Assembly: GCA_963843575.1 (NCBI GenBank)
Contig: CAWJKZ010000020.1
Location: 1 to 64,000, forward strand
DNA length: 64,000 nucleotides
From: an uncultured Acidobacteriota bacterium
GTDB lineage: Bacteria; Acidobacteriota; UBA6911
Direction of reading: 5' to 3'
In this document: positions 1 to 64,000 of the stretch, piece after piece
Layout: the number at the start of each line of letters is the position of its first letter
Position numbering within the stretch: the stretch's first letter is position 1
Notes under the pieces: generated by a model
The model's input: only the letters and a program-made list of their open reading frames with translations
Told to the model about the DNA's origin: nothing
The model's database searches: none
Program-made: the position numbers and the translations under genes

Positions 1-3
1 CGT

Positions 4-625
4 TCACTGGCCACGGACCAGCTCACGCCAGATTTCCAGTTCGGCCGCCTCGGCCGGTTCCTCGATCGTGGAGATCATTGCCTGCAGCCGTACCTGCTGT
101 TGCCTGCTCACCGGTTCACTCGGCAAATCCTTGCCGGCCCGCCTGCTGGCCAGGAGGTACCTGTCGGCTTCCATGCGCAACTCCGAGCACAGCCGCGCAT
201 ATTCAGGTTTTTCCAGCATAAGGACGGCATGCGCCAGTTCATGGCCGACAATCTCCGCGTAGCGCTCCACTCTACCCAGTTTGTAGAACGGCAGAAGTCC
301 GTCCGAGCGGCGTGAAGCCCCGTTTATTCTCGCATTGTCAATGGCATAGACATGAAGCCAGAGAAGCACAACCTGCGGACGCCCTGCACGGCCCGGCTCT
401 TCTAGAGTGGTCCTGCCGCCGGCGTTTGAGCCCCGCATTTCCGTCATGTCGATTGCAATGGTATGCCCGCTCCCCTTCGCCCATTGCCAGAGACTGTACA
501 ACCTCGGATGTACGGGTCGTCCGGTTTTGTCGGCTACCTCGGCAATCTGCTCGATCTTTCTCCAGACGCGGAGCTGCTTCGAGGTCAGCCTGTCGGTGCT
601 GATTCCGGAAATCGAATCGGCGGCT
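4..625 (-). CDS. Hypothetical HExxH protein (zinc metallopeptidase-like), probably 5'-truncated
   Basis: ORF 4..804 has natural-looking sequence in its C-terminal ~200 aa, including EIVGHELAHAVL. Its first ~60 codons are the antisense of an ECF sigma fragment, so the true start is unclear or lost. Confidence 0.5.
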
Positions 626-627
626 CT

Positions 628-840
628 CTCGCGTGATTCGATGCAAGAAAAGCGAAAGTGGTGGAGCTGCGATTTTTCGGTGGAATGACCGAGGACGAGA
701 CGGCTGAAGTGCTGAAGGTTTCGCGCGAAACGGTGAAGCGAGACTGGAGATTGGCGAGAGTCTGGCTTTTGTGCGAACTGACCGACGGAGGAGAGAAGGG
801 CCAATCCGGAGCGCCGGCGACAGATCGAACGGATGCATAA
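628..840 (+). pseudogene. C-terminal (region 4) fragment of an ECF sigma factor
   Basis: [46 protein letters not shown] is typical of ECF sigma region 4. There is an in-frame TGA just upstream and no region 2. Confidence 0.8.
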
Positions 841-879
841 CCCCCTGCCTATGACAACCGATCACAACCAGTCGATTCC

Positions 880-1110
880 GGACGGGCAGTACCGCTCGAA
901 GATGTCATCCGGCGCACACGGTCAATCCGGCGCAAATGATACACCGGCCCGATCTGGGTAACCTGAGCGTCGGATCAACCGCTGATATGGCCGTATTTGA
1001 AATGCTCAAAGGGAACTTCAGTTATCGCGGTTCGGGCGGGGGCAAAATAAAGGGTGACAAGAAACTTGAATGTGTGATGACATTATTTGGCGGGGAAATC
1101 GTGTATCCCC
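880..1110 (+). pseudogene. C-terminal fragment of a dihydroorotase-like amidohydrolase
   Basis: VPLEDVIRR/TVNPAQMIHRPDLGNLSVGSTADMAVF...ECVMTLFGGEIVY, with a frameshift near 915 and no N-terminal HxH domain. This family is commonly adjacent to SelA-like genes. Confidence 0.7.
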
Positions 1111-1396
1111 AAAGACTCGCGATATTGGGTGGACACAAACAAGCAGAAATGGTGACCCACGCCGGTGAGGATCGGCGTTGCGGCGGCAGTTCTGACCATC
1201 GAGCACCTCCATATCCGAGAGTCCGCGTGGTCCGCCTGGCAACCAGGATGGGGCGGTGTGCCGTTGACATCTCGCCGTGGAGGATACAAAAGCCGGAAGC
1301 CAAAATTCGGTTTCCTGCGGTGGCCACCTTATGAAGCCACGGAGGTCCGCACCGGCGGTAACCGGAGTGGATGCTCCAGTCGGCGCGGAGGTTAGG

Positions 1397-2677
1397 ATGG
1401 GAACCCCAGACGCATTCGATCGACGCCTTTTCATGAAATGGGTAAGCGCGCTCCCGTTACTGAGTTACTTCACAGCTCACGGCATGCTCGAGAAGGCAGC
1501 CGCGGCGGTGAGGCGCAATCCGAAGGATAACGTCTACACCCGCATCGGTGTCAGGCCGGTGATCAATGCCCGGGGCACGTGGACCTACATCAGCGGCTCG
1601 CTCGAGTTGCCCGAAGTGAAAGCCGCCAAGCAACAGGCCGCCGAGCACTTTGTGGATATGTGGGAACTGCAGCGCGCGGTCGGCAAGCGTCTGGCTGAGC
1701 TTTCGGGTGCAGAATCCGGCATGATCACCGCCGGTGCCGCGGCAGCAATGGCGACTGCAACAGCGGCCTGCATCGCGGGCACCGATCCAGCCAGGATTTG
1801 GCAGCTGCCGGACACCACGGGACTCAAGGATGAGGTGATCATGTTCGGCGGCCGCATCTCTTTCGACAGCGCGATCCGCGCCGCGGGCGGGAAACTCGTG
1901 ATGGCTTACACACACGAGGAGCTCCAGGCAGCGCTCAACGACAGGACCGCCATGGTCTACACCACTGCCCGCGGTGAACGACTGGAAAAGGCGATTCCAA
2001 TTACGAAGAAGGCAGGCGTCCCTATGCTGCTCGATTGGGCGGCGGGCATTCCCCCGATAGAGAATCTGTCACTTCCCGCGAAAATGGGCGTCGATCTCTA
2101 TACATTCAGCGGAGGCAAGGGATTGTGCGGACCTCAGTGTACAGGGCTCCTGCTCGGGCGCAAGGACCTGATCGAGGCCGCGCTGGCCAACAGTTGTCCG
2201 TGGGAAGGGGCCGTTTGCCGTTCCATGAAGGTAGGCAAGGAAGAGATTATGGGCTGCCTGGCTGCGGTGGAGGCCTGGAAGAAGCGGGATCTGGCACAAC
2301 TGGACCAGCAATGGAACAAGATCGTGAAGCGTATCGCGCAGGCGGTCGAAACCGTGCCGGGTGTAACGACCGAGATTCAAACACCACAGGGCGGAAACCG
2401 CTACCCCACATTGACCGTGAATTGGGATCAGGCGGCGTTCAAATTGACGGTCGCCGAATGCGCGAAAAAATTGCGCCACGGCGACCCACCAATCGAAGTG
2501 CTCACTTCGAACAACCCAAGCCTGCTGCCCGTTGTGCATGAGGGCGACCCCAAGGCCCCTCCCCGATCTCGGGCCAATACATTGCGGATCGTTTCGCTCG
2601 ACATCATGCCCGGCGAGGAACTGATTGTCGGGCGGCGACTGCGTGAGGTTCTCAACGAGGCGCGAAAGTCCGCATAG
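1397..2677 (+). CDS. SelA-like (DgaE-related) PLP-dependent enzyme with Tat signal
   Basis: RPVINARGTWT, LLDWAAG and FSGGKGLCGPQCTG (PLP lysine), RSMKVGKEEI. N-terminal DRRLFMK twin-arginine motif. GGAGG precedes ATG 1397. Confidence 0.85.
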   Translation: MGTPDAFDRRLFMKWVSALPLLSYFTAHGMLEKAAAAVRRNPKDNVYTRIGVRPVINARGTWTYISGSLELPEVKAAKQQAAEHFVDMWELQRAVGKRLAELSGAESGMITAGAAAAMATATAACIAGTDPARIWQLPDTTGLKDEVIMFGGRISFDSAIRAAGGKLVMAYTHEELQAALNDRTAMVYTTARGERLEKAIPITKKAGVPMLLDWAAGIPPIENLSLPAKMGVDLYTFSGGKGLCGPQCTGLLLGRKDLIEAALANSCPWEGAVCRSMKVGKEEIMGCLAAVEAWKKRDLAQLDQQWNKIVKRIAQAVETVPGVTTEIQTPQGGNRYPTLTVNWDQAAFKLTVAECAKKLRHGDPPIEVLTSNNPSLLPVVHEGDPKAPPRSRANTLRIVSLDIMPGEELIVGRRLREVLNEARKSA

Positions 2678-2878
2678 ACCGCCAGGCTCAGCTGTCGTGC
2701 AGGAACGACCTCAGCCACCGAGCCGCGGGGCTCTCGCAGCGTTCCTGCCTCTCGAGACAGGCCTTTGAGCTGCCCAGCGGACCAACACGTTTTGCGCAGT
2801 GTCCCGTTCCTTTGTTTCGGGAAAGCACTTGTGTCCGCGCGACCGCGTCCAGTAGACTCACCGTAAGCGAGGTAAGTC

Positions 2879-4392
2879 ATGCAAAAAACCTTTAGCCGAC
2901 GTGATGCGCTGCGCTGGGCCGCGCGGTCCCATTAGCGACAACTTTCCTGCCTTTATCCCGTCACCGGGCATTTGCACGACCGGCGGCGGGGAAACTGCAA
3001 ACCCGCGTTTTGGGCCGCACGGGCCGCGAAGTAACTACCTTCGGTCTCGGCGGGGTCACGTGCCTGATGAAATTGGGCGACTACGCCACGGGGCTCATCG
3101 TCAAGTCAATCAAGGCCGGGGTCACCTTCCTCGACACCGGAAGCGGCTACGGCGACAGCCAGCTCAACTATGGCGCCGCCTTCCGGGAACTGAATGTGGT
3201 TCCCGGGCAGCCGGGCTACCAGGCGGCCTTGCGGTCCCGCCTCTTCGTGAGCACGAAGCTCGGAAGCCGCTATGCGATCATTCGCGACGCCTCCGCTCAG
3301 GCGGCCGGACCTCGCGGAGGAGGCGCCAGGGCGCTGGACGAGCTGAAGCTCTCCCTCACCCAGATGTTCGGCGACGGGAAGGGGTATGTTCCCGACGGCG
3401 CCTACGTCGATATGATGCACGTCCACAACCTCAATACCGAGGCCGCCGTGAACGCGGTTTTCGAAGGAATCGATAATCCGGGCGATAAATCGCTGCCGCG
3501 GGTGGGCACGCTGGCCCTCCTGGTCGACTACCGCGACGGCACCAACCTCACCGGCCTCAATCCCGACCACAAGAAGTGGATCCGGCATATCGCCATGAGC
3601 TGCCACGAGAACCCGACCTCCGTCATGTACGCCATGCGGAAGGACAAGAACAACATTTTCGAAGGGCTCATGTGCACGATCAACCCCAACGATCCAGGCT
3701 ACTTCTGCTTCGAGACCAATGCGCTGCCGGTGGCCCAGGCCAAGAACGTCGGTGTGATCGCCATGAAGGTCTTTTCAGACGGCGTGTTCTGGGGGAAGGG
3801 CGAGCACTACGGCGGCGAGTGGGTCAAGACCATCGGTCTGCCGGATAAGGTGCCCTATCAGGATTTCATCGGCTATTCGCTTTCGGCGCCGGGTTTGCAC
3901 GCGGCGGTCATCGGGATCGGAGAGGTGGACAAGAACAACGATCCGCAGCGTGATCAGTTCGTCGCCAACCTGGCGGCATTCCAGACCGCCCGCGATCTCA
4001 CGCGGCGGGAAAGAAAGGACATCATCAATCAGGTCGCGGGTCTGCACGGCACCCATACGAACTTCTACCAGCGGCCGGGAAGCGGGCTCCAGCCGCCGCA
4101 GAACGTGAGGGTCAACCGTCCGGAAAATGGACCGGCCGAGGTGTTGTGGGACACGGCCTACGCCGCCGCCAGCCCACTGGCAACCTATGAGGTCTTCCGC
4201 CGGCACGACCTGGTCGCCCGGGTGCCCTATGCGCCACAGATCAGCGAAGAGCCCTTCCGGTTCGTGGACAACGGCATCAAGGGCAGCTTCCCCGGCGGGC
4301 TCTGGTATCGCGTCCGGGTGGTGGACGCGGAGGGCGCCACGGCCGATTCGAATACCGTTCTGGCTCCCCAGGCGCCGAGGCTCACCGGATAG
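2879..4392 (+). CDS. Tat-exported aldo/keto reductase with C-terminal FN3-like domain; frameshift near 2920
   Basis: ATG 2879 gives MQKTFSRRDALRWAA, then a frame change to AVPLATTF...RVLGRTGREVTTFGLGG. AKR motifs FLDTGSGYG, FVSTK and IAMKVF. Beta-rich C-terminus (WYRVRVVD). Confidence 0.8.
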
Positions 4393-4749
4393 CGGCAGGC
4401 CGCACGCACCTCTGGGTCTCCATCGTTAGGGTTCGCGCAAGAATAGGTTCACATTTTGGCGCGAGCGCCGCGCGGGCAGATGCCAGGTGCCGCGACGCAG
4501 GCGATGTGGTGACATCGTCGAGGAGCGGCAACGCCGCAGATGGCCGCCCGCCGCCGCGCCCCGGAGGGCTGACGGCTCCGTCAATAGCAATCTCCTATCT
4601 TTGGTTGCCGTAGGATCTGTCGGCTCGAGAGCCGTCAGCAAAATGTGAAATTACTCTTGCGCGAGCCCTTAGGTAGGAGCCGACCCTCGTCGACATGGAC
4701 CTGTCCAACAGGTTGCGCGGCGCTGGGATCCTGCCGAACAACTCACGGT

Positions 4750-5925
4750 TTAGAGCTTCACCGTAATCCTCGACACCAGAAGGGTAATGCAGATCCCAAG
4801 AATACCGATCCCGGCAAACGAGCAACGCAGTCCCGCGGCTGCGGAAACATAGCCGATCAAGGGAGGTCCCATCAGGAAACCGAGGAATCCTACGCTCGCA
4901 ACGTTAGCCAGCGCTATCCCGGGAGCTATGCCCTGCTTCCCGGCCGCGCTGTACACCGAAGGGACAATGCTCGAGACCCCTAGTCCGACCATCATAAACG
5001 CAACCGTTGCGGTAATAAGATAGGGAAAGAAAACCGCGAAAAAGAATCCGGTGGAGATCAGTATCCCACTCGCCTGGAGTACATCTTTCCGTCCGAAACG
5101 TAATACCAGCCCATCGGCGAGGAATCTTCCTGCGGCCATCATGACCATAAACGAGGTGTAGCCGAGAATTGCCAGAGAGGCGGGTGTTTTGACCACATCT
5201 CTGAAGTAAATGCCGCTCCAATCGAACATGGCCCCTTCGCTGGCCATGCTGCAAAAGGCAATCAGCCCCAACTGCAACAAAGCGCTGTCCGGCCTCGAAA
5301 AAACGCCTCTATTTGGAGCGGTTGCCGTTTGCCCCGTTCGTCCCGGGATCAGTCTCCGGTAATTCAACGAAACGACCACCACTACCATCGCCACAACGAT
5401 CCAGAAGTGCCGGTAGGGTGGGACTTTCAGATTGACCATGGCCAACCCGATGAGGGCCCCGGAAAACCCGGCAATGCTCCATCCCCCGTGGAAGGTCGAC
5501 ATGATGGGGCGTCCGTAGAGCCTCTCGGCCGCGACACCCTGCGTGTTAATCGAGATATTGCACATGTTTCCGCATATCCCAAACAAGAACAGACACAGTC
5601 CCAGTTGCCAGCCACGAGTGACCAGCCCAAGATTGGTGAGCCCGAGGGTATAGGCGGGAAGGGCGAACAAGATCAGTTTCCTGCTGCCGAAACGGGTCAC
5701 CAGTCTGCCGGAGAACGGCATCATCAGAAACTGACCAACCGGCAATGCAAACAGAATTGTCCCGAACGCGGCATCGCTGAGCCTGAGCGCCGTCTTGATG
5801 TCAGGAATCCGGCTTGCCCACGAGGCAAAGCAGAGTCCCATGCTGAAATAGAAGGACGCCACGGCGATCCTCATCCGCCTTTTGTCGGGATGGAGACCAG
5901 TTGATTCTTCTGGCATTGGACTCAT
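4750..5925 (-). CDS. MFS transporter (YbjJ-like)
   Basis: About 12 hydrophobic segments, WASRIPDIK, GRLVTRFGSR motif A, GPPLIG. Confidence 0.9.
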   Translation of the reverse strand: MSPMPEESTGLHPDKRRMRIAVASFYFSMGLCFASWASRIPDIKTALRLSDAAFGTILFALPVGQFLMMPFSGRLVTRFGSRKLILFALPAYTLGLTNLGLVTRGWQLGLCLFLFGICGNMCNISINTQGVAAERLYGRPIMSTFHGGWSIAGFSGALIGLAMVNLKVPPYRHFWIVVAMVVVVVSLNYRRLIPGRTGQTATAPNRGVFSRPDSALLQLGLIAFCSMASEGAMFDWSGIYFRDVVKTPASLAILGYTSFMVMMAAGRFLADGLVLRFGRKDVLQASGILISTGFFFAVFFPYLITATVAFMMVGLGVSSIVPSVYSAAGKQGIAPGIALANVASVGFLGFLMGPPLIGYVSAAAGLRCSFAGIGILGICITLLVSRITVKL

Positions 5926-5956
5926 CGTTTTGACGAGTATGGTGACGCGTTATTTC

Positions 5957-6056
5957 GGACGCAGATTGACGCAGATCAAGAACAAAGGCATTTGCCTCGG
6001 ATGCCCACGGAAGATCACGGAGTCACACTTGGTGACAGGCCGCGGCCTGTCACCAA
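5957..6056. repeat. REP-like family A copy ending in a 28-bp perfect palindrome (possible terminator)
   Basis: GGACGCAGAT-TGACGCAGAT-CAAGAACAAAGGC, then TTGGTGACAGGCCG/CGGCCTGTCACCAA at 6029-6056. Related copies at 7421-7470, 27179-27194 and 59708-59764. Confidence 0.7.
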
Positions 6057-6898
6057 TCCAGTTTGGACCTGTGTCGATCTGCGTCCTTTCCGATATCGGC
6101 ACTTACGAACTGCTCTTCGGGTCCATGACTTTCCGCCACGATTGCGCCCGAAGGATCCACGACGAAACTGGGGCCGACGAACTGGATGCTGTCGTGAGGG
6201 CGGCCTGCCTGATTAACGAAAAATCCCCAGAAGCCGTGCGCGCGCATCAATCCCGGCACGTACTCGTAGAAGTCGTTTCTCATCTGGTCGTGCGTTTTGA
6301 AAACACGGTGCCCGGTGCGCGCGTGGTACTCGAGGATCTCTGCCATCGACTGGTAATCGATGACGCGCCCCTCCTGATCGAGCGCGTCGGAGTCCCACGC
6401 ATGGGGCATCACGAGCACCTTCGCTCCCGCTTGCCCATAGTGTTCGTGCAGTTCCGGGTACTTGTTATCCCAGCATATCGCGACCGCGGTGGGCATGCCG
6501 AGCAAATCGAACACCGGGCGCGCGCCGTGTCCCTGCCAGAAAGGGACTTCCAGCACCGGGATGTGGTTTTTGCGGTATACCTCGGCCAGTTCACCGGTCG
6601 GGGAGGCCAGGGCATAGGCATTGTAAGGCTTGCCGGGCGCGCGTTCGGTGAATCCGAACCCGATGGCGATATGCAGTCTCCGCGCGAGGTCTCGCGCGAA
6701 GAGGACGGAAGGGCCATCGACCGTCTCGGCGATGTCATGCACTCGCGGATCTTTCCAGATCCCGGTGACGTTCAGTTCGGGGAACAGCACCAGATCTGCG
6801 CCGTCGACCGCCGCGCGACGCGTGTAATCTGCCATTTTCGCCAGATTCGCCTCAACCTCGCCCCACCCGCAGTAGATCTGCGCCAGCGCCACACGCAT
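6050..6898 (-). CDS. Carbon-nitrogen hydrolase (nitrilase superfamily)
   Basis: MRVALAQ start. Catalytic triad motifs LFPEL, YRKNH and AICWD. Confidence 0.9.
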   Translation of the reverse strand: MRVALAQIYCGWGEVEANLAKMADYTRRAAVDGADLVLFPELNVTGIWKDPRVHDIAETVDGPSVLFARDLARRLHIAIGFGFTERAPGKPYNAYALASPTGELAEVYRKNHIPVLEVPFWQGHGARPVFDLLGMPTAVAICWDNKYPELHEHYGQAGAKVLVMPHAWDSDALDQEGRVIDYQSMAEILEYHARTGHRVFKTHDQMRNDFYEYVPGLMRAHGFWGFFVNQAGRPHDSIQFVGPSFVVDPSGAIVAESHGPEEQFVSADIGKDADRHRSKLDW

Positions 6899-7108
6899 GC
6901 CCACACCCCTGTGAAGGCCCAGCTTACCGCATTCCAGGGGTGCGTCTTCCGTGTTTCCGTGGCAAGTTTTTGCCCGTGTGGGCCGCTCACAATCTGCGCC
7001 GACGCTGCTCCGCGAGGTCGCCGTGAGTCGTTGATTGCGCAGCGCGGCAAAAAGCAAGATAATCGAAGCCATCGCTAAAGGAGCCGGCCGGCCAAATCGC
7101 CATCTCGC

Positions 7109-7297
7109 ATGGCCATGGTCTTATACTCACGACACGATCCTGGCCGAGTGGCACGACTCCAAACGGGGAAAATGTCCATTGCCGGGTACCACATGGCGGC
7201 ATGGGACACGGCGAAACACGCTTCGGGCAGGTACCGGTACCGTCTGCGCTACGGTGACTTCAACGAAGTGCGCGACCTCGTGCTGAAGAAGGCGTGA
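7109..7297 (+). pseudogene. Isolated fragment resembling a FlgD-Ig / T9SS-type C-terminal domain
   Basis: AGYHMAAWDTAKHASGRYRYRLRYGDFNEVRDLVLKK resembles C-terminal sorting/Ig domains. No upstream body is present. Confidence 0.4.
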
Positions 7298-7532
7298 TGA
7301 TCCGAATCCCGATCCGATTTTTGCCTGCCTGGAGATCGGCGAGTTTCCGGGACGCGGATGATGCCCCGGGGGATATTGACCCTGGTGGGGCTCAGGACGA
7401 CGTCGCTGGAAAAGGACTTTAGGACGCGGATCCACGCAGATCAAAAACAAAGGCCTTGGTGACAGGCCGCGCCCGGTCGATCTGTGAATCGGTACTAAGT
7501 ACTCGTGTTCAGAAATACGCTAACGTCTCCAG

Positions 7533-7798
7533 GACGCGGATTTGCGCGGATACACGCGGATTTCTACCTGGTGGCAGGCCACGCCCGGCATTCCTTCCCG
7601 AGGGCTGCCTTTGGCACGCATCAAAGCCCGGCTCCCGCAGGAAAACGTGGACCTTGAATCGAAGCGGCATCCTTCCAACCGCGCGCTTTCCTGCGGGAGC
7701 CGGGCTTTGATGCCTCGGCGCGAAGCGCCGGCCCTCGGGGAGGAATGCCGGGCGCGGCCGATCCGCGTGAATCCGTAAAATCCGGGAAGATCCGCGTC
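7533..7798. repeat. 266-bp nested inverted repeat (long hairpin)
   Basis: Perfect 27-bp arms at 7618-7644/7687-7713, 27-of-29 arms at 7577-7605/7731-7759, and outer ACGCGGAT/ATCCGCGT tandem units. Confidence 0.85.
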
Positions 7799-8098
7799 TC
7801 GCGGACACGTTAGGTAGACAATCCCCATCCCGCAGCACGCCGTAGCGGAGGGCTGAAGGCGGGCAGCGACGTGTCCCAGCGCTCTACGCGCACTGCCTGG
7901 GACCGTACGCTTTCCAACTTCCTCACCGAAATCGATCTTCGGCATGGTCCGCCTCGCGATAGGCACTCCGTGATGCCACGAGTTCGATCCCCGTCAGAGA
8001 GGCACCACAGAAAGAATGTCTCTCCGCACCGATTTGGTTTAGAATCGCGGTCACCAGCCACTGATGACTGACCACTTTGGGACACGTGCGGAGGTGTC

Positions 8099-9025
8099 AT
8101 GAATCGTCGGGAGTTTCTTGTGGGGGCTGCCGCGGCAGCCGGAATTGCGGCCACGGGTCGAGGGTGGACCCAGAGTCGAGATCAAGCCAAGCTTAACCGT
8201 CTCGCCATCATGAGCCTGAGCTTCGGCAACATTCTGAAGAATGCCAACCAACCGGACGAACCGGCGAGAACGCTCGACCTCATGGATATCGGGCAGATGT
8301 ATGCCGACCGTTTCGGCATCCACCACGTCGAGTTGCAGCACACTCACATTCCCTCGACCGAGGACGTCTGGCTCAAGGAGTTTCGTGCCCGGCTGGCGAA
8401 GTCGAAGTCTCAGGTCACGAACATCAACCTCGAGTTTGGCGCGTTGACCGTTTCCGCGCCGGAACCCGTGCTGCGGCTGCAGGCGATCGACCTGACCAAA
8501 CGGTGGATCGATCACGCGGTGACTCTCGGCTGTCCCCGGGTAATGGTAAACCAGGGCACCCTGACTCAGGAAAGCAAGCAGGTCGCGATCGCGGCTCTCA
8601 AGCTGATAGAAGCCTACGGCAAGGCCAAACGGATAATGGTGGGCATCGAGAATCGCAGTGCTCCCCGCTCCGCCCCCCGCGGCACTCCTGCCGCTCCGCC
8701 GCCCACGCCCGTGGCGCCAGCCCCGATAGACTACACCCTGCTGGTGGAGGTCATAAGAGCCGCCGGCGTCTACGCAAATTGCGATCTGGGCAACTTCACC
8801 GATCAGGAATCCCAACACGCCGGCATACGGGCGATGCTCCCCGTCACCGACGGCAATTGCCACGTCAAGATGAACCCCGCGAGGTATGACCTCCCCAAGG
8901 CTCTGGCTCTCACCAAAGAGCTCGGGTACAAGGGGCTTTACTCGATCGAGGCCGGGGGGAATATGGGTCCCGATCCTTACGAGAACACGAAAAAGATCCT
9001 CGATGTGATCCTGGCCAACATCTAG
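8099..9025 (+). CDS. Tat-exported sugar phosphate isomerase/epimerase (xylose-isomerase-like TIM barrel)
   Basis: MNRREFL Tat signal. KRWIDHAVTLGCP, GIENR, CDLGNF, CHVK and YSIE metal-site motifs. Confidence 0.85.
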   Translation: MNRREFLVGAAAAAGIAATGRGWTQSRDQAKLNRLAIMSLSFGNILKNANQPDEPARTLDLMDIGQMYADRFGIHHVELQHTHIPSTEDVWLKEFRARLAKSKSQVTNINLEFGALTVSAPEPVLRLQAIDLTKRWIDHAVTLGCPRVMVNQGTLTQESKQVAIAALKLIEAYGKAKRIMVGIENRSAPRSAPRGTPAAPPPTPVAPAPIDYTLLVEVIRAAGVYANCDLGNFTDQESQHAGIRAMLPVTDGNCHVKMNPARYDLPKALALTKELGYKGLYSIEAGGNMGPDPYENTKKILDVILANI

Positions 9026-9139
9026 GACCTGCGGCACGTGAAGACGTTGGTAACCAGGAGCCGGCCTCGGAGGCACAAAGGACGCAGAGGCAACCGACGG
9101 GTCTGCATTCAACCGTTCGGATAGAGGAGGCAGACAGCA

Positions 9140-10246
9140 ATGAAATCCAATCCTGAACCGGGTCCGGCGGGCGAGAGCTCCCGACGGAGCTTCATTCAAA
9201 AGATCGGGACGCTGGCAGCGGCGTCAACCCTGGCGTCAAATGCCGGCGCCCAGCAGCAGCCGGCGAGAGCCGCGGGGGAGGGACCCAAGCCGATCACCCC
9301 AGGCCCCCTGGCATACGGGCCGATGCCGACGGTCCGCATCGGCCAATACAACGTCTCCCGGCTGGTTCTCGGGGTCAACGTCCCTGGCCTGCATTTCTCC
9401 GACAGGATTGTGCAGGATGCTCGCGCCTGGAATACGCCCGAACGGCGCGTGATGCAGCTCAAGCATTGTGAGGAGCTGGGCATTAACACGATGGTGCAAG
9501 CCGGAAACCGCATCGCCCAGTACAACGCGGAACACGGCGGCAAAATGCTGGGTTGCGGCAGCGGGGTTGCGAATGTCGGCCCCGACGGGAATTGGGCCGA
9601 GACCGAGAAGTCCATCAAGACGATGGCCGGGTACGGTGTCATCAGCATTCACCACGCCGGCTACGGCCCGACCGGCACCGATTCTTATTGGAGGCAGAAA
9701 AAGCTCAACGTGGTCCGCGAGTACTGCAAGAGGGTGCGGGATGCGGGTCTGCTGGTAGCCATCACCAGCCACCGGCCGGAAGCGTTCATGGAAATCGAAT
9801 CACAGGACTGGGACGTAGATTACTACATGACCTGCCTGTACAAGTATGGCCGCACCCATGCGGAATGGCTGGCGGCATTCAAGGCCAACCCCGAAATGAT
9901 GCCCGTGGAAATCGGTTACCCGACGGAGGAAAGCGACCAGCACACCGCACCCTCCCGCTGGTCGGACCTTTACGGCGGGGAAGTGGCTTTTGTGCAGGGC
10001 GATCCGCCGGAGATGCTCAAGGTGGTCAAGCAGACCAAGCGGCCCTGCTTTGTGTACAAGCTCCTGGCCGACGGTCGAATGGCCCAGCGGCAGGATTATG
10101 TGGAGGGAGTGTTCAAGTACATCCTGGCGAACATCAAGTCGACCGACGCGGTGGTGGTCGGAATGTACGACAAGTACATCGACGAGTACGCCATCAACAA
10201 GGAGTACGTCGTAAAGTACAGCGGATCCTCGATCCGCCTGTCGTAA
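9140..10246 (+). CDS. Tat-exported AKR-fold-like hypothetical protein
   Basis: SRRSFIQ Tat signal. MPTVRIGQYNVSRLVLG and YKLLADGR resemble the AKR fold. RBS GAGGAGG. Confidence 0.7.
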   Translation: MKSNPEPGPAGESSRRSFIQKIGTLAAASTLASNAGAQQQPARAAGEGPKPITPGPLAYGPMPTVRIGQYNVSRLVLGVNVPGLHFSDRIVQDARAWNTPERRVMQLKHCEELGINTMVQAGNRIAQYNAEHGGKMLGCGSGVANVGPDGNWAETEKSIKTMAGYGVISIHHAGYGPTGTDSYWRQKKLNVVREYCKRVRDAGLLVAITSHRPEAFMEIESQDWDVDYYMTCLYKYGRTHAEWLAAFKANPEMMPVEIGYPTEESDQHTAPSRWSDLYGGEVAFVQGDPPEMLKVVKQTKRPCFVYKLLADGRMAQRQDYVEGVFKYILANIKSTDAVVVGMYDKYIDEYAINKEYVVKYSGSSIRLS

Positions 10247-10288
10247 GGATCGCAGCGTCCTGGATAGATCAGTTTATTGGTCCTTATA

Positions 10289-10327
10289 TGGAGTGCGGCG
10301 GCTCGACTGCCCAGGCGCCGCACTCCA
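10289..10327. repeat. REP-like family B hairpin between convergent genes
   Basis: TGGAGTGCGGCG / CGCCGCACTCCA 12-bp perfect inverted repeat, with the same ends as the element at 20735-20980. Confidence 0.75.
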
Positions 10328-10343
10328 GATTGCGGCGGCGCGG

Positions 10344-12524
10344 CTAGCGTGTCCCGGTTGTGACGGCAGGCAGAAACGCTGCAATCCCTTCGGCCTCCCG
10401 CCGCAGGCACAGCCTGAACCTGTCCCTTGCACCGATGGCGGCGTAGGCGTCTTCCGCATACCGGTATTCCGATCGAACCTCGCGCTTGAAAACCGGTATC
10501 CCGAGCGGCGACCGTAGGCTCACGAGCGACACCGGCCTCGGCGCCAGCGCCGCCACCAGGTCCGGCAGATCGTAGTGCCCGAGTACGCCGGGTATGACCT
10601 CATCGAAGATCTGCCGGTGAATGGGCGTGCCTGCGATGGCAGCGTAGGAAAGGAGGCCGCCGTCGATCGAGAGGCCTGCGATGCGGTCATCCATGACCGC
10701 GGCATGCAGCAGGTCCACGGCGGCAAAACCCTTGCCGAGCCCCAGGCACTCGCCATCGTACAGCAGGCCTCTCTCGCTCAGCAGATCGATGCCGCGCAGG
10801 ATGTCGTCCATGCGCATGCCCACCAGCGGCTTGCCGACCATGAGGGCCAGCCAGGTCACCTTCGGGTGCCTCAGCCAAGGACTGGCGTCGCTGGATTGCT
10901 CCCAATCCGTCTCCCCGATCCCCGACGGATCCACTGCCAGCACCGGGTAGCCGAGTCGTGCCAGTTCGTCGATCTCGCCGCCCGGCTCGGACGCGGCCGC
11001 CTTGCCGCGATCGTCCACGTAAAGGATGGCCTTGCGCCTGGACTGCTCCTGTTGCGGTTCGGCAAGGAGGGCATCGACGGTGCGTCCCGAACCGGTCGCA
11101 TAGTTGAGATGCGTGAGCCGATACCCTTTTCGCTCCGTCTGCCCGAGTGTTTTGACGTCCAAAGGTCCGTGGGACGCCTCGTAGCGGGTCAGGCGTGTAA
11201 TCTCTTGTCTCAACTCCGCTCTGAGACGGTTCAGGTCCTGCTGTCCGGACAGCCGCGGACGCGAAGGCGTGAGCTTCGACAGCCGGCGCATATTCAACGT
11301 GCTCGGGTTTTCCCCGCCCAGCGAGGTGGAGAGTTGCCCGCTTTGCGTGCAGACCAGGTCCTCCTCATACTCGGTCTGAAACGCCGGCTCGGGAGAGATT
11401 TCGCCACTGCCGCCTTTCAACCATCGGTTCATCCACGCATAAATGGCCTCGCGCTGCTTTTGCGTCGTGCCGTGCGGTCCGGCGTCATACGACGTTGAAA
11501 TCCTGTCGGAGGCGCCCATCAGAGAGTAGATGCGCCGGCTCTCCTCGAAGGTCTTGCGCGACCCCGCGATGGGGAAGAAGTCTTCTGTGGTGGATGCGAT
11601 GAGATACGGTTTGGGCGCGAAAGCCTCCACCAGATCGGCATGATTCAGGCCGTTCTTGAACTGGTCGGGGAACTGCTGCTCGGCATCCTGAGGACCCGTG
11701 CCGAGGAGTTGGTCTTCCCAATCGGTGATGTAGCAGGACGGCGCTGCGACCTGCAGCCGGTCGTCCAGCGCGGCCAGATATGCGGTAAGGGTGCCGCCGC
11801 CGGAACAACCCGATACGCCGATGCGCTTCGGGTTGACGTAGGGCAGAGCCTGCAAAACGTCTATGCTCCGCATGCCGTCCCACACCATGTACCGGGCAAT
11901 GCTCTCCCCTCCGAGCAGACTCTGGATTCCCGCCATGTCGTGCTCCGCCGTGGTGCCGCCCACCCGGGAATCGCCCAGCGCCGGATCGTAGTAGATCCGG
12001 CGCTCGCCCTGGCCGGTGGGATCGTAGGTCAGGACCACAAAGCCGTTCTTCACCAGCCCCAAACCGAGGTTCTGGTAGAAAGCCCTCGCCTTCGCAGACA
12101 AGCTGTGCCCCGTCGGCTGCAAGACCGCCGGATAGGGTGGCTGTCCGGTCTGCGGCACGTACAGGTTCGCCGTGACGTAGAACTGCGGCAGGCTTTCGTA
12201 AATGATCTTCTCGATACGGTAATCGCCGCGGTCGATGGTGCCGATCCTGCGCACGTTCAGAGGCGACCGCTCGCCGGGTAACTCGCCCATCATCGTCACG
12301 AGTTGACGCCGCACCTCCGTTCGCCGCTTCTCAAACTGCTCGCGCGTCTGGATGCCGGAGATCAGGCCCTTCCTCGAGGAGAGTTGTTGCCGAGCGATCC
12401 TCTGCAGGTAAGGCTGCAGCATTCCGCCGGGCGCCTGGTCCTGCGCCATCGCCCCTGCACAGGAGAGAGCCACCGCTGCCGCCGCCATGCACACCAACGT
12501 TTTTGTCGTAGACATAGACTCCAT
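10344..12524 (-). CDS. Secreted alpha/beta hydrolase (acetylxylan esterase-like, two-domain)
   Basis: Signal peptide, YVTANLYVP, GCSGGGTLT nucleophile elbow, DFFPI and GPHG. Confidence 0.85.
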   Translation of the reverse strand: MESMSTTKTLVCMAAAAVALSCAGAMAQDQAPGGMLQPYLQRIARQQLSSRKGLISGIQTREQFEKRRTEVRRQLVTMMGELPGERSPLNVRRIGTIDRGDYRIEKIIYESLPQFYVTANLYVPQTGQPPYPAVLQPTGHSLSAKARAFYQNLGLGLVKNGFVVLTYDPTGQGERRIYYDPALGDSRVGGTTAEHDMAGIQSLLGGESIARYMVWDGMRSIDVLQALPYVNPKRIGVSGCSGGGTLTAYLAALDDRLQVAAPSCYITDWEDQLLGTGPQDAEQQFPDQFKNGLNHADLVEAFAPKPYLIASTTEDFFPIAGSRKTFEESRRIYSLMGASDRISTSYDAGPHGTTQKQREAIYAWMNRWLKGGSGEISPEPAFQTEYEEDLVCTQSGQLSTSLGGENPSTLNMRRLSKLTPSRPRLSGQQDLNRLRAELRQEITRLTRYEASHGPLDVKTLGQTERKGYRLTHLNYATGSGRTVDALLAEPQQEQSRRKAILYVDDRGKAAASEPGGEIDELARLGYPVLAVDPSGIGETDWEQSSDASPWLRHPKVTWLALMVGKPLVGMRMDDILRGIDLLSERGLLYDGECLGLGKGFAAVDLLHAAVMDDRIAGLSIDGGLLSYAAIAGTPIHRQIFDEVIPGVLGHYDLPDLVAALAPRPVSLVSLRSPLGIPVFKREVRSEYRYAEDAYAAIGARDRFRLCLRREAEGIAAFLPAVTTGTR

Positions 12525-12554
12525 CTTACCTGAAGATGATGCGCAACTCGTCCT

Positions 12555-14609
12555 ATGCGAACCTTCCCATTCGTGATCATCCTACTTGTGCTTCCCGGGT
12601 TGGCGGCAGATCACCGCGCGCTGCTGCCGCGCCCGCAGGAAGTCCGCTACACAGGCGGTTCGCTCGGCCTTCGCGGACTTTCCATCCGGTTCGGTTCACC
12701 CCCCGGCGCGGAAGACCTCTTCGCTGCGCAGCAGTTGTCCGCCGGGTTGTCCGTTACGGGAGGGCCGCGGATTGCCATTCAGACCGCGCCGGCATCGGGA
12801 AGCGCGATTGTACTCTACCGCACCGGCGAGAACGCGCCGCTGCCTGGGATGGAGGAGGCGCCAGGGCCGGATGCCCGCGAGTCGTATTCCCTCAAGGTGA
12901 CGCCGCAGGGCGCCGAGATCCGCGCACGCTCTTCGGCCGGGATCTTCTACGGCGTCCAGACCCTGTTGCAGATGGTGGAGGGCACCGGCATCCAGGCCTC
13001 CCTGCCCTCCGCCGAGGTGCGGGACTGGCCGGGAATGCCGTACCGCGGATTCATGATGGACGTCAGTCACGGGCAACGGCTGCGAGTGGAAGAGATCGAA
13101 CGGCAGATCGACGCGCTGGCGCGTTTCAAAGCCAACCAGTATTACTTCTATTCGGAAGCCAGCGTGGAGCTGGAGGGCTACTCGCTCGTGAACCCGGACG
13201 GCCGGTACAGCCAGGAGGAGATGCGGCGTATCATCCGCTACGCCCGGCAGCGCCACGTAGATGTCGTGCCGTGCCTGGAACTCTATGGTCACCTGCACGA
13301 TCTGTTTCGCGTGCAGCGCTTCTCCACCTTGGCGCTGCCGCGCTACGGCCGGGAGTTCGACCCGCGTAATCCGCGCGTGCTGGAAGTGCTTGACGACCTG
13401 GTCGATCAGACTACGAGGCTCTTTCCAAGTCCCTGGTACCACATCGGCTTCGATGAGCCTTGGGCCCTGGGGAAAATTGGGAAGGTGCCCGGCACCGACC
13501 CGTTCGCTACCTATGTCGACATTCTCCGCCACGTGGCCGAACGGGCGCAGCAGAACCACAAGCGCGTGCTGTTCTGGGCCGATGTCTTGAACGGAGCGCG
13601 CATCTTCTCCGAGCATCCCGAACTGGTCGGCAAGCTGCCCAAAGGCACCATCGCCGTGGCGTGGGATTATGACGCCCGCCCGGATTTCACTGGGCACCTC
13701 GAGCCGCTGGCGCGGGCGAAGATCCCGACCGTGGTGGCGCCGGGAATCTGGAACTGGAACGAAATCTTTCCCGACTACCACCGGACTTTCAAGAATATCA
13801 ACGGCCTGCTGGCCTCGGGAAGGAAATACGGCACGCTTGGCGTGCTGAACACGGGCTGGGCCGACAGTGCCCAGACTATCTACCGGGTGTCCCTGCCGGG
13901 TCTGGCGCTGGGCGCGGTGGCGGGCTGGCAATCCGCCCCCGTCGACGAAGCGACCTTCTTCGCAGAGTACGCAGCCCAGGTCTATCCTGCCGCCGTGGCC
14001 GCCGAAGTCGCTGCCGCACTCGAGGAACTCTCCAGCGCCGAGGAAATCTTCATGAAGGTGCTGGAAGGGCCGACGATCCATCGATTCTGGGCGGACCCGC
14101 TGGAACCGAGCCGGCTGAAGCGCAATGAGGAGCAGGAAGGAGAACTGATTCGGGCCCGATTGTTGACCAACAGCGCTGAAGAGCGGCTGCGGAAGGCATT
14201 GAAGCTCAAAGGAGACCCCGCCACCCTGCGGAGCCTCTTGCTCAGCGCGCGGATGTTCGACTACCTCGCGATGAAGAATCTCTACGCGGTGGAGTGGGCC
14301 AGGTACTTCCGGCTGTTGCAGGAGAATCCCGATCCCGAGCTGGTGACCGTCTATGTCGAGATCACGATGGCCACCCAGGACCACGGCATGCTCGCGGACC
14401 TGATGGACGCCATCACGGGCCTGCGTGAAAGTTACCGGGAGGCCTGGCTCACGGAGAGCACCTCGTACCGCCTGGGCACGGCGCTGGCCCGTTGGGACTC
14501 CGAGTGCCAAGGCTGGCGTGAAATGCAGGCGCGCATTCACGAGATGCTGGACGCGCGCAAGCCCGGCGCACCATTCCCATCGATTGAGGCGCTGCGGCCC
14601 CGTCCGTAA
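12555..14609 (+). CDS. Glycoside hydrolase family 20 (beta-N-acetylhexosaminidase-like)
   Basis: Signal peptide, ESYSL, GIFYGVQTL, DWP..YRGFMMDVS, catalytic HIGFDE. Confidence 0.9.
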   Translation: MRTFPFVIILLVLPGLAADHRALLPRPQEVRYTGGSLGLRGLSIRFGSPPGAEDLFAAQQLSAGLSVTGGPRIAIQTAPASGSAIVLYRTGENAPLPGMEEAPGPDARESYSLKVTPQGAEIRARSSAGIFYGVQTLLQMVEGTGIQASLPSAEVRDWPGMPYRGFMMDVSHGQRLRVEEIERQIDALARFKANQYYFYSEASVELEGYSLVNPDGRYSQEEMRRIIRYARQRHVDVVPCLELYGHLHDLFRVQRFSTLALPRYGREFDPRNPRVLEVLDDLVDQTTRLFPSPWYHIGFDEPWALGKIGKVPGTDPFATYVDILRHVAERAQQNHKRVLFWADVLNGARIFSEHPELVGKLPKGTIAVAWDYDARPDFTGHLEPLARAKIPTVVAPGIWNWNEIFPDYHRTFKNINGLLASGRKYGTLGVLNTGWADSAQTIYRVSLPGLALGAVAGWQSAPVDEATFFAEYAAQVYPAAVAAEVAAALEELSSAEEIFMKVLEGPTIHRFWADPLEPSRLKRNEEQEGELIRARLLTNSAEERLRKALKLKGDPATLRSLLLSARMFDYLAMKNLYAVEWARYFRLLQENPDPELVTVYVEITMATQDHGMLADLMDAITGLRESYREAWLTESTSYRLGTALARWDSECQGWREMQARIHEMLDARKPGAPFPSIEALRPRP

Positions 14610-14678
14610 CTCCAGCCTGGCTGGGGTGCGTAATTACCCCTGGCAGGGAATCTATCCGGATACGAGGAGACAACCCCA

Positions 14679-15064
14679 ATGGCCATTCGAGTAGTACGCC
14701 TGGGTAGCCCGAGAACCCCCGGTGAGGGCCTGCGCCTGGGGACGGTTCGCCGCCCGCCGCGCGGCGTTCCCAAGGCCGAGTACGCGTCGCGGGATTTCTA
14801 CGACGTGTGGCTTCCGGATCTCGCGCCTTCGGAGAGCCTGGTCAAGCAGGCGCGGCAGGCTTCTGATGAACGGGCCTGGCGGTCTTCGTGAAGCGCTATC
14901 GAGCCGAGATGAAGCGACCCGAGGCCATGCGCCTCCTCGTTCTCGTGGCCGCCCTGTCCCACCAGACCAGTCTCTCGGTGGGCTGTTACTGTGCGGACGA
15001 AGCGCGCTGCCACCGTTCGGTTCTGAAAGCGTTGTTGCAGGAACGCGGGGCGAACTTTTTGTGA
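14679..15064 (+). CDS. DUF488 family protein; frameshift near 14884
   Basis: MAIRVVRLGSPR...TVRRPPRGVPK...WLPDLAPS continues in another frame as FVKRYRAEM...GCYCADEARCHRSVL to TGA 15062-15064. Confidence 0.85.
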
Positions 15065-15257
15065 CACGGGCAGGCCGGTCCAGGCACCCAGGAAATCACC
15101 GCCGCCGTTGTGAGCGCCGGTTGCACGGAGCCGCGTAATATCCGCGTGCATCAGTGAAAATCCGCGTCCTCGTCAGCGAATATCCGTGTTACGCCTTGCC
15201 TGCGCGGTTCCCGCTCGGCACCTGAATTCCCGCGCTGCCAGCCCTGGCGCCCCTGCG

Positions 15258-16256
15258 TCAGTCCCGGTCCTGACTTCTGGGAATCTCGAGCGTCACCCTG
15301 GTCCCCTTCCCGGGCTCACTCCACAATTCCAGAGAGCTGTTCAGCATGCGGGCGCGCTCGTACATCGTTGCCAGTCCCAGCCCTCGATCCTCCTCTCGGT
15401 TCAGATCGAAGCCTTTACCATCGTCCTCTACGATCAGCGAAAGTCCGCGCTCGCTTTCTTTGATGGAGACCGTAAGATGGCTCGCCTCCGCGTGGTTTTC
15501 GACGTTATCCAGAGCCTCCTGCAGGATTCTGTATGTGAGAATCCCCTCGGCTCCCTTGAGCCGAGGGTCGACGTCGTCGATCGCCACTGTCGTGCTCAGA
15601 TCGCAGTCCGTGGCGCAGTTGGAAACAAGTCGCCGTGCGGCAGCGGTGAATCCCAGATCTTCCAGGATCGCGGGGCTCAGAGCCCGCGACAGACGCCGGA
15701 GGTGTTGAACCACGTCGTCGATGTGCTCCGACGCGTCGCGAAACCCCTGATGGGCGGCGGCCTGATCCAGGTTAATGACTTTTTCCAGGAGCCTCAGTTG
15801 CAGTTTCAGGGCAATCAGAGATTGACCCAAACCCTCGTGCAGCTCGCGAGAAACGCGTCGTCGCTCCTCTTCCTGCGCCGTCAGAAGCTGCGCCGACAGG
15901 AGGTGCAGCTGTTTTTCAGATTGCCGCAACGCCGCTTCCGCTTCCCGGCGCTCGGATATCTGTTCTTCCAGCTGCTTGCCGATCCGGAATAATTCCATGA
16001 TATGCAGCCGCATGGGACGAAACGTGAACATATACAGAAGAGGGAACAGCACCACGATCAGCAGCAGCGCGTCAATCAGAGCCTGTTGCCACTCTGTCAA
16101 TTGCTCACGGAAGGTCGCGAGAAACAACATGAGCCCGGTTTCGGCCACGAAGATCGAGGTCGCAGTCAGGAGAAAGAGCAGTGCGGGTGTTTGTGAGGTG
16201 GTCGATCGCGCCAGACCGGGTTCCCGGAGCCCGTCGGTGACCATTTTCTTGGCCAT
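15258..16256 (-). CDS. Sensor histidine kinase (HisKA_3 / NarX-like), 2 TM
   Basis: QEEERRRVSRELHEGLGQ H-box, YRILQEALDNVENHA N-box, EDDGKGF and GLGL G-boxes. Confidence 0.92.
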   Translation of the reverse strand: MAKKMVTDGLREPGLARSTTSQTPALLFLLTATSIFVAETGLMLFLATFREQLTEWQQALIDALLLIVVLFPLLYMFTFRPMRLHIMELFRIGKQLEEQISERREAEAALRQSEKQLHLLSAQLLTAQEEERRRVSRELHEGLGQSLIALKLQLRLLEKVINLDQAAAHQGFRDASEHIDDVVQHLRRLSRALSPAILEDLGFTAAARRLVSNCATDCDLSTTVAIDDVDPRLKGAEGILTYRILQEALDNVENHAEASHLTVSIKESERGLSLIVEDDGKGFDLNREEDRGLGLATMYERARMLNSSLELWSEPGKGTRVTLEIPRSQDRD

Positions 16257-16604
16257 GATTTGCTCCGCGCACGCACTCAGTTCGGGTCGCCGAACGCGTG
16301 GCGTAACGCGACGACCAGGCCTCGAGGGGGGCCAGCGTTTGGCACAGTTCGGCAAGTATCAACGCAATTTTATGATTTCACAGCTTCAATAAGGACCCAA
16401 GCGAAATCTGCCCGAGTCGGGCCTTTCGAGTCGAACGTGGCCGGGGAGGTCGCCAGATTCTCGGTGACGATCCAGGACGGTATCCGGGTCAAGTGACGGG
16501 AAAGACTGGCCCGCAAGTCCGTCGTCGTTGATTGTTGAGGGGCTTCGGTGGATGATGATAACAATCCCGTGGGGGCATCCACACAGACATACAGGAGGAT
16601 TCCG

Positions 16605-17042
16605 GTGGAAAATCAGAAGAAATCCCTTACCCTCTCGATAGCCTGGATTGTCCTGCTCGTGTTCGGAGTCTTGATCTCGATTGCGGGGATCGGCTCTCTT
16701 GCAGAAGCATACCGCGGAGCGGACCCGTTTCTCGCCGGCGTGAGCTACGACCAGCTCGCCACCCTCAACCCGGCAATACCCAATATGCTTCGCGGACGCC
16801 GGGCCACGGCAGCGTCGCTTGCGGTCACGTCCGGCATGCTCCTGTGTTGGATCGCCGCGACGGCCTTCCGGCGACGACAGAAGTGGAGTTGGTATGCGCT
16901 GCTATCCGCCTTCGGCCTGGGCTCCATCCTGTCGATTCTGCGCGTACCGGCGCTCGGATATCGCGCCGGTGCGGAACCCGCCGGCGTGTTCCTGGTAATT
17001 CTCGTGATAGCACTCGCCATCTCATATCGCGATTTTCGGTAA
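16605..17042 (+). CDS. Hypothetical membrane protein (about 4 TM)
   Basis: AGGAGG RBS before GTG 16605, and four hydrophobic segments. Confidence 0.75.
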   Translation: MENQKKSLTLSIAWIVLLVFGVLISIAGIGSLAEAYRGADPFLAGVSYDQLATLNPAIPNMLRGRRATAASLAVTSGMLLCWIAATAFRRRQKWSWYALLSAFGLGSILSILRVPALGYRAGAEPAGVFLVILVIALAISYRDFR

Positions 17043-17189
17043 GCTCGAGGCGGCTTCCTGCCGGATTCGGCTCAGGGGCACGAAAATCGTTGTCTCAACG
17101 TGGATTGACGAGGGCCCACCGTTCTGCCCCGGCAGGTGGAATGTCAGGCCGGCCCGCTGCGTCGATGATCCGGAATCATCACCCTCACC

Positions 17190-17396
17190 TCATCCCTTTG
17201 TCGGCGGGTTGCTTCGGAATCCGACAACCGGGGACGACTCCTGATCCGGCTCGTCATCTCTCTTGCTGCTCAGTGGCGTCCAGGCATATCTGTTGGTGGA
17301 GGGATCTCCTCCATAGCGCCATACTCTCCCCTCCTCATCGAGTGCGTATAGGACGTTCTGCATCTCGACAATCTGGATAAATCTGGCTTGTTTCAT
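17190..17396 (-). CDS. Small hypothetical protein (68 aa)
   Basis: GGAGGGG RBS before ATG. LYALDEEGRVWRY looks like a natural beta-hairpin sequence. Confidence 0.6.
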   Translation of the reverse strand: MKQARFIQIVEMQNVLYALDEEGRVWRYGGDPSTNRYAWTPLSSKRDDEPDQESSPVVGFRSNPPTKG

Positions 17397-17484
17397 GGAA
17401 TCCCCTCCGATTGAAAATTGTACCTCTTCAGCCTCGGCCTTCACTTTGTCCGGTGACGCCACCCGCGAAACGCCCGCGGGAGGG

Positions 17485-17550
17485 TTGACATAGCCGCAAT
17501 TCGCGCCAGAGTCGCGAATTGCTGATTTTGCAGCCGGCCCCTGATATATT
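17485..17550 (+). promoter_or_regulatory. Putative promoter/operator region
   Basis: TTGACA at 17485, perfect 10-bp inverted repeat GCAATTCGCG-N7-CGCGAATTGC at 17496-17522, extended -10-like TGaTATATT at 17542-17550. Confidence 0.4.
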
Positions 17551-17670
17551 GGCCGTCGTCGGTGGAAAGGTCTCTGGAACAAGGCACAACGCATCGCGTG
17601 GATGCGAGGCGGTCGAACAGATTCCCGAATACCTGCCGGCCTCAGGATGTCGGTGCCGGATGGTTTGGCG

Positions 17671-17836
17671 GTAGTGGGTCCGGGCTTCAGCCCGGACGTC
17701 TTTTGATCTGATCGATTTGGCGACGGGCGCACGTTCTAGCGACCGCAAACAGCGTCCGGGCTGAAGCCCGGACCCACTTGTATTTTGTTTGGATCGGGCT
17801 GATCAACCGTTGGACAGCCTCTTCAGCCCGGACGCC
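17671..17836. repeat. GTAG-type REP cluster (family C; BIME-like)
   Basis: GTAGTGGGTCCGGGCTTCAGCCCGGAC, an inverted copy GTCCGGGCTGAAGCCCGGACCCAC near 17754-17777, and a third partial copy near 17820-17833. Confidence 0.8.
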
Positions 17837-17851
17837 GTTTGGTCCGTCAAG

Positions 17852-20015
17852 ATGCAATTTTCTTTCCTGGTTCTTTTCGCTCTCCTCGGTTGCCTGCTGA
17901 TACCTTCGCCAGCCTGGTCCGCGGATGTGAGACGCGCCACACGCCGTTCGCACCGAGGAGGAGATTCGGGTTGACGGAGTGCTGGATGAGGAGGTCTGGA
18001 GAACCGCCCCGATCATCGGCGAGCTGATTCAAGCCAATCCCTTTGCGGGCCAGCCTCCCACCGAACCGACCGAAGTACGCATAGCCTACAACGACCACAC
18101 GCTGTATTTCGGCGTTCGCTGCTTCTACCGCGATCCCAAGACGATCTTCGCTTCCACTACCGGACGCGATGCCAAGTTCTGGTACGACGACGATTTCGAG
18201 ATCGTGCTGGACACCTTTCATGATCAGCGCAACGCCTACTTTTTCGCCACCAACGCGGCGGGCGCCATGACCGACGGGCGGGTGATCGAGAACCGCAACG
18301 TCGACATCAGTTGGGACGGCATCTGGCACGCCAGGACAAGGATCGACGAGCGGGGATGGACTGCGGAGTTCGCCATCCCGTTCAAGACGCTGTCTTTCAA
18401 TCCAGCCGTCGGCACCTGGGGATTCAACGTCGAACGAACCGTGTCGCGGATCAATGAAGAATCGCGCTGGGAAGCGGCCAGGCAGGATGCCACCATTAAC
18501 ACGGTCGCAAGGGCTGGGGACCTGGAAGGGCTCGAGGGCCTGTCCCAAGGCATTGGCCTGGATATCAAGCCCTACGGGTTGCTGGGCGTCGACCGCGACG
18601 TCACGCGCCCGGACCGCGTGCAGCCGGTCCGTGACGTCGGAGCGGACATTTTCTATCGCATCACCCCCAACCTGCTCTCCAGCACGACGATCAACACCGA
18701 CTTCGCCGAGACCGAGGTCGATACCCGCCAGGTGAACCTTACCCGCTTTCCACTGTTGTACCCGGAGAAACGGGATTTCTTCCTGGAAGACGCCGGCGTT
18801 TTTCAGTTCGGCATCCCGGCCAACGCCTCGACATTGATCCCGTTCTTTTCCCGAAGGATCGGGCTGGTGGGGGGTAAGACGACTCCCATACTGCTCGGGG
18901 AGAAGTTGACGGGCAGCGTAGGCAGGCTGGCGCTGGGAGTCCTCGACGTGAAGACGCGGGACTCCGACGTGGCGCCCGGACAGAACTTCGCCATCGGGCG
19001 CGCCAAGTACGGTTTCTGGCATCAGTCCTACATCGGCGGCATATTCACCCACGGCGAACCCTCGGGCGATACCAACAACAGCCTGGCGGGAGCCGACGTT
19101 GCCCTGGCCACCTCCAACTTTCTGGGCACGGGCGAGAACTTCGATTTTTCGACGTTCGGGGCGCGGACCGACACGCCGGGCCTTCACGGCCGCGACTTCG
19201 CTTACGGGGCTCAAGCCAGGTACCCGAACGACCTTGTGAACCTGGGATACAGTTGGCAGGAGGTCGGGGAGAATTTCAACCCGCAACTGGGCTACGTGCG
19301 CCGCCGGGGAGTGCGCATCAACTCGCTGTCGGGCAAGCTCGGCCCGCGCCCGCAGGTGTGGAACATCCGCCAATTGACCTTCGGTCTTGCCTTCGACAAC
19401 TACTCCAGCACGATTCACAACGCCGTGGAATCGAGGACCTGGACCTTCACCCCCCTCGGGTTAAGCTTCCACGGCGGGCAGCGGCTGGAGTACAGCCTGG
19501 TTAAAAACTTCGAGCGGCTTTTCGAGCCATTCCAGATTCACCAGGGCATTGCGATTCCCCAGGGGGGGTACTCTTTTCTTCAGCACACGCTGACTTATCG
19601 CAGCCCAGCAAACGCACCTCTGTCGTACACCCTGGAATACGACAAGGGCGCATTCTACAGTGGGGACAGCGACCAGTTCATCGGCACCCTGAGCTGGAGG
19701 AAGAGTTCCCGGCTGACCACGGGGATTGAATTCCGTCAGTATTGGGTCCGGCTGAAGGAAGGGGATTTCGACACTTCGCTGACGATCTTCCGGCTCGACT
19801 ATTCGTTTAACCCGTACGTTCACCTGACGAATTTTCTGCAGTATGACACCAACAGTCAGAACATCGGCCTGCAGAGCCGCCTGTACTGGATCATCAAGCC
19901 GGGCAATGAGATCTACCTGCTTTTCAACCACGAGTGGCAGGAGAATGCACTCGAGCGCTTCGCGGCGGTGCGCACCGACGCGAGGATAAAGCTGAACTAC
20001 ACTTTCCGGTTTTGA
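17852..20015 (+). CDS. CBM9-like/DUF5916 outer-membrane protein; frameshift near 17940
   Basis: Signal peptide MQFSFLVLF...AWSA, then a frame change to HAVRTEEEIRVDGVLDEEVW. Motifs WTAEFAIPF, INTDFAETEVD, PEKRDFFLE and FFSRRIG. C-terminal YTFRF beta-signal. Confidence 0.85.
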
Positions 20016-20237
20016 ATAAGCATCGTCAGACAAGCTGCTATGATCCACCAGAGGCTGCCGGTGCCGACTTGAGCCTGTTCCTCGGAGGACACAGGACGAC
20101 GCGGCAGCTATCGGACGCGGCCGGTCGCCCAGTGTGGTTCATTGTTCTTGATCCGCGACGACCCGCGTCCGGCAAAAACGCTATACACTCGGGCAACGAG
20201 AGCATCAGAGGCAGCATCCGAAACCAGGAGGGAAGAC

Positions 20238-20723
20238 ATGCCCGCAGCGCTTTCCACCGCCCAAGTCTGGAGAGAAATCGGGAAGGAGATGTTTGCAGTA
20301 CTGGCATTCGTCTCCCCGAACGGCGAGCCGCGCACGGCCGGAATCGTCTACGCCGAGGCCGGTCACCGGTTGTATATCGGCAGCGAACGCACAGCCTGGA
20401 AGGTGCGCCATATCGAGAAGAATCCGAACGTTTCCCTGACGGTCACGATCGCGAAGAGAATCCCGTTCATCCCCTGGATCAGGATTCCTCCGGCGACGGT
20501 CACGTTCCAGGGGAAGGCCTGGGTGTGCAGGCTGGACGATGTCGAAGAAGAGGTGAGACGCCGGCTGTTCCGCGGCCTGGAACTCGGCGAGGAGGTCATG
20601 GAAAAGATCTGCATCCTGCGCGTGGAACCCGCGGGGGAATTCGTCACGTACGGAGTCGGGGTGCCGCTGCACACCATGAGACGCCCGGAGCAGGCGCGCG
20701 GCCGTGCCCCGGTCTCGGAGTGA
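20238..20723 (+). CDS. Pyridoxamine 5'-phosphate oxidase-like (split-barrel flavin-binding) protein
   Basis: AVLAFVSPNGEPR and KVRHIEKNPNVSL. RBS AGGAGG. Confidence 0.85.
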   Translation: MPAALSTAQVWREIGKEMFAVLAFVSPNGEPRTAGIVYAEAGHRLYIGSERTAWKVRHIEKNPNVSLTVTIAKRIPFIPWIRIPPATVTFQGKAWVCRLDDVEEEVRRRLFRGLELGEEVMEKICILRVEPAGEFVTYGVGVPLHTMRRPEQARGRAPVSE

Positions 20724-20734
20724 TCCAAATAATC

Positions 20735-20980
20735 TGGAGTGCGGCGCCTGGGCGCCGCTTTGGCCTGGGTGCTACGGCCGAAAAACTCGGCGCCCATCCG
20801 GGCTGCGGTGGCGCCGAGGCGCCTCAGCGAAAGCGGCGTCGAGCCGCCTGGGCGCCGCTTTCCACATTGGTCCTGGCCGAAAAACTCGGCGCCTCGGCGC
20901 CGCCCCGGACCCTGTCCGGATCCGGTCAACGGCGGCGCCCAGGCGCCGCCCACAAAGCGGCGTCGAGCCGCCGCACTCCA
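20735..20980. repeat. Composite REP-like family B element between convergent genes
   Basis: Terminal TGGAGTGCGGCG/CGCCGCACTCCA. Internal duplicates of CCTGGGCGCCGCTTT, GGCCGAAAAACTCGGCGCC and AAAGCGGCGTCGAGCCGCC. Confidence 0.8.
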
Positions 20981-20995
20981 CACTGCGGCCTGGAA

Positions 20996-23113
20996 TCAAG
21001 CTGAGAGAATGTCGGACGGGCCCCACGCAGGCTCCTGGAGGACCCGGATGTTCGACGCCGAGGAGAACTCCGCCCGGACCGCCTCGGCCGCCATCCGATT
21101 GCCGGCTCCGTCGATCGCCCCGGCGAGCGTGACCGGTCGCGGGGCAAGGGAGACGGTCAACTCCGGCAGGTCGGTGTGGGCCAGCAGGTTCGGCACGAAA
21201 TTGCCGAGTGGGTAGTTGTACTCCTCCGTCTCGACGATGGACCGGAACGAAATCAGACCCTCGGCCAGGTACAGGCTGCCGATCGCCGGTTCCAGGACGG
21301 CGGCAAACTGGGCGGGCACGGTAAGCACGCCGCGCGCGGCGACTATGACGCGCCGGCCTGCGAATTCCGGGCGCGTCCGGAGGCCCCGAACGACTGCGAG
21401 GATATCGGTGACCCGCTGCCCGGCGAGCGGTTTGCCGAGGATGAGGGAGGACCACGCGTAGTCTTCCTCGCTGTTGTGAGGTCTGGCGTGACGCGCGGCC
21501 CCGCGGCTGAATTCGGGGGTCATGTCCCCGATGCCGCGCAGGTCCGGCGCGCAGACGACGCAGCCCTCGGCCGCCATCCGGTTATAGAGTCCGGATTCGT
21601 GCCAGGCATTCCGCCCGCCGGGCTCCAGCACGATCACCAGCGGTTTCGACCGGTCAGCGGCCTTGGCCTGGTACAGCCAGGCAGGCACCCACACCTTTGG
21701 CGCGGCGGGGAACTCAACCGCTTCGACCAGGGTCTGGTGGTACGACGCGCGGCCGACCGTGATTGCGCTCGCATCGGCCCCGGGGCGATCGACGTTCAAC
21801 AGCCGGCCGAGGTCCGCCGGTGTCTTCGACAGGCTTCGCTTCCGATTGAGCGTGAACGGCGTCTCCCCGTGAAATGACTGCACCACGCTCCCGTTGGCCG
21901 AGACGAACAGCGTCTCTTCCGACTCCGGCTGGACGACAGGCTCCTCGGCGACCGGTTGGGACTCGCCCTTCAACCAGCGTGCGAACCAGTTGTACATCCG
22001 CATGCGGAGATCGTAACTGAACCCGTGCGGGAGTGGCGTGCTGAACCAGCCGATCCGGTCGATGTGGCCGAGCCGCTCATAGACGCGCCGGAGTTTCTCG
22101 TACTCTTCGGTTCCGCTGTTGAGATAGTTGGGCGAATAGGTGCCGAAGAAGTCGCGCTGGCTCACCATGACCAGCAGGGGCTTGGGCGCGATCGGATAGA
22201 GCAGATCCCAACGGTCGAAGCCCACCGGTCCGGAAGCGACCAGGTTTTGTTCTCCATCGTCGGTCGAGCCGGGCGGATTGAAATTCGCACAGGCGACGTT
22301 TTCGGTGATACCAGAGGAGACCACCGCCGCCGCGAGGCGATCGTCGACCGCGGCGAGCATCATCGTGGTGGTGCCGCCGCCGGATTGTCCGGTCGAGGCG
22401 AGCCGTTTGGGATCGACCAGCGGATGGGAAGCCAGATAGTCCAGGCTGCGCACCGCATCCCAGGTCTGAAGCCGGGTGCTGGTGATGCCTTTGAGCAGCA
22501 TCTGGCGCCCGGGGAAGGTATGCTCCTCGTCCGCACCCAGCCGGCTGAGGGAAGGCACAGGCCCCGGATAGTAAGTGCGTTCACCCTGGCCCATCGGGTC
22601 GAAACCGAGCACAAGATAGCCGAGCCCTGCCAGGGTCTGGCAGCAGAGCTGATAGGTGGCGTCACCCTTCCCGTTTGTGGTGTGGCCCATCTGATACAGC
22701 ACTCCCGGAAACGGCGGGCGCCCCACGGTGGGGACATACAGAGTCCCGGAGACGTGGAAGTTCGGCTGGCTCTCGTAGACGACTTTCTCGACGCGATACC
22801 CTCGCCGCTCGAATTTGCCCACCGTTCGGGCGTTGAGTGGAGTCCGCTCCGGCATCCCGCCCACAAGAGTCCAGAAGGTTTCGGTGACCCACCGCTGCCT
22901 TTCCCGGATGGCGTCAGGCGTGGTCAGGCTCGAGATCGCGCGGTTCCGCGACTGATAAGCCCGCTCCGCCAGGTCGCGCAGGTAGTCCGGGAGGCAGCGT
23001 GAATAATCGCGATAGATGATGGAAGGAGCGCTCTCCTGTGCGCCGGTATTCCTGCGCAAGAAGGCGCCCATGGCGGCCAGGGCCAGAACTTCTCGCCGAC
23101 TCATCGTAAGCAT
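20996..23113 (-). CDS. Tat-exported alpha/beta hydrolase (acetylxylan esterase-like), paralogue of 10344..12524
   Basis: SRREVL Tat signal, HVSGTLYVP, GQSGGGTTT nucleophile elbow, DPMGQGER shared with the paralogue. Confidence 0.85.
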   Translation of the reverse strand: MLTMSRREVLALAAMGAFLRRNTGAQESAPSIIYRDYSRCLPDYLRDLAERAYQSRNRAISSLTTPDAIRERQRWVTETFWTLVGGMPERTPLNARTVGKFERRGYRVEKVVYESQPNFHVSGTLYVPTVGRPPFPGVLYQMGHTTNGKGDATYQLCCQTLAGLGYLVLGFDPMGQGERTYYPGPVPSLSRLGADEEHTFPGRQMLLKGITSTRLQTWDAVRSLDYLASHPLVDPKRLASTGQSGGGTTTMMLAAVDDRLAAAVVSSGITENVACANFNPPGSTDDGEQNLVASGPVGFDRWDLLYPIAPKPLLVMVSQRDFFGTYSPNYLNSGTEEYEKLRRVYERLGHIDRIGWFSTPLPHGFSYDLRMRMYNWFARWLKGESQPVAEEPVVQPESEETLFVSANGSVVQSFHGETPFTLNRKRSLSKTPADLGRLLNVDRPGADASAITVGRASYHQTLVEAVEFPAAPKVWVPAWLYQAKAADRSKPLVIVLEPGGRNAWHESGLYNRMAAEGCVVCAPDLRGIGDMTPEFSRGAARHARPHNSEEDYAWSSLILGKPLAGQRVTDILAVVRGLRTRPEFAGRRVIVAARGVLTVPAQFAAVLEPAIGSLYLAEGLISFRSIVETEEYNYPLGNFVPNLLAHTDLPELTVSLAPRPVTLAGAIDGAGNRMAAEAVRAEFSSASNIRVLQEPAWGPSDILSA

Positions 23114-23143
23114 CAGGCATTCTCCTCCCGGGCGCAGCCCGGC

Positions 23144-24118
23144 TCACTTCTCCTGCAACCGCTCCGTGGGACTGATGTACTGCACGGGATGCTGCTCCAG
23201 CCATTTCGAGTAGTGCTCAAAACTGGCCAGGGCGGGAACGATGACGTCGGCCGACTTGCGGAGCACGTCGACGGCAATGTCTATGTCGGAACGTCCGTTG
23301 AACATCACCCCCGCGTTACCGTGGTTTCCGTGGTTCTTCTCTTCGAAATAGCGGAATCCGACGACTCCCCACCTTCGCATGGCGGCGATATCCGGGGCGA
23401 TCTCGGCGGGCTGATCGGGGTCCTCGGCGGTTTTGATTTCCTTGGCCCAGTTTTCCAGCGGGATCGGCCGCTCGCGGCCCAGTATCCTCAAGCTTGCCAG
23501 ATCGATCTGCTGCTCTTCGAAATTGCCGGGGTAGCCGCGCCACAACTCCTGGACCTCGGGAAAGTCGAAGGCGCGGCGCGCGGAGATAAAGAAGCAGGGC
23601 TTCTCGGTCTCATCAAACAGCTCGCGCGCTGCGATCATGCCCGCGGTGTCCTCCGGGTTGGTTCCGCCGACCAGGACCGTACGCCGGAATCCCTGCTTGT
23701 TGAGGGTCGAGGCAATTCGCTTGAGCACCATGACTTGCTCTTCGTGGGTGAAGGACACGGTCCCGCGAAAGGTGCGGGTAGCGCCGGCAAAGCAGCAATG
23801 CGTCGGCGGGAAGACCAACCCGTTCGCCTTGTCCGCGATCAGCAGGCTGAGGGCATGCGCCCAATGCGCATGCATGCCCACTGGGATCAAGGCGCCGTGA
23901 CCGCTGATCGGTCCGAACGGAATCAGAACCAGGTCCCCTCCGGACTTCAGGTAGAACTCGATCTCCCGGCTCGTCATCTCGTCCATGCGGCGGCTTGAGA
24001 AGGGGATATTCCCCGAATTCTGCGGCGCGGACTGCACGGTCTGAGCCGCGCCAGAGCGGGCAAGCACGCCGCCGGCCAAGACGTTCCGGAAGAACCTGCG
24101 TCGTCCATGCGATTTCAT
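23144..24118 (-). CDS. Tat-exported creatininase-family protein (divergent)
   Basis: GRRRFF Tat signal. MDEMTSREI, LIPFGPISGHGALIPVG and FRGTVSF match the creatininase layout. Confidence 0.75.
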   Translation of the reverse strand: MKSHGRRRFFRNVLAGGVLARSGAAQTVQSAPQNSGNIPFSSRRMDEMTSREIEFYLKSGGDLVLIPFGPISGHGALIPVGMHAHWAHALSLLIADKANGLVFPPTHCCFAGATRTFRGTVSFTHEEQVMVLKRIASTLNKQGFRRTVLVGGTNPEDTAGMIAARELFDETEKPCFFISARRAFDFPEVQELWRGYPGNFEEQQIDLASLRILGRERPIPLENWAKEIKTAEDPDQPAEIAPDIAAMRRWGVVGFRYFEEKNHGNHGNAGVMFNGRSDIDIAVDVLRKSADVIVPALASFEHYSKWLEQHPVQYISPTERLQEK

Positions 24119-24501
24119 GGATAGCTCCTTTGCCACAGCTTACAGCAAAACTCCAATCCGGATAGAATCGAATGGATCCCAATGAACCCGGAGGGCTTCT
24201 GGCAGCGCCACCTCCGGTGGGCCCAGGTCAAAATCCTGCAAGATCCACTGTAAATCAAGCGAAACAACGGGGCAGCACCGCCGAGGCGACGTCCGCGGGG
24301 CGCCTCGGCCGCGCTAACTCGCATCGCCCTGGCGGGCATCCGACACCTCTGCTCCTCCCAGTTCGCGGTTGGCCGGGCTGGAACTTGATCGACGCCAACG
24401 CCGGCCGGAACCCTTATCGGACAACACTATTCTTCAGCACGCAGCCAATCCCGCTCATCACGGCCCAGTGGAGGAGTAGATCCTGCCTGGAGCGGCTGCC
24501 G

Positions 24502-27087
24502 TCAGGGGGTTCGCAAGGGGGTGAGGGCATCGTAGAGTGCGATGCCGGAGCGGATCGAGGAGGCGGCCGAGTCGTCTTTTTGCCGCAGCGCGATTTCCAG
24601 CGCCCGGCGGGCCGTGGCCGACGCGTCGGTAAATCGTCCCGTTTCGGCATAGGCCGCGGCGAGAGTCTCGAGAACCGCGGTGTCCTGGCCGCCCGTCAGC
24701 CGCAGGGCCTTGCGCGCGAGCGAGAGGGCCTCGCCACCGCTGCGGAAGCGCTCGTCCCGGCACGTGGCCAGGACCCAGGCCAGGTGCCGGAGCAGGGTTG
24801 CGTCCTCCGGGCGCAGCTCGATCGCCTTGCGCCACTGCTTCAGCGCTGCGGCGGTCTCTCCCCGGCTGCCAAGCGCCGTGGCGAGGCTGTCGCTCGCCTC
24901 CGGGTAGTCCGGGGTGATTTCCAATGCCCGCCGCCAGGATGCGATCGCCTCGTCCGGGTTTCCCCTCTCCAGCATGACCTGCCCGAGATGGTAGTGTGCG
25001 GGGGCGTATCGCGGGTCGAGCGCGAGCGCCTTGCTCACTTCGGCTGCCGCCTCGTCGGGCGCCCCCGTCTTCGCCAGCGCGGCACCGAGGTTGCAGCGCG
25101 CAGCGGCGAAGCCGGGATCCAGCGACACGGCGCGGCGGAGTTCCGGGACGGCCTCGCGTGCCTTGCCGGAGCGCAACAGCAGCGCCCCGAGATCGTTCCA
25201 CGCCGCGGCGCGGGCCGGGTCCAGCCGGACGGCGCTGCGTGCCTTGAGCTCCGCAGCGCGCTGGAGGTGCCGTTCGCCCTCCTCCCGGTCGCCGCCGCTC
25301 AGCGCCAGCGCCATCCCCAGGTTGCGGTGGGTGAGCTCCTCGTCGGGATTGGCGTCGAGAGCCTTTCTCCACGCGGCAACCGCCTCGGCATACCGCCCGC
25401 GTTTGTGCAGATACGCGGCAGCGTCGAACAGCCTGAAGAATTCGATCGCGGGCCCCCCGATCGAACGGATGCCGTCGGGGCCGGTGTTGACGAACTCCGG
25501 GAGGTTCACCGCGCGGTTCGCAGCGGTCGCATTCTCGACGAGGATGGCCGGGCTGTCGTTGCCGTTTTCGTCGATATGGGTAAGGTACATCTGGGTGTAG
25601 GGCGACCTGCTTTTCGAGGAAAACACGAGCCAGCGGCCATTCGGCGAGAAGCTGTGCCAGGAATTCATCGGGCTCAGGTTGCAGCGCATGCGTCTCGCGT
25701 TCCCGCCCTCGAAGGGCACGATGTGGAGCGCGCTGTCGGGGCGCATCAGCAGGCCGTTACGGGCCTGGACGAACACGATCCAGCGGCCGTCCGGCGACAC
25801 TTTGGGGAACGAGTTGCTCATCCCGTTCCCGGAGGCTCCGGCGATCGGGACGGGAGTGCCGCCATCGCCTTCGTTGAAAGGTATGCGGTAGAGGTCGTAC
25901 CGGACGGGGGTCTCGTTCGGGTCGTTCGCATACGCGGCCAGCGGGACCCCTTTCGGGTTGGGATCCCGGGCTGGAGCCCGGGCAAACACCAACTGGCGGC
26001 CGTCGGGCGTCCAGACGGCCCCCATCTGCACGAAATTCGGGTCGGCCGCCCCAGGGAGCGGCCGGAGTTCCCCGGTGTCGCGCCCGTACCATTGCAGGAC
26101 GCCGCGGGTGGGGTAGAACACCTGGAGGAACCGGTAGTCGGAAAAGTTGGCGACGTAGTAATTGCTGGGAACCGGCGCCGGCGAGTCATTTCCGGCGTCC
26201 CACCGCGGCCTGGCGAGCGCCGCCGGGTTCAGGGTGGTCACGACGCGCCGTCCGTCGGGGGACACCTGCGACATGAAACCCACCCTGATCTTGCCGCGCA
26301 ACTCCCCGGCAGGAGCACTCCACTGCAGGACGTCGCGGTTGCCGATGGAAATCTGCGGCTTGACGGGGACGAGCGCGTACTTGCCGCGATTATTCTGAAG
26401 CCCGTCCATGTCGATGCCCATCGTCCTGCCGTCGGCCGAAAAGGAGTGGCAGTTCGCGCATATCGGGAGATCGGTCATCACGAGACGGCTGCTGGGCTCC
26501 GCGACGTTGCGGACCCGCCAGGCGACCAGGCGTACGGCTTGCAGCGAGAGCGGCTCGATGACGCCTGTTTCGGTCTGCGTCGGCATGAGGGGCACGTCGC
26601 GGTAGAAGATGTGAGCCCCGACCGGGTCTTCGGAGGTCCTGATTCGGACGCTCCCGCGCGAGCGCTCCCCGGCCGCGCCTGCGCCCGAGATGGTCACGGT
26701 TGCGGGTGCAGAGCGCGAGTGTTGCTTGATCTGTGCCCAGAGCGGGCCGTTGGGCCTCCAGGTGCGCGTGACGGCCTGTTTCGCCGTGAGCTTCGGGACC
26801 TCGTTGGTGGACGAGACGCACGCCGGGTCGATCGGGCCGATGCGCAGCGGCTCGCCGCGCGCGACTACGCGAACGCCGGGCGAGCCATCGCCAAAAGAGA
26901 TGTCGACGGTCCAGGAGGAAATCCCGGAACCGCCGTTGCGAAACAGGAACGTCGGCGGGCTGATATCGGGCGGGAAGATCGACCCGTCCTCGGGGTAATC
27001 GATGACGATCGCCGCCGTCGGAACCCAGACGGACGAGGTACAGAAAACAACGGAGGAGAAGACCAGAACAACAGCCGCATATTTCAT
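24502..27087 (-). CDS. TolB-like (PD40) beta-propeller protein with one CxxCH motif and C-terminal TPRs
   Basis: YPEDGSIFPPD, CANCH, repeated S/TPDGR, SWHSFSPNGRW, and multiple TPR repeats. Confidence 0.85.
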   Translation of the reverse strand: MKYAAVVLVFSSVVFCTSSVWVPTAAIVIDYPEDGSIFPPDISPPTFLFRNGGSGISSWTVDISFGDGSPGVRVVARGEPLRIGPIDPACVSSTNEVPKLTAKQAVTRTWRPNGPLWAQIKQHSRSAPATVTISGAGAAGERSRGSVRIRTSEDPVGAHIFYRDVPLMPTQTETGVIEPLSLQAVRLVAWRVRNVAEPSSRLVMTDLPICANCHSFSADGRTMGIDMDGLQNNRGKYALVPVKPQISIGNRDVLQWSAPAGELRGKIRVGFMSQVSPDGRRVVTTLNPAALARPRWDAGNDSPAPVPSNYYVANFSDYRFLQVFYPTRGVLQWYGRDTGELRPLPGAADPNFVQMGAVWTPDGRQLVFARAPARDPNPKGVPLAAYANDPNETPVRYDLYRIPFNEGDGGTPVPIAGASGNGMSNSFPKVSPDGRWIVFVQARNGLLMRPDSALHIVPFEGGNARRMRCNLSPMNSWHSFSPNGRWLVFSSKSRSPYTQMYLTHIDENGNDSPAILVENATAANRAVNLPEFVNTGPDGIRSIGGPAIEFFRLFDAAAYLHKRGRYAEAVAAWRKALDANPDEELTHRNLGMALALSGGDREEGERHLQRAAELKARSAVRLDPARAAAWNDLGALLLRSGKAREAVPELRRAVSLDPGFAAARCNLGAALAKTGAPDEAAAEVSKALALDPRYAPAHYHLGQVMLERGNPDEAIASWRRALEITPDYPEASDSLATALGSRGETAAALKQWRKAIELRPEDATLLRHLAWVLATCRDERFRSGGEALSLARKALRLTGGQDTAVLETLAAAYAETGRFTDASATARRALEIALRQKDDSAASSIRSGIALYDALTPLRTP

Positions 27088-27393
27088 GGTGCAGAATCAG
27101 AATATCAGGCGCCCTTCCCGGATCAAAGCGGTGCCTCGCCACAAGGGCGGCCCCGGGCACACAGGGCTCCCGGATGCAGCCTGTCACCAAGTGTCAACAA
27201 CGTCGTCGCAGTTGTAATCGACCCCTGCGTGGTGCCGCAGTCACGTTTCCCAACCGACGCCGACAGCCATTTCCTGCGGGCGCCACATGTGCCGCGAACG
27301 AAACGCCCGGTGATCGACTCGCGGGCCGGCAGGAAGCGACGGAGTTCGATCGCCGGGGTGGATTCCAGGGCCGCCATGGGCGGCGACGCGCGG

Positions 27394-29214
27394 CTACGGT
27401 ATGTCAAGAGCGTGTTCCCGGATCTCCGCGACCGGAGGCACTGAGCGGCTCATCTGCGAATTCTGGCTAACCAGGAAGAACGGCGTGCGGAACAGTATCA
27501 GCAGGTCCCTCCAGAACGACCACCTCCCGATATACTCGAGGTCAGACTGAACACGCTGCTCCATCGGGGTGTCACCGCGCCAACCCCGAACCTGGGCGAG
27601 GCCGGTAATCCCTCCGCGAACCTGGGTCCGGCGTTTGAAATCCGGGCAGGTCTCCACGAACACACTGTGGAACTCAGGCCGCTCGGGGCGCGGACCGACA
27701 AGGCTCATGTCGCCCACCAGCACGTTCCAGAGCTGGGGAATTTCATCGATGCCGTACCTGCGGAGGGTGGCCCCGACGGTGGTGCAGCGAGGGTCATTGT
27801 CGACGGCCCAGATCGCACCTTTCCCCCGCTCCGCGTCGCTGGTCATGGTGCGAAGTTTCAGCATCACGAATTCCCGTCCATGCAGTCCCACCCTGGTCTG
27901 CCGGAAAAAGCCCGGTCCGGGCGTCTGCCGACGTATGAGGACAGCCATGAGGAGCAAAGGCAGCCCGAGGACCAGCAACCCGCACAGCGAGACCAGCACA
28001 TCCAGGCCGCGCTTGGCGCTACCGGTAATCCCACCCAACGAAGGATGCGCCCGGTCGAACGATCCAGCGGCGTTCGCCCGCAATCCTGGAGCGACGGCTC
28101 GCCTCCGGGGATGAAGTCGGCCGCCGTCGCACCTGTGCCTGACGGCTTCCAGGAGGGTGCGTCGAAAGGTCTCTCGTGAAAACCGCAGCGCGTTTTGTCG
28201 GAGTCTCTCCGGCACAAACCTGGTCTGCTCCAGCAGACGGATGCCTTCGATGAGGCTGGCTGCCGTCTGGCGGCAGAAGAGTATCCCGGTCTCGCCGTCG
28301 GTGGTCGATTCGAGCGCCCCTCCCGCCGCATATGCCACCGCCGCTCTCCCACAGGCCTGCGCCTCGAGCGCAACCAGGCCGAAGTCCTCGCGCGCGGTAA
28401 CCAGCACCGCGCGGCAGCCTTGATACAGCGCTCGGAGCTCCTCGTTCGTCACGAACCCGCGAAACTGGATGTTGCCCGCGGCCTTGGCCCTGAGCTTGTG
28501 CAGGTCGGGTCCCGCTCCGGCAATCACCAGGGGGTAGCCGAGACGGTTGAATGCTTCCACGGCGATATCGAGGCGCTTGTAGGGAACCAGTGCGGACACG
28601 ACGAGGTAGAAACTCCCGGCGCGCTCTTCGACGGAGGGGCTGAAGAAGTCCGTGTCGACGGGGGGATAAATGATTTCTGCGTCTCGTCCGTAATACTTGA
28701 GAATCCTGCCCTGGACATGCCTGGAATCGGCGATGAAGTGGTCTACCGCGCGCGCGGTTTCGCAATCCCAGCGCCTCAAGGGAGTGGTCAGCGTCCGCAA
28801 AGCCGTCCTCTTGATCCCAAGCGGATCGGCGTAGTGGAAATAGTCTCGCCGCATGTCCCAGATGTAGCGCATGGGGGTCAGGCAATAGCAGATGTGCGGC
28901 CGCTCGAGGGGCTTCCGGACCCCCTTGGCCACGGCATGACTGATGCTCAGGACCAGGTCGAAACCCCGGAGATCGAATCTCGAGATCGCCAAGGGAAAGA
29001 GCGGAAGGAGGTGACGGTAGTGCCGCCGCGCACCCGGGATCCGGTCCAGAAAGGAGGTGTGGATCGACATCGATTCTATGCGCCGGCTCACCGAACCGGG
29101 CTCATGGAATAGCGTGAAGAGCGAAGCGTCGGGAAACAGTATGCACAGGTCCTCCAGGACGCGCTCTCCGCCGCGCATTCCCGTGAGCCAGTCGTGCACC
29201 AGGGCCACTTTCAT
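27394..29214 (-). CDS. GT4 (WbaZ-like) glycosyltransferase fused to a monotopic polyprenyl phosphoglycosyltransferase
   Basis: N-terminal VHDWLTGMRGGERV and EDFGLVALE (EX7E). C-terminal KRGLD, LKLRTM and DEIPQLWNVLVGDMSLVGPRPE. Confidence 0.92.
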   Translation of the reverse strand: MKVALVHDWLTGMRGGERVLEDLCILFPDASLFTLFHEPGSVSRRIESMSIHTSFLDRIPGARRHYRHLLPLFPLAISRFDLRGFDLVLSISHAVAKGVRKPLERPHICYCLTPMRYIWDMRRDYFHYADPLGIKRTALRTLTTPLRRWDCETARAVDHFIADSRHVQGRILKYYGRDAEIIYPPVDTDFFSPSVEERAGSFYLVVSALVPYKRLDIAVEAFNRLGYPLVIAGAGPDLHKLRAKAAGNIQFRGFVTNEELRALYQGCRAVLVTAREDFGLVALEAQACGRAAVAYAAGGALESTTDGETGILFCRQTAASLIEGIRLLEQTRFVPERLRQNALRFSRETFRRTLLEAVRHRCDGGRLHPRRRAVAPGLRANAAGSFDRAHPSLGGITGSAKRGLDVLVSLCGLLVLGLPLLLMAVLIRRQTPGPGFFRQTRVGLHGREFVMLKLRTMTSDAERGKGAIWAVDNDPRCTTVGATLRRYGIDEIPQLWNVLVGDMSLVGPRPERPEFHSVFVETCPDFKRRTQVRGGITGLAQVRGWRGDTPMEQRVQSDLEYIGRWSFWRDLLILFRTPFFLVSQNSQMSRSVPPVAEIREHALDIP

Positions 29215-29365
29215 AGGGCATACTCTTCGAATGAATTCCGGCGTGACGATGTCATGCCGGCAACTCCGGCCGTTGAATCATGCGTGTGCCCGAGCCACGC
29301 GATCCGCGGACGCTTTCCAATCCCTCGGCGTCACGACGATCATGGGAGTGACCTCGTCCATTCCA

Positions 29366-30385
29366 CTATCCCCTTCCCTCGCACGGCACTTCCCCGTCGC
29401 GGACCTCGGCAAGGTGAAGCGAGCATACGCACCGCCTGCAGACCGGGTTCGTGGCGACGTCCAGACTGCGACGGAACGCCAGTCCTTCAGGGCTGTTCAG
29501 GGCAGCACGGAGAGACTGCCGCTTCGTATTGCCGATGCCGGGGTGAAAGAAACAGGGGCGGACGGTGCCATCGGATTCGACGACCGCCGACACCCAGGGG
29601 GCGTTGCATGGGGGGGAGATAGGAGAGACCAGACCCAGGTGTGCGCGAAAGTGAACGACGATGCGCCGCAGCTTTTCCGGTGTCTCGAGAACGAATCCAC
29701 GATACTCCGGCAGGGCCGCAATCATGCCTTCGATTTCCGCCTCGAGCGAGTCCACCTCGTCCTGGGTCAGCGCCACCTGCGCCTGCCGCGCGGCGGGCCA
29801 ACCCGCGGGGCGGTTGAAAGCCCTCGAGGTAAGGTCTGCGGCGAGGAACGAGATGGAACGCAAACCCAGATCCATGGCGCAATGGACCGTCTCGCGAAGA
29901 ACACCGTGGTTGGCACGCTGCACGGTTGTGCGCGCGGCGATCGGGAACCCGGCCCGCTTCGCGTGCAGGGCGCGGATTCCTCCGGACAGCGAGTCGAACG
30001 CGCCGCGCACCCGGCGGATCCGGTCGTGCGCTTCCGGCGGCCCGTCCAGTGAGACGATCACGTCGTCCATGCTGCGGAGAACGCTCTCCGCATTAAGGGC
30101 CAGAAGCAGCCCGGTGGTCAGCATCGTGGTGCGGATCCCGCGCTCCCGCAGGAAATCGCCGAGGCGGAAGAGATCGGAGTGCATCAGCGGCTCGCCGCCC
30201 GAAAAAACCACCCGGCGCACGCCCAGGGCGGTGATGTCGTCCGCATGGGCTTGCAGGTCTGCGAACGTGATCTCCTCGCCCGCCTGGAGCTTCCAGATGT
30301 CGCACATCACGCATCGGCAGTTGCACCGGCTGTGCGGTTCCAGGATGAGGATCGGCAGGGTTTCGATCCGGTGACTGTCGTTCAT
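29366..30385 (-). CDS. Radical SAM protein with SPASM/twitch domain
   Basis: CNCRCVMC, SGGEPL and SLDG. C-terminal CNAPW...DGTVRPC...CRRCVC. Confidence 0.92.
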   Translation of the reverse strand: MNDSHRIETLPILILEPHSRCNCRCVMCDIWKLQAGEEITFADLQAHADDITALGVRRVVFSGGEPLMHSDLFRLGDFLRERGIRTTMLTTGLLLALNAESVLRSMDDVIVSLDGPPEAHDRIRRVRGAFDSLSGGIRALHAKRAGFPIAARTTVQRANHGVLRETVHCAMDLGLRSISFLAADLTSRAFNRPAGWPAARQAQVALTQDEVDSLEAEIEGMIAALPEYRGFVLETPEKLRRIVVHFRAHLGLVSPISPPCNAPWVSAVVESDGTVRPCFFHPGIGNTKRQSLRAALNSPEGLAFRRSLDVATNPVCRRCVCSLHLAEVRDGEVPCEGRG

Positions 30386-31620
30386 GCCGTCCTCAACATC
30401 CTCCGGTGTGCGAGAACCACGGGCCCCAGAGTCGGTTCGACCGGCTGGAATATCCGCGATATATCAAGGGCGACAAAAACCTGGTGCCCCTCCCTGCTTC
30501 CCACGGCCAGGGGCTGGAGATCCCGAACGGCGGCGAAGGGCAGCCGTTGCTTCACTCGGGGCGAGGTCAGCATGACTTCACCCCCGACAAACACCATTTC
30601 CATCGCTCCCGTCGAGAGCCCAAGGAGCGCCTCGATCGGTGTCTGGCCCGAATCCTCGACCACCAACAGGTCCGCGACACCCCCTTCGGACAACTCCCCT
30701 TCTCCCTGCCGGAGCCTCAAGACGCGGGCGGCTTCACGAGTAACCATTCCGAACAGCCGCGTGTCGGACACGCGCCTCACCTCGCGGGCAAGCCGCATTT
30801 CCTCCAGAAGATCACCCGCACCGCTGAGCGCCGAATCGGTGCCGAGTGCGACCGGGATGCCGCTCTCCAGGGCAGCCCGGGAAAGGGTCCGGCCCAGAAT
30901 GAAAATGTTGGAACTCGGGCACCAGACGAGTGAGCCGCCTCTTGCCCGGACAAGATCGAGCCCCCGGCGGTCGAGGGCAACCGCATGAACGAGCACCGTC
31001 CGATGGTCCAGGGCCCCCAGGGCGTCGAGGCGCTGGATTTCTTCTCTCCCGCGACGATCCACGGCCTCGCCAAGATGCAGAATGAATGGCCAGTCTTTCG
31101 GGGTCCGCCAAAAGCGCTCGCGCACATCCGGGCTGAAATCCAGCGAGTGGGCCCAACCGAAACGTTTGGGAACACGGATCGGGAAGTGCCGGGAGAAGAT
31201 CCGCGGGTTGAAAGGATTGTGGTGGCAGACCGTTGTGACTCCGCTGAGGAGGTTCTTGAGTGCACCCCAGCGTAGGCGGCACTCGAGCGGCACTCCGAGT
31301 TGCTCGCGCACGGGAGACTGATCTGGATGATAAATGTCCAGGGCCCACGCCCGCGCACTGGGGTACGGCCCGTTGCCCAGGCGCGGGAACAGATTGAACT
31401 CCAGGTGGTCATGGGCGTTGACGAGGCCGGGCAAAATGAGGGAACCGCGCACGTCCAGGCAGGCCCCACCCGGCGGAACGGACAAAGACGGGCGCATGCC
31501 AGCGATCCGGCCGGAACGTATTTCGATATCCAGACGCTGCGATTCGAAGGGACCGCGGGAGACGCGCGCCCCGGCCAGGAGCCACGAATCCGCCCGACTC
31601 GCCTGCACTGCCTTTCCCAT
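30382..31620 (-). CDS. Amidohydrolase (MTA/SAH-deaminase-like metal site)
   Basis: PGLVNAHDH, HLGE, VHAV, WCPSSN and LGTDS. Confidence 0.9.
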   Translation of the reverse strand: MGKAVQASRADSWLLAGARVSRGPFESQRLDIEIRSGRIAGMRPSLSVPPGGACLDVRGSLILPGLVNAHDHLEFNLFPRLGNGPYPSARAWALDIYHPDQSPVREQLGVPLECRLRWGALKNLLSGVTTVCHHNPFNPRIFSRHFPIRVPKRFGWAHSLDFSPDVRERFWRTPKDWPFILHLGEAVDRRGREEIQRLDALGALDHRTVLVHAVALDRRGLDLVRARGGSLVWCPSSNIFILGRTLSRAALESGIPVALGTDSALSGAGDLLEEMRLAREVRRVSDTRLFGMVTREAARVLRLRQGEGELSEGGVADLLVVEDSGQTPIEALLGLSTGAMEMVFVGGEVMLTSPRVKQRLPFAAVRDLQPLAVGSREGHQVFVALDISRIFQPVEPTLGPVVLAHRRMLRTA

Positions 31621-31624
31621 GCGC

Positions 31625-32323
31625 CTACCTGCGCCCCCACTCCACCGCAAGGACGGCTGGAACCGCCGTCACCTCGCTTATCCACGAACCTTTCCCGGCT
31701 GCCCGCATCGCGGACTTCTCCGGTTCGCCAAACCTGGGCTCGACAATTCTCCTCAGTTGGAGCCCGGCGCTGCGGCCGGCTTCCAGAAGCTGCCCGCGGC
31801 TGTAGCCATGGCTCTCGATCTCGAACACGTTCGCACCGAAGCGGAATGTCCGCCGCCACCCGCGCGAGAGGGCGCAAGGATGGAGGTCAGTGACCAGGAC
31901 GGTGCCCGTGCGCCGGACCACCCGGGCCAACTCCACGATCAAAGGCTCGATGCAGGGCATGTACCCCAGGCAGAAGGAGCAGAGGATCAGGTCCGCGGCT
32001 TCGTCGGCCAGTGGAAGAAACAGGGCATCCGCCTGGGCCACTGAGCCTGCCAGACGAGGCTTGCGCGCGGCTTTGCGGAGCATCTCGAGACTGATGTCGA
32101 CACCGACGGCCCTGGCCCCCCGCCCGGCGGCATACGCCGTCCACCGGCCGGTGCCACAGGCCACATCCAGGAACGTCTTCCCGGCCATCCGTTCCAGCTT
32201 TCCTGCCAGTGTGCGAAATTCCAGGGAGAGCAACGGATTCGGGTCCGTGTCATAGCTGGGCGACCACAGCCGATATCCATCGGCCGGCGATACGCGGATG
32301 AAGTCTGTCTTGGAGCTGGTCAC
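31625..32323 (-). CDS. Class I SAM-dependent methyltransferase (BioC-like N-terminus)
   Basis: GYRLWSPSYD..PNPL and LDVACGTGR. GTG start overlaps the upstream stop (GTGA). Confidence 0.9.
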   Translation of the reverse strand: MTSSKTDFIRVSPADGYRLWSPSYDTDPNPLLSLEFRTLAGKLERMAGKTFLDVACGTGRWTAYAAGRGARAVGVDISLEMLRKAARKPRLAGSVAQADALFLPLADEAADLILCSFCLGYMPCIEPLIVELARVVRRTGTVLVTDLHPCALSRGWRRTFRFGANVFEIESHGYSRGQLLEAGRSAGLQLRRIVEPRFGEPEKSAMRAAGKGSWISEVTAVPAVLAVEWGRR

Positions 32324-33780
32324 AGGCTTTCCACCGTGGGTTTTCTCAGCTCGACCGTCCTCTGCGCCCAGCGCAACTCCGCAGGCGCAGCGTAGAGGCC
32401 TACCTGGTACCGCCAAATGCTCAGCGACTGCAGCAGGACGCGTCCCCAGCCCGGGAGTCGCGTGTCCTGGACCGTTGGCCAGCGCGAGTTCACCACCAGC
32501 TCGAAGTTGTCGATACGCCGCCTGATGCGGACCGGCAGCCACGGCAGGTTCGGGTCTTTGCGGACCGTAAAATCGTACCAGCGCGGGGACGCCCATTCTT
32601 CCGGCGTGGCGGGGAACTGGATCTTCCCGTCGACCTTGCCGTACATCCCATCACGCTGTGGCGTTGGAATGTAGTGCTGGACGATGATCTCCGCCTCGGG
32701 ATTGATGGCCTTCAGGCGGCGGATGAAGCGAATGCACTCGCGCACGTCTCGCTCCGGGTCCTGCGGGTTGCCCAAAACGAACGAAAACTCGGGAACTATG
32801 CCGAACTGGCGGATTCTTTCGGCGAGGGCGAGCGTCTGCTCGGTTTTGAGACCCTTGTTCATCTGCGCGAGGACCCAGTCGGAGCCTGATTCGGCCCCGA
32901 AGAAAATCATGGTCGCGCCGGCTGCCTTGAGCGCGTGCAGTGTAGCATCGCTGTATCCGAGTACGGTGTCGATCCTCCCCTCGCACCACCAGCGCAGACC
33001 AAGGGAAGCGAGGCGATCCGCCAGCTCCCGTGTGTGATCCTCGCGCAGAAAGAAATTGTTGTCGTAGAACTGGACTGCATTCACCCCGTAACGTTCCCGG
33101 AGCATCTGCAGGATGGCGGCGGTACGTTCCGGGCTTTCCATCTTTTCGCTATGAAAGACCGGCACGACGCCGCAGAAATTGCAGCGGAATGGACATCCGA
33201 TGCTCGCGTGGTGCGCCGCCGTCCGTGAACCGAGGAAGGTGGGCAGGACATACTTCGAGGCGTCGACCCTGTGGTAGGGAAGCCAGGGAAAATCGTTGGG
33301 CGAGCGAAGCGGGCGCTCGGGATTGTGGACATGCCGTCCGGAGCCGTCCTTGTAAGACAGACCGCGGATCGACGCGAGGTCCACCTGGCCCCGCAGGGCC
33401 GCCATCAATTCCGAAAACGTGTCCTCGCCCTGTCCCCTGACGGCGTAATCCACGTAATCCGCATTCAGGGCGGCATCGGGATACAACGAGGGGAAGTAAC
33501 CTCCCCAGACGATGGGCACCGACGGGAACTGGCGGCGGAAGGAACGGCACAGCGGGATGGCTGCAACCATCTGAGGTCCGGGCATCACGGAAACAGCCAA
33601 CACCTCCGCGGGCCTGGCGTCTTGGAGTCTCGACAGCGTGCCACCGGGGTCCGTGTCGGTATTGCCGTCGACGATCTCATAGCTTTCCTTCCCTTCGATG
33701 GCGGCAGCTATCGCGAGGATGGAAAGGGGAAAGCGGCGGCTGCGCGCGCTTGTGGCGCGCGGATGCAGGAAAAGGATCAT
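32320..33780 (-). CDS. B12-binding radical SAM protein (5th in operon)
   Basis: FPLSILAIAA, WGGYFPS, RGQGE, CPFRCNFC, YDNNF and GAESGS. ATGA overlap at the start. Confidence 0.93.
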   Translation of the reverse strand: MILFLHPRATSARSRRFPLSILAIAAAIEGKESYEIVDGNTDTDPGGTLSRLQDARPAEVLAVSVMPGPQMVAAIPLCRSFRRQFPSVPIVWGGYFPSLYPDAALNADYVDYAVRGQGEDTFSELMAALRGQVDLASIRGLSYKDGSGRHVHNPERPLRSPNDFPWLPYHRVDASKYVLPTFLGSRTAAHHASIGCPFRCNFCGVVPVFHSEKMESPERTAAILQMLRERYGVNAVQFYDNNFFLREDHTRELADRLASLGLRWWCEGRIDTVLGYSDATLHALKAAGATMIFFGAESGSDWVLAQMNKGLKTEQTLALAERIRQFGIVPEFSFVLGNPQDPERDVRECIRFIRRLKAINPEAEIIVQHYIPTPQRDGMYGKVDGKIQFPATPEEWASPRWYDFTVRKDPNLPWLPVRIRRRIDNFELVVNSRWPTVQDTRLPGWGRVLLQSLSIWRYQVGLYAAPAELRWAQRTVELRKPTVESL

Positions 33781-34745
33781 GCTTCCCAGCTCCCGACAAG
33801 GATGTGGAAACGCGAGGGGGGGCGTTTTCGTTGCAGGCGCGCCTTCCAGGGGCGTAGATGCCAGCTGAAGCCGTACCAGGGTCGATACACTCTCCAGGAC
33901 AGGCCCAGCCGGACGGCCAACTCGACGAGCTGTGTCCCCCACAAGAACTCGAGGCTCCGCAGGCTGTCGGAGCGAAACCCGTACTTCGCTTCGTAGAAAC
34001 GGTGCCGCTCCTCCTTCATCCTTTCTCCGTGCGCGTGCTTCCGGTAGATCGGCGAATCGAGGACAACCACGCGGCCGTCCGGCTTCAGGCAGCGTTTCGC
34101 CTCGGCGAGGGTCTCTACGTAGTCGGCCGAATAGTGCAGGGAGGCGTTGAAAATGGCGAGGTCGAACTGGCCGTCTTCAAACGGCAGGTTGTCGTATTCC
34201 GCGCGCACCAGCCTCAACGGCCCCCCGAGAGCGGCCTCATAGTGATGCGAGGCACCGAGCCCGTCCCTCGCATCGGCAAAAATATCCACGGCCACCGGCC
34301 GGTGCCCCCGCAGGGCGAGCCGATACGAGAGCCATCCGGTTCCGGCGCCAAGGTCCAGGATGCGCAGCGTGTCCCCGTGCTCCCAGGTTGGCAGCAAGTG
34401 CCGTTCAAAATACCTGTAGGTCCTGCCGCGCATTGCCCACTGGTCCACGTTCCTGCCGGTCAGATCGCTGAACGGAAGGGCCAGATAGCATCGAGGGTCC
34501 CCGGACCCCCTCCCCTCGGCATGTCGAATGGTCGAATACTCGCCGACAAAACGCGAGAAATGGCGGACCCGGTCAACCGGCAGCGCGTGCAGGATGCCGT
34601 CTTTGGTCTCCAGAACGAAGCCGCACCGGCCGCAGCGCGGTGTTTCGAACAGGAGCCCGACAGCCGTGCCACAAGCCGGGCATCGGAGCCGCAGGCATGC
34701 ATCCGCGCCTCGCCGAACTGCCGGGACCGTTGCGGTTATTGGCAT
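33777..34745 (-). CDS. Class I SAM-dependent methyltransferase with N-terminal Zn-ribbon
   Basis: CPAC...CGRC, LDLGAGTGW, FDLAIFNASLHY and LKPDG. Confidence 0.9.
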   Translation of the reverse strand: MPITATVPAVRRGADACLRLRCPACGTAVGLLFETPRCGRCGFVLETKDGILHALPVDRVRHFSRFVGEYSTIRHAEGRGSGDPRCYLALPFSDLTGRNVDQWAMRGRTYRYFERHLLPTWEHGDTLRILDLGAGTGWLSYRLALRGHRPVAVDIFADARDGLGASHHYEAALGGPLRLVRAEYDNLPFEDGQFDLAIFNASLHYSADYVETLAEAKRCLKPDGRVVVLDSPIYRKHAHGERMKEERHRFYEAKYGFRSDSLRSLEFLWGTQLVELAVRLGLSWRVYRPWYGFSWHLRPWKARLQRKRPPSRFHILVGSWEA

Positions 34746-35578
34746 CCTGTCCTCTCGAAGACCAGCATCCGGTGATCCCCGGATCCGCGGAAAACAGGCC
34801 ATGAGCCGATGCGGTCGTCCAGCCGCGTCAATCCGGCAACGCAATGCCGCCACACGCGTGCGTGCCGCTCCAGATACGAAGGGGGGACGAGGACGGCGAT
34901 CCCGCGGTCGGAGACTACTCTGAAATGGCCGTCAAACGCCGAGACCAGTTCAGGGACGGAAGGATAAAAGACCCGGAGGCGGCTTCCCGGTTCGAGCGAG
35001 GACTCGATCCCGCGCACGCCCGCCTTCAGGCGCCGAAACGCCTTCCCTGGATTCATGCGGGCGAGATGCCACACCGTCTCCCAGAGACAGAACCGACCCA
35101 TGAAGCACAGCGCCACCTTCCCTCCCGGTCTGACCAGGCGCCCCAGATTGGAGGCAGCCGGGTGAAGGTCTTTCACGCAGTTGATGGCGCCGAAGTTCGA
35201 AATGGCGCCGTCGAACGGTCCCTTGTCCCGTATGTCCGCCAACTCCTCGATGGCCCGGAGCTCGAATGTCACCCGGTGTGAAAGCCCTTCCCGTTTCACC
35301 CTTTCCAGGGCAATGCTCAACATCCGGGGCGAGATGTCCGTCGCGTGCACCCGGACGCCGGCAGCCGCGAGCCAGGTTGCGTCCGCACCCGTGCCGCAGC
35401 CGAGCTCGAGTATCCGATCTCCCCTGCCAAAGAGGGCCCCGAGGGTACGCCTGACCTGCAGTCTCTGCAGCCTGCCGACGACGCCGCAGGTCCACGAGGC
35501 GTCGTACCCGGGGGCGAGGTGGTCGAATGCACGGGCAACCTGGGAGTCCCGATCTGACGTCGCCACCGAAGCCCTCAT
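34736..35578 (-). CDS. Class I SAM-dependent methyltransferase
   Basis: AFDHLAPGYD, LELGCGTG, FDGAISNFG and VRPGG. Confidence 0.9.
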   Translation of the reverse strand: MRASVATSDRDSQVARAFDHLAPGYDASWTCGVVGRLQRLQVRRTLGALFGRGDRILELGCGTGADATWLAAAGVRVHATDISPRMLSIALERVKREGLSHRVTFELRAIEELADIRDKGPFDGAISNFGAINCVKDLHPAASNLGRLVRPGGKVALCFMGRFCLWETVWHLARMNPGKAFRRLKAGVRGIESSLEPGSRLRVFYPSVPELVSAFDGHFRVVSDRGIAVLVPPSYLERHARVWRHCVAGLTRLDDRIGSWPVFRGSGDHRMLVFERTGCQ

Positions 35579-36963
35579 GAGCCGACCCGCGTGGAAGAGG
35601 CATGAAGCGCCTGACGGCCTTCCTCGATCCGCCTGAGCAGGTCGCTCGCGCCCGTCCGGTCCGCGCTTCCGGACAGCCGCTGGAGCTCGACTTCGTCCTT
35701 CAGCAGCTGATCTGCCCGCGAATAAAACTCCCGCGACCGGCGGCCGCGCACCGTGAGATCCCGATCCGTGATCTCCGCCCAGGCGCGCGGGCCGGACAAC
35801 CGTTCGACAACTTCATCAAAGTAAGGAGTACCTTTGATCGGGTAGGAGACCGTCGTGAGAAATACGTCCGGGACCGTCGCTTTCACGTGTTCGATGGTGG
35901 CTTCGATATCGCTGATTTCCTCACCCTCGTAACCCCACATCAGGAACATGCCGGTCTGGATGCCTCTTTCCCGGCAGAGCCGGAGCGCGTCCCGAACCTG
36001 CTCCAGCCTCACTCCGCGCTGCATCCGGTCGAGGATGCGCTGCGAACCACTCTCGGAGCCGATCCAGACACGGAAGCAGCCCAGCTCGGCGAGGGCATCC
36101 GCGATGCGGGGATTGACGCGATCGGCCCGCGTGATGCACTCAAAGGGAATACGCAGCGACCGCTCTTTCATCTCGCGGACGTATTGCAGCACCCAGCCGT
36201 GGTGGATGGTGAAGACGTCATCCGCAATCCACAGCATCTCCGGATGGTAGCGGTCCAGAAGCCACTGGACTTCGTCGGCGACGTCTTTCGCGGAGCGACG
36301 GCGGTGCGTGTTGCCGTACGTAGAGTGGCTGCACCATTGGCAACGATAGGGACAACCCCGCGCCGTTATGAGCGACAGCGAACCCCTTCCGTGATGTTCG
36401 CGCCAGGTCCTCACGTAATCCTGAATGCGGATCTGCTCGCGATCCGGCCAAGGCTGGGCATCCAGGTTGGGAATGAGGGCGCGTGGCGTGGTCCTGACGA
36501 TCGCGCCGTCGCCGTCCCGGAATATCAGTCCCGGAACCTTGCGGAGGTCCTGGGAGGCATTGCCACGGAGAGCGGTCAGAAGCTCTTCGAGTGTGAGCTC
36601 GCCTTCTCCCTGCACGACCATATCGGCTCCCGCACGCAGGTATTCGTCGGCGTAGGCAGCGGGTTCGGGGCCGCCGAGGACGACGGTCCACCCGGCCGCG
36701 CGCGCAGCGGCGATGATGCTCAACACACTCCGGCGCGTCATGAGGTTGCCGTAAACTCCAATCACCGAGGGAGGGCGACCTGCGAGAATCTCGTACAGCT
36801 CCCGGCGCGATCCGAAAGTGGTGTCGTAGACCTCGACGGCGAAACCCTTTTTCTTCAGGTGCGCAGCCAGATAGAGGATCCCGAGAGGGGGATAGGGCTT
36901 CATGATCGCCAACTCCTTGGGATCCTCGTACAAGAAGTAGCCGTGCGTCAGGAGGACGTCCAT
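35575..36963 (-). CDS. B12-binding radical SAM protein (4th in operon)
   Basis: PYPPLGILYLAA, GGPEP, QGEGE, CPYRCQWC, ADDVF and GSESGS. Confidence 0.93.
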   Translation of the reverse strand: MDVLLTHGYFLYEDPKELAIMKPYPPLGILYLAAHLKKKGFAVEVYDTTFGSRRELYEILAGRPPSVIGVYGNLMTRRSVLSIIAAARAAGWTVVLGGPEPAAYADEYLRAGADMVVQGEGELTLEELLTALRGNASQDLRKVPGLIFRDGDGAIVRTTPRALIPNLDAQPWPDREQIRIQDYVRTWREHHGRGSLSLITARGCPYRCQWCSHSTYGNTHRRRSAKDVADEVQWLLDRYHPEMLWIADDVFTIHHGWVLQYVREMKERSLRIPFECITRADRVNPRIADALAELGCFRVWIGSESGSQRILDRMQRGVRLEQVRDALRLCRERGIQTGMFLMWGYEGEEISDIEATIEHVKATVPDVFLTTVSYPIKGTPYFDEVVERLSGPRAWAEITDRDLTVRGRRSREFYSRADQLLKDEVELQRLSGSADRTGASDLLRRIEEGRQALHASSTRVGS

Positions 36964-38390
36964 AGTGCCAGCGCGTTCGGGTTAGCCGAGACCATTTCGA
37001 GTTCCTGCACCCGTGCCCACAGTTCCTCGAGATGCCTCTCATCCATGAGTTCGCCCCTGTCGTTGTTCAGCTTCACTTCGAGGTGAAGGGCGTCGTGCAA
37101 AGCCAGATAGAAGTCGCTCGTGTAAGTTCCACGAAACATCATGGAGAGATCCCCGCTTTCGGTCCAGTTGCGGTCCGCACCGAGTTGCGAGACCACCTGG
37201 GTGTAAAACCTGGTCCCGGGCAGGGGGTAGGACACCGAAATGCCGACGTCGTCCGGGGCGGTCTCGCGAACCATCCGGAGGGTCCTCCGGATTTCCTCCC
37301 ACGTTTCGCCCGGGTAGCCGAACTGCAGGAAGAAACAGGCGCGGATACCATGCCGCCGCAGGTTCTCACGGGCCCGATAGATGTCCTCGACGCGAATTCC
37401 CTTCTCCATGGCGTCCAGGATCTGCTGTGAGCCTGACTCCGCTCCCATCCAGACCTCCGAGCAGCCGGCGCTCTTGAGCGCGGCGACCGTTTCCCGCGTC
37501 ATGAGGTCGCAGCGTGACTGCATCTTGAAAGGGACCAGTGCATCCAGTTCCTCGACGGCGGCGGCAAACCGCGTGGTCCATTGCGGTGAAAGCGCAAATA
37601 TGTCATCCGCAAACCAGATCAGGTCGGGGGTGAACGCCTGCTTGAGGTGGAGCATCTCCTCCGCGACGCGCCGCGGAGGCACGAACCGGTACGTCTGCCC
37701 ATAGATCGGTTTCGCGCACCAGTTGCAGTGGAACGGACAGCCGCGGCTCGACACCAGGTTGAGGGAAAAGAAACCGTGAGCCTCCATCCAGGCCTCGCGG
37801 TAGGCAGCGATGTCGACGAGATCCCATGCCGCCATCGGAAGGCGGCTCAGTTCTTTCAACGGCTCCCGCGGCGCACTGCGTCGGACCTCCCCCGTCACCG
37901 GGTCCCGGAAAGCCAATCCCCGAATGCCCGAGACTCCAACCTTGGAACCGGCAAGAAAACAGCGGCTCACCTCCAGCAAGGTCGGCTCCAGTTCCCCGGT
38001 TATGGCCACATCCAGGCCGTGGGACAGGTATTCGGCCGGCCGATCGGTGGCGTCCGAGCTGCTGACAAGGACCGGAATCCCGCATTCCTCTTTGGCAATC
38101 CGGGCCAGCGAAAAAGCGAGCTCCCGGTTTCGCGTCAGGCACATCTTGGTCAGGAAGTTGAAATTGTCCTCGCAGATTGCTACCAGGCGCGGCCGGTGTT
38201 CTGTCAGGGCGGCGCGGAAACCCCGTTCCGGTGCATTCAGGGTCGCATCGAACAGCGCAACGTCCAGTCCTTCCTGCCGGAGATAGGCTGCGGCCAGGAT
38301 CGTCTGCAGCGGCGGATAGGGCTGCATCTTGCTGACCTGTTTCCGGTCGTAATAGAGGTGATTGCAGTGCGTCAGGAGAACGTCCGCCAT
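36948..38390 (-). CDS. B12-binding radical SAM protein (3rd in operon)
   Basis: PYPPLQTILAA, SSSDAT (divergent), TGELE, CPFHCNWC, ADDIF and GAESGS. Confidence 0.93.
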   Translation of the reverse strand: MADVLLTHCNHLYYDRKQVSKMQPYPPLQTILAAAYLRQEGLDVALFDATLNAPERGFRAALTEHRPRLVAICEDNFNFLTKMCLTRNRELAFSLARIAKEECGIPVLVSSSDATDRPAEYLSHGLDVAITGELEPTLLEVSRCFLAGSKVGVSGIRGLAFRDPVTGEVRRSAPREPLKELSRLPMAAWDLVDIAAYREAWMEAHGFFSLNLVSSRGCPFHCNWCAKPIYGQTYRFVPPRRVAEEMLHLKQAFTPDLIWFADDIFALSPQWTTRFAAAVEELDALVPFKMQSRCDLMTRETVAALKSAGCSEVWMGAESGSQQILDAMEKGIRVEDIYRARENLRRHGIRACFFLQFGYPGETWEEIRRTLRMVRETAPDDVGISVSYPLPGTRFYTQVVSQLGADRNWTESGDLSMMFRGTYTSDFYLALHDALHLEVKLNNDRGELMDERHLEELWARVQELEMVSANPNALALWTSS

Positions 38391-38391
38391 G

Positions 38392-39891
38392 TCAGCAGGC
38401 CTCTCCCAGGGTATGACCGAGGGCCTGCCCCGTCAGGAGTGAGCGGCGCATCGTCAGGCGCTTGCGTGTCCCCAGTATCCACAGCTCCAGCGGCCATCGA
38501 AAGAAGCCGTGCTTGATGCGCCAATGCAGAGGCTTCTGAAGGCCCCGCAAGGCCACCCGGGCGGCCCTGGAGAGCGACGGGCGCCGGGTTGCCTTGGTGA
38601 TGTCATTGTTGAGCATGAAGAAAGACATGCTGCGCCGGACCTCGCGGTATGCGGCGCCCTTGAGCCAGGGCAGGACGTTTGCGCCCAGAACGAAAGTCGT
38701 CCAACCCTCGAGCGATTGTGGCTCGAGCATACCCATCTTCCGGAGTTCCTCCCAAATCGGTATTCCCGGATAGGGGGTGAAGACATTGGGTGAGAACGTC
38801 ACGTTGTCGAATTTCGAGGCGATTTCGCCCATTGTCGAGAGCGTCTGGGCTCGGTGAGCCCGGGTCTCGCCCGGAAACCCCACGATCAGGTTGAACGTGG
38901 TCCTGATCCCTGCCCGGCGGCATTTTCGGGCGGTTTCGAACATCTCGTCGACGTGCTCGTGCCGCTTGTTCATCATGAGGAGCACCTCTTCCGAGCCCGA
39001 CTCCACCCCGAAACCTATGTGGTTCACCCCGCTCTCGCCCAGGAGGCAGACCTCCTCGTCGGAAAGCCTGCACAGCAGGTCCGTCGAGGTCTGGAACGTC
39101 CAGTGGAATCCCAGGCGGGAGGCGCGGAAACCGCGGGCGATGTCCAGGCCGCGGCGCGCATCCACGAGGAAATTCGAATCGAGCAACGCCACCTCGCGGA
39201 GCCCGTGGCTGCCGACCAGCGTGGTCACTTCCTGCACGACGCGCGCGGCGCTGTGAGCATTGAACCGGCGTTGATAAAACACCGTGTCCGTGCAGTAATT
39301 GCACGCATAAGGACACCCGACGCTGCTGGCGTAAGGCAGCTTTCGCTCGCCGCTTGCCCTCTCGTAAGCGTCGAAGTCCACCAACCCATACGCCGGCGGA
39401 GGCAGCGCGCTCAGGCGGGTCACGGCGCGATCGGGATTGTGATGCATCCCTCCTCCGGCCTTGTACGAACATCCTGCCACTCCCGCGGCGTCCCGGCCGG
39501 CCGCGATTCTCCCCACGAGCTCCAGGAACGTCAATTCCCCCTGGTTCCTCACCACCACGTCCACGTAGGATTCCCGCAGCGTCTGTGCAGGGAGCAGGCT
39601 GGGGTGCCAGCCGCCGAAGACTACCGGCAGGTCCGGCCTGAGGCTCTTGACCCGCCGTGCAGCCCGGACCGCCCCGGTGATCATCGGCCCTGTCAGGAGC
39701 GAGACGCCGAAACACAGGGCGTCTCCGGCTTCCCTTTCGACCGCGGTCATGTAGTCCGGAACAACGGCGGAGTCGATGATCGCGACCTCATACCCCGCTT
39801 CGATCAAAGGAGCCGCAAGACTCAGCAACCCCGCCGGCGGCCCGAGCGGCTTTCCGGAATAGGGCGGCAGAAAGAGCGCGATCTTCTTCAT
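38392..39891 (-). CDS. B12-binding radical SAM protein (2nd in operon)
   Basis: PPAGLLSLAA, GGWHPS, NQGE, CPYACNYC, LDSNF and GVESGS. Confidence 0.93.
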   Translation of the reverse strand: MKKIALFLPPYSGKPLGPPAGLLSLAAPLIEAGYEVAIIDSAVVPDYMTAVEREAGDALCFGVSLLTGPMITGAVRAARRVKSLRPDLPVVFGGWHPSLLPAQTLRESYVDVVVRNQGELTFLELVGRIAAGRDAAGVAGCSYKAGGGMHHNPDRAVTRLSALPPPAYGLVDFDAYERASGERKLPYASSVGCPYACNYCTDTVFYQRRFNAHSAARVVQEVTTLVGSHGLREVALLDSNFLVDARRGLDIARGFRASRLGFHWTFQTSTDLLCRLSDEEVCLLGESGVNHIGFGVESGSEEVLLMMNKRHEHVDEMFETARKCRRAGIRTTFNLIVGFPGETRAHRAQTLSTMGEIASKFDNVTFSPNVFTPYPGIPIWEELRKMGMLEPQSLEGWTTFVLGANVLPWLKGAAYREVRRSMSFFMLNNDITKATRRPSLSRAARVALRGLQKPLHWRIKHGFFRWPLELWILGTRKRLTMRRSLLTGQALGHTLGEAC

Positions 39892-39938
39892 CGGGGTCCC
39901 CCAACCATCAAGCCCCGCCGTGTTGGCTGCGGATCAGG

Positions 39939-41441
39939 TCAACATGAGACCGCTTCCACGGAAAGTTGCTGAGCATCGACTTTTGTCTTGGGCAGCTCGG
40001 AGAGGCGCTTCATGGCTTTGTTCAGCGAAACCTCAATCGGCATCGCATAGAAATCGTGGTCGAGCCGCCATCGGGCAGGCAGGCTGATCGCCTTGTGGAT
40101 CAGCCGCATCGCCCTTCCCCTCCGGTCGGCGGCGATCGGAACCCGGTCGAAGGCGATCCGCAGGTAATCCCTCATGACCTGCACCCTCCTGTGTTTCCGC
40201 CCGTTCAACCACGGGAGAACGGTGTAGCGGGGGAAATAGTCGGCCCACCCCTCGAAGGAATCCGGCAGGACGATGCCGAGCTCTGCGGCTCGCTGCACGA
40301 TCGGCGATCCCGGGTAAGGGGTGAAGATGTTGGTCCAGAACTCCGCTCCCGAAACGTGACGGCAGACATCCATGATGAATCTGATCGTCTCGCGGCGCTC
40401 CGGCTCGCCTTCCCCGGGAAACCCGAAAATGACATTGAACGAGGGACGAATGCCCGCCTTGACACACTTTTCGGCCACGGCGTAAATCGTTTCGGGTTTC
40501 TGGAAGTCTTTGTTCATCAATTTGAGGACCTTGCGAGATGCCGACTCCGCGCCGTGGCAGATCTGCGTGAGGCCGGCACGCCGCAGCAGCTTGAGTTGAT
40601 CCACCTCAAGGCGGTTCACCAGATTTGTCGAGGACTGAATGCTCCACTCGAATGGAACGTCCCGTCGGACCAAGCCCTCGGCGATGGCGAGCGCTCGCTC
40701 GCGGTCGACCAGGAAGTTGTCGTCGACGACCCACAGCAGCTGCAGCCGGTACCGCCGAACCAGGTCCGTCATTTCCTCGACGACCTGCCCGGACTCCAGG
40801 CCATTCCACACACGGCCGTAGACACCCTCATTCGTGCAATAGGAGCAGCTGTAGGGACAGGCCAGGCTGGATATGTACATGGCCCAGCGGCGGCCGCACA
40901 CTCTCTCGTAAGCATCGAAGTCGGCCAGGTGATACGCCTTGGGCGGCATTGCACTCAGGGGTTTCAGGGTCCTCGGCGCGTTGAAGACGAGCTTCCCATC
41001 TTCCTTGTAGCCCACGCCGGGGATTCCCTCCGGGGACTGCCCGGCCTCGATGGCTTGCACCAACTCCAGGAGCGCCTCTTCGCCTTGCCCCTGCACGACC
41101 ATGTCGACGTATTCCGCAGAGAGGGTCTGGTCCGGCAGCAAAGAGGGGTGCCACCCGCCGAGAATCACGGGAAGCCGGGGATAAAGGCGTTTGGCGTCTT
41201 TGGCGATCTGCACCGTTTCCCGGATCATCGGCCCTGTCACCAGCGAAACCGCCAGGCAGAGCGCGTCCTGCAACTCCGACAACACGCGCTTTTGAAACTG
41301 TGGCGTGATGGTGGAATCGACGATCCGAACGTCGTATTTCGCGCTCAGCAACGGAGTGGAAACCGCGAGAATGCCGAGAGGCGCGGTCGCCTCAAGACTC
41401 GAGAACGCCGGGAAGAAGAACACTACCTTTCTCGAGCGCAT
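39939..41441 (-). CDS. B12-binding radical SAM protein (1st in operon)
   Basis: APLGILAV, GGWHPS, GQGE, CPYSCSYC, VDDNF and GAESAS. Confidence 0.93.
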   Translation of the reverse strand: MRSRKVVFFFPAFSSLEATAPLGILAVSTPLLSAKYDVRIVDSTITPQFQKRVLSELQDALCLAVSLVTGPMIRETVQIAKDAKRLYPRLPVILGGWHPSLLPDQTLSAEYVDMVVQGQGEEALLELVQAIEAGQSPEGIPGVGYKEDGKLVFNAPRTLKPLSAMPPKAYHLADFDAYERVCGRRWAMYISSLACPYSCSYCTNEGVYGRVWNGLESGQVVEEMTDLVRRYRLQLLWVVDDNFLVDRERALAIAEGLVRRDVPFEWSIQSSTNLVNRLEVDQLKLLRRAGLTQICHGAESASRKVLKLMNKDFQKPETIYAVAEKCVKAGIRPSFNVIFGFPGEGEPERRETIRFIMDVCRHVSGAEFWTNIFTPYPGSPIVQRAAELGIVLPDSFEGWADYFPRYTVLPWLNGRKHRRVQVMRDYLRIAFDRVPIAADRRGRAMRLIHKAISLPARWRLDHDFYAMPIEVSLNKAMKRLSELPKTKVDAQQLSVEAVSC

Positions 41442-41661
41442 TCAGTCCTTCTCGATCAAATCCGGTAGCCTGATACCCGAGCTTAGCCTCGCCGGGGCGC
41501 GAGGCAGAGTTGCTGAAAATGTTAGCGAGCCCGGGCGGGGGGTGCAATGCCAATTCTTAAGACCAAGGCGGTGAAAAGATTCACCACCGCGCCGGTCTTG
41601 CGGGCGAGATGCGTCGCAGGTAAACTTCAGCCACCCTCCTTCATGCGCGCCAGAAGAGCCC
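41442..41661. promoter_or_regulatory. Divergent promoter region of the radical SAM / glycosylation locus
   Basis: 220-bp gap between two head-to-head operons. Individual promoter boxes were not assigned. Confidence 0.55.
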
Positions 41662-43269
41662 TTGGAAATTGCCAAACGACTTCGACGCTCCCGTGATTCG
41701 CTGACCCTGGATCACCTTGTCGTCGCCGCCGTCGTGTTCGGCGTACACGGCACCCTGATGTACCTGTATCCGATCATCTACGGCGGGGACACCGTCATAC
41801 GCCTCGTCGCCTTTCCCCAGATCCTGTACGGGCATCAGCTGCCGCTTCTTCAAGTCCTGATCTATTGCGCCCTCCGCTGTTTCTACGGGGCCAAAAGCAT
41901 CTTCATCCTGATGGCTGTGATTTCCGCCGCGTCGGCCGCAGGAATCTACATGCTCGCCCGCGAACTGACCCTGGATCGCCGCGCCGGCCGACTCGCCGCG
42001 CTTCTATACGCAAGCCACCCTTTCATCCTCTACTACTCGCGCGTGCCCTACCAGGAACCGCTCCTTTTCGCTGGAATGGTCTGGGGCTTCTACTTCCTTT
42101 TCCGGCCTCCGTCGGCGCGGGACCTTCTCTTCTCCAGCCTGCTCATTGGGCTCGCCTGTTTCTCGCGCTACGAGGGGTGGATCGCCGCCCTGATTGCGGC
42201 CGGTTTCTATTTCTGGAGGCGTTCCAGGGCGGAAGGCCGGTTCCGGCTCGAGCCGGCGATCAAGGCTCTCCTCTATTTCGGCTGGGCGCCCGCCCTGTGG
42301 GTCGGATGGAACGAGGGCCTGAGCCCTGCCGGCACTTTCGTGCTCGATCTCCAGGTAAGCTGGGGCAGGCTCTATCGATCGTACTTTGTCGCAAAATCGG
42401 CCCTGTGGTGGACCGAGTCCGCCGTCGTCCTGATGGCGATAATGGGTTTTGTCCATTCCTGGCGCAATGACGCCATGCGCAAGGATCCACGCCTGCATGC
42501 CCTGTCGGCACTGCTCCTGCTCCATTTGGGCGCACTGGTCTTTTCGGGGCACGGGATCGATCCGGATCCCGTGCGCATCGTGACCGAGCGTGAGGCGTTC
42601 GTGCCGATCGGATTGCTGGTGCTGTATGCCGGGATCGGAGGCCGGTTCCTGATCCAGGAACTAACGGACGTGAGCCCGCTTGGTCGTGCCTACCGCCTTG
42701 CTGTGGCATCGGCGCTGCTTGCGGTCTGCGTCGGTTACAGCCTGCACAGGGGACTCAACTGCATCGCGGCCGCAAACGCGGACGCCGAGTTGAAAACGGA
42801 CTACGAGGTCGCCCGGTTCCTCGCAGCCAGGGAGGGAGCCGGCCTGGTCCTCGCCGCCCCCCTCCCCGCCGACGCCATCCGGGGCTATCTGAGCAGCGCC
42901 GAAAAGTGGAGCGGCGTTAACGGGAAGAGAAACGCCGAACGATTGTTGAGCCAGGTGGAAACTACCCCGCTGGACTATCAGCGCATCGTCGCGTATTCCT
43001 GGATCGGCAAGAACAGGCTCTTCTCCGCAGATCGGATCCCCGGGTTTGACGGAACTGCAATCGACGAGTTTTTGAGCGCAAAACGGATCGATCACATTGT
43101 GCTTTTTTCCGATTTCGTTCCCGTCAAGCCTTACGAAAAAATCATCGTCGACCGCTGTGCCGCGCAGGCGCGGCCGGAGTTTCAGGCACACAACGGAAAC
43201 AAATCCGTGTCCGTGTACGCGGTGCGTCGTCAAAACCCGGAACCGCTTTCGAAGGGGAGGACGGATTGA
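41662..43269 (+). CDS. GT-C fold membrane glycosyltransferase (ArnT/PMT-like)
   Basis: About 11 TM, early-loop YGGD, HPFILYYSRVPYQEPL, GLACFSRYEGW, and a soluble C-terminal domain. Confidence 0.75.
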   Translation: MEIAKRLRRSRDSLTLDHLVVAAVVFGVHGTLMYLYPIIYGGDTVIRLVAFPQILYGHQLPLLQVLIYCALRCFYGAKSIFILMAVISAASAAGIYMLARELTLDRRAGRLAALLYASHPFILYYSRVPYQEPLLFAGMVWGFYFLFRPPSARDLLFSSLLIGLACFSRYEGWIAALIAAGFYFWRRSRAEGRFRLEPAIKALLYFGWAPALWVGWNEGLSPAGTFVLDLQVSWGRLYRSYFVAKSALWWTESAVVLMAIMGFVHSWRNDAMRKDPRLHALSALLLLHLGALVFSGHGIDPDPVRIVTEREAFVPIGLLVLYAGIGGRFLIQELTDVSPLGRAYRLAVASALLAVCVGYSLHRGLNCIAAANADAELKTDYEVARFLAAREGAGLVLAAPLPADAIRGYLSSAEKWSGVNGKRNAERLLSQVETTPLDYQRIVAYSWIGKNRLFSADRIPGFDGTAIDEFLSAKRIDHIVLFSDFVPVKPYEKIIVDRCAAQARPEFQAHNGNKSVSVYAVRRQNPEPLSKGRTD

Positions 43270-44261
43270 AGGCTGCACGAGACCCATTGGGCCGACGCGT
43301 GCGTCGGGATTTTGTCGCCGAGTACGCCCCCCTGGGAACCAGGTTCCGCTTCGAAACCAACAGCCCAGCAATTCTCGACGCCTGCGAGGCTGCGTTTGGG
43401 CGTTACGGTTCCCCCACGTCGATTCCCCATTCTCCCCGGTTTTCAGTGCGCCTCCTGGTGGATCCCGGATTCACCGAGAGCCCTCCCTGGCCCGCCGCGG
43501 TCGTTCGGGGGCAGGATGGCCTGCTTTACGTCTCGGTCGGAAGAGAAAACACGGCGGTGGCGGATCTCGGCCGGCGCCGCGCGATGGGCTTCGTGGCTCC
43601 GTCGATGGCCGCAGACACTTCGGTCCTGAGACGCACGTTCCTGGAGTGCCTCGTTTTCACGATGGCAACGCACGGCGCGGGCGCTACCCATACCTATGTG
43701 CACGCCTCGGCCGTCGCTTGCGGAGATATGGGATTGATCTTCACCGGGCCCCCGGAGGCGGGCAAGAGCACGATGGCTTACGCTCTGGCGCGCAGCGGAT
43801 TCAACATCGTGACCGACGACGTCCTCTACATCGCCGACGGGGGGGGCGGTCTCACGGCATGGGGCAAACCCTGGCGTCTGCGCTTCCTACCGGACTGCGT
43901 GCGCTTCTTCCCCGAACTGAACGGTGCCGGCCTCCTCTCCGCACAGGAACAGGGCGTGGCAGAAGTCGAGCTGGACACCCTGCTGCCCGGCCGGGCCCAG
44001 ACCCGTTGCCAACCACGGGGCCTGTTCTTCCTGGACCGGGCTTCATCTTCGACCACCTGTGAGGTTCTGGACCCGGAAGATGCGGTAGAACTCCTGATGC
44101 GCGACCTGATCTGCGACACGCCACAGACCATGGGACGGCACCGCCGGAACTGGGCCCGGTTGGCGAAGCAGGGAGCTTACAAACTCCACTACGGCGCGAA
44201 CCTGGATGCCGCGGTGGATCTCCTCAGGCGCTTCGTCCATGCGGACTACAGGGTCACATGA
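43266..44261 (+). CDS. HPr kinase-related P-loop kinase
   Basis: VHASAV, Walker A GPPEAGKST and VTDD. TTGA overlap with the upstream gene. Confidence 0.85.
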   Translation: MKAARDPLGRRVRRDFVAEYAPLGTRFRFETNSPAILDACEAAFGRYGSPTSIPHSPRFSVRLLVDPGFTESPPWPAAVVRGQDGLLYVSVGRENTAVADLGRRRAMGFVAPSMAADTSVLRRTFLECLVFTMATHGAGATHTYVHASAVACGDMGLIFTGPPEAGKSTMAYALARSGFNIVTDDVLYIADGGGGLTAWGKPWRLRFLPDCVRFFPELNGAGLLSAQEQGVAEVELDTLLPGRAQTRCQPRGLFFLDRASSSTTCEVLDPEDAVELLMRDLICDTPQTMGRHRRNWARLAKQGAYKLHYGANLDAAVDLLRRFVHADYRVT

Positions 44262-45445
44262 AGGAAACCCGGCATTCCAGCGTCGATGAGGTTCTGCTGC
44301 AGAGCCTGCGCACGCCGGCACGGCCCGATGCCCGACTCGACTTCCCGCAATGGGAACGACTCTGGCGGACATCGCGGGACCACTGCCTCTCCCCCTACCT
44401 GCACAGGCAGTGGACGGATTCCGGATTCATCGCCACCCTCCCGCCCGCAATCGCGGAGCGGTTCGCCAAGGCCAGGGCAGACAATGCAGAACGGAACTGC
44501 AGTCTGCTGCAGGTCCTCGACGAGCTTCGCACGGCGCTGGAGAGCGAGAACATCCCGGTCCTCATCTCCAAAGGTCTGCCGGTGGCACACACCTACTACG
44601 GGGACCTCGGCTTGCGGGTGCTTTACGACCTTGATCTGCTCATCAAGCCCCAGGACCGGGAGCGCGCTTTCGAGGTTGCCCAGGAACTGGGCTACGTCCC
44701 TTTTTTCGCGGGAGACCGGAGGCATCAACTCCTTTGGCGTCCGCGCGCCTATGCCTGGGACGCCGAGCACGTATTCGACCCGGATCGTCCCTGCCTGGTT
44801 GAGTTGCACACGCGCCCCTGGCAGCGCCGCTGGCACGGCTTCGGGTTGGAGTGCCAGCTGCAGCTCTGGGAAGGAGCACGAACCCGGGAGATCGCCGGCG
44901 TTGCGCTGCGGGTTCCCCGGGAAGAGAAGCTCCTGATACATCTCGCCGTCCATTACGCCTGCAACGTGATCGAGGCCGACGCGCGGCTCATGCACCTCTT
45001 GGACCTGTGCCTCCTGCTGCGCCAGAGCGCAACCGCCCTGGACTGGGGACTGATCCTGCACGAATCGGCGAGGAGCCGGGCGCAGCCCTTCTGCTTCGTT
45101 GCGCTGGATCTGGCCGCCCGGTTGGGCCAATGGGACTATCCGGACAGCGTGCGCAGCGTGCTGAACTCGGCGACCCCCCGCGCTGTCGCCGACTGGGTTG
45201 AGCGCCGGGGCGTGGAAGATGTTCTGGCGATGAATATCCACCGCCGGGAAAAGTCGCTGATCTACTTCCTGCACTGGAACATGGCGGCGGGAGTGACGGA
45301 AACGGCTTCCGTGTTGTTCGAGGCCGTGCGCTCACCGTGGCGCGAGGGACATGGGATCGGGCGCTGGAAATCTCTGGCGTCGAGGATGGTCCAGCGGTTC
45401 GACGAAATCGCGCGCGCCTCGCATGCGTCACGGGGTGCCCACTGA
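44258..45445 (+). CDS. Nucleotidyltransferase family protein (NTP_transf_5-like)
   Basis: SKGLPVAHTYYGDLGLRVLYDLDLLI, VELH and HLAVH. ATGA overlap. Confidence 0.85.
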   Translation: MKETRHSSVDEVLLQSLRTPARPDARLDFPQWERLWRTSRDHCLSPYLHRQWTDSGFIATLPPAIAERFAKARADNAERNCSLLQVLDELRTALESENIPVLISKGLPVAHTYYGDLGLRVLYDLDLLIKPQDRERAFEVAQELGYVPFFAGDRRHQLLWRPRAYAWDAEHVFDPDRPCLVELHTRPWQRRWHGFGLECQLQLWEGARTREIAGVALRVPREEKLLIHLAVHYACNVIEADARLMHLLDLCLLLRQSATALDWGLILHESARSRAQPFCFVALDLAARLGQWDYPDSVRSVLNSATPRAVADWVERRGVEDVLAMNIHRREKSLIYFLHWNMAAGVTETASVLFEAVRSPWREGHGIGRWKSLASRMVQRFDEIARASHASRGAH

Positions 45446-47229
45446 TGAGCTCTGCGTGGCTGCGCAGGTGTTGCGAGTTTCAACTGTTCGCCCTGGTGTT
45501 CGCTTTACCGTTCGAGTATTACATCGCCGGCCGCGAGCAATCGCTACTGACGAGTTTGAAGCTGCAGATCGTGGCGCTGCTGGCAACCTGGGCGTGCTTG
45601 AGGCTGGCCGAGTGGGCCGACCGCGGTGGCTCGCCAGCCCAGGCCCTTCGAGAACTATTCCCGGGCAGACTGGCGCTCCCGCTCGCGTTCTTCGTCCTGA
45701 TTGGTTTGCTCTCGGCGACGTTGGCGCCCGAATTCCGCGGCAATGCCCTCCGGTCCGGCATCAAGGCCGTGGCAGGCGCCTTGCTGGCTCTGGCCGTGGC
45801 CGATCTATGCCGCACCCCCCGGGCGCGTTGTTCTCCGATCCGTGGGGTCCTGCTCGCCCTCGCGCTGGCCGGCAGCTGCACGGCCCTCCTCGGACTTGGC
45901 GACCTCGCCGGGTTCCGGTTCTTCTCGCGCCTGGTGAATGTATTTCAGCCGAACAAGTACTTCCTCGGTGACCACCTGCGCTTTGTTTCGACGATGGAAT
46001 ACCCCAACACTGCCGGGAGCATCCTGCTCGTATCGATCTGCGCGACCCTGGCCCTGACCGTCTTCCCGAATCGGGTGGAAAATCATCCAGCATGGAAATA
46101 CGCGGCCTTGGTCATGCTGGGCACCCAGGGAGTCGCGCTGGCATTGACCTATTCGCGGGGAGCGTTGGGAGCCACCATCGTCGCGGTCGTGGTCGCAACG
46201 TGGTGCACGCGGAATCTGCCCTGGACCGGCCGGGGGAAGCTCGCCCTTGCCGGTTGTCTCGTGATCCTGCTGGGAGGAACAGCGTACCTGATTTCGGTCC
46301 GATACCAGTCCGCAGGCGACGTTTCACCCGCGGTGAAACGGATTGCGTACTACGGCCTCGAAGCCGGGAAGAGCATTGAGACGCTCGTCCCCGGCCAGTG
46401 CTATCGGCAAAGGATTGCGTTGCAGAACAAGTCGCCGAACGAGTGGCGATGCGGCGAGTACGGGATCGGCTATCGCTGGCATCGTGTCGACGGCAACCAG
46501 GGCTCCGCGCCCCAGGTGGGCGCCGAGTTTTCTCGCGACCTGCCTCCTGCAAGCACTGCGGAGGTGCCCGTCGCCTTGAACACCCCAGCCGACCCGGGTG
46601 AATACCTGCTGATCTGGTTTGTATTCCGCAATGCCGGGACACTCGAAGAACTCAAGGAATCCTATTCTCCGGCAATACTGTGTGTGATCGATCCCGCCCC
46701 GTCGGGAGCCGGCGCGCCGGCACCTTCCGAAACCGCCCGGCGTTACCTCGGCGCCATCAATGAAGAACGTCGAAGCCTGAACGGCACTCTCGTCCCCGGA
46801 CGCTGGGAACTCTGGTCCGCGGCATTGCGGATGTTCCGGGAGAGGCCGCTCCTCGGAATCGGGCCGGACAATTTTCGTCTCCTGAAGTGGAAGCACATGG
46901 AGGTGCCCAAAGGGGACGAGACGATTCTCGCAAACAGCATCTACCTGGAACTGCTGTCGGGCACAGGCATTCTTGGACTCGCATCGTTTCTCTGGCTCTT
47001 GTGGGCAGCGGGCCGCTGTGCGCTCGCCGAGATTCGCTCCGGCGGACCCTCGTCCGGTTTCGTGTCGGGTTACTTCGGGATCGCCTATCTCGCCGGATTG
47101 ATGTCGCACGGGTTTGTGGACTATTTCCTCAAGTTCACCCCGACCTTCCTGGTCTTCTGGCTTGTCTTGGGGTTGTTGTGCGCGCGCACCGGTGCGGCAA
47201 AAGAGGGTCATAGTGCGAATCGGCTTTGA
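45445..47229 (+). CDS. O-antigen ligase (WaaL/Wzy_C)-like membrane protein with inserted Ig-like domain
   Basis: YPNTAG, LTYSRGA, RWELWSAALRMFRERPLLGIG and YLELLSGTGILG, plus a beta-rich insert. TGATG coupling. Confidence 0.85.
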   Translation: MSSAWLRRCCEFQLFALVFALPFEYYIAGREQSLLTSLKLQIVALLATWACLRLAEWADRGGSPAQALRELFPGRLALPLAFFVLIGLLSATLAPEFRGNALRSGIKAVAGALLALAVADLCRTPRARCSPIRGVLLALALAGSCTALLGLGDLAGFRFFSRLVNVFQPNKYFLGDHLRFVSTMEYPNTAGSILLVSICATLALTVFPNRVENHPAWKYAALVMLGTQGVALALTYSRGALGATIVAVVVATWCTRNLPWTGRGKLALAGCLVILLGGTAYLISVRYQSAGDVSPAVKRIAYYGLEAGKSIETLVPGQCYRQRIALQNKSPNEWRCGEYGIGYRWHRVDGNQGSAPQVGAEFSRDLPPASTAEVPVALNTPADPGEYLLIWFVFRNAGTLEELKESYSPAILCVIDPAPSGAGAPAPSETARRYLGAINEERRSLNGTLVPGRWELWSAALRMFRERPLLGIGPDNFRLLKWKHMEVPKGDETILANSIYLELLSGTGILGLASFLWLLWAAGRCALAEIRSGGPSSGFVSGYFGIAYLAGLMSHGFVDYFLKFTPTFLVFWLVLGLLCARTGAAKEGHSANRL

Positions 47230-48367
47230 CGGCAGTTCGATCCGCCGCGGCGCTTCTGGTGTCGGACATTACGCCGCCTCTCTCCTGCACGCGCTGTGCC
47301 TGCAATATCCCCGGAGACAGATGCTATTCCTGTCGCACCTCGCATACTCGGGGCGCCCGCTCGCCAACCTCACCCCCACGCAAAAGCACTCGTTTCCGGT
47401 CAAGGAGATATGGATGCAGCTGTGGCTCCCGCACTTGCTGGCCCGGCACTCTCCCGACCTCTGTCACTTCACAAACAGCATAGCCCCGCTGCTTTTCCGC
47501 GGTGCGTACGTCGTTACACTCCACGATCTCAGCCTGGTGAAGCACCCGGAATGGCACCCGCCCTCCCGCAGGGCGTGGATGGCCAGGATCATCCGCCCGT
47601 CGATCGCGCGCGCGTCGGGAATTATCTGCGATTCCGAGGCGACCCGGAAGGACCTGCTCGAATGGCTGAGGGTGAGCGAATCGAAGGTCAGGGTAGTTCC
47701 CCTGGCCGCCAGAACGAGTGTCGCGCGCACGTGTTCCGAGGTCGAGAAGCAAACGGTCAGGCGCCGGTACGGCCTCCTCCGGCCATATTTCCTTTATGTG
47801 GGAAACATCGAGCCCAGGAAAAACCTGTGCCGGCTGCTGAAAGCGTTCCGTCTGGCAAATCCGCCGGGACTCGACCTGGTTCTCGCAGGCAGATTCGCCT
47901 GGCTGTGGCGCACGGTCCGGGATGAAGCGGACCATCCGCAGCACCGCGGCAAACTGCATTTCCTGGACTATGTGGCCGAGGAGGATCTTGCCGCCCTGTA
48001 TCAGTCGGCGGTTGCCTTCGTCTACCCCTCACTGATGGAAGGTTTCGGATTGCCTGTGCTCGAGGCCATGGCTTCGGGGGTCCCCGTGCTGGCATCGAAC
48101 GTCGAACCACTGGCGTCCCTTGTCGGCGAGGACGGGTGGCTGCTGCCGCCTGAAGACGTGGACGGATGGCGGCGTGCGGTATCAGAGGCCGCCGGGGACC
48201 GGGAAAAGCGCATGTACTTCGCGGCGGCAGGCAGAAGGAGGGCTGCTCAGTACTCCTGGGAGCGTGTCGCGCGAGAGACCATGTCCTGCTATGAGGACGC
48301 TCTCGCGTTGAAGTCCCCCGCGGGACGACCCGCCGTTCCGAGCACAACGGTGGGAAGGCCGCATTGA
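47213..48367 (+). CDS. GT4 glycosyltransferase (MtfB/WbpY-like)
   Basis: SGVGHY, TLHDL, VGNIEPRKNL and EGFGLPVLEAMA. Confidence 0.92.
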   Translation: MRIGFDGSSIRRGASGVGHYAASLLHALCLQYPRRQMLFLSHLAYSGRPLANLTPTQKHSFPVKEIWMQLWLPHLLARHSPDLCHFTNSIAPLLFRGAYVVTLHDLSLVKHPEWHPPSRRAWMARIIRPSIARASGIICDSEATRKDLLEWLRVSESKVRVVPLAARTSVARTCSEVEKQTVRRRYGLLRPYFLYVGNIEPRKNLCRLLKAFRLANPPGLDLVLAGRFAWLWRTVRDEADHPQHRGKLHFLDYVAEEDLAALYQSAVAFVYPSLMEGFGLPVLEAMASGVPVLASNVEPLASLVGEDGWLLPPEDVDGWRRAVSEAAGDREKRMYFAAAGRRRAAQYSWERVARETMSCYEDALALKSPAGRPAVPSTTVGRPH

Positions 48368-48508
48368 CGAGGACGGTAGCGGATACTAACATCCCTGTAG
48401 TCCGACTCCCTCCCTTTTTCCCACCGCGATCGGGTGACGACGACCAGCCCCAAGGCCCTCCCCGGTTGGTCTCTTTTCGCGTCGCAGGCAAAGAAAGCGC
48501 AGGAGGCT

Positions 48509-49525
48509 ATGGCAAAATCAGTCCTGATCACGGGCATCACGGGGCAGGACGGGTCCTTTCTTGCGGAGTTGTTGCTGGAAAAGGGCTACGACGTCCACGG
48601 GATCGTGCGCCGCGTGGCGCTCGAGGACCCCGAGCACCGCTTGTGGCGGATCCGGCACATACTCCCGGATCTCCGGCTGCATTCCGCCTCGCTCGAGAGC
48701 TTCGCCAGCATCTACCGGGTGATCAGACAGGTCCAGCCGGACGAATGCTACCACCTCGCCGCGCAGAGCTTCGTCACCTACTCGTTCGAGGATGCCTTTT
48801 CGACGCTCAACACCAACATCAACGGCACCCACTACGTGCTGGCGGCGATTCACGACCTCGTGCCGCGCTGCCGGTTCTATTTCGCGGGTTCGAGTGAAAT
48901 GTTCGGGCGCGTGACAGAGGTACCCCAAAACGAACAGTCCAGGTTCCATCCGCGTTCCGCGTACGGCATCTCCAAGGTTGCGGGTTTCGACCTGACCCGT
49001 AACTACCGCGAAGCCTACGGCCTGCATGCATCGAGCGGCATCCTGTACAATCACGAGTCGGCCCGCCGGGGATATGAGTTCGTCTCACGCAAAATCACCT
49101 ATCACGCCTGCCGCATCAGACTCGGGCTTGCCCATACCCTGCCGCTGGGCAATCTCGAAGCCAAGCGGGATTGGGGACACGCCCGGGATTACGTCAAGGC
49201 CATGTGGCTGATGCTCCAGCAGCCCGTCCCGGGCGACTACGTCATCGCCACGGGCGAGACCCACTCGGTGCGGGAATTGGCGGAGCACGCGTTCTCGTAC
49301 CTGGGGCTGGACTACAGAGACTACGTCCGCGTGGACCCCGAACTGGTGCGGCCGGCGGAGGTGGACATCCTGCAGGGAGATGCGTCCCGTGCGCATCAGG
49401 CCCTGGGGTGGCGCCGCCGGACGTCGTTCCGGGAACTGATCGAGGAAATGGTTGAGGAGGATCTCAAGCGAACGGGAACTCTGTTGACCGAGGCCCCTCC
49501 AACCGCAGTTCCGCAGACTTATTAG
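48509..49525 (+). CDS. gmd: GDP-mannose 4,6-dehydratase
   Basis: ITGITGQDGSFLAE, LAAQSFV, SSEMFG, YGISK, NHES and RDWGHARDYV. RBS AGGAGG. Confidence 0.96.
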   Translation: MAKSVLITGITGQDGSFLAELLLEKGYDVHGIVRRVALEDPEHRLWRIRHILPDLRLHSASLESFASIYRVIRQVQPDECYHLAAQSFVTYSFEDAFSTLNTNINGTHYVLAAIHDLVPRCRFYFAGSSEMFGRVTEVPQNEQSRFHPRSAYGISKVAGFDLTRNYREAYGLHASSGILYNHESARRGYEFVSRKITYHACRIRLGLAHTLPLGNLEAKRDWGHARDYVKAMWLMLQQPVPGDYVIATGETHSVRELAEHAFSYLGLDYRDYVRVDPELVRPAEVDILQGDASRAHQALGWRRRTSFRELIEEMVEEDLKRTGTLLTEAPPTAVPQTY

Positions 49526-49678
49526 TGGGCGCACACGGCACCGCGTCAACCGGCGTCCGAAACACGTAGTCGTATCCGGGCAATTGAGACGGTGCCCCTT
49601 GCTCCCACTGAAAAAGACATGGAACGATGTGCTGAATCGGCTTAATCTTCCCCAGTACCCTTTCACTGATGGATCCCT

Positions 49679-52347
49679 ATGCGAACCCTCTCTCGATTTG
49701 CCCTGTCGATTTCCTGCTTTTGCTGGATGATCTCCCTCGCCTCTTCCTCTGCCGTTGCCGGAGCCGAGTCCCGCACATCGAAACAGATCTCGCTCCAGGG
49801 AACCTGGCGCATGCAGTCCTCCTGCGTGGACAAAGCCGCGCCGGAAGCGATCTCCACTGCAGGGTTTGCCGACTCCAGCTGGCACAAGGCCGAAGTTCCC
49901 GGCACTGTCGTCGGTGCGCTCGTCGCGGACGGGACGCTTCCCGATCCCAACTACGGCATGAATCTCAAGAGTTATCCGGGCATGAACTTCACCGCGCCGC
50001 CAGTTCGCCAACGCGGACATGCCCGCCGACAGCCCCTTCCGCTGTTCCCACTGGTTCCGCACGGAGTTCACATTGCCCGCGGAGTTCGCGGGCGCCGGCG
50101 GATCTCTTCATTTTCTCGGCATCAACTACCGCGCCAACATCTGGCTCAATGGCAAAAAAATTGCCGACCGCGCCGATGTTGCCGGCGCCTATCGCTTCTA
50201 CGAATTCCGCATCGGCGAACTCTTGAAGAGGGGGGCTAAGAACGCTCTCGCCGTCGAAATCTTCGCGCCGGAAAAGAACGACCTGGGCCTCACCTGGGTG
50301 GATTGGAACCCCACGCCTCCCGATAAAGACATGGGACTGTGGCGCGAAGTCTTTCTCACATCCAGCGGGGAAGTCGCGCTTCGCGCGCCCTTTGTCTCAT
50401 CGAAACTTGATGCCCAATACAAATCTGCCGAGCTGACCCTCAGCGCGGAGCTCCGCAACGCCACCGACCGTTCCGTCAAGGCGGTGCTCCGCGCCGAAAT
50501 CGATGCCATCAAGATCAGTCAGCCTGTCGAACTGGCCGCGAAAGAAACCAAAGTCGTCACCTTCACGGCCCGAAAACTTCGCTCAACTCAAATTCGCCAA
50601 GCCACGACTTTGGTGGCCTTATCAGATGGGCGAACCCAATCTCTACACTGCAAAATTCAGCGTCGAAACCGGCAACCAGGTTTCGGACCGCACCGACGTC
50701 ACCTTTGGCATCCGCGAAGTCACATCCGAAATCACGGATAAAGGTCATCGTCTGTTCAAGATCAACGGCAAACGCGTCCTCATCCGTGGAGCGGCTTGGG
50801 CCCCCGACCTTCTTCTTCGCTGGTCCGAGAAGAAACTCGACGCGGATCTCGCCTACGTCAAGCACATGGGCCTGAACACCATCCGCCTCGAAGCGAAAAT
50901 GGACCGCGACCAATTCTTCGACAAGACCGATCGCCTGGGCCTCCTCGTCATGCCCGGTTGGACCTGCTGCGATGCGTGGGAACGGTGGAAGAACTGGACG
51001 GATGAGACGAAGAAGATCGCCGCAGCCTCGCTCGTGGATCAGATTACCCGCCTCCGCACCCATGCCAGCGTATTCGTTTGGCTCAACGCCAGCGATGGCC
51101 CGCCGCCGGCCGACATCGAAACGATGTACCTCGGCATCCTGAAAGATCTCCGTTGGCCGAATCCTTCCGTCTCTTCCGCCGCGGCGGACTCCACGACCGT
51201 CACTGGAAAGTCCGGCGTGAAAATGACCGGCCCATACGAATACGTCCCGCCGATGTACTGGCTCGTGGATACCGAGGCAGGCGGCGCATGGGGATACAAC
51301 ACGGAGACGAGTCCGGGCCCGGCGATTCCGCCAAAGGAAAGTCTCCAGCGCTTCATCCCCAAGGAACATCTCTGGCCAATCGACGAGTACTGGAACTACC
51401 ACGCCGGCGGCGGACGCTTCACCACCGTCAACGTCTTCACCGAAGGGCTCAATCGCCGCTACGGCACCGCGACTTCCCTCGACGATTATGAGCGCAAGGC
51501 CCAGGCGATGACCTATGACGGCCAGCGCGCGATGTTCGAGGCATACGGCCGCAACAAATACACGTCCACGGGTGTGATTCAGTGGATGCTCAATAATTCC
51601 TGGCCTTCGCTCATCTGGCATCTCTACGACTATTATCTCGTCCCCGCCGGCGGCTACTTCGGCACCAGGAAGGCCATGGAGCCCGTCCACGTCCAGTACG
51701 ACTACGACACCCATTCCGTCTCTGTCGTAAACAGCAGGTACGAGGATTTCAAGGGCCTGAAGGTCTCGGCGCGTCTGTTGAATATCGAATCGCAGGAAGT
51801 CGCCGCGAAAGATGGGGTGATTGACCTGCCTGCCGACGCCAGCGTGAAAGCCTTTGATCTGCCCAGGCCGGAGAATCTCTCCACCACCTATTTCCTGAAG
51901 CTCCGGCTCCAGGACGCCGCCGGAAAACTCGTCGGCGACAACTTCTACTGGCTCTCCACCAAGCCGGACACGATGGATTGGGGCAAGAGGAGAGGCACCG
52001 CTTATACGCCACAGCAGGATTTCGGCGACCTGAGCGGCCTGAACTCCTTGCGTCAGGTAAAACTGGAAATCACAACCAACGCGCGCGTGGAAGGCGATCA
52101 CGGTATCGTTCGGGTCAACGTAAAAAACCCCACCGCCACCGTCGCATTCATGGTTCATCCGCGTCTCACGCAGGGCAAGGACGGCTTCGACATCGTTCCC
52201 GTATTCTGGGACGACAACTATTTTTCGCTGCTCCCGGGCGAGGAAAAGGCGGTCGAGGCGCGTTACGCTCGTTCCAGTGCGGGCGGGAAACCCGCGGTCC
52301 TGGAAATCGAGGGATACAACATCGCACCGGAGACCCGGCGCCCGTAG
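49679..52347 (+). CDS. GH2 exo-beta-D-glucosaminidase (CsxA-like); two frameshifts (~49997, ~50567)
   Basis: Three consecutive frames join: signal peptide + VPGTV; GINYRANIWLNG and WVDWNPTPPDKDMG; WWPYQMG, NTIRLE, WTCCD, SGVKMTGPY and ETSPGP. Confidence 0.88.
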
Positions 52348-52544
52348 CGCGATCCGCAACCCATACGCCGACCGACGCCGAGGGACCGCCGACGAGCCGC
52401 GCGGGTCGGCGCATGTCGGCGTACCGAGAACACTCCGCTTCCGTTTCGCCCCGCGACCACGATGGAAAACCGTTGCCTGGCCCGGTAAGCTTATTGAACA
52501 CGTGCCGGTTGTGCCTCGAACCGGCGGCTCGGGAGGGAACGACG

Positions 52545-53012
52545 ATGGAGATGCCGAAGCCAACACCTGGACACGCAAAGCTGCAGAATCTGGCCGGACA
52601 CTGGGAGGGGGAAGAACGGATGCACCCTTCACAGTGGGACCCGAAGGGCGGCATCGCCGTCGGGAGGATGAAAAGCCGATTGTCCTTGAATGGATTCGCT
52701 CTGATCAGCGACTACGAGCAGGAACGCGATGGCGTCGTCACATTTTCCGGCCACGGAGTATTCAGCTTCGACCCGTCAGCAGAACTCTACGCGCTCCATT
52801 GGTTCGACTGCATGGGTTCTCCGCCCGAGGTCTTTCACGGACGATTCGACGGCGACGTGCTCACGGTAGCTCACGGCGGTCCCGGACTTCACGCGCGCAT
52901 GACCTACGACTCGACCGACCCCCGGCACGTGCGGTCCAAGATGGAGATGTCCCAGGACGGGATAACCTGGAAGACATTGTTCGACGGCCGATACGAACGG
53001 CTGCAGCCGTAG
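52545..53012 (+). CDS. DUF1579 family protein
   Basis: PKPTPGHAKLQNLAGHWEG and WFDCMG. RBS GGAGG. Confidence 0.85.
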   Translation: MEMPKPTPGHAKLQNLAGHWEGEERMHPSQWDPKGGIAVGRMKSRLSLNGFALISDYEQERDGVVTFSGHGVFSFDPSAELYALHWFDCMGSPPEVFHGRFDGDVLTVAHGGPGLHARMTYDSTDPRHVRSKMEMSQDGITWKTLFDGRYERLQP

Positions 53013-53128
53013 CGCCATCATGCGACCAAAGCTCGAGGGCCTGTGCCCAGTGGCCCGCGCGCCCAGCAGGTGACGCGTCGGCCCGCGCTCAGCGCGGCCA
53101 CCGCAAGCTCGAACGGGGAGTACAACAG

Positions 53129-53497
53129 ATGAAGGCCAAGGTGCAGAGCAAGACGATCGACGAGTACCTGGCGGCCGTGAGCGAGGAAAAGCGGGCCGCC
53201 CTCGAAAAACTGCGAAAATGCATACGGGCTGCCGCGCCGGGGGCTGAAGAGTGCATCAGCTACCAGGTCCCCGCCTTCCGTCTCGACGGCAGGATGATCG
53301 TGGCTTTTGGAGCGGCGGCAAACCACTGCGCCTTCTACCCCGGCGCTTTCCCCGTGGAGGCCCTCAAGGACGAACTCAAGGCTTACGACACCAGCAAGGG
53401 CACCATCCGCTTCCCGGCGGACAAGCCACTGCCGGCTGCCCTCGTGCGGAAATTGGTGAAGGCCAGAATCGCGGAGCACAAAAAGCGGCTAAAGTAG
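53129..53497 (+). CDS. DUF1801 (YdhG-like) protein
   Basis: TIDEYLA, EECISYQVPAF, SKGTIRF and PLPAALVRKLV. Confidence 0.9.
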   Translation: MKAKVQSKTIDEYLAAVSEEKRAALEKLRKCIRAAAPGAEECISYQVPAFRLDGRMIVAFGAAANHCAFYPGAFPVEALKDELKAYDTSKGTIRFPADKPLPAALVRKLVKARIAEHKKRLK

Positions 53498-53524
53498 CCC
53501 GACAACGCGGCGCGATGTCGGGCA
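53497..53524. terminator. Hairpin between convergent genes (possible terminator)
   Basis: GCCCGACA...TGTCGGGC 8-bp stem at the stop codon, with no clear U tract. Confidence 0.35.
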
Positions 53525-53621
53525 GTTCGAGCACCGGCCCCGAACGTGACAACCGGCAGGGGCCTTCCGGTCGAACGCCTCGGCCCGTGCAAACGCGGTT
53601 TCGCGGGCGAAAATCCCACGC

Positions 53622-54020
53622 TCACGGTTTCGGTTGGCGTGTGGTCTTGCCGTTCCCGAGTTCGACGACGTCCACCGTGACCTCCCGCATCAACCTACGG
53701 CTGAACCCGAGCCGACGGGCCGCTGCCGGGGTGATGTCGAGCACCCGCCCCGCCTGCTTGGGTCCCCGGTCGTTGATCCGAAGAACAACTTCCTTGTTGT
53801 TCTTCACGTTCGTGACCCGGACCTTTGTGCCGTAGGGGAGCGTTTTGTGAGCGGCCGTCAGCTTGGTCTCGTCGTACACTTGACCGCTGGCAGTGATCTT
53901 CCCGTTCAGAGCCGCGGAATAGACTGCGGCAAGCCCCTTCTCCTGTCCCGACCCTGCCGGCGTCTGAGCGCCGGCCAGTGGGATAAGGCCCAGCAGGAAC
54001 ACGAAAATCGCAGTCCTCAT
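53622..54020 (-). CDS. rlpA: RlpA-family lytic transglycosylase (DPBB domain only)
   Basis: TASGQVYD, TAAHKTLPYGT and RINDRGP, with a signal peptide and no SPOR domain. Confidence 0.9.
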   Translation of the reverse strand: MRTAIFVFLLGLIPLAGAQTPAGSGQEKGLAAVYSAALNGKITASGQVYDETKLTAAHKTLPYGTKVRVTNVKNNKEVVLRINDRGPKQAGRVLDITPAAARRLGFSRRLMREVTVDVVELGNGKTTRQPKP

Positions 54021-54114
54021 ATTCGGATCCTCCCGATACATTCTCTCAAACAACCATGCCGCCCGGCATGCGGCGGACCAGTCCTTCGATCCTCACGCCG
54101 GGTCGCCCATCCGC

Positions 54115-54807
54115 TCACGCCACGGTCGTTCCGAACAGTGCTCCGACACCTGCCGTGATCGCCATGGCCACGGCACCCCAGAACGTCACGCGCGCCGCGC
54201 CGACCCACGCAGACGCACCGCCAGCCCGCGCCGCGATCGCGCCCAGGGCGGCGAGGAAAACCAGCGACTCGCCGAAAACGATGGGAACAAGCCACGATTG
54301 CGACGGGAGCATGACGCCGACGATCGGCAAGACTGCTCCCACAGCGAAGGTGGCGGCCGACGAGAGTGCTGCCTGCAGCGGGCGGGCGGCGAACTGGTCG
54401 GTCAGCCCGATTTCATCGCGGGCGTGAGCGCCGAGCGCGTCGTGCTCCATCAGCTGCAGTGCCACGGTCCGTGCGAGCTCGGGGTCGAGGCCCCGCCGGA
54501 CATAGATCGAGGCGAGCTCCTTTTCCTCGGCGACCGGGTCAGTCGCCAGCTCGGTCCGCTCGAGTTCGAGGTCCGCACGCTCGGTATCGGCCTGAGAGCT
54601 GACGGATACGTACTCCCCGGCCGCCATCGAGAGCGCACCGGCAACCAGGCCGGAGACACCCGCCAGTAGAATGTCCTGTCGCGCTGCGCCTCCGGCGGCG
54701 ACACCGACCACGAGACTGGCGGTAGACAATATCCCGTCGTTCGCTCCAAGAACCGCGGCGCGGAGCCAGCCGATACGCTCCGATCGATGCCTCTCGTCCA
54801 TTGTCAT
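54115..54807 (-). CDS. VIT1/CCC1 family metal transporter
   Basis: GWLRAAVLGANDGI and SMAAGEYVSVSSQ. Confidence 0.95.
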   Translation of the reverse strand: MTMDERHRSERIGWLRAAVLGANDGILSTASLVVGVAAGGAARQDILLAGVSGLVAGALSMAAGEYVSVSSQADTERADLELERTELATDPVAEEKELASIYVRRGLDPELARTVALQLMEHDALGAHARDEIGLTDQFAARPLQAALSSAATFAVGAVLPIVGVMLPSQSWLVPIVFGESLVFLAALGAIAARAGGASAWVGAARVTFWGAVAMAITAGVGALFGTTVA

Positions 54808-55024
54808 ATAGGAACCTCCGGGATGCCCGCCGTCCGTGCTCACCGAACCGAGGCGGAATTATCTTGAGATAGGCTGAAAGGTCGACGCCCTGCCGCGCGG
54901 CCCCGCCGAGTCGAGCGTGACTCGGCGGGTCGGTTCCGGCGCTCCCCTGTCGCCCCGGCAGCTGCGCATCGTCACGCTTCCCCCGTCTTGCGAACACGTC
55001 GGATCGCCCAGGAGGACGGCCGAG

Positions 55025-55501
55025 TCACGGCTGGTCGCGCACCACCGTCTCGTGTGCGGCGATCAGCCACCGGCCGCCGACTCTCTTGAGCACGATCAGT
55101 ATCCGCCCGTCGACCGTCACTCCTGCGTTGGTAGCCTGGTATGTCCCGGCGGTGTAGCCAAGGTCGCCGGAAGAAAAGACGACGAGCGGCTTAATGAAGT
55201 CGATGTGGCCGCCCGCCACGATGCCCCGCTTCCAGTATCCCTGGATAGCCTCCCTGCCACGGGCGAGGATGTGCGCCGACAGATAATAGCCGTCTTCGCA
55301 GTACAGTGCGGCGACCTTCGCTGCGTCGCCCGCGTTGTAGGCGTTCTTCCACTCCTGCGCGATATTGCCCATGGATTCCTGCTCGGCGCCCGGCCCGGTG
55401 GTTTCGACTCGCGGGACCCCAGGCTCGCTCCCGGCGCTCCGCCGGGCACCGAACGAGATCGCCATCCCCAGGCATGCAACAAGGATGAACGACTGCTTCA
55501 T
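55025..55501 (-). CDS. Secreted NTF2/SnoaL-like (DUF4440) protein
   Basis: AYNAGDAAKVAALY, GREAI, SGDLGY and WLI, with a signal peptide. Confidence 0.85.
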   Translation of the reverse strand: MKQSFILVACLGMAISFGARRSAGSEPGVPRVETTGPGAEQESMGNIAQEWKNAYNAGDAAKVAALYCEDGYYLSAHILARGREAIQGYWKRGIVAGGHIDFIKPLVVFSSGDLGYTAGTYQATNAGVTVDGRILIVLKRVGGRWLIAAHETVVRDQP

Positions 55502-55820
55502 GATCCCTCTACCTCCCAACTCGGATCTCTTCCCCGGACCGACCACCGGCCGGGTGACGCACCGGCGATTGTGCCCGCACGATGTTGGACCGGAGCAGCG
55601 ATGCGGTTCAAGCCCAATCGCGTGGGTTTCCCGCGATCCCGCGCCGTGCCGCTCGACGGCGGCGGCGGCGTACGCGGCGAACGTCGTCCTGGTCGCCGCG
55701 ATCGTGCTCGCCGCAGCCTCGCCCGCCTCCCTGATTCGTGTCCCTCAGGTACGAGTGAAGGCGAAACTTCGCTTCGAACGGTATCACCGGATCGGGCGCT
55801 CTTGTTCTATGATAGGCGGC

Positions 55821-56837
55821 ATGAAAATCGGAATGCTTGGCCTCGGATTCATGGGCAGCACCCACCTGCAAGCGTGGGGGAGGATCCCGCACGCCGAAAT
55901 CCTCGCGGTCATGGACAGCAACGAGACGCGGCTGTCGGGCGATCTCAGCTCGATCCAGGGCAACCTGGGCGGGCCGGGAAAGAAAATGGATTTCTCCGCG
56001 GTGAAAAAATACCGGTCGGTCGACGACATACTCGCAGACCCGGACATCGAAGCGGTCGACATCTGCCTGCCGACCTTCCTCCACGCGTCCGCGGCCGTCC
56101 GGGCACTGCGCGCGGGCAAGCACGTGCTCGTCGAAAAACCCATGGCGCTCAATGGCGAGGACGCGGACCGCATGGTGGCCGAGGCGAGCCGGGCCGGCCG
56201 GACCCTCATGGGGGCCCAGGTCTTGCGCTTCTTTCCCGAGTATCGCGAGTTGTCGCGGCTGGTCAAGTCGGGCCGGCTCGGGCCGATACGCTCCGCCTTC
56301 TTCCGGAGGAGGACTGCGGTGCCATCCTGGGGCCCCTGGGAGTTGGACAAAGAGAAAAGCGGTGGCGCTATCTTCGACCTCCTGATCCACGACGTCGACA
56401 TGAGCCAGCACCTGTTCGGCGTGCCGGAGGCGGTGTCCTCCACCGGATACGAGGAGATGGCGACTGGCATCGACACGATTGTCTCCGAATTTCATTACCC
56501 GGCCGTGGGGCAGGTCACCCTCACCGGCGGCTGGTTTCACCGCGGAGAGTATCCCTTCTCGATGGAATTCACCGTCGTGGGTGACCGCGGCGTCGCGGAA
56601 TACAGTTCGGCGGGGCGCCCCATGACCGTTTACTGGGCCGACGGGAAGCGGGAGCCGGCCGGCCTGCCGGCGAAAGACGGGTATGAAGCGGAGCTGGAGT
56701 ATTTTCTCGCGTGTTGCCTGAGTGGCTCCCCGGCCGAGCAGTGCCCGCCCGCAGAGTCTTCGCTGGCCGTGAAGCTGACGAACCTCATGGTGGAAGCCCG
56801 GGAAAAGAAGGGAGAAAAGGTGAGATGCCTGTTCTGA
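55821..56837 (+). CDS. Gfo/Idh/MocA oxidoreductase
   Basis: GLGFMG, HVLVEKP and GGAIFDLLIHD. Confidence 0.92.
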   Translation: MKIGMLGLGFMGSTHLQAWGRIPHAEILAVMDSNETRLSGDLSSIQGNLGGPGKKMDFSAVKKYRSVDDILADPDIEAVDICLPTFLHASAAVRALRAGKHVLVEKPMALNGEDADRMVAEASRAGRTLMGAQVLRFFPEYRELSRLVKSGRLGPIRSAFFRRRTAVPSWGPWELDKEKSGGAIFDLLIHDVDMSQHLFGVPEAVSSTGYEEMATGIDTIVSEFHYPAVGQVTLTGGWFHRGEYPFSMEFTVVGDRGVAEYSSAGRPMTVYWADGKREPAGLPAKDGYEAELEYFLACCLSGSPAEQCPPAESSLAVKLTNLMVEAREKKGEKVRCLF

Positions 56838-57691
56838 GGGAGCTGGAAATCGGACTCATGTTCTGGGGCGAGAGAAATCCCCGACTGGCGCTGCGCGGGG
56901 TGAAGTCGCTCGGCCTCCGCTGCGGCCAGCTCGGCATCGCCGGCCACGTCCCGATCGACGAGGTGAGGCCCCTGTGGAAAGCGGCGCTGGCCGAGGAAGA
57001 TTTTGCCGTGACCACGATCTTCGCCGCCTATGAAGGGGAAAGCTACGCCGATATCCCGACCGTAAAACGGACGGTGGGGTTTATCCCGTCCGGGACCAGG
57101 GCCGCGCGCGAGGCGCGCACTCTCGATGTGATCGATCTGGCCGCGGAGCTGGGTGTGTCGGGCTTTGCCTGCCACATCGGGTTCATACCGGAAGACCCGT
57201 CGGCTCCCGACCGCATCGCCGTGCGCGACACGGTGCGCCGGATCTGCGACTACACGGCCGAGCGGCGGATGACGTTCGCGCTGGAAACAGGGCAGGAGAC
57301 GGCGCATGAGCTCGAGGCGTTCATCGAGGATGTCGGGCGCGACAACCTGCGCATCAATTTCGATCCGGCAAACCTCGTGCTTTACGGCACGGGCGACCCC
57401 ATCGATGCGCTCCGGATCCTGGGGCCGCGGGTTGTTTCCGTTCACGTCAAGGACGGCCTGTGGCCTGCGCCCGACAAGCCGGGCTCGCTGGGCACCGAGA
57501 CGCCGCTCGGTGAAGGGTGCGTGGGCATCGACCGGTTTGTGGCGACCTTGAAGGCGATCGGCTACAAGGGGCCCCTGACTATCGAACGGGAGGTGTCGCT
57601 CGAACAGGAAATGGACGACCGGCACAAAGAGGGTCTCTCCCATCTCGAGGACATCCGGAACGCGATCCGCCTGCTCAAGCAGCTAACCTGA
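56825..57691 (+). CDS. Sugar phosphate isomerase/epimerase
   Basis: HIGFIP, LETGQE, NFDPAN, VHVKD and TIERE. Confidence 0.9.
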   Translation: MPVLRELEIGLMFWGERNPRLALRGVKSLGLRCGQLGIAGHVPIDEVRPLWKAALAEEDFAVTTIFAAYEGESYADIPTVKRTVGFIPSGTRAAREARTLDVIDLAAELGVSGFACHIGFIPEDPSAPDRIAVRDTVRRICDYTAERRMTFALETGQETAHELEAFIEDVGRDNLRINFDPANLVLYGTGDPIDALRILGPRVVSVHVKDGLWPAPDKPGSLGTETPLGEGCVGIDRFVATLKAIGYKGPLTIEREVSLEQEMDDRHKEGLSHLEDIRNAIRLLKQLT

Positions 57692-57793
57692 AATGGATTG
57701 CCGGAGGGCCGCGGCGGCCCTCGTATCTAAATACCCCGATTGCAGCTCACTCGGGGCGGCGCCGAGCCGGCGCACCCCACATGGAGGTGTTCG

Positions 57794-59078
57794 ATGCAAG
57801 ACGAGCGAAGGAAGGTGCTTGCCGCAAACGGCGGCCCGAAGGACAGTCACTGCGTCCTTGCCCCACTGGCCCCAGTTCGACGAGGAGTCGATCCGCGCGG
57901 TGGAGGCGGTCCTGCGCTCGGGCAAGGTCAACTACTGGACGGGTCCCAAAGGGATGGAGTTCGAGGCGGAGTTCGCGCGCTGGCAAGGGAGCAAGTTTGC
58001 CGTCGCCACCGCCACGGGGACGGCCGCGCTGCACGTCGCGCTCTCCGCACTCGGTATCGGTCCCGGCGACGAGGTGATCGTTCCCAGCTACACGTTCATC
58101 GCCACGAGTTTCGCGGTGCTGCAGGCTGGGGCCATTCCGCGTTTCGCCGACGTCAACCTCGCCGATCACTGCATCAGCATCGAATCGGCCGCCAAGCTCG
58201 TCTCGCCCCGCACCAAAGCCATCATACCGGTGCACCTGTACGGAAACGTCTGCGACATGGACGAGATCACGGCCTTTGCCACCCGGCACAACCTGTTCGT
58301 CATCGAGGACAACGCGGAAGCACTCGGCGGTGCCTACAAGGGCAGGCGGACTGGGACCATCGGCCGCATGGCCGCGTGCAGCTTCTGCCAGAACAAGACC
58401 TTCACCACCGGTGGGGAAGGGGGGATGGTGACCACCGACGACGAGGAGCTCGCCTGGCAGGCACGGAGCGTACGCGATCACGGCTACGACGTGAAGGACA
58501 GGCTCAACCTGCTGGTCCTGGAACAGAAACTGTCCTACATCCACAACCGGCTCGGCTGGAACTATCGGATGACGGAGATGCAATCCGCCATCGGGCTGGC
58601 GGAGCTGAAACGGATGGACGACTGGAACCTCCCGCGGCGGCGCCGCAACGCGCACATCCTGCTGGACGCGCTCGCGCCGCTCCCGCAGGTCAAGTACATG
58701 CCGGTCGACACGGCCGAGCGCCGCAACGGCTGGTACGTCTGCGCCTTTTCGCTCGACATCGAAGCGATGGCCTGCTCCATCGACGAGTTCGTGGCGGCCG
58801 CGTGCGCCGAAGGCGCCCCCTGCTGGCGCGTCTTCTGGCCCCAGTGCCATACCGAGAAGGCATTTACCGAGCGCCGCGGCTTCGGCCGGACCGGCTTCCC
58901 GTTCACGTCCGCCGAGTACACGGATCCCAGCAGCGTCGACTACACCGGCGTGGACGTCCCCAACGCCGGTTGGCACCAGACCCACACCTTCACGTGCTTC
59001 GCGTTTCCGACCTACAGCGAGGAAAACATGCGCCAGATCGCGGCGGCGCTCGTCAAGGTGATCAAGGCGTACAGCTGA
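57794..59078 (+). CDS. DegT/DnrJ/EryC1/StrS aminotransferase; frameshift near 57841
   Basis: GGAGG + ATG 57794 gives MQDERRKVLAANGGPK, then one extra G, then TVTASLPHWPQF. Motifs GDEVIVP, VHLYG, EDNAE, SFCQNK and NYRM. Confidence 0.9.
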
Positions 59079-59106
59079 GCCGGCGCGCTCGCGGCTCCCC
59101 CGGGGG

Positions 59107-59625
59107 TCAGGAGATGTAGTGCACCACTTCCGCCAGAGGGCGCCGCGAGGTCGTCTCCGGTGTCTCCGAGGGATAGCCTATCGGCAGGACGGCCAGCGGC
59201 AGCAGGTCCTCTCCCGCGCCTATGGCGTGCCTCACCGCCTCGTCGTTGAACGCTCCGACCCAGACACTCGCCAGCCCCAGCGCGGTCGCCGCCAGGTGGG
59301 CGTGCGCACAGGCGATCGTGCCGTCCTGCACGGCGTAGAGCGACGAGCCTCGCCGGCCGTACTTCCGGGACGAGAGCTCGGGGTGGGCGAAAAAAGCAAG
59401 CGCCACAGGGGCTTGGGCGACATACTCCTGGCCCAGCGCCGCGTCTGCCAGCGCCCTCAGGGTTGCGGCACGCGTGACCACGTATATTTCGTACGCCTGT
59501 AGATTGCCGGCAGACGGTGCGTGGCGTGCCGCTTCCAGGATCGACTGGAGTTTCTCCGGTTCTACCGGCCTGGCGGCGAATGCTCGGATCGAGTGGCGAT
59601 TTTGCAGAACCTCAAAGAAATCCAT
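59107..59625 (-). CDS. Nitroreductase family protein
   Basis: RHSIRAF, APSAGNLQ, GLASVW and IGYP. Confidence 0.93.
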   Translation of the reverse strand: MDFFEVLQNRHSIRAFAARPVEPEKLQSILEAARHAPSAGNLQAYEIYVVTRAATLRALADAALGQEYVAQAPVALAFFAHPELSSRKYGRRGSSLYAVQDGTIACAHAHLAATALGLASVWVGAFNDEAVRHAIGAGEDLLPLAVLPIGYPSETPETTSRRPLAEVVHYIS

Positions 59626-59707
59626 GGGACTCTTGTCTCCCGCTGTCTCAAACGCCGGGCCGCGGCATCCGGCGCGGTCAATTGGACGAACACGATGACG
59701 TCTTTTC

Positions 59708-59764
59708 GGACGCGGATGGACGCAGATTCACGCAGATCAACACAAAAGCACTGGTGACAAGTCC
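59708..59764. repeat. REP-like family A copy
   Basis: GGACGCGGAT-GGACGCAGAT-TCACGCAGAT-CAACACAAAAGCACTGGTGACA. Confidence 0.7.
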
Positions 59765-61000
59765 TTACGCTTCGTAGATGCGCCGGGCGACGGGATCGTG
59801 GGCCATGCGTTTTCCGCGCAAGAAGGACTCGTCCGCCATGATGCCGGCCACCGCGTGCGCGTATCCGGCCTCCATCGGGGCGATCGGGGCCTTGCGCGTG
59901 CGGAGGCAATCGAGCCAGTTCTTCATGTGGTGGACACTCTCCACGCGAGGCAGTTTCGTGCCATTTTGAACGGGATCCGCCGCCTCGGCTCCTTCGCCGC
60001 TGACCGGCCACTCCCCGTCCCACGACCAGTTACTGCAGTCGATGGCGCCCCGGGTGCCATAGATGTTGTTGTAGCGGTGCGACCCGTTGCCGAAGAACTG
60101 TCCGTAGCGCACTACGAAGCCCTCCGGGTATTCGAAGGTCATCTCGACGGAGTCGGGAACGGTCCGGCGGTCCTTCCATCGATAACGGCCGAAGTGGGCG
60201 ACGGCCCGGCTGGGTGCCCCGACCCCGGTGATGAAGTGAACGGTGTCGACAAAGTGCAGACCCTGGGTCGTGTGCGGGCCCCTGGAGAACTCCCGGTAGC
60301 CGTACCAGCACGCATACTGGTCCGCGTCGAAAGGCCGGTACGCCAAGTGGCCGAGGAATGCCTTCCAGTCGACGTCTTCCTCCTTCACGGCTCTCTCTCC
60401 GTACGTCAACCAGTAAGGCCGGGCACCGTTGCGCGCCTGGGCTGCTTTCAAAATCTTTCCGAGCCCGCCCGAGGCAATGAACTGGCGGGCCGCCAGCGCC
60501 TGGGGCAAGCTCCGGATCTGGGTCCCGTTCTGTACGATACGGCCGCGTTCCTTCACGGCATCGACCGCACGGATCAGTTCTTCCATGTTCATGGCCAGAG
60601 GTTTCTCGATGTAGACGTCCTTTCCCGCCTGCACAGCGGCGGTCAGCTGGGGACAATGCAGGTGTTCGGGCGAGGCGATGGTCACGGCGTCGATTTCCTT
60701 CATCGCCAGCAGGTCTTCGTAATGCACGTGCTGCGCCGGCGCTTTTCCGGAAGCACCCTTCACCTGGGCCGCGGCCTGTTCGCGCATCTGCTTCCAGGGA
60801 TCGCAAACCGCGGCGATCTCTACGTTAGTTTCCTTCTGGAAGTCGAGAATATCCTTGATGTGGGATTGCCGGCCGCGGTCACCGCACCCGATGATCCCGA
60901 TCGAGATGCGCTCATTGGCACCCAGGACGCGTGCGCCGCTGAGGGCCGTAGCCGCAAGCGCCGCCCCGACAAAGTCCCGCCGGCTGATTTCGGTTGTCAT
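59765..61000 (-). CDS. Tat-exported Gfo/Idh/MocA oxidoreductase
   Basis: SRRDFV Tat signal, GIIGCGDRG, DVYIEKP and HMKNWLDC. Confidence 0.92.
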   Translation of the reverse strand: MTTEISRRDFVGAALAATALSGARVLGANERISIGIIGCGDRGRQSHIKDILDFQKETNVEIAAVCDPWKQMREQAAAQVKGASGKAPAQHVHYEDLLAMKEIDAVTIASPEHLHCPQLTAAVQAGKDVYIEKPLAMNMEELIRAVDAVKERGRIVQNGTQIRSLPQALAARQFIASGGLGKILKAAQARNGARPYWLTYGERAVKEEDVDWKAFLGHLAYRPFDADQYACWYGYREFSRGPHTTQGLHFVDTVHFITGVGAPSRAVAHFGRYRWKDRRTVPDSVEMTFEYPEGFVVRYGQFFGNGSHRYNNIYGTRGAIDCSNWSWDGEWPVSGEGAEAADPVQNGTKLPRVESVHHMKNWLDCLRTRKAPIAPMEAGYAHAVAGIMADESFLRGKRMAHDPVARRIYEA

Positions 61001-61124
61001 GATTCCTCCAATGGGACAGGCTCGCGGCTTCTCGACGCCGAGCATGCCCGGGAAAATACGGTTTGCCGCCGTCCGGTGATCGTATGCCTGCGGCAGGCGA
61101 AACGCAACGCGACAGATCGCGCCG

Positions 61125-62522
61125 TCACGGCCGGGCCGCGGCCTGGCGCAGGAGCCGCGAGGCGGCTTCGACCAGCTGCTCGCCGGAACCCGCGGCGCAG
61201 CGCGCACTCACGACCTCGTAGTTGCCTTGGGTCCAGGCTTGCCTCGTCGGGACATAGCCGATCGAGCCGTTCGCCAACTGCGCGACGACGGTGTACTTGA
61301 ACGGCGAGGCCTGCTTTATGGCGAGCCCCAGTTCGACAAAGATCTCTCCCGGAAGACCCACCAGCGCGATGTCGCTTCCGAGCGTGATCACCTGGACTTC
61401 GACTTCGAGCGGCTGCCCCCGTCGTTCCTCGACATCCATGATCTTGAAGGCATCCACCAGTTCGAGGAAGGCGGGCTCTTTTCCCCCCTTGCCTTGCCGC
61501 GCCGTAGTTTCGTGGGCCCTCTGGACGTCGCCGGGTTTGAGCTCGGGGAGCGGCAGCCGCACCGTCGCGCTAAGGCAGCGCAGCGGGGTGTCCGGCACCT
61601 CCTCCAGCAGGGGCAAGGTGTGCAGGACGGCGCCGGCCAGGACCGTTCCGATCCGGGCGGCTTCGGCAGGCCCTTTCGGCTGGTCCGCCCACCTCACGTT
61701 GATGTGATTGATGTCGCCGGCCGTGCCCAGAGTAAACATCGTCAGCATGCCCGCCCCTTTGACCGCGCCGAGGAGGTTGGCGAGCGTGTAGGGGTAGTCG
61801 GCCGAGATCTCGAGGCCGCCCACGGTGTCCAGGTGCATGGCGAAGTTGACGTAAAGCGCGAGGGGCTGCCCCGCGCGCGAAACGAAGTGCAGCACCGGTA
61901 TCGAGGGATCGATCGGCCCCGCGGGGCGCAGGATGTTCGGGTTGAGCCGGCCCGGGTTCCAGCCTACCGAACCGTCCTTCATGTGGAAGCGCCGGTTGAA
62001 TGACAGGCCGTCCTCGCGGCCCAGGCCGGCAAGGACCTTTGCCGGCGTAAGCTGCGCCCGGGCCAGCCTCACGCTTTCCGCGATCAGCCCCGGCAGCGTC
62101 TTCGTGTACGCCGCCGCGAGCCCCTGGTCCCCGCCGAAGGCGGCGGTGCGCGCCGAGGAGCCGCTGATGACCGGCCCCGTGTGGGCGTGGGTCGCGCTGA
62201 TCATCACATTCTCGCCCGGAATGCCGGCCGTTTCGCGAATCAGGCGGCGCGCCTCCTGCACGAACGCGCGATCCGTCGTGATGATGTCCAGGGCAACCAG
62301 CGCCGCCGAGGTGGCGCCGCTCTCGATCACGATGCTCTTGGCCCAGAGGTCGTCGTGGACCCCCGCGGCCGCGCGCTCGCTGTAGTAACCCGCCATGGGC
62401 GTGCCGAGCGCCGGCGTGATCTTCACCCGGGCCGTCCCGATCCTGAGGTCGGCCGCGGCGAGCGGGAGAGCCGAAACGAGCACGAGGAAGTGCAAGGCAA
62501 ACTTCGCAAGGACGGTGTTCAT
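61125..62522 (-). CDS. Secreted neutral/alkaline ceramidase-like hydrolase
   Basis: GVHDDL, SATHAHTGP, SFNRR, NFAMH, SADYP, GTAGD and PGEIF. Confidence 0.85.
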   Translation of the reverse strand: MNTVLAKFALHFLVLVSALPLAAADLRIGTARVKITPALGTPMAGYYSERAAAGVHDDLWAKSIVIESGATSAALVALDIITTDRAFVQEARRLIRETAGIPGENVMISATHAHTGPVISGSSARTAAFGGDQGLAAAYTKTLPGLIAESVRLARAQLTPAKVLAGLGREDGLSFNRRFHMKDGSVGWNPGRLNPNILRPAGPIDPSIPVLHFVSRAGQPLALYVNFAMHLDTVGGLEISADYPYTLANLLGAVKGAGMLTMFTLGTAGDINHINVRWADQPKGPAEAARIGTVLAGAVLHTLPLLEEVPDTPLRCLSATVRLPLPELKPGDVQRAHETTARQGKGGKEPAFLELVDAFKIMDVEERRGQPLEVEVQVITLGSDIALVGLPGEIFVELGLAIKQASPFKYTVVAQLANGSIGYVPTRQAWTQGNYEVVSARCAAGSGEQLVEAASRLLRQAAARP

Positions 62523-62634
62523 CGTTCCGTACTATAAATCGTTCCCGCCTGATTTGCGCTACCGGTTTTTGATACCCTTTGGGATTGCACGGGCTTGCCG
62601 GGTGTGCGGGCCTGGCGAAAGTGGAGGCTCCGGA

Positions 62635-63171
62635 ATGATTCGGGTGCAGGTGGTGTTGCCGGCTCTCGTGGGGTGGCTGGCTGTCGCCCAGCCCTCCCCT
62701 CGCCTGGCGGTCGGCGACGTCTTCCCCGCTCTGACGGGCGAGTTTCTCTCCGGGCGCAGGGCGACGCTCCCCGCGGATGCAAAAGGCCGCGTCGCTATGG
62801 TGGCGCTCGGTTTCAGCTACGATTCCCGCTTCGCCGTCGAAGAGTGGTCGAAGCGTTTCCGCGCCGAGTTTTCGGGACACCCGCATGCGACCTTCTACCA
62901 GGTCCCGATGATCGGCGGCCTGGGCCGGCTCGGCCGCGTGTTCATCGACCGGGGGATGCGCAAGGGGACGCCGAAGGAGCTACACGAGAATGTGATCACC
63001 GTCTATGGCGGCGTCGGGCCCTGGAAGGAGCGTCTGGCGGTCTCCGACGGTAAATGGGCTTACCTGGCGCTCATCGACGGGCGCGGGGTTGTGCGCTGGC
63101 TGCACGCAGGGCTTTTCGACGAGAGCCGCTTCCAGGAGATGGCGGCCGTCGTCCGGAGAATTGCCTCCTGA
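62635..63171 (+). CDS. Secreted thioredoxin-fold protein resembling ATP10
   Basis: FPALTGEFLSG, YQVPMI, IDRGMRKGTP and LIDGRGVVRW, with no CxxC. RBS GGAGG. Confidence 0.65.
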   Translation: MIRVQVVLPALVGWLAVAQPSPRLAVGDVFPALTGEFLSGRRATLPADAKGRVAMVALGFSYDSRFAVEEWSKRFRAEFSGHPHATFYQVPMIGGLGRLGRVFIDRGMRKGTPKELHENVITVYGGVGPWKERLAVSDGKWAYLALIDGRGVVRWLHAGLFDESRFQEMAAVVRRIAS

Positions 63172-63810
63172 GCCTGTGGTCGGCGATCCTGGCGGATCGT
63201 CTCGGCGTCCAGCCGGTAGTCGAGAAACGGCTCGCTGGCATAGCACAGTTCCTTCAGAATCTGGAAGGCGCCGTGGTAGCAGTTCTTGTAGGCGTCGTTC
63301 ACAAAGAGCCGCCCTTCGAACCAGTCGATGGTCTGGGATCCGACCAGGATGCCGGCCACGGGTTCCTGCCGCGCCCCGTATAGCAGGTCCTTGTGCCTGG
63401 CGGCGAAATCGAAGACCTGCTTGACGTGCCGCCCAGAGGGGTAATCCAGGGGAGTTCCGGGCATGTAGGCCACGACCTTCAACCCGGCGTCATGGCAGCG
63501 CCCGATCGTCTCCTGGAACGGATCGGAGGCACCCAGTTCGGGATGTACCGGGTAGCGTAGAGGTCGGAAGTAGGCGTAATAGGATGCCGCGGGATAACGA
63601 AAAGCGTTGGCGCCAAGAGACCTGGCGACGGCGACCGCCCGCTCGGCGCGATAGTCGAACGAGGGGTAGAACGGAGGGTTGTAGGCCTCAGCGATGACGG
63701 CGCGGCACGATCGGATCCAGTCCCAGGACGGTTTCAGGTCGGCGCCGAGCAGACGGGAGGCCGGAAACCGCCACCGTGAGGGCCTTCATGAAGTCTCTTC
63801 GCGTTATCAT
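63172..63810 (-). pseudogene. Degraded Tat-exported glycoside hydrolase-like (GHL6-type) gene
   Basis: GGAGG + MITRRDFMK, at least two frameshifts, HPELGASDPFQETIGRCHDAGLKVVAY. Apparent internal deletion and 3' truncation against the convergent gene. Confidence 0.7.
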
Positions 63811-64000
63811 GTTTCCTCCGGGCAAGTTCGGCGCCCACATCATAAACCCGCGAAGTCACCGGAGCCGCAGTGAAACGGAATCTGATGTACGGCGAGACAT
63901 AAGGCCTGCCTCGGACGCGGCACGACCGGGGCCGCCACCGAACGGGGTCGGTCCGAATCCGGGCACGAAACCGAAGCCCCGGTAGCAGTGGGCAATTGTG

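Follow-up and report, generated by a model that had tools for sequence, protein, structure and literature searches.

What does an operon of six radical SAM genes make, and does its product meet the glycan genes that diverge from it? These questions are raised by positions 27394 to 49525 of the window, the whole 64,000-nucleotide stretch of DNA analysed here from an uncultured Acidobacteriota bacterium. The original prediction was that a radically modified moiety is displayed on a glycoconjugate, and this reading is now partly supported.

Gene content of the locus

All 17 open reading frames (ORFs) predicted at the locus were confirmed in position, order and strand, and none has an internal stop. 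Their tight packing was confirmed too, most junctions overlapping or nearly touching, apart from gaps that separate rS1 from rS2 (47 bp) and precede the GT4-PGT gene (151 bp) and the Gmd gene (about 140 bp). Each of the 17 carries the Pfam domain named earlier, the HprK-type domain being below cut-off. On the radical and tailoring side these are five B12-binding plus Radical_SAM proteins, three class I methyltransferases, one Amidohydro_1 and one Radical_SAM plus SPASM protein; on the glycan side they are GT4 plus Bac_transf, PMT_2, Hpr_kinase_C, NTP_transf_5, Wzy_C, GT4 and GDP_Man_Dehyd. Codon scoring together with the overlaps gave revised starts at 33780 (rS5), 34745 (MT2, the Zn-ribbon methyltransferase), 32323 (MT3), 31620 (amidohydrolase) and 45445 (WaaL-like protein), and the starts at 47213 (GT4) and 48509 (Gmd) were picked from junction sequences with both frames checked. 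All 80 of the loci fetched contain the same gene set, which puts its clustering far beyond chance.

The radical SAM enzymes

The five B12-type proteins are all encoded on the minus strand: rS1 (39939 to 41441, 500 aa), rS2 (38392 to 39891, 499 aa), rS3 (36948 to 38390, 480 aa), rS4 (35575 to 36963, 462 aa) and rS5 (32320 to 33780, 486 aa). Each of them, and the SPASM enzyme, has a single CxxxCxxC motif. Each belongs to an orthologue group of its own, at 54-63% identity to counterparts in 65-80 of the 80 related loci. Orthologues of rS1 occur in 65/80 loci (median identity 63%), of its sister group rS2 (41% identical to rS1) in 72/80 and of rS5 in 74/80 (median identity 62%), and a C-terminal cysteine is conserved among the last three residues of rS1 (52/58 orthologues) and rS2 (67/71). 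The rS3 orthologue is present in 80/80 loci and, where the cassette is smallest, is the sole radical SAM enzyme remaining. Its sister group is rS4 (33% identical), relatives of which make up at least 566 among at least 598 candidate stretches from species genomes.

That all five are B12-type enzymes holds for four of them by domain content, the B12-binding Pfam domain being above cut-off in rS1, rS2, rS4 and rS5 (52-66 bits), and these are predicted to be cobalamin-type enzymes. In rS3 the domain is divergent, with 26 bits against a cut-off of 32.1 and a consensus GSD where the others have GG. A review describes AprD4 and ArsL as having a B12-like domain yet not binding cobalamin (PMC12931638), so such a domain alone is no proof of cobalamin use. 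No CobS match was found in the window's own genome, which is 88% complete.

None of the proteins reaches the NCBIfam cut-off of BchE, HpnJ, HpnR, PhpK, ApyD, BzaD, AprD4, ArsL or TsrM, the best scores being at most 141.5 of 481 bits for BchE, 118.8 of 578 for HpnJ, 117.2 of 600 for PhpK and at most 54 of 450 for ArsL. The 'BchE' labels that JGI puts on relatives of the cassette are generic. AprD4 is the closest solved sequence to rS3 (E 4e-29). The predicted rS3 model (pLDDT 89) has a fold near TsrM, MgmA and AprD4, and its scores to TsrM, MgmA, CysS and TokK, which act on non-sugar substrates, nearly equal that to AprD4. Two helices form the C-terminal end of the model, and no additional domain follows.

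Methyltransferases, amidohydrolase and SPASM enzyme

Between and beyond the radical SAM genes, on the same strand, lie three class I methyltransferases by Pfam: MT1 (34736 to 35578, 280 aa), found in 78/80 loci and in 23 of 28 evenly drawn ones; MT2 (33777 to 34745, 322 aa), which has an N-terminal CxxC...CxxC ribbon and is found in 32/80; and MT3 (31625 to 32323, 232 aa), found in 72/80. The metal-dependent amidohydrolase (30382 to 31620, 412 aa; 26/80 loci) is assigned to the nucleobase or nucleoside deaminase type by its closest solved chains, which are deaminase-type amidohydrolases, and by residues invariant in 40 sequences (H80, H82, H192, E195, H222 and D272, numbered from a start at 31650). 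In many relatives it sits fused behind a methyltransferase, and fusions to the SPASM enzyme also occur; a deaminase-type enzyme and a nucleoside phosphorylase are found together in 0/188 loci. The SPASM enzyme itself (29366 to 30385, 339 aa; 75/80 loci) is by Pfam a radical SAM protein with a short SPASM/twitch-type C-terminal domain, and its closest solved chain is BlsE (E 9e-14), which like AprD4, the closest to rS3, is sugar-acting.

The nucleotidyltransferase and the kinase

Outside the radical SAM operon the steadiest partner is a nucleotidyltransferase, in the window a 395-aa NTP_transf_5 protein by Pfam (44258 to 45445, plus strand). The original prediction had listed it without weight, and it turned out to be the constant partner. 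With profiles derived from cassette loci, 28 of 31 rS3-bearing genomes hold a nucleotidyltransferase, 10 of the NTP_transf_5 type, 18 of a type termed NT2 and none of both, against 12/270 genomes without rS3 for either type. The two types also occur together in 0/188 loci, and their profiles can be aligned at the DxD region only. In three loci (L145, L240 and L244) NT2 is fused to a GT4 domain 32-37% identical to the GT4 protein at 47213-48367 of the window, and where it is separate from rS3 it adjoins flippase or WaaL/GT4 genes. Where the cassette seemingly stands alone, a strong NTP_transf_5 match lies elsewhere in 5/5 genomes, within loci bearing GT4 or PGT genes; in those scanned with Pfam it is the first gene of a Wza-(Wzi)-Wzz-Wzx-Wzy operon.

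K105, G106, R120, D124 and D126 of the NTP_transf_5 protein are invariant, and its model (pLDDT 88) has a fold of the ANT(2'')/FKRP type. It matches ANT(2'')-Ia with Z 11.6 (rmsd 3.8, 167 aligned) and FKRP with Z 7.2 (rmsd 4.4, 159 aligned), the latter below both ANT(2'')-Ia and MenT1 (also Z 11.6). Upstream lies an HprK-related P-loop kinase (43266 to 44261, plus strand, 331 aa; Hpr_kinase_C at 25.2 bits against a cut-off of 33.3). It is found in 29/80 loci and is confined to locus sets whose nucleotidyltransferase is of the NTP_transf_5 type, with 0/80 among metagenome loci of the NT2 type.

Linkage to surface-glycan genes and distribution

Of the glycan genes proper, the 606-aa GT4 fused to a phosphoglycosyl transferase (PGT, which primes polyprenyl phosphate; 27394 to 29214, minus strand, by Pfam) closes the radical SAM operon and remains adjacent to the cassette in same-family genomes. 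The others are on the plus strand: a PMT_2-like GT-C membrane glycosyltransferase (41662 to 43269, 535 aa; PMT_2 E 2e-7); a ligase or oligosaccharyltransferase of the WaaL/Wzy_C family with about seven hydrophobic segments and an inserted Ig-like domain (45445 to 47229, 594 aa; Wzy_C E 4e-11, Ig-like E 0.005); a GT4 glycosyltransferase (47213 to 48367, 384 aa, by Pfam); and the GDP-mannose 4,6-dehydratase Gmd (48509 to 49525, 338 aa; TIGR01472 at 381 bits against a cut-off of 415). An initiating PGT (Bac_transf 205 bits), glycosyltransferases (two GT4 domains) and a ligase or polymerase (Wzy_C 43 bits) are thus present. Pfam finds no flippase or Wza among the window's 17 genes, so the earlier statement that there is no exporter is true of the window; it does not extend to related loci, where flippases occur in 16/80 and 23/80. 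Wza, Wzi, Wzz, Wzx, Wzy and a NusG-family gene occur in relatives, with Wza/Wzz/Wzx/Wzy in L219 and L229.

Association with glycosylation genes across relatives, named beforehand as the point on which the glycan reading could fall, is kept. Of 24 full-length evenly drawn loci, 15 have glycosylation genes no more than 10 kb away, compared with 28/318 background tiles of the window's own genome, an enrichment somewhat inflated because the glycan queries, like both nucleotidyltransferase profiles, were derived from cassette loci, and to be read with related genomes not being independent. The glycan query set has no match within 10 kb in 9/24 evenly drawn loci and in 24/63 full-length loci of the first set. 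Eight of these nine, L212 being the ninth, were scanned with Pfam: three carry Wza or a GT, and neither is among the scanned proteins of L196, L197, L200, L203 and L210.

Same-family genomes retain WaaL, GT4 and GT4-PGT, and often GT-C, kinase and nucleotidyltransferase, in shuffled orders, with GT-C copies 49-55% identical in L091, L094 and L096. By tblastn the window's own GT-C, WaaL-like and Gmd genes are found in 0/80 distant loci. The glycan module thus stands as a recurring association, but these three genes are lineage-specific and the glycan partners differ between lineages; Gmd, in 2/28 evenly drawn loci, is accessory and outside the conserved core.

The rS3 core enzyme is in 31/301 genomes of Acidobacteriota, about 10% of the phylum, and also in Chloroflexota, and the carriers' record titles are those of soil-type Acidobacteriota. 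Many uncultured soil bacteria carry the five radical enzymes, methyltransferases and a nucleotidyltransferase together with surface-glycan genes. A gene for a cupredoxin or a cytochrome c, which has no place in the model below, stands beside 48/80 loci; the figure is only 4/28 for evenly drawn loci and 0/80 for metagenome loci.

A model for the cassette and its alternatives

From gene content, conservation, linkage, fusions and folds we infer the substrates and reactions that follow. Probably the cassette makes a nucleotide-activated, radically modified unit which is then placed on a polyprenyl-pyrophosphate-linked surface glycan, be it a capsule or exopolysaccharide or a protein O-glycan. Kinase and nucleotidyltransferase would add a phosphate and a nucleotide to a small unit, either a sugar or a nucleoside derivative; alternatively, the nucleotidyltransferase may pass the phosphate ester of the unit to the glycan in an FKRP/LicD-like manner. 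The soluble radical SAM enzymes and methyltransferases would modify the unit stepwise, by C-methylation, deoxygenation or rearrangement, and O- or N-methylation. A minimal set may consist of rS3, one or two methyltransferases and the nucleotidyltransferase, upon which rS1, rS2, rS4, rS5 and the SPASM enzyme would add extra steps. The deaminase, or a nucleoside phosphorylase in other lineages, may remove 5'-deoxyadenosine or SAH or handle an adenosine-type intermediate. Priming of the lipid carrier would then fall to the PGT, its extension to the GT4s and export to a flippase, and the WaaL-like protein or GT-C would transfer the glycan to its acceptor. On this reading the cell coat most likely gains a substituent of unusual chemistry from the cassette.

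It is unlikely that the product of the operon is a free cofactor or small molecule, for instance a methylated nucleoside, or a compound with metal or redox activity that serves the neighbouring cupredoxin or cytochrome c, with the glycan genes as co-regulated neighbours. Seven loci of one gene order (L063, L071, L072 and L077-L080) without a glycan-query match would fit, as would the deaminase-type enzyme with its fusions and the redox genes at 48/80 loci; but the latter dwindle in the evenly drawn and metagenome loci, the annotated recurring families hold no small-molecule exporter, GT4-nucleotidyltransferase fusions exist, and all five lone-cassette genomes tested retain the nucleotidyltransferase amid glycan genes elsewhere. 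A modified membrane lipid or glycolipid head group is less probable still, whether branched GDGTs were methylated or cyclised or a hopanoid sugar underwent HpnJ-like ring contraction. Soil-type Acidobacteriota are indeed a known source of branched GDGTs (PMC10087280), and GrsA/B and HpnJ are B12-domain radical SAM enzymes acting on lipids (PMC13459092). The top NCBIfam rows include BchE and HpnJ, yet at no more than 141 and 119 bits against 481 and 578, with no lipid-synthesis family among the annotated recurring families and the cassette in only a tenth or so of the phylum. Lipid-chain chemistry, moreover, is not known to need a nucleotidyltransferase, flippase or WaaL.

Similarly improbable is a peptide or protein target whose residues the radical SAM enzymes would C-methylate and on which kinase and nucleotidyltransferase would phospho-glycosylate a serine in the manner of PsmK/PsmN. 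The HprK-like kinase does adjoin an NTP transferase with a catalytic DxD, the structural neighbours 4xje and 5cfs are those named in the PsmN paper (PMC6993621), and the predicted rS3 model has TsrM and MgmA among its top fold matches. Against this, the kinase is missing from the 80 metagenome loci of NT2 type, and the predicted rS3 model has no extra domain after its terminal helices. Among 2,618 small intergenic ORFs (ATG-started and of 25-96 aa only, so that divergent precursors can escape) no precursor candidate recurs in more than seven loci, the top groups being fragments of known neighbours. As foreseen, no RRE or PqqD is on the contig, four PqqD matches lying elsewhere in the genome, and by Pfam none of the 17 genes encodes a cyclase or a protease. 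Very unlikely, finally, is heteroatom chemistry, in which a phosphonate, phosphinate or methylated, arsenosugar-like metalloid would be made and attached to the glycan. PhpK and ArsL appear among the weak NCBIfam rows, the terminal cysteines of rS1 and rS2 recall the name of the ArsL family, which mentions a cysteine tail, and methyltransferase, radical SAM enzyme and nucleoside phosphorylase together match the arsenosugar route. However, PhpK reaches at most 117 of 600 bits and ArsL 54 of 450, PEP mutase is above cut-off in 0/5 carriers and absent from the window (an unlinked match in its own genome has 278 of 320 bits), and no arsenic-resistance family is among the annotated recurring families.

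Within the preferred reading of an activated unit on a surface glycan, a bolder version, which we regard as speculative and unlikely, would build the unit from SAM. An acceptor would receive the 5'-deoxyadenosyl radical from a radical SAM enzyme, the adenine would be deaminated or removed by the phosphorylase, the substituted ribose phosphate would be activated by the nucleotidyltransferase, the B12 enzymes would methylate it several times, and a phosphodiester would join it to the capsule. Were that true, about one in ten Acidobacteriota and many Chloroflexota would carry a surface polymer of a new class, whose assembly relies on radical chemistry hitherto known only from antibiotics and lipids.

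Relation to known systems

That the gene set belongs to no characterised pathway has stood up: it matches no curated family at NCBIfam cut-offs, and we found no description of it in the literature, nor of a six-radical-SAM tailoring block in loci of the Wzx/Wzy type. The nearest known enzymes are class B (cobalamin-dependent) radical SAM proteins working on sugars and nucleotide-linked substrates, namely GenK, GenD1, MoeK5, Fom3, OxsB and HpnJ, together with the B12-independent AprD4. They are reviewed as C-methylases or ring-forming enzymes (PMC12931638). With these the window's enzymes share the N-terminal B12-binding-like domain and the CxxxCxxC barrel, but here five orthologue groups stand together, reach no named-family cut-off and neighbour surface-glycan genes, not an antibiotic or hopanoid pathway. 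For the lasso peptide pseudomycoidin, PMC6993621 describes a kinase and an ANT(2'')-like NTP transferase yielding a phospho-hexose, and the HprK-family kinase and an NTP transferase with ANT(2'')-like fold and catalytic DxD are common to both systems. The cassette differs in having radical SAM enzymes and lipid-linked glycan genes, and no lasso cyclase, RRE or detected precursor.

The phosphocholine of LicA/LicC/LicD, the ribitol phosphate of FKRP and the O-methyl phosphoramidate of Campylobacter are nucleotide-activated decorations of surface glycans. Their pathways have in common with the cassette a kinase, an enzyme of nucleotidyltransferase fold, a hydrolase and methyltransferases beside a glycan locus, the likeness to FKRP (Z 7.2) being one of predicted fold and not of sequence membership. 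To our knowledge none of the three uses a radical SAM enzyme. With Wzx/Wzy-dependent loci for capsule, exopolysaccharide or protein O-glycosylation the window shares PGT, GT4s, Wzy_C/WaaL and Gmd, and where it differs, in having no flippase or Wza of its own, its relatives supply Wza, Wzi, Wzz, Wzx and Wzy.

Gene content of the locus

The seventeen genes of the original prediction, within the first 64,000 bases of contig C20 of a 6.68 Mb, 88% complete genome (G000), are by ORF and Pfam checks all present, intact and in the order described. Acidobacteriota MAGs are the nearest relatives with a name, and the genome is assigned to that phylum on this ground. Five encode B12-domain radical SAM enzymes, termed rS1 (39939-41441), rS2 (38392-39891), rS3 (36948-38390), rS4 (35575-36963) and rS5 (32320-33780) in operon order, and these share 26-41% pairwise identity. 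All five score below the cut-offs of the NCBIfam radical SAM families shown, and the BchE (bacteriochlorophyll cyclase) label that databases place on these enzymes is likewise unsupported by family cut-offs. A genome search gave no second copy of the cassette, that is the radical SAM operon with its companions.

Immediately downstream of the GT4-PGT gene lies a gene for an 861-aa PD40/TPR protein with CxxCH (24502-27087, minus strand). Elsewhere in the window a GH2 exo-beta-glucosaminidase-like gene (49679-52347, plus strand) is broken across three frames (49679-50239, 50019-50741 and 50503-52347), with Pfam GH2 domains in the latter two, and is either a pseudogene or an assembly error; a DUF488-N3 domain (14679-15064, plus strand) is split between two overlapping ORFs, which cover profile positions 1-61 and 65-118.

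Conservation and distribution of the cassette

Scanning species genomes with rS4 gave at least 566 relatives among 598 candidate stretches, and the best 80, nearly all titled Acidobacteriota and 17 of them shortened by contig ends, made up the first locus set. Up to 10 kb from rS4, this set contains rS3 (in 80 loci), the methyltransferase MT1 (78), the SPASM enzyme that is the sixth radical SAM protein (75), rS5 (74), the methyltransferase MT3 (72), rS2 (72), rS1 (65), the methyltransferase MT2 (32) and the amidohydrolase (26), in several arrangements of gene order. Genes of the related loci were called by our own codon and amino-acid scoring, and since this missed some genes the presence counts rest on tblastn and HMM searches. 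Median identity of each radical SAM enzyme to its counterpart is 54-63%, and an 88-row tree places rS1, rS3, rS4 and rS5 in one supported group apiece, and rS2 likewise once a single mislabelled distant row is excluded. The sister pairs are rS1 with rS2 and rS3 with rS4, and a sixth group, rS2b, is present in the second lineage; two long-branch rows (rS2_L110 and rS2b_L113) are distant enzymes brought in by best-hit labelling and were left out of group membership. Separate tree groups together with conserved counterparts thus indicate that the five are old and separately maintained rather than recent duplicates.

Of 301 genomes drawn evenly from the phylum, 31 have an rS3 match at E <= 1e-100, and these span 15 families. 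Relatives of a second-lineage rS3 bear Chloroflexota names among the matches listed (Anaerolineae, Promineifilaceae, Herpetosiphonaceae, Sphaerobacter), for rS4 the atlas contributes Bacteroidota clusters too, and close metagenome relatives number in the thousands for rS3 and for rS4. The plasmid collection returned five records, all 27-30% identical and none an orthologue. No cultured carrier is named among the listed cluster members of ten rS4 orthologues, leaving aside one unrelated entry of 54 aa, or in the top 120 entries of each of three listings of relatives, and the sequencing runs listed as holding the locus include no RNA run and one DNA run (share 0.05).

In the single-contig genome G060 the parts stand at three separate sites (L099-L101, L242), as rS4 with MT2, a split rS3, and a nucleotidyltransferase of the second type discussed below (NT2) with a flippase. 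A flavin-reductase-like gene repeatedly adjoins the cassette (L001, L002, L031, L061, L076, L191, L193, L194) and could be an electron source for the radical SAM enzymes.

Radical SAM chemistry and B12

The closest solved sequence to rS3 is AprD4, a sugar dehydratase, followed by MgmA, and the rS3 model (pLDDT 89), which has two helices at its end, scores similarly against TsrM, MgmA, AprD4, OxsB, CysS and TokK. The SPASM enzyme is closest, over the core barrel only, to BlsE, whose substrate is cytosylglucuronate. A review (PMC12931638) finds C-methylases at scattered points of the family, with non-methylating members not distinguishable by sequence, and reports that cobalamin is bound by neither AprD4 nor ArsL; the weakest B12 domain of the five, a putative cobalamin site, is that of rS3. 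A C-terminal cysteine after a variable tail marks rS1 (52 of 58 orthologues) and rS2 (67 of 71), and is found in at most 4 of the 103-182 orthologues of rS3, rS4 and rS5. The source genome has 17 matches to B12-binding domains and, at 88% completeness, none to CobS, so B12 is probably taken up from outside.

Two types of nucleotidyltransferase

On profile matches the steadiest partner of the cassette is a putative nucleotidyltransferase. The type present in the window (NTP_transf_5; 44258-45445, plus strand) has a profile match in 56 loci of the first set of 80. A metagenome scan with a second-lineage rS3 gave 574 relatives among 604 stretches, and in the best 80 of these a second type, NT2, occurs in 63, mostly immediately upstream of rS3. 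NT2 has an invariant G...DxD and resembles NTP_transf_2 and the MNT antitoxin weakly; it does not align with NTP_transf_5 beyond the DxD motif, and with hhalign probabilities of 0.2% and 1.2% homology of the two was ruled against and they are handled as separate families with a common DxD.

No locus (0 of 188) contains both types, and the HprK-related kinase gene (43266-44261, plus strand) is found solely in locus sets holding NTP_transf_5. Among the 31 rS3 genomes of the 301-genome sample, from which three of the profile training sequences also came (G000, G006, G041), NTP_transf_5 is found in 10, NT2 in 18 and both in none, and in two of the other three a weaker NTP_transf_5 match adjoins the cassette. 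Genomes with no rS3 match have either type in 12 of 270 cases. Five of these genomes have NT2: in four the gene adjoins MT1, the amidohydrolase, an rS4-like gene or rS3 in split form, and in the fifth, G060, a split rS3 is found at another place; a strong NTP_transf_5 match without rS3 is seen in three genomes. The pattern looks like non-orthologous replacement of a required step.

The model of the window transferase (pLDDT 88) matches the folds of ANT(2'')-Ia and MenT1 (Z 11.6 each), LnuA (10.9) and FKRP (7.2), and Foldseek gave no match at E <= 0.001; the predicted ANT(2'')/FKRP-like fold by itself shows no function. PMC6993621 describes PsmN as an NTP transferase without a characterised function, models it on the same ANT(2'') entries, and reports it as needed together with the HprK kinase PsmK for a hexose on phosphorylated serine.

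A 131-aa gene without a Pfam match lies 3' of the kinase gene in L069 (3945-4340) and eight other loci, and by eye resembles the N-terminal part of the kinase. On contig C25 of G000 (204063-205309, plus strand) a PqqD gene is followed by a second NTP_transf_5 gene, matched in two pieces.

Association with glycan genes

The same-genus genome G001 has 16 of the 17 genes in the same order, with an extra WaaL-like and an extra GT-C gene, and Gmd was not found in 40 kb of its locus. In same-family genomes the operon is flanked by WaaL, GT4 and GT4-PGT in reshuffled order, and often by Gmd, GT-C, the kinase and the transferase too. None of 80 distant loci has the GT-C, WaaL or Gmd of the window, and the glycan genes found there in their stead include GT87 (21), a flippase (16) and PMT_2 (11). 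An association with glycosylation genes across genomes, the point on which the original prediction could have failed, held up: a single set of 19 glycan queries gave a match in 15 of the 24 evenly drawn loci of full length (16 of 28 when short loci are counted), in 39 of 63 first-set loci and in 8 of 10 long loci from metagenomes, whereas 28 of 318 tiles matched in the source genome. The contrast is inflated by drawing the queries from cassette loci, and related loci are not independent. Three of nine query-negative evenly drawn loci have Wza or a glycosyltransferase by Pfam, and several cassette loci stand without glycan genes.

By its neighbourhoods, the predicted nucleotidyltransferase ties the cassette to glycans. 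Five genomes with a seemingly isolated operon all have a strong NTP_transf_5 match elsewhere, at loci with GT4 or PGT genes, and in the Pfam-scanned L219 and L229 it is the first gene of a Wza-(Wzi)-Wzz-Wzx-Wzy operon. In L145, L240 and L244 a GT4, 32-37% identical to the window GT4 (47213-48367, plus strand), is followed by NT2 in one fused protein, and away from rS3 NT2 adjoins flippase or WaaL/GT4 genes in five of six loci (L239-L244). Chloroflexota are mostly without LPS, so LPS is not the acceptor in general, and a capsule or a glycan on protein is the more probable one.

In L219-L222, L226, L229, L062, L069, L070, L073 and L074 the transferase/capsule operon contains or adjoins genes for cupredoxins and small cytochromes c, and in other loci the SPASM gene is followed by genes for a cytochrome c with two domains, a CarboxypepD_reg protein and a porin-like protein with CxxCH.

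Minimal versions

The smallest cassettes have NT2, rS3 and one or two methyltransferases, with a flippase (23 of the 80 metagenome loci), a GT-C/WaaL protein (19), a nucleoside phosphorylase (16) and GT2/GT4 genes; L162 and L187 are examples with NT2, rS3, MT1, MT2 and the phosphorylase. This phosphorylase, in 16 loci, and the amidohydrolase, in 41, are never together (0 of 188), an exclusion that lineage alone could explain. In the amidohydrolase the HxH, HxxE, H and D residues typical of nucleobase deaminases are conserved, and this enzyme, among 16 relatives hand-picked mostly by length, is fused to a methyltransferase in nine and to the SPASM enzyme in one; in P0129, P0070 and relatives of about 650 aa a methyltransferase is joined to one end or the other of the amidohydrolase, or the fusion partner is the SPASM enzyme. 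Either enzyme could remove SAM by-products or process an intermediate.

Alternative products and targets

That the cassette makes a free small molecule is unlikely: lone operons fit such a product, as do the cupredoxin/cytochrome c neighbours of 48 of 80 loci, but these neighbours recur in 4 of 28 evenly drawn loci. A lipid as target of the radical SAM enzymes would suit the host bacteria, on passages of PMC10087280, and has precedents in GrsA/B and HpnJ in parts of PMC13459092, but no lipid-synthesis gene is among the recurring families annotated and we hold this quite improbable. There is a similarly small chance that the target is a peptide, given that a PqqD search found no RRE on the contig and that the precursor-peptide search, over ATG-started ORFs of 25-96 aa, was negative. 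Heteroatom chemistry, for which the five carriers searched share no PEP mutase, is very improbable.

On contig C15 of G000 (215502-218603, plus strand) a PqqD-domain gene and a further gene for a B12-domain radical SAM enzyme, separated by about 1.6 kb, may mark a RiPP locus. A PEP-mutase-like gene on contig C11 (101755-102552, plus strand) scores 278 bits against a cut-off of 320, and no match at this level occurs in four other carriers; PF14907 is mentioned once in the passages of PMC8942020, next to a PEP mutase cluster.

Significance

It is rare for a conserved pathway to contain six radical SAM enzymes, and the rS orthologue groups are covered by no curated family. If a surface glycan is what is tailored, this would be undescribed coat chemistry in abundant soil, peat and sediment bacteria, with possible effects on phage binding, biofilms, soil B12 demand and the persistence of microbial carbon. 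The minimal cassette, with one radical SAM enzyme, one nucleotidyltransferase and one or two methyltransferases, is a small system for reconstitution, and work on it would give a function to NTP_transf_5 and NT2, both uncharacterised families. No account of this gene set came up in the literature searched, although it could be mentioned in supplements, subscription journals, or SSN or antiSMASH tables in them. Overall, with glycan tailoring as the preferred reading, the locus seems to work in the manner of a pathway for nucleotide-activated glycan decoration, and belongs to no characterised one.
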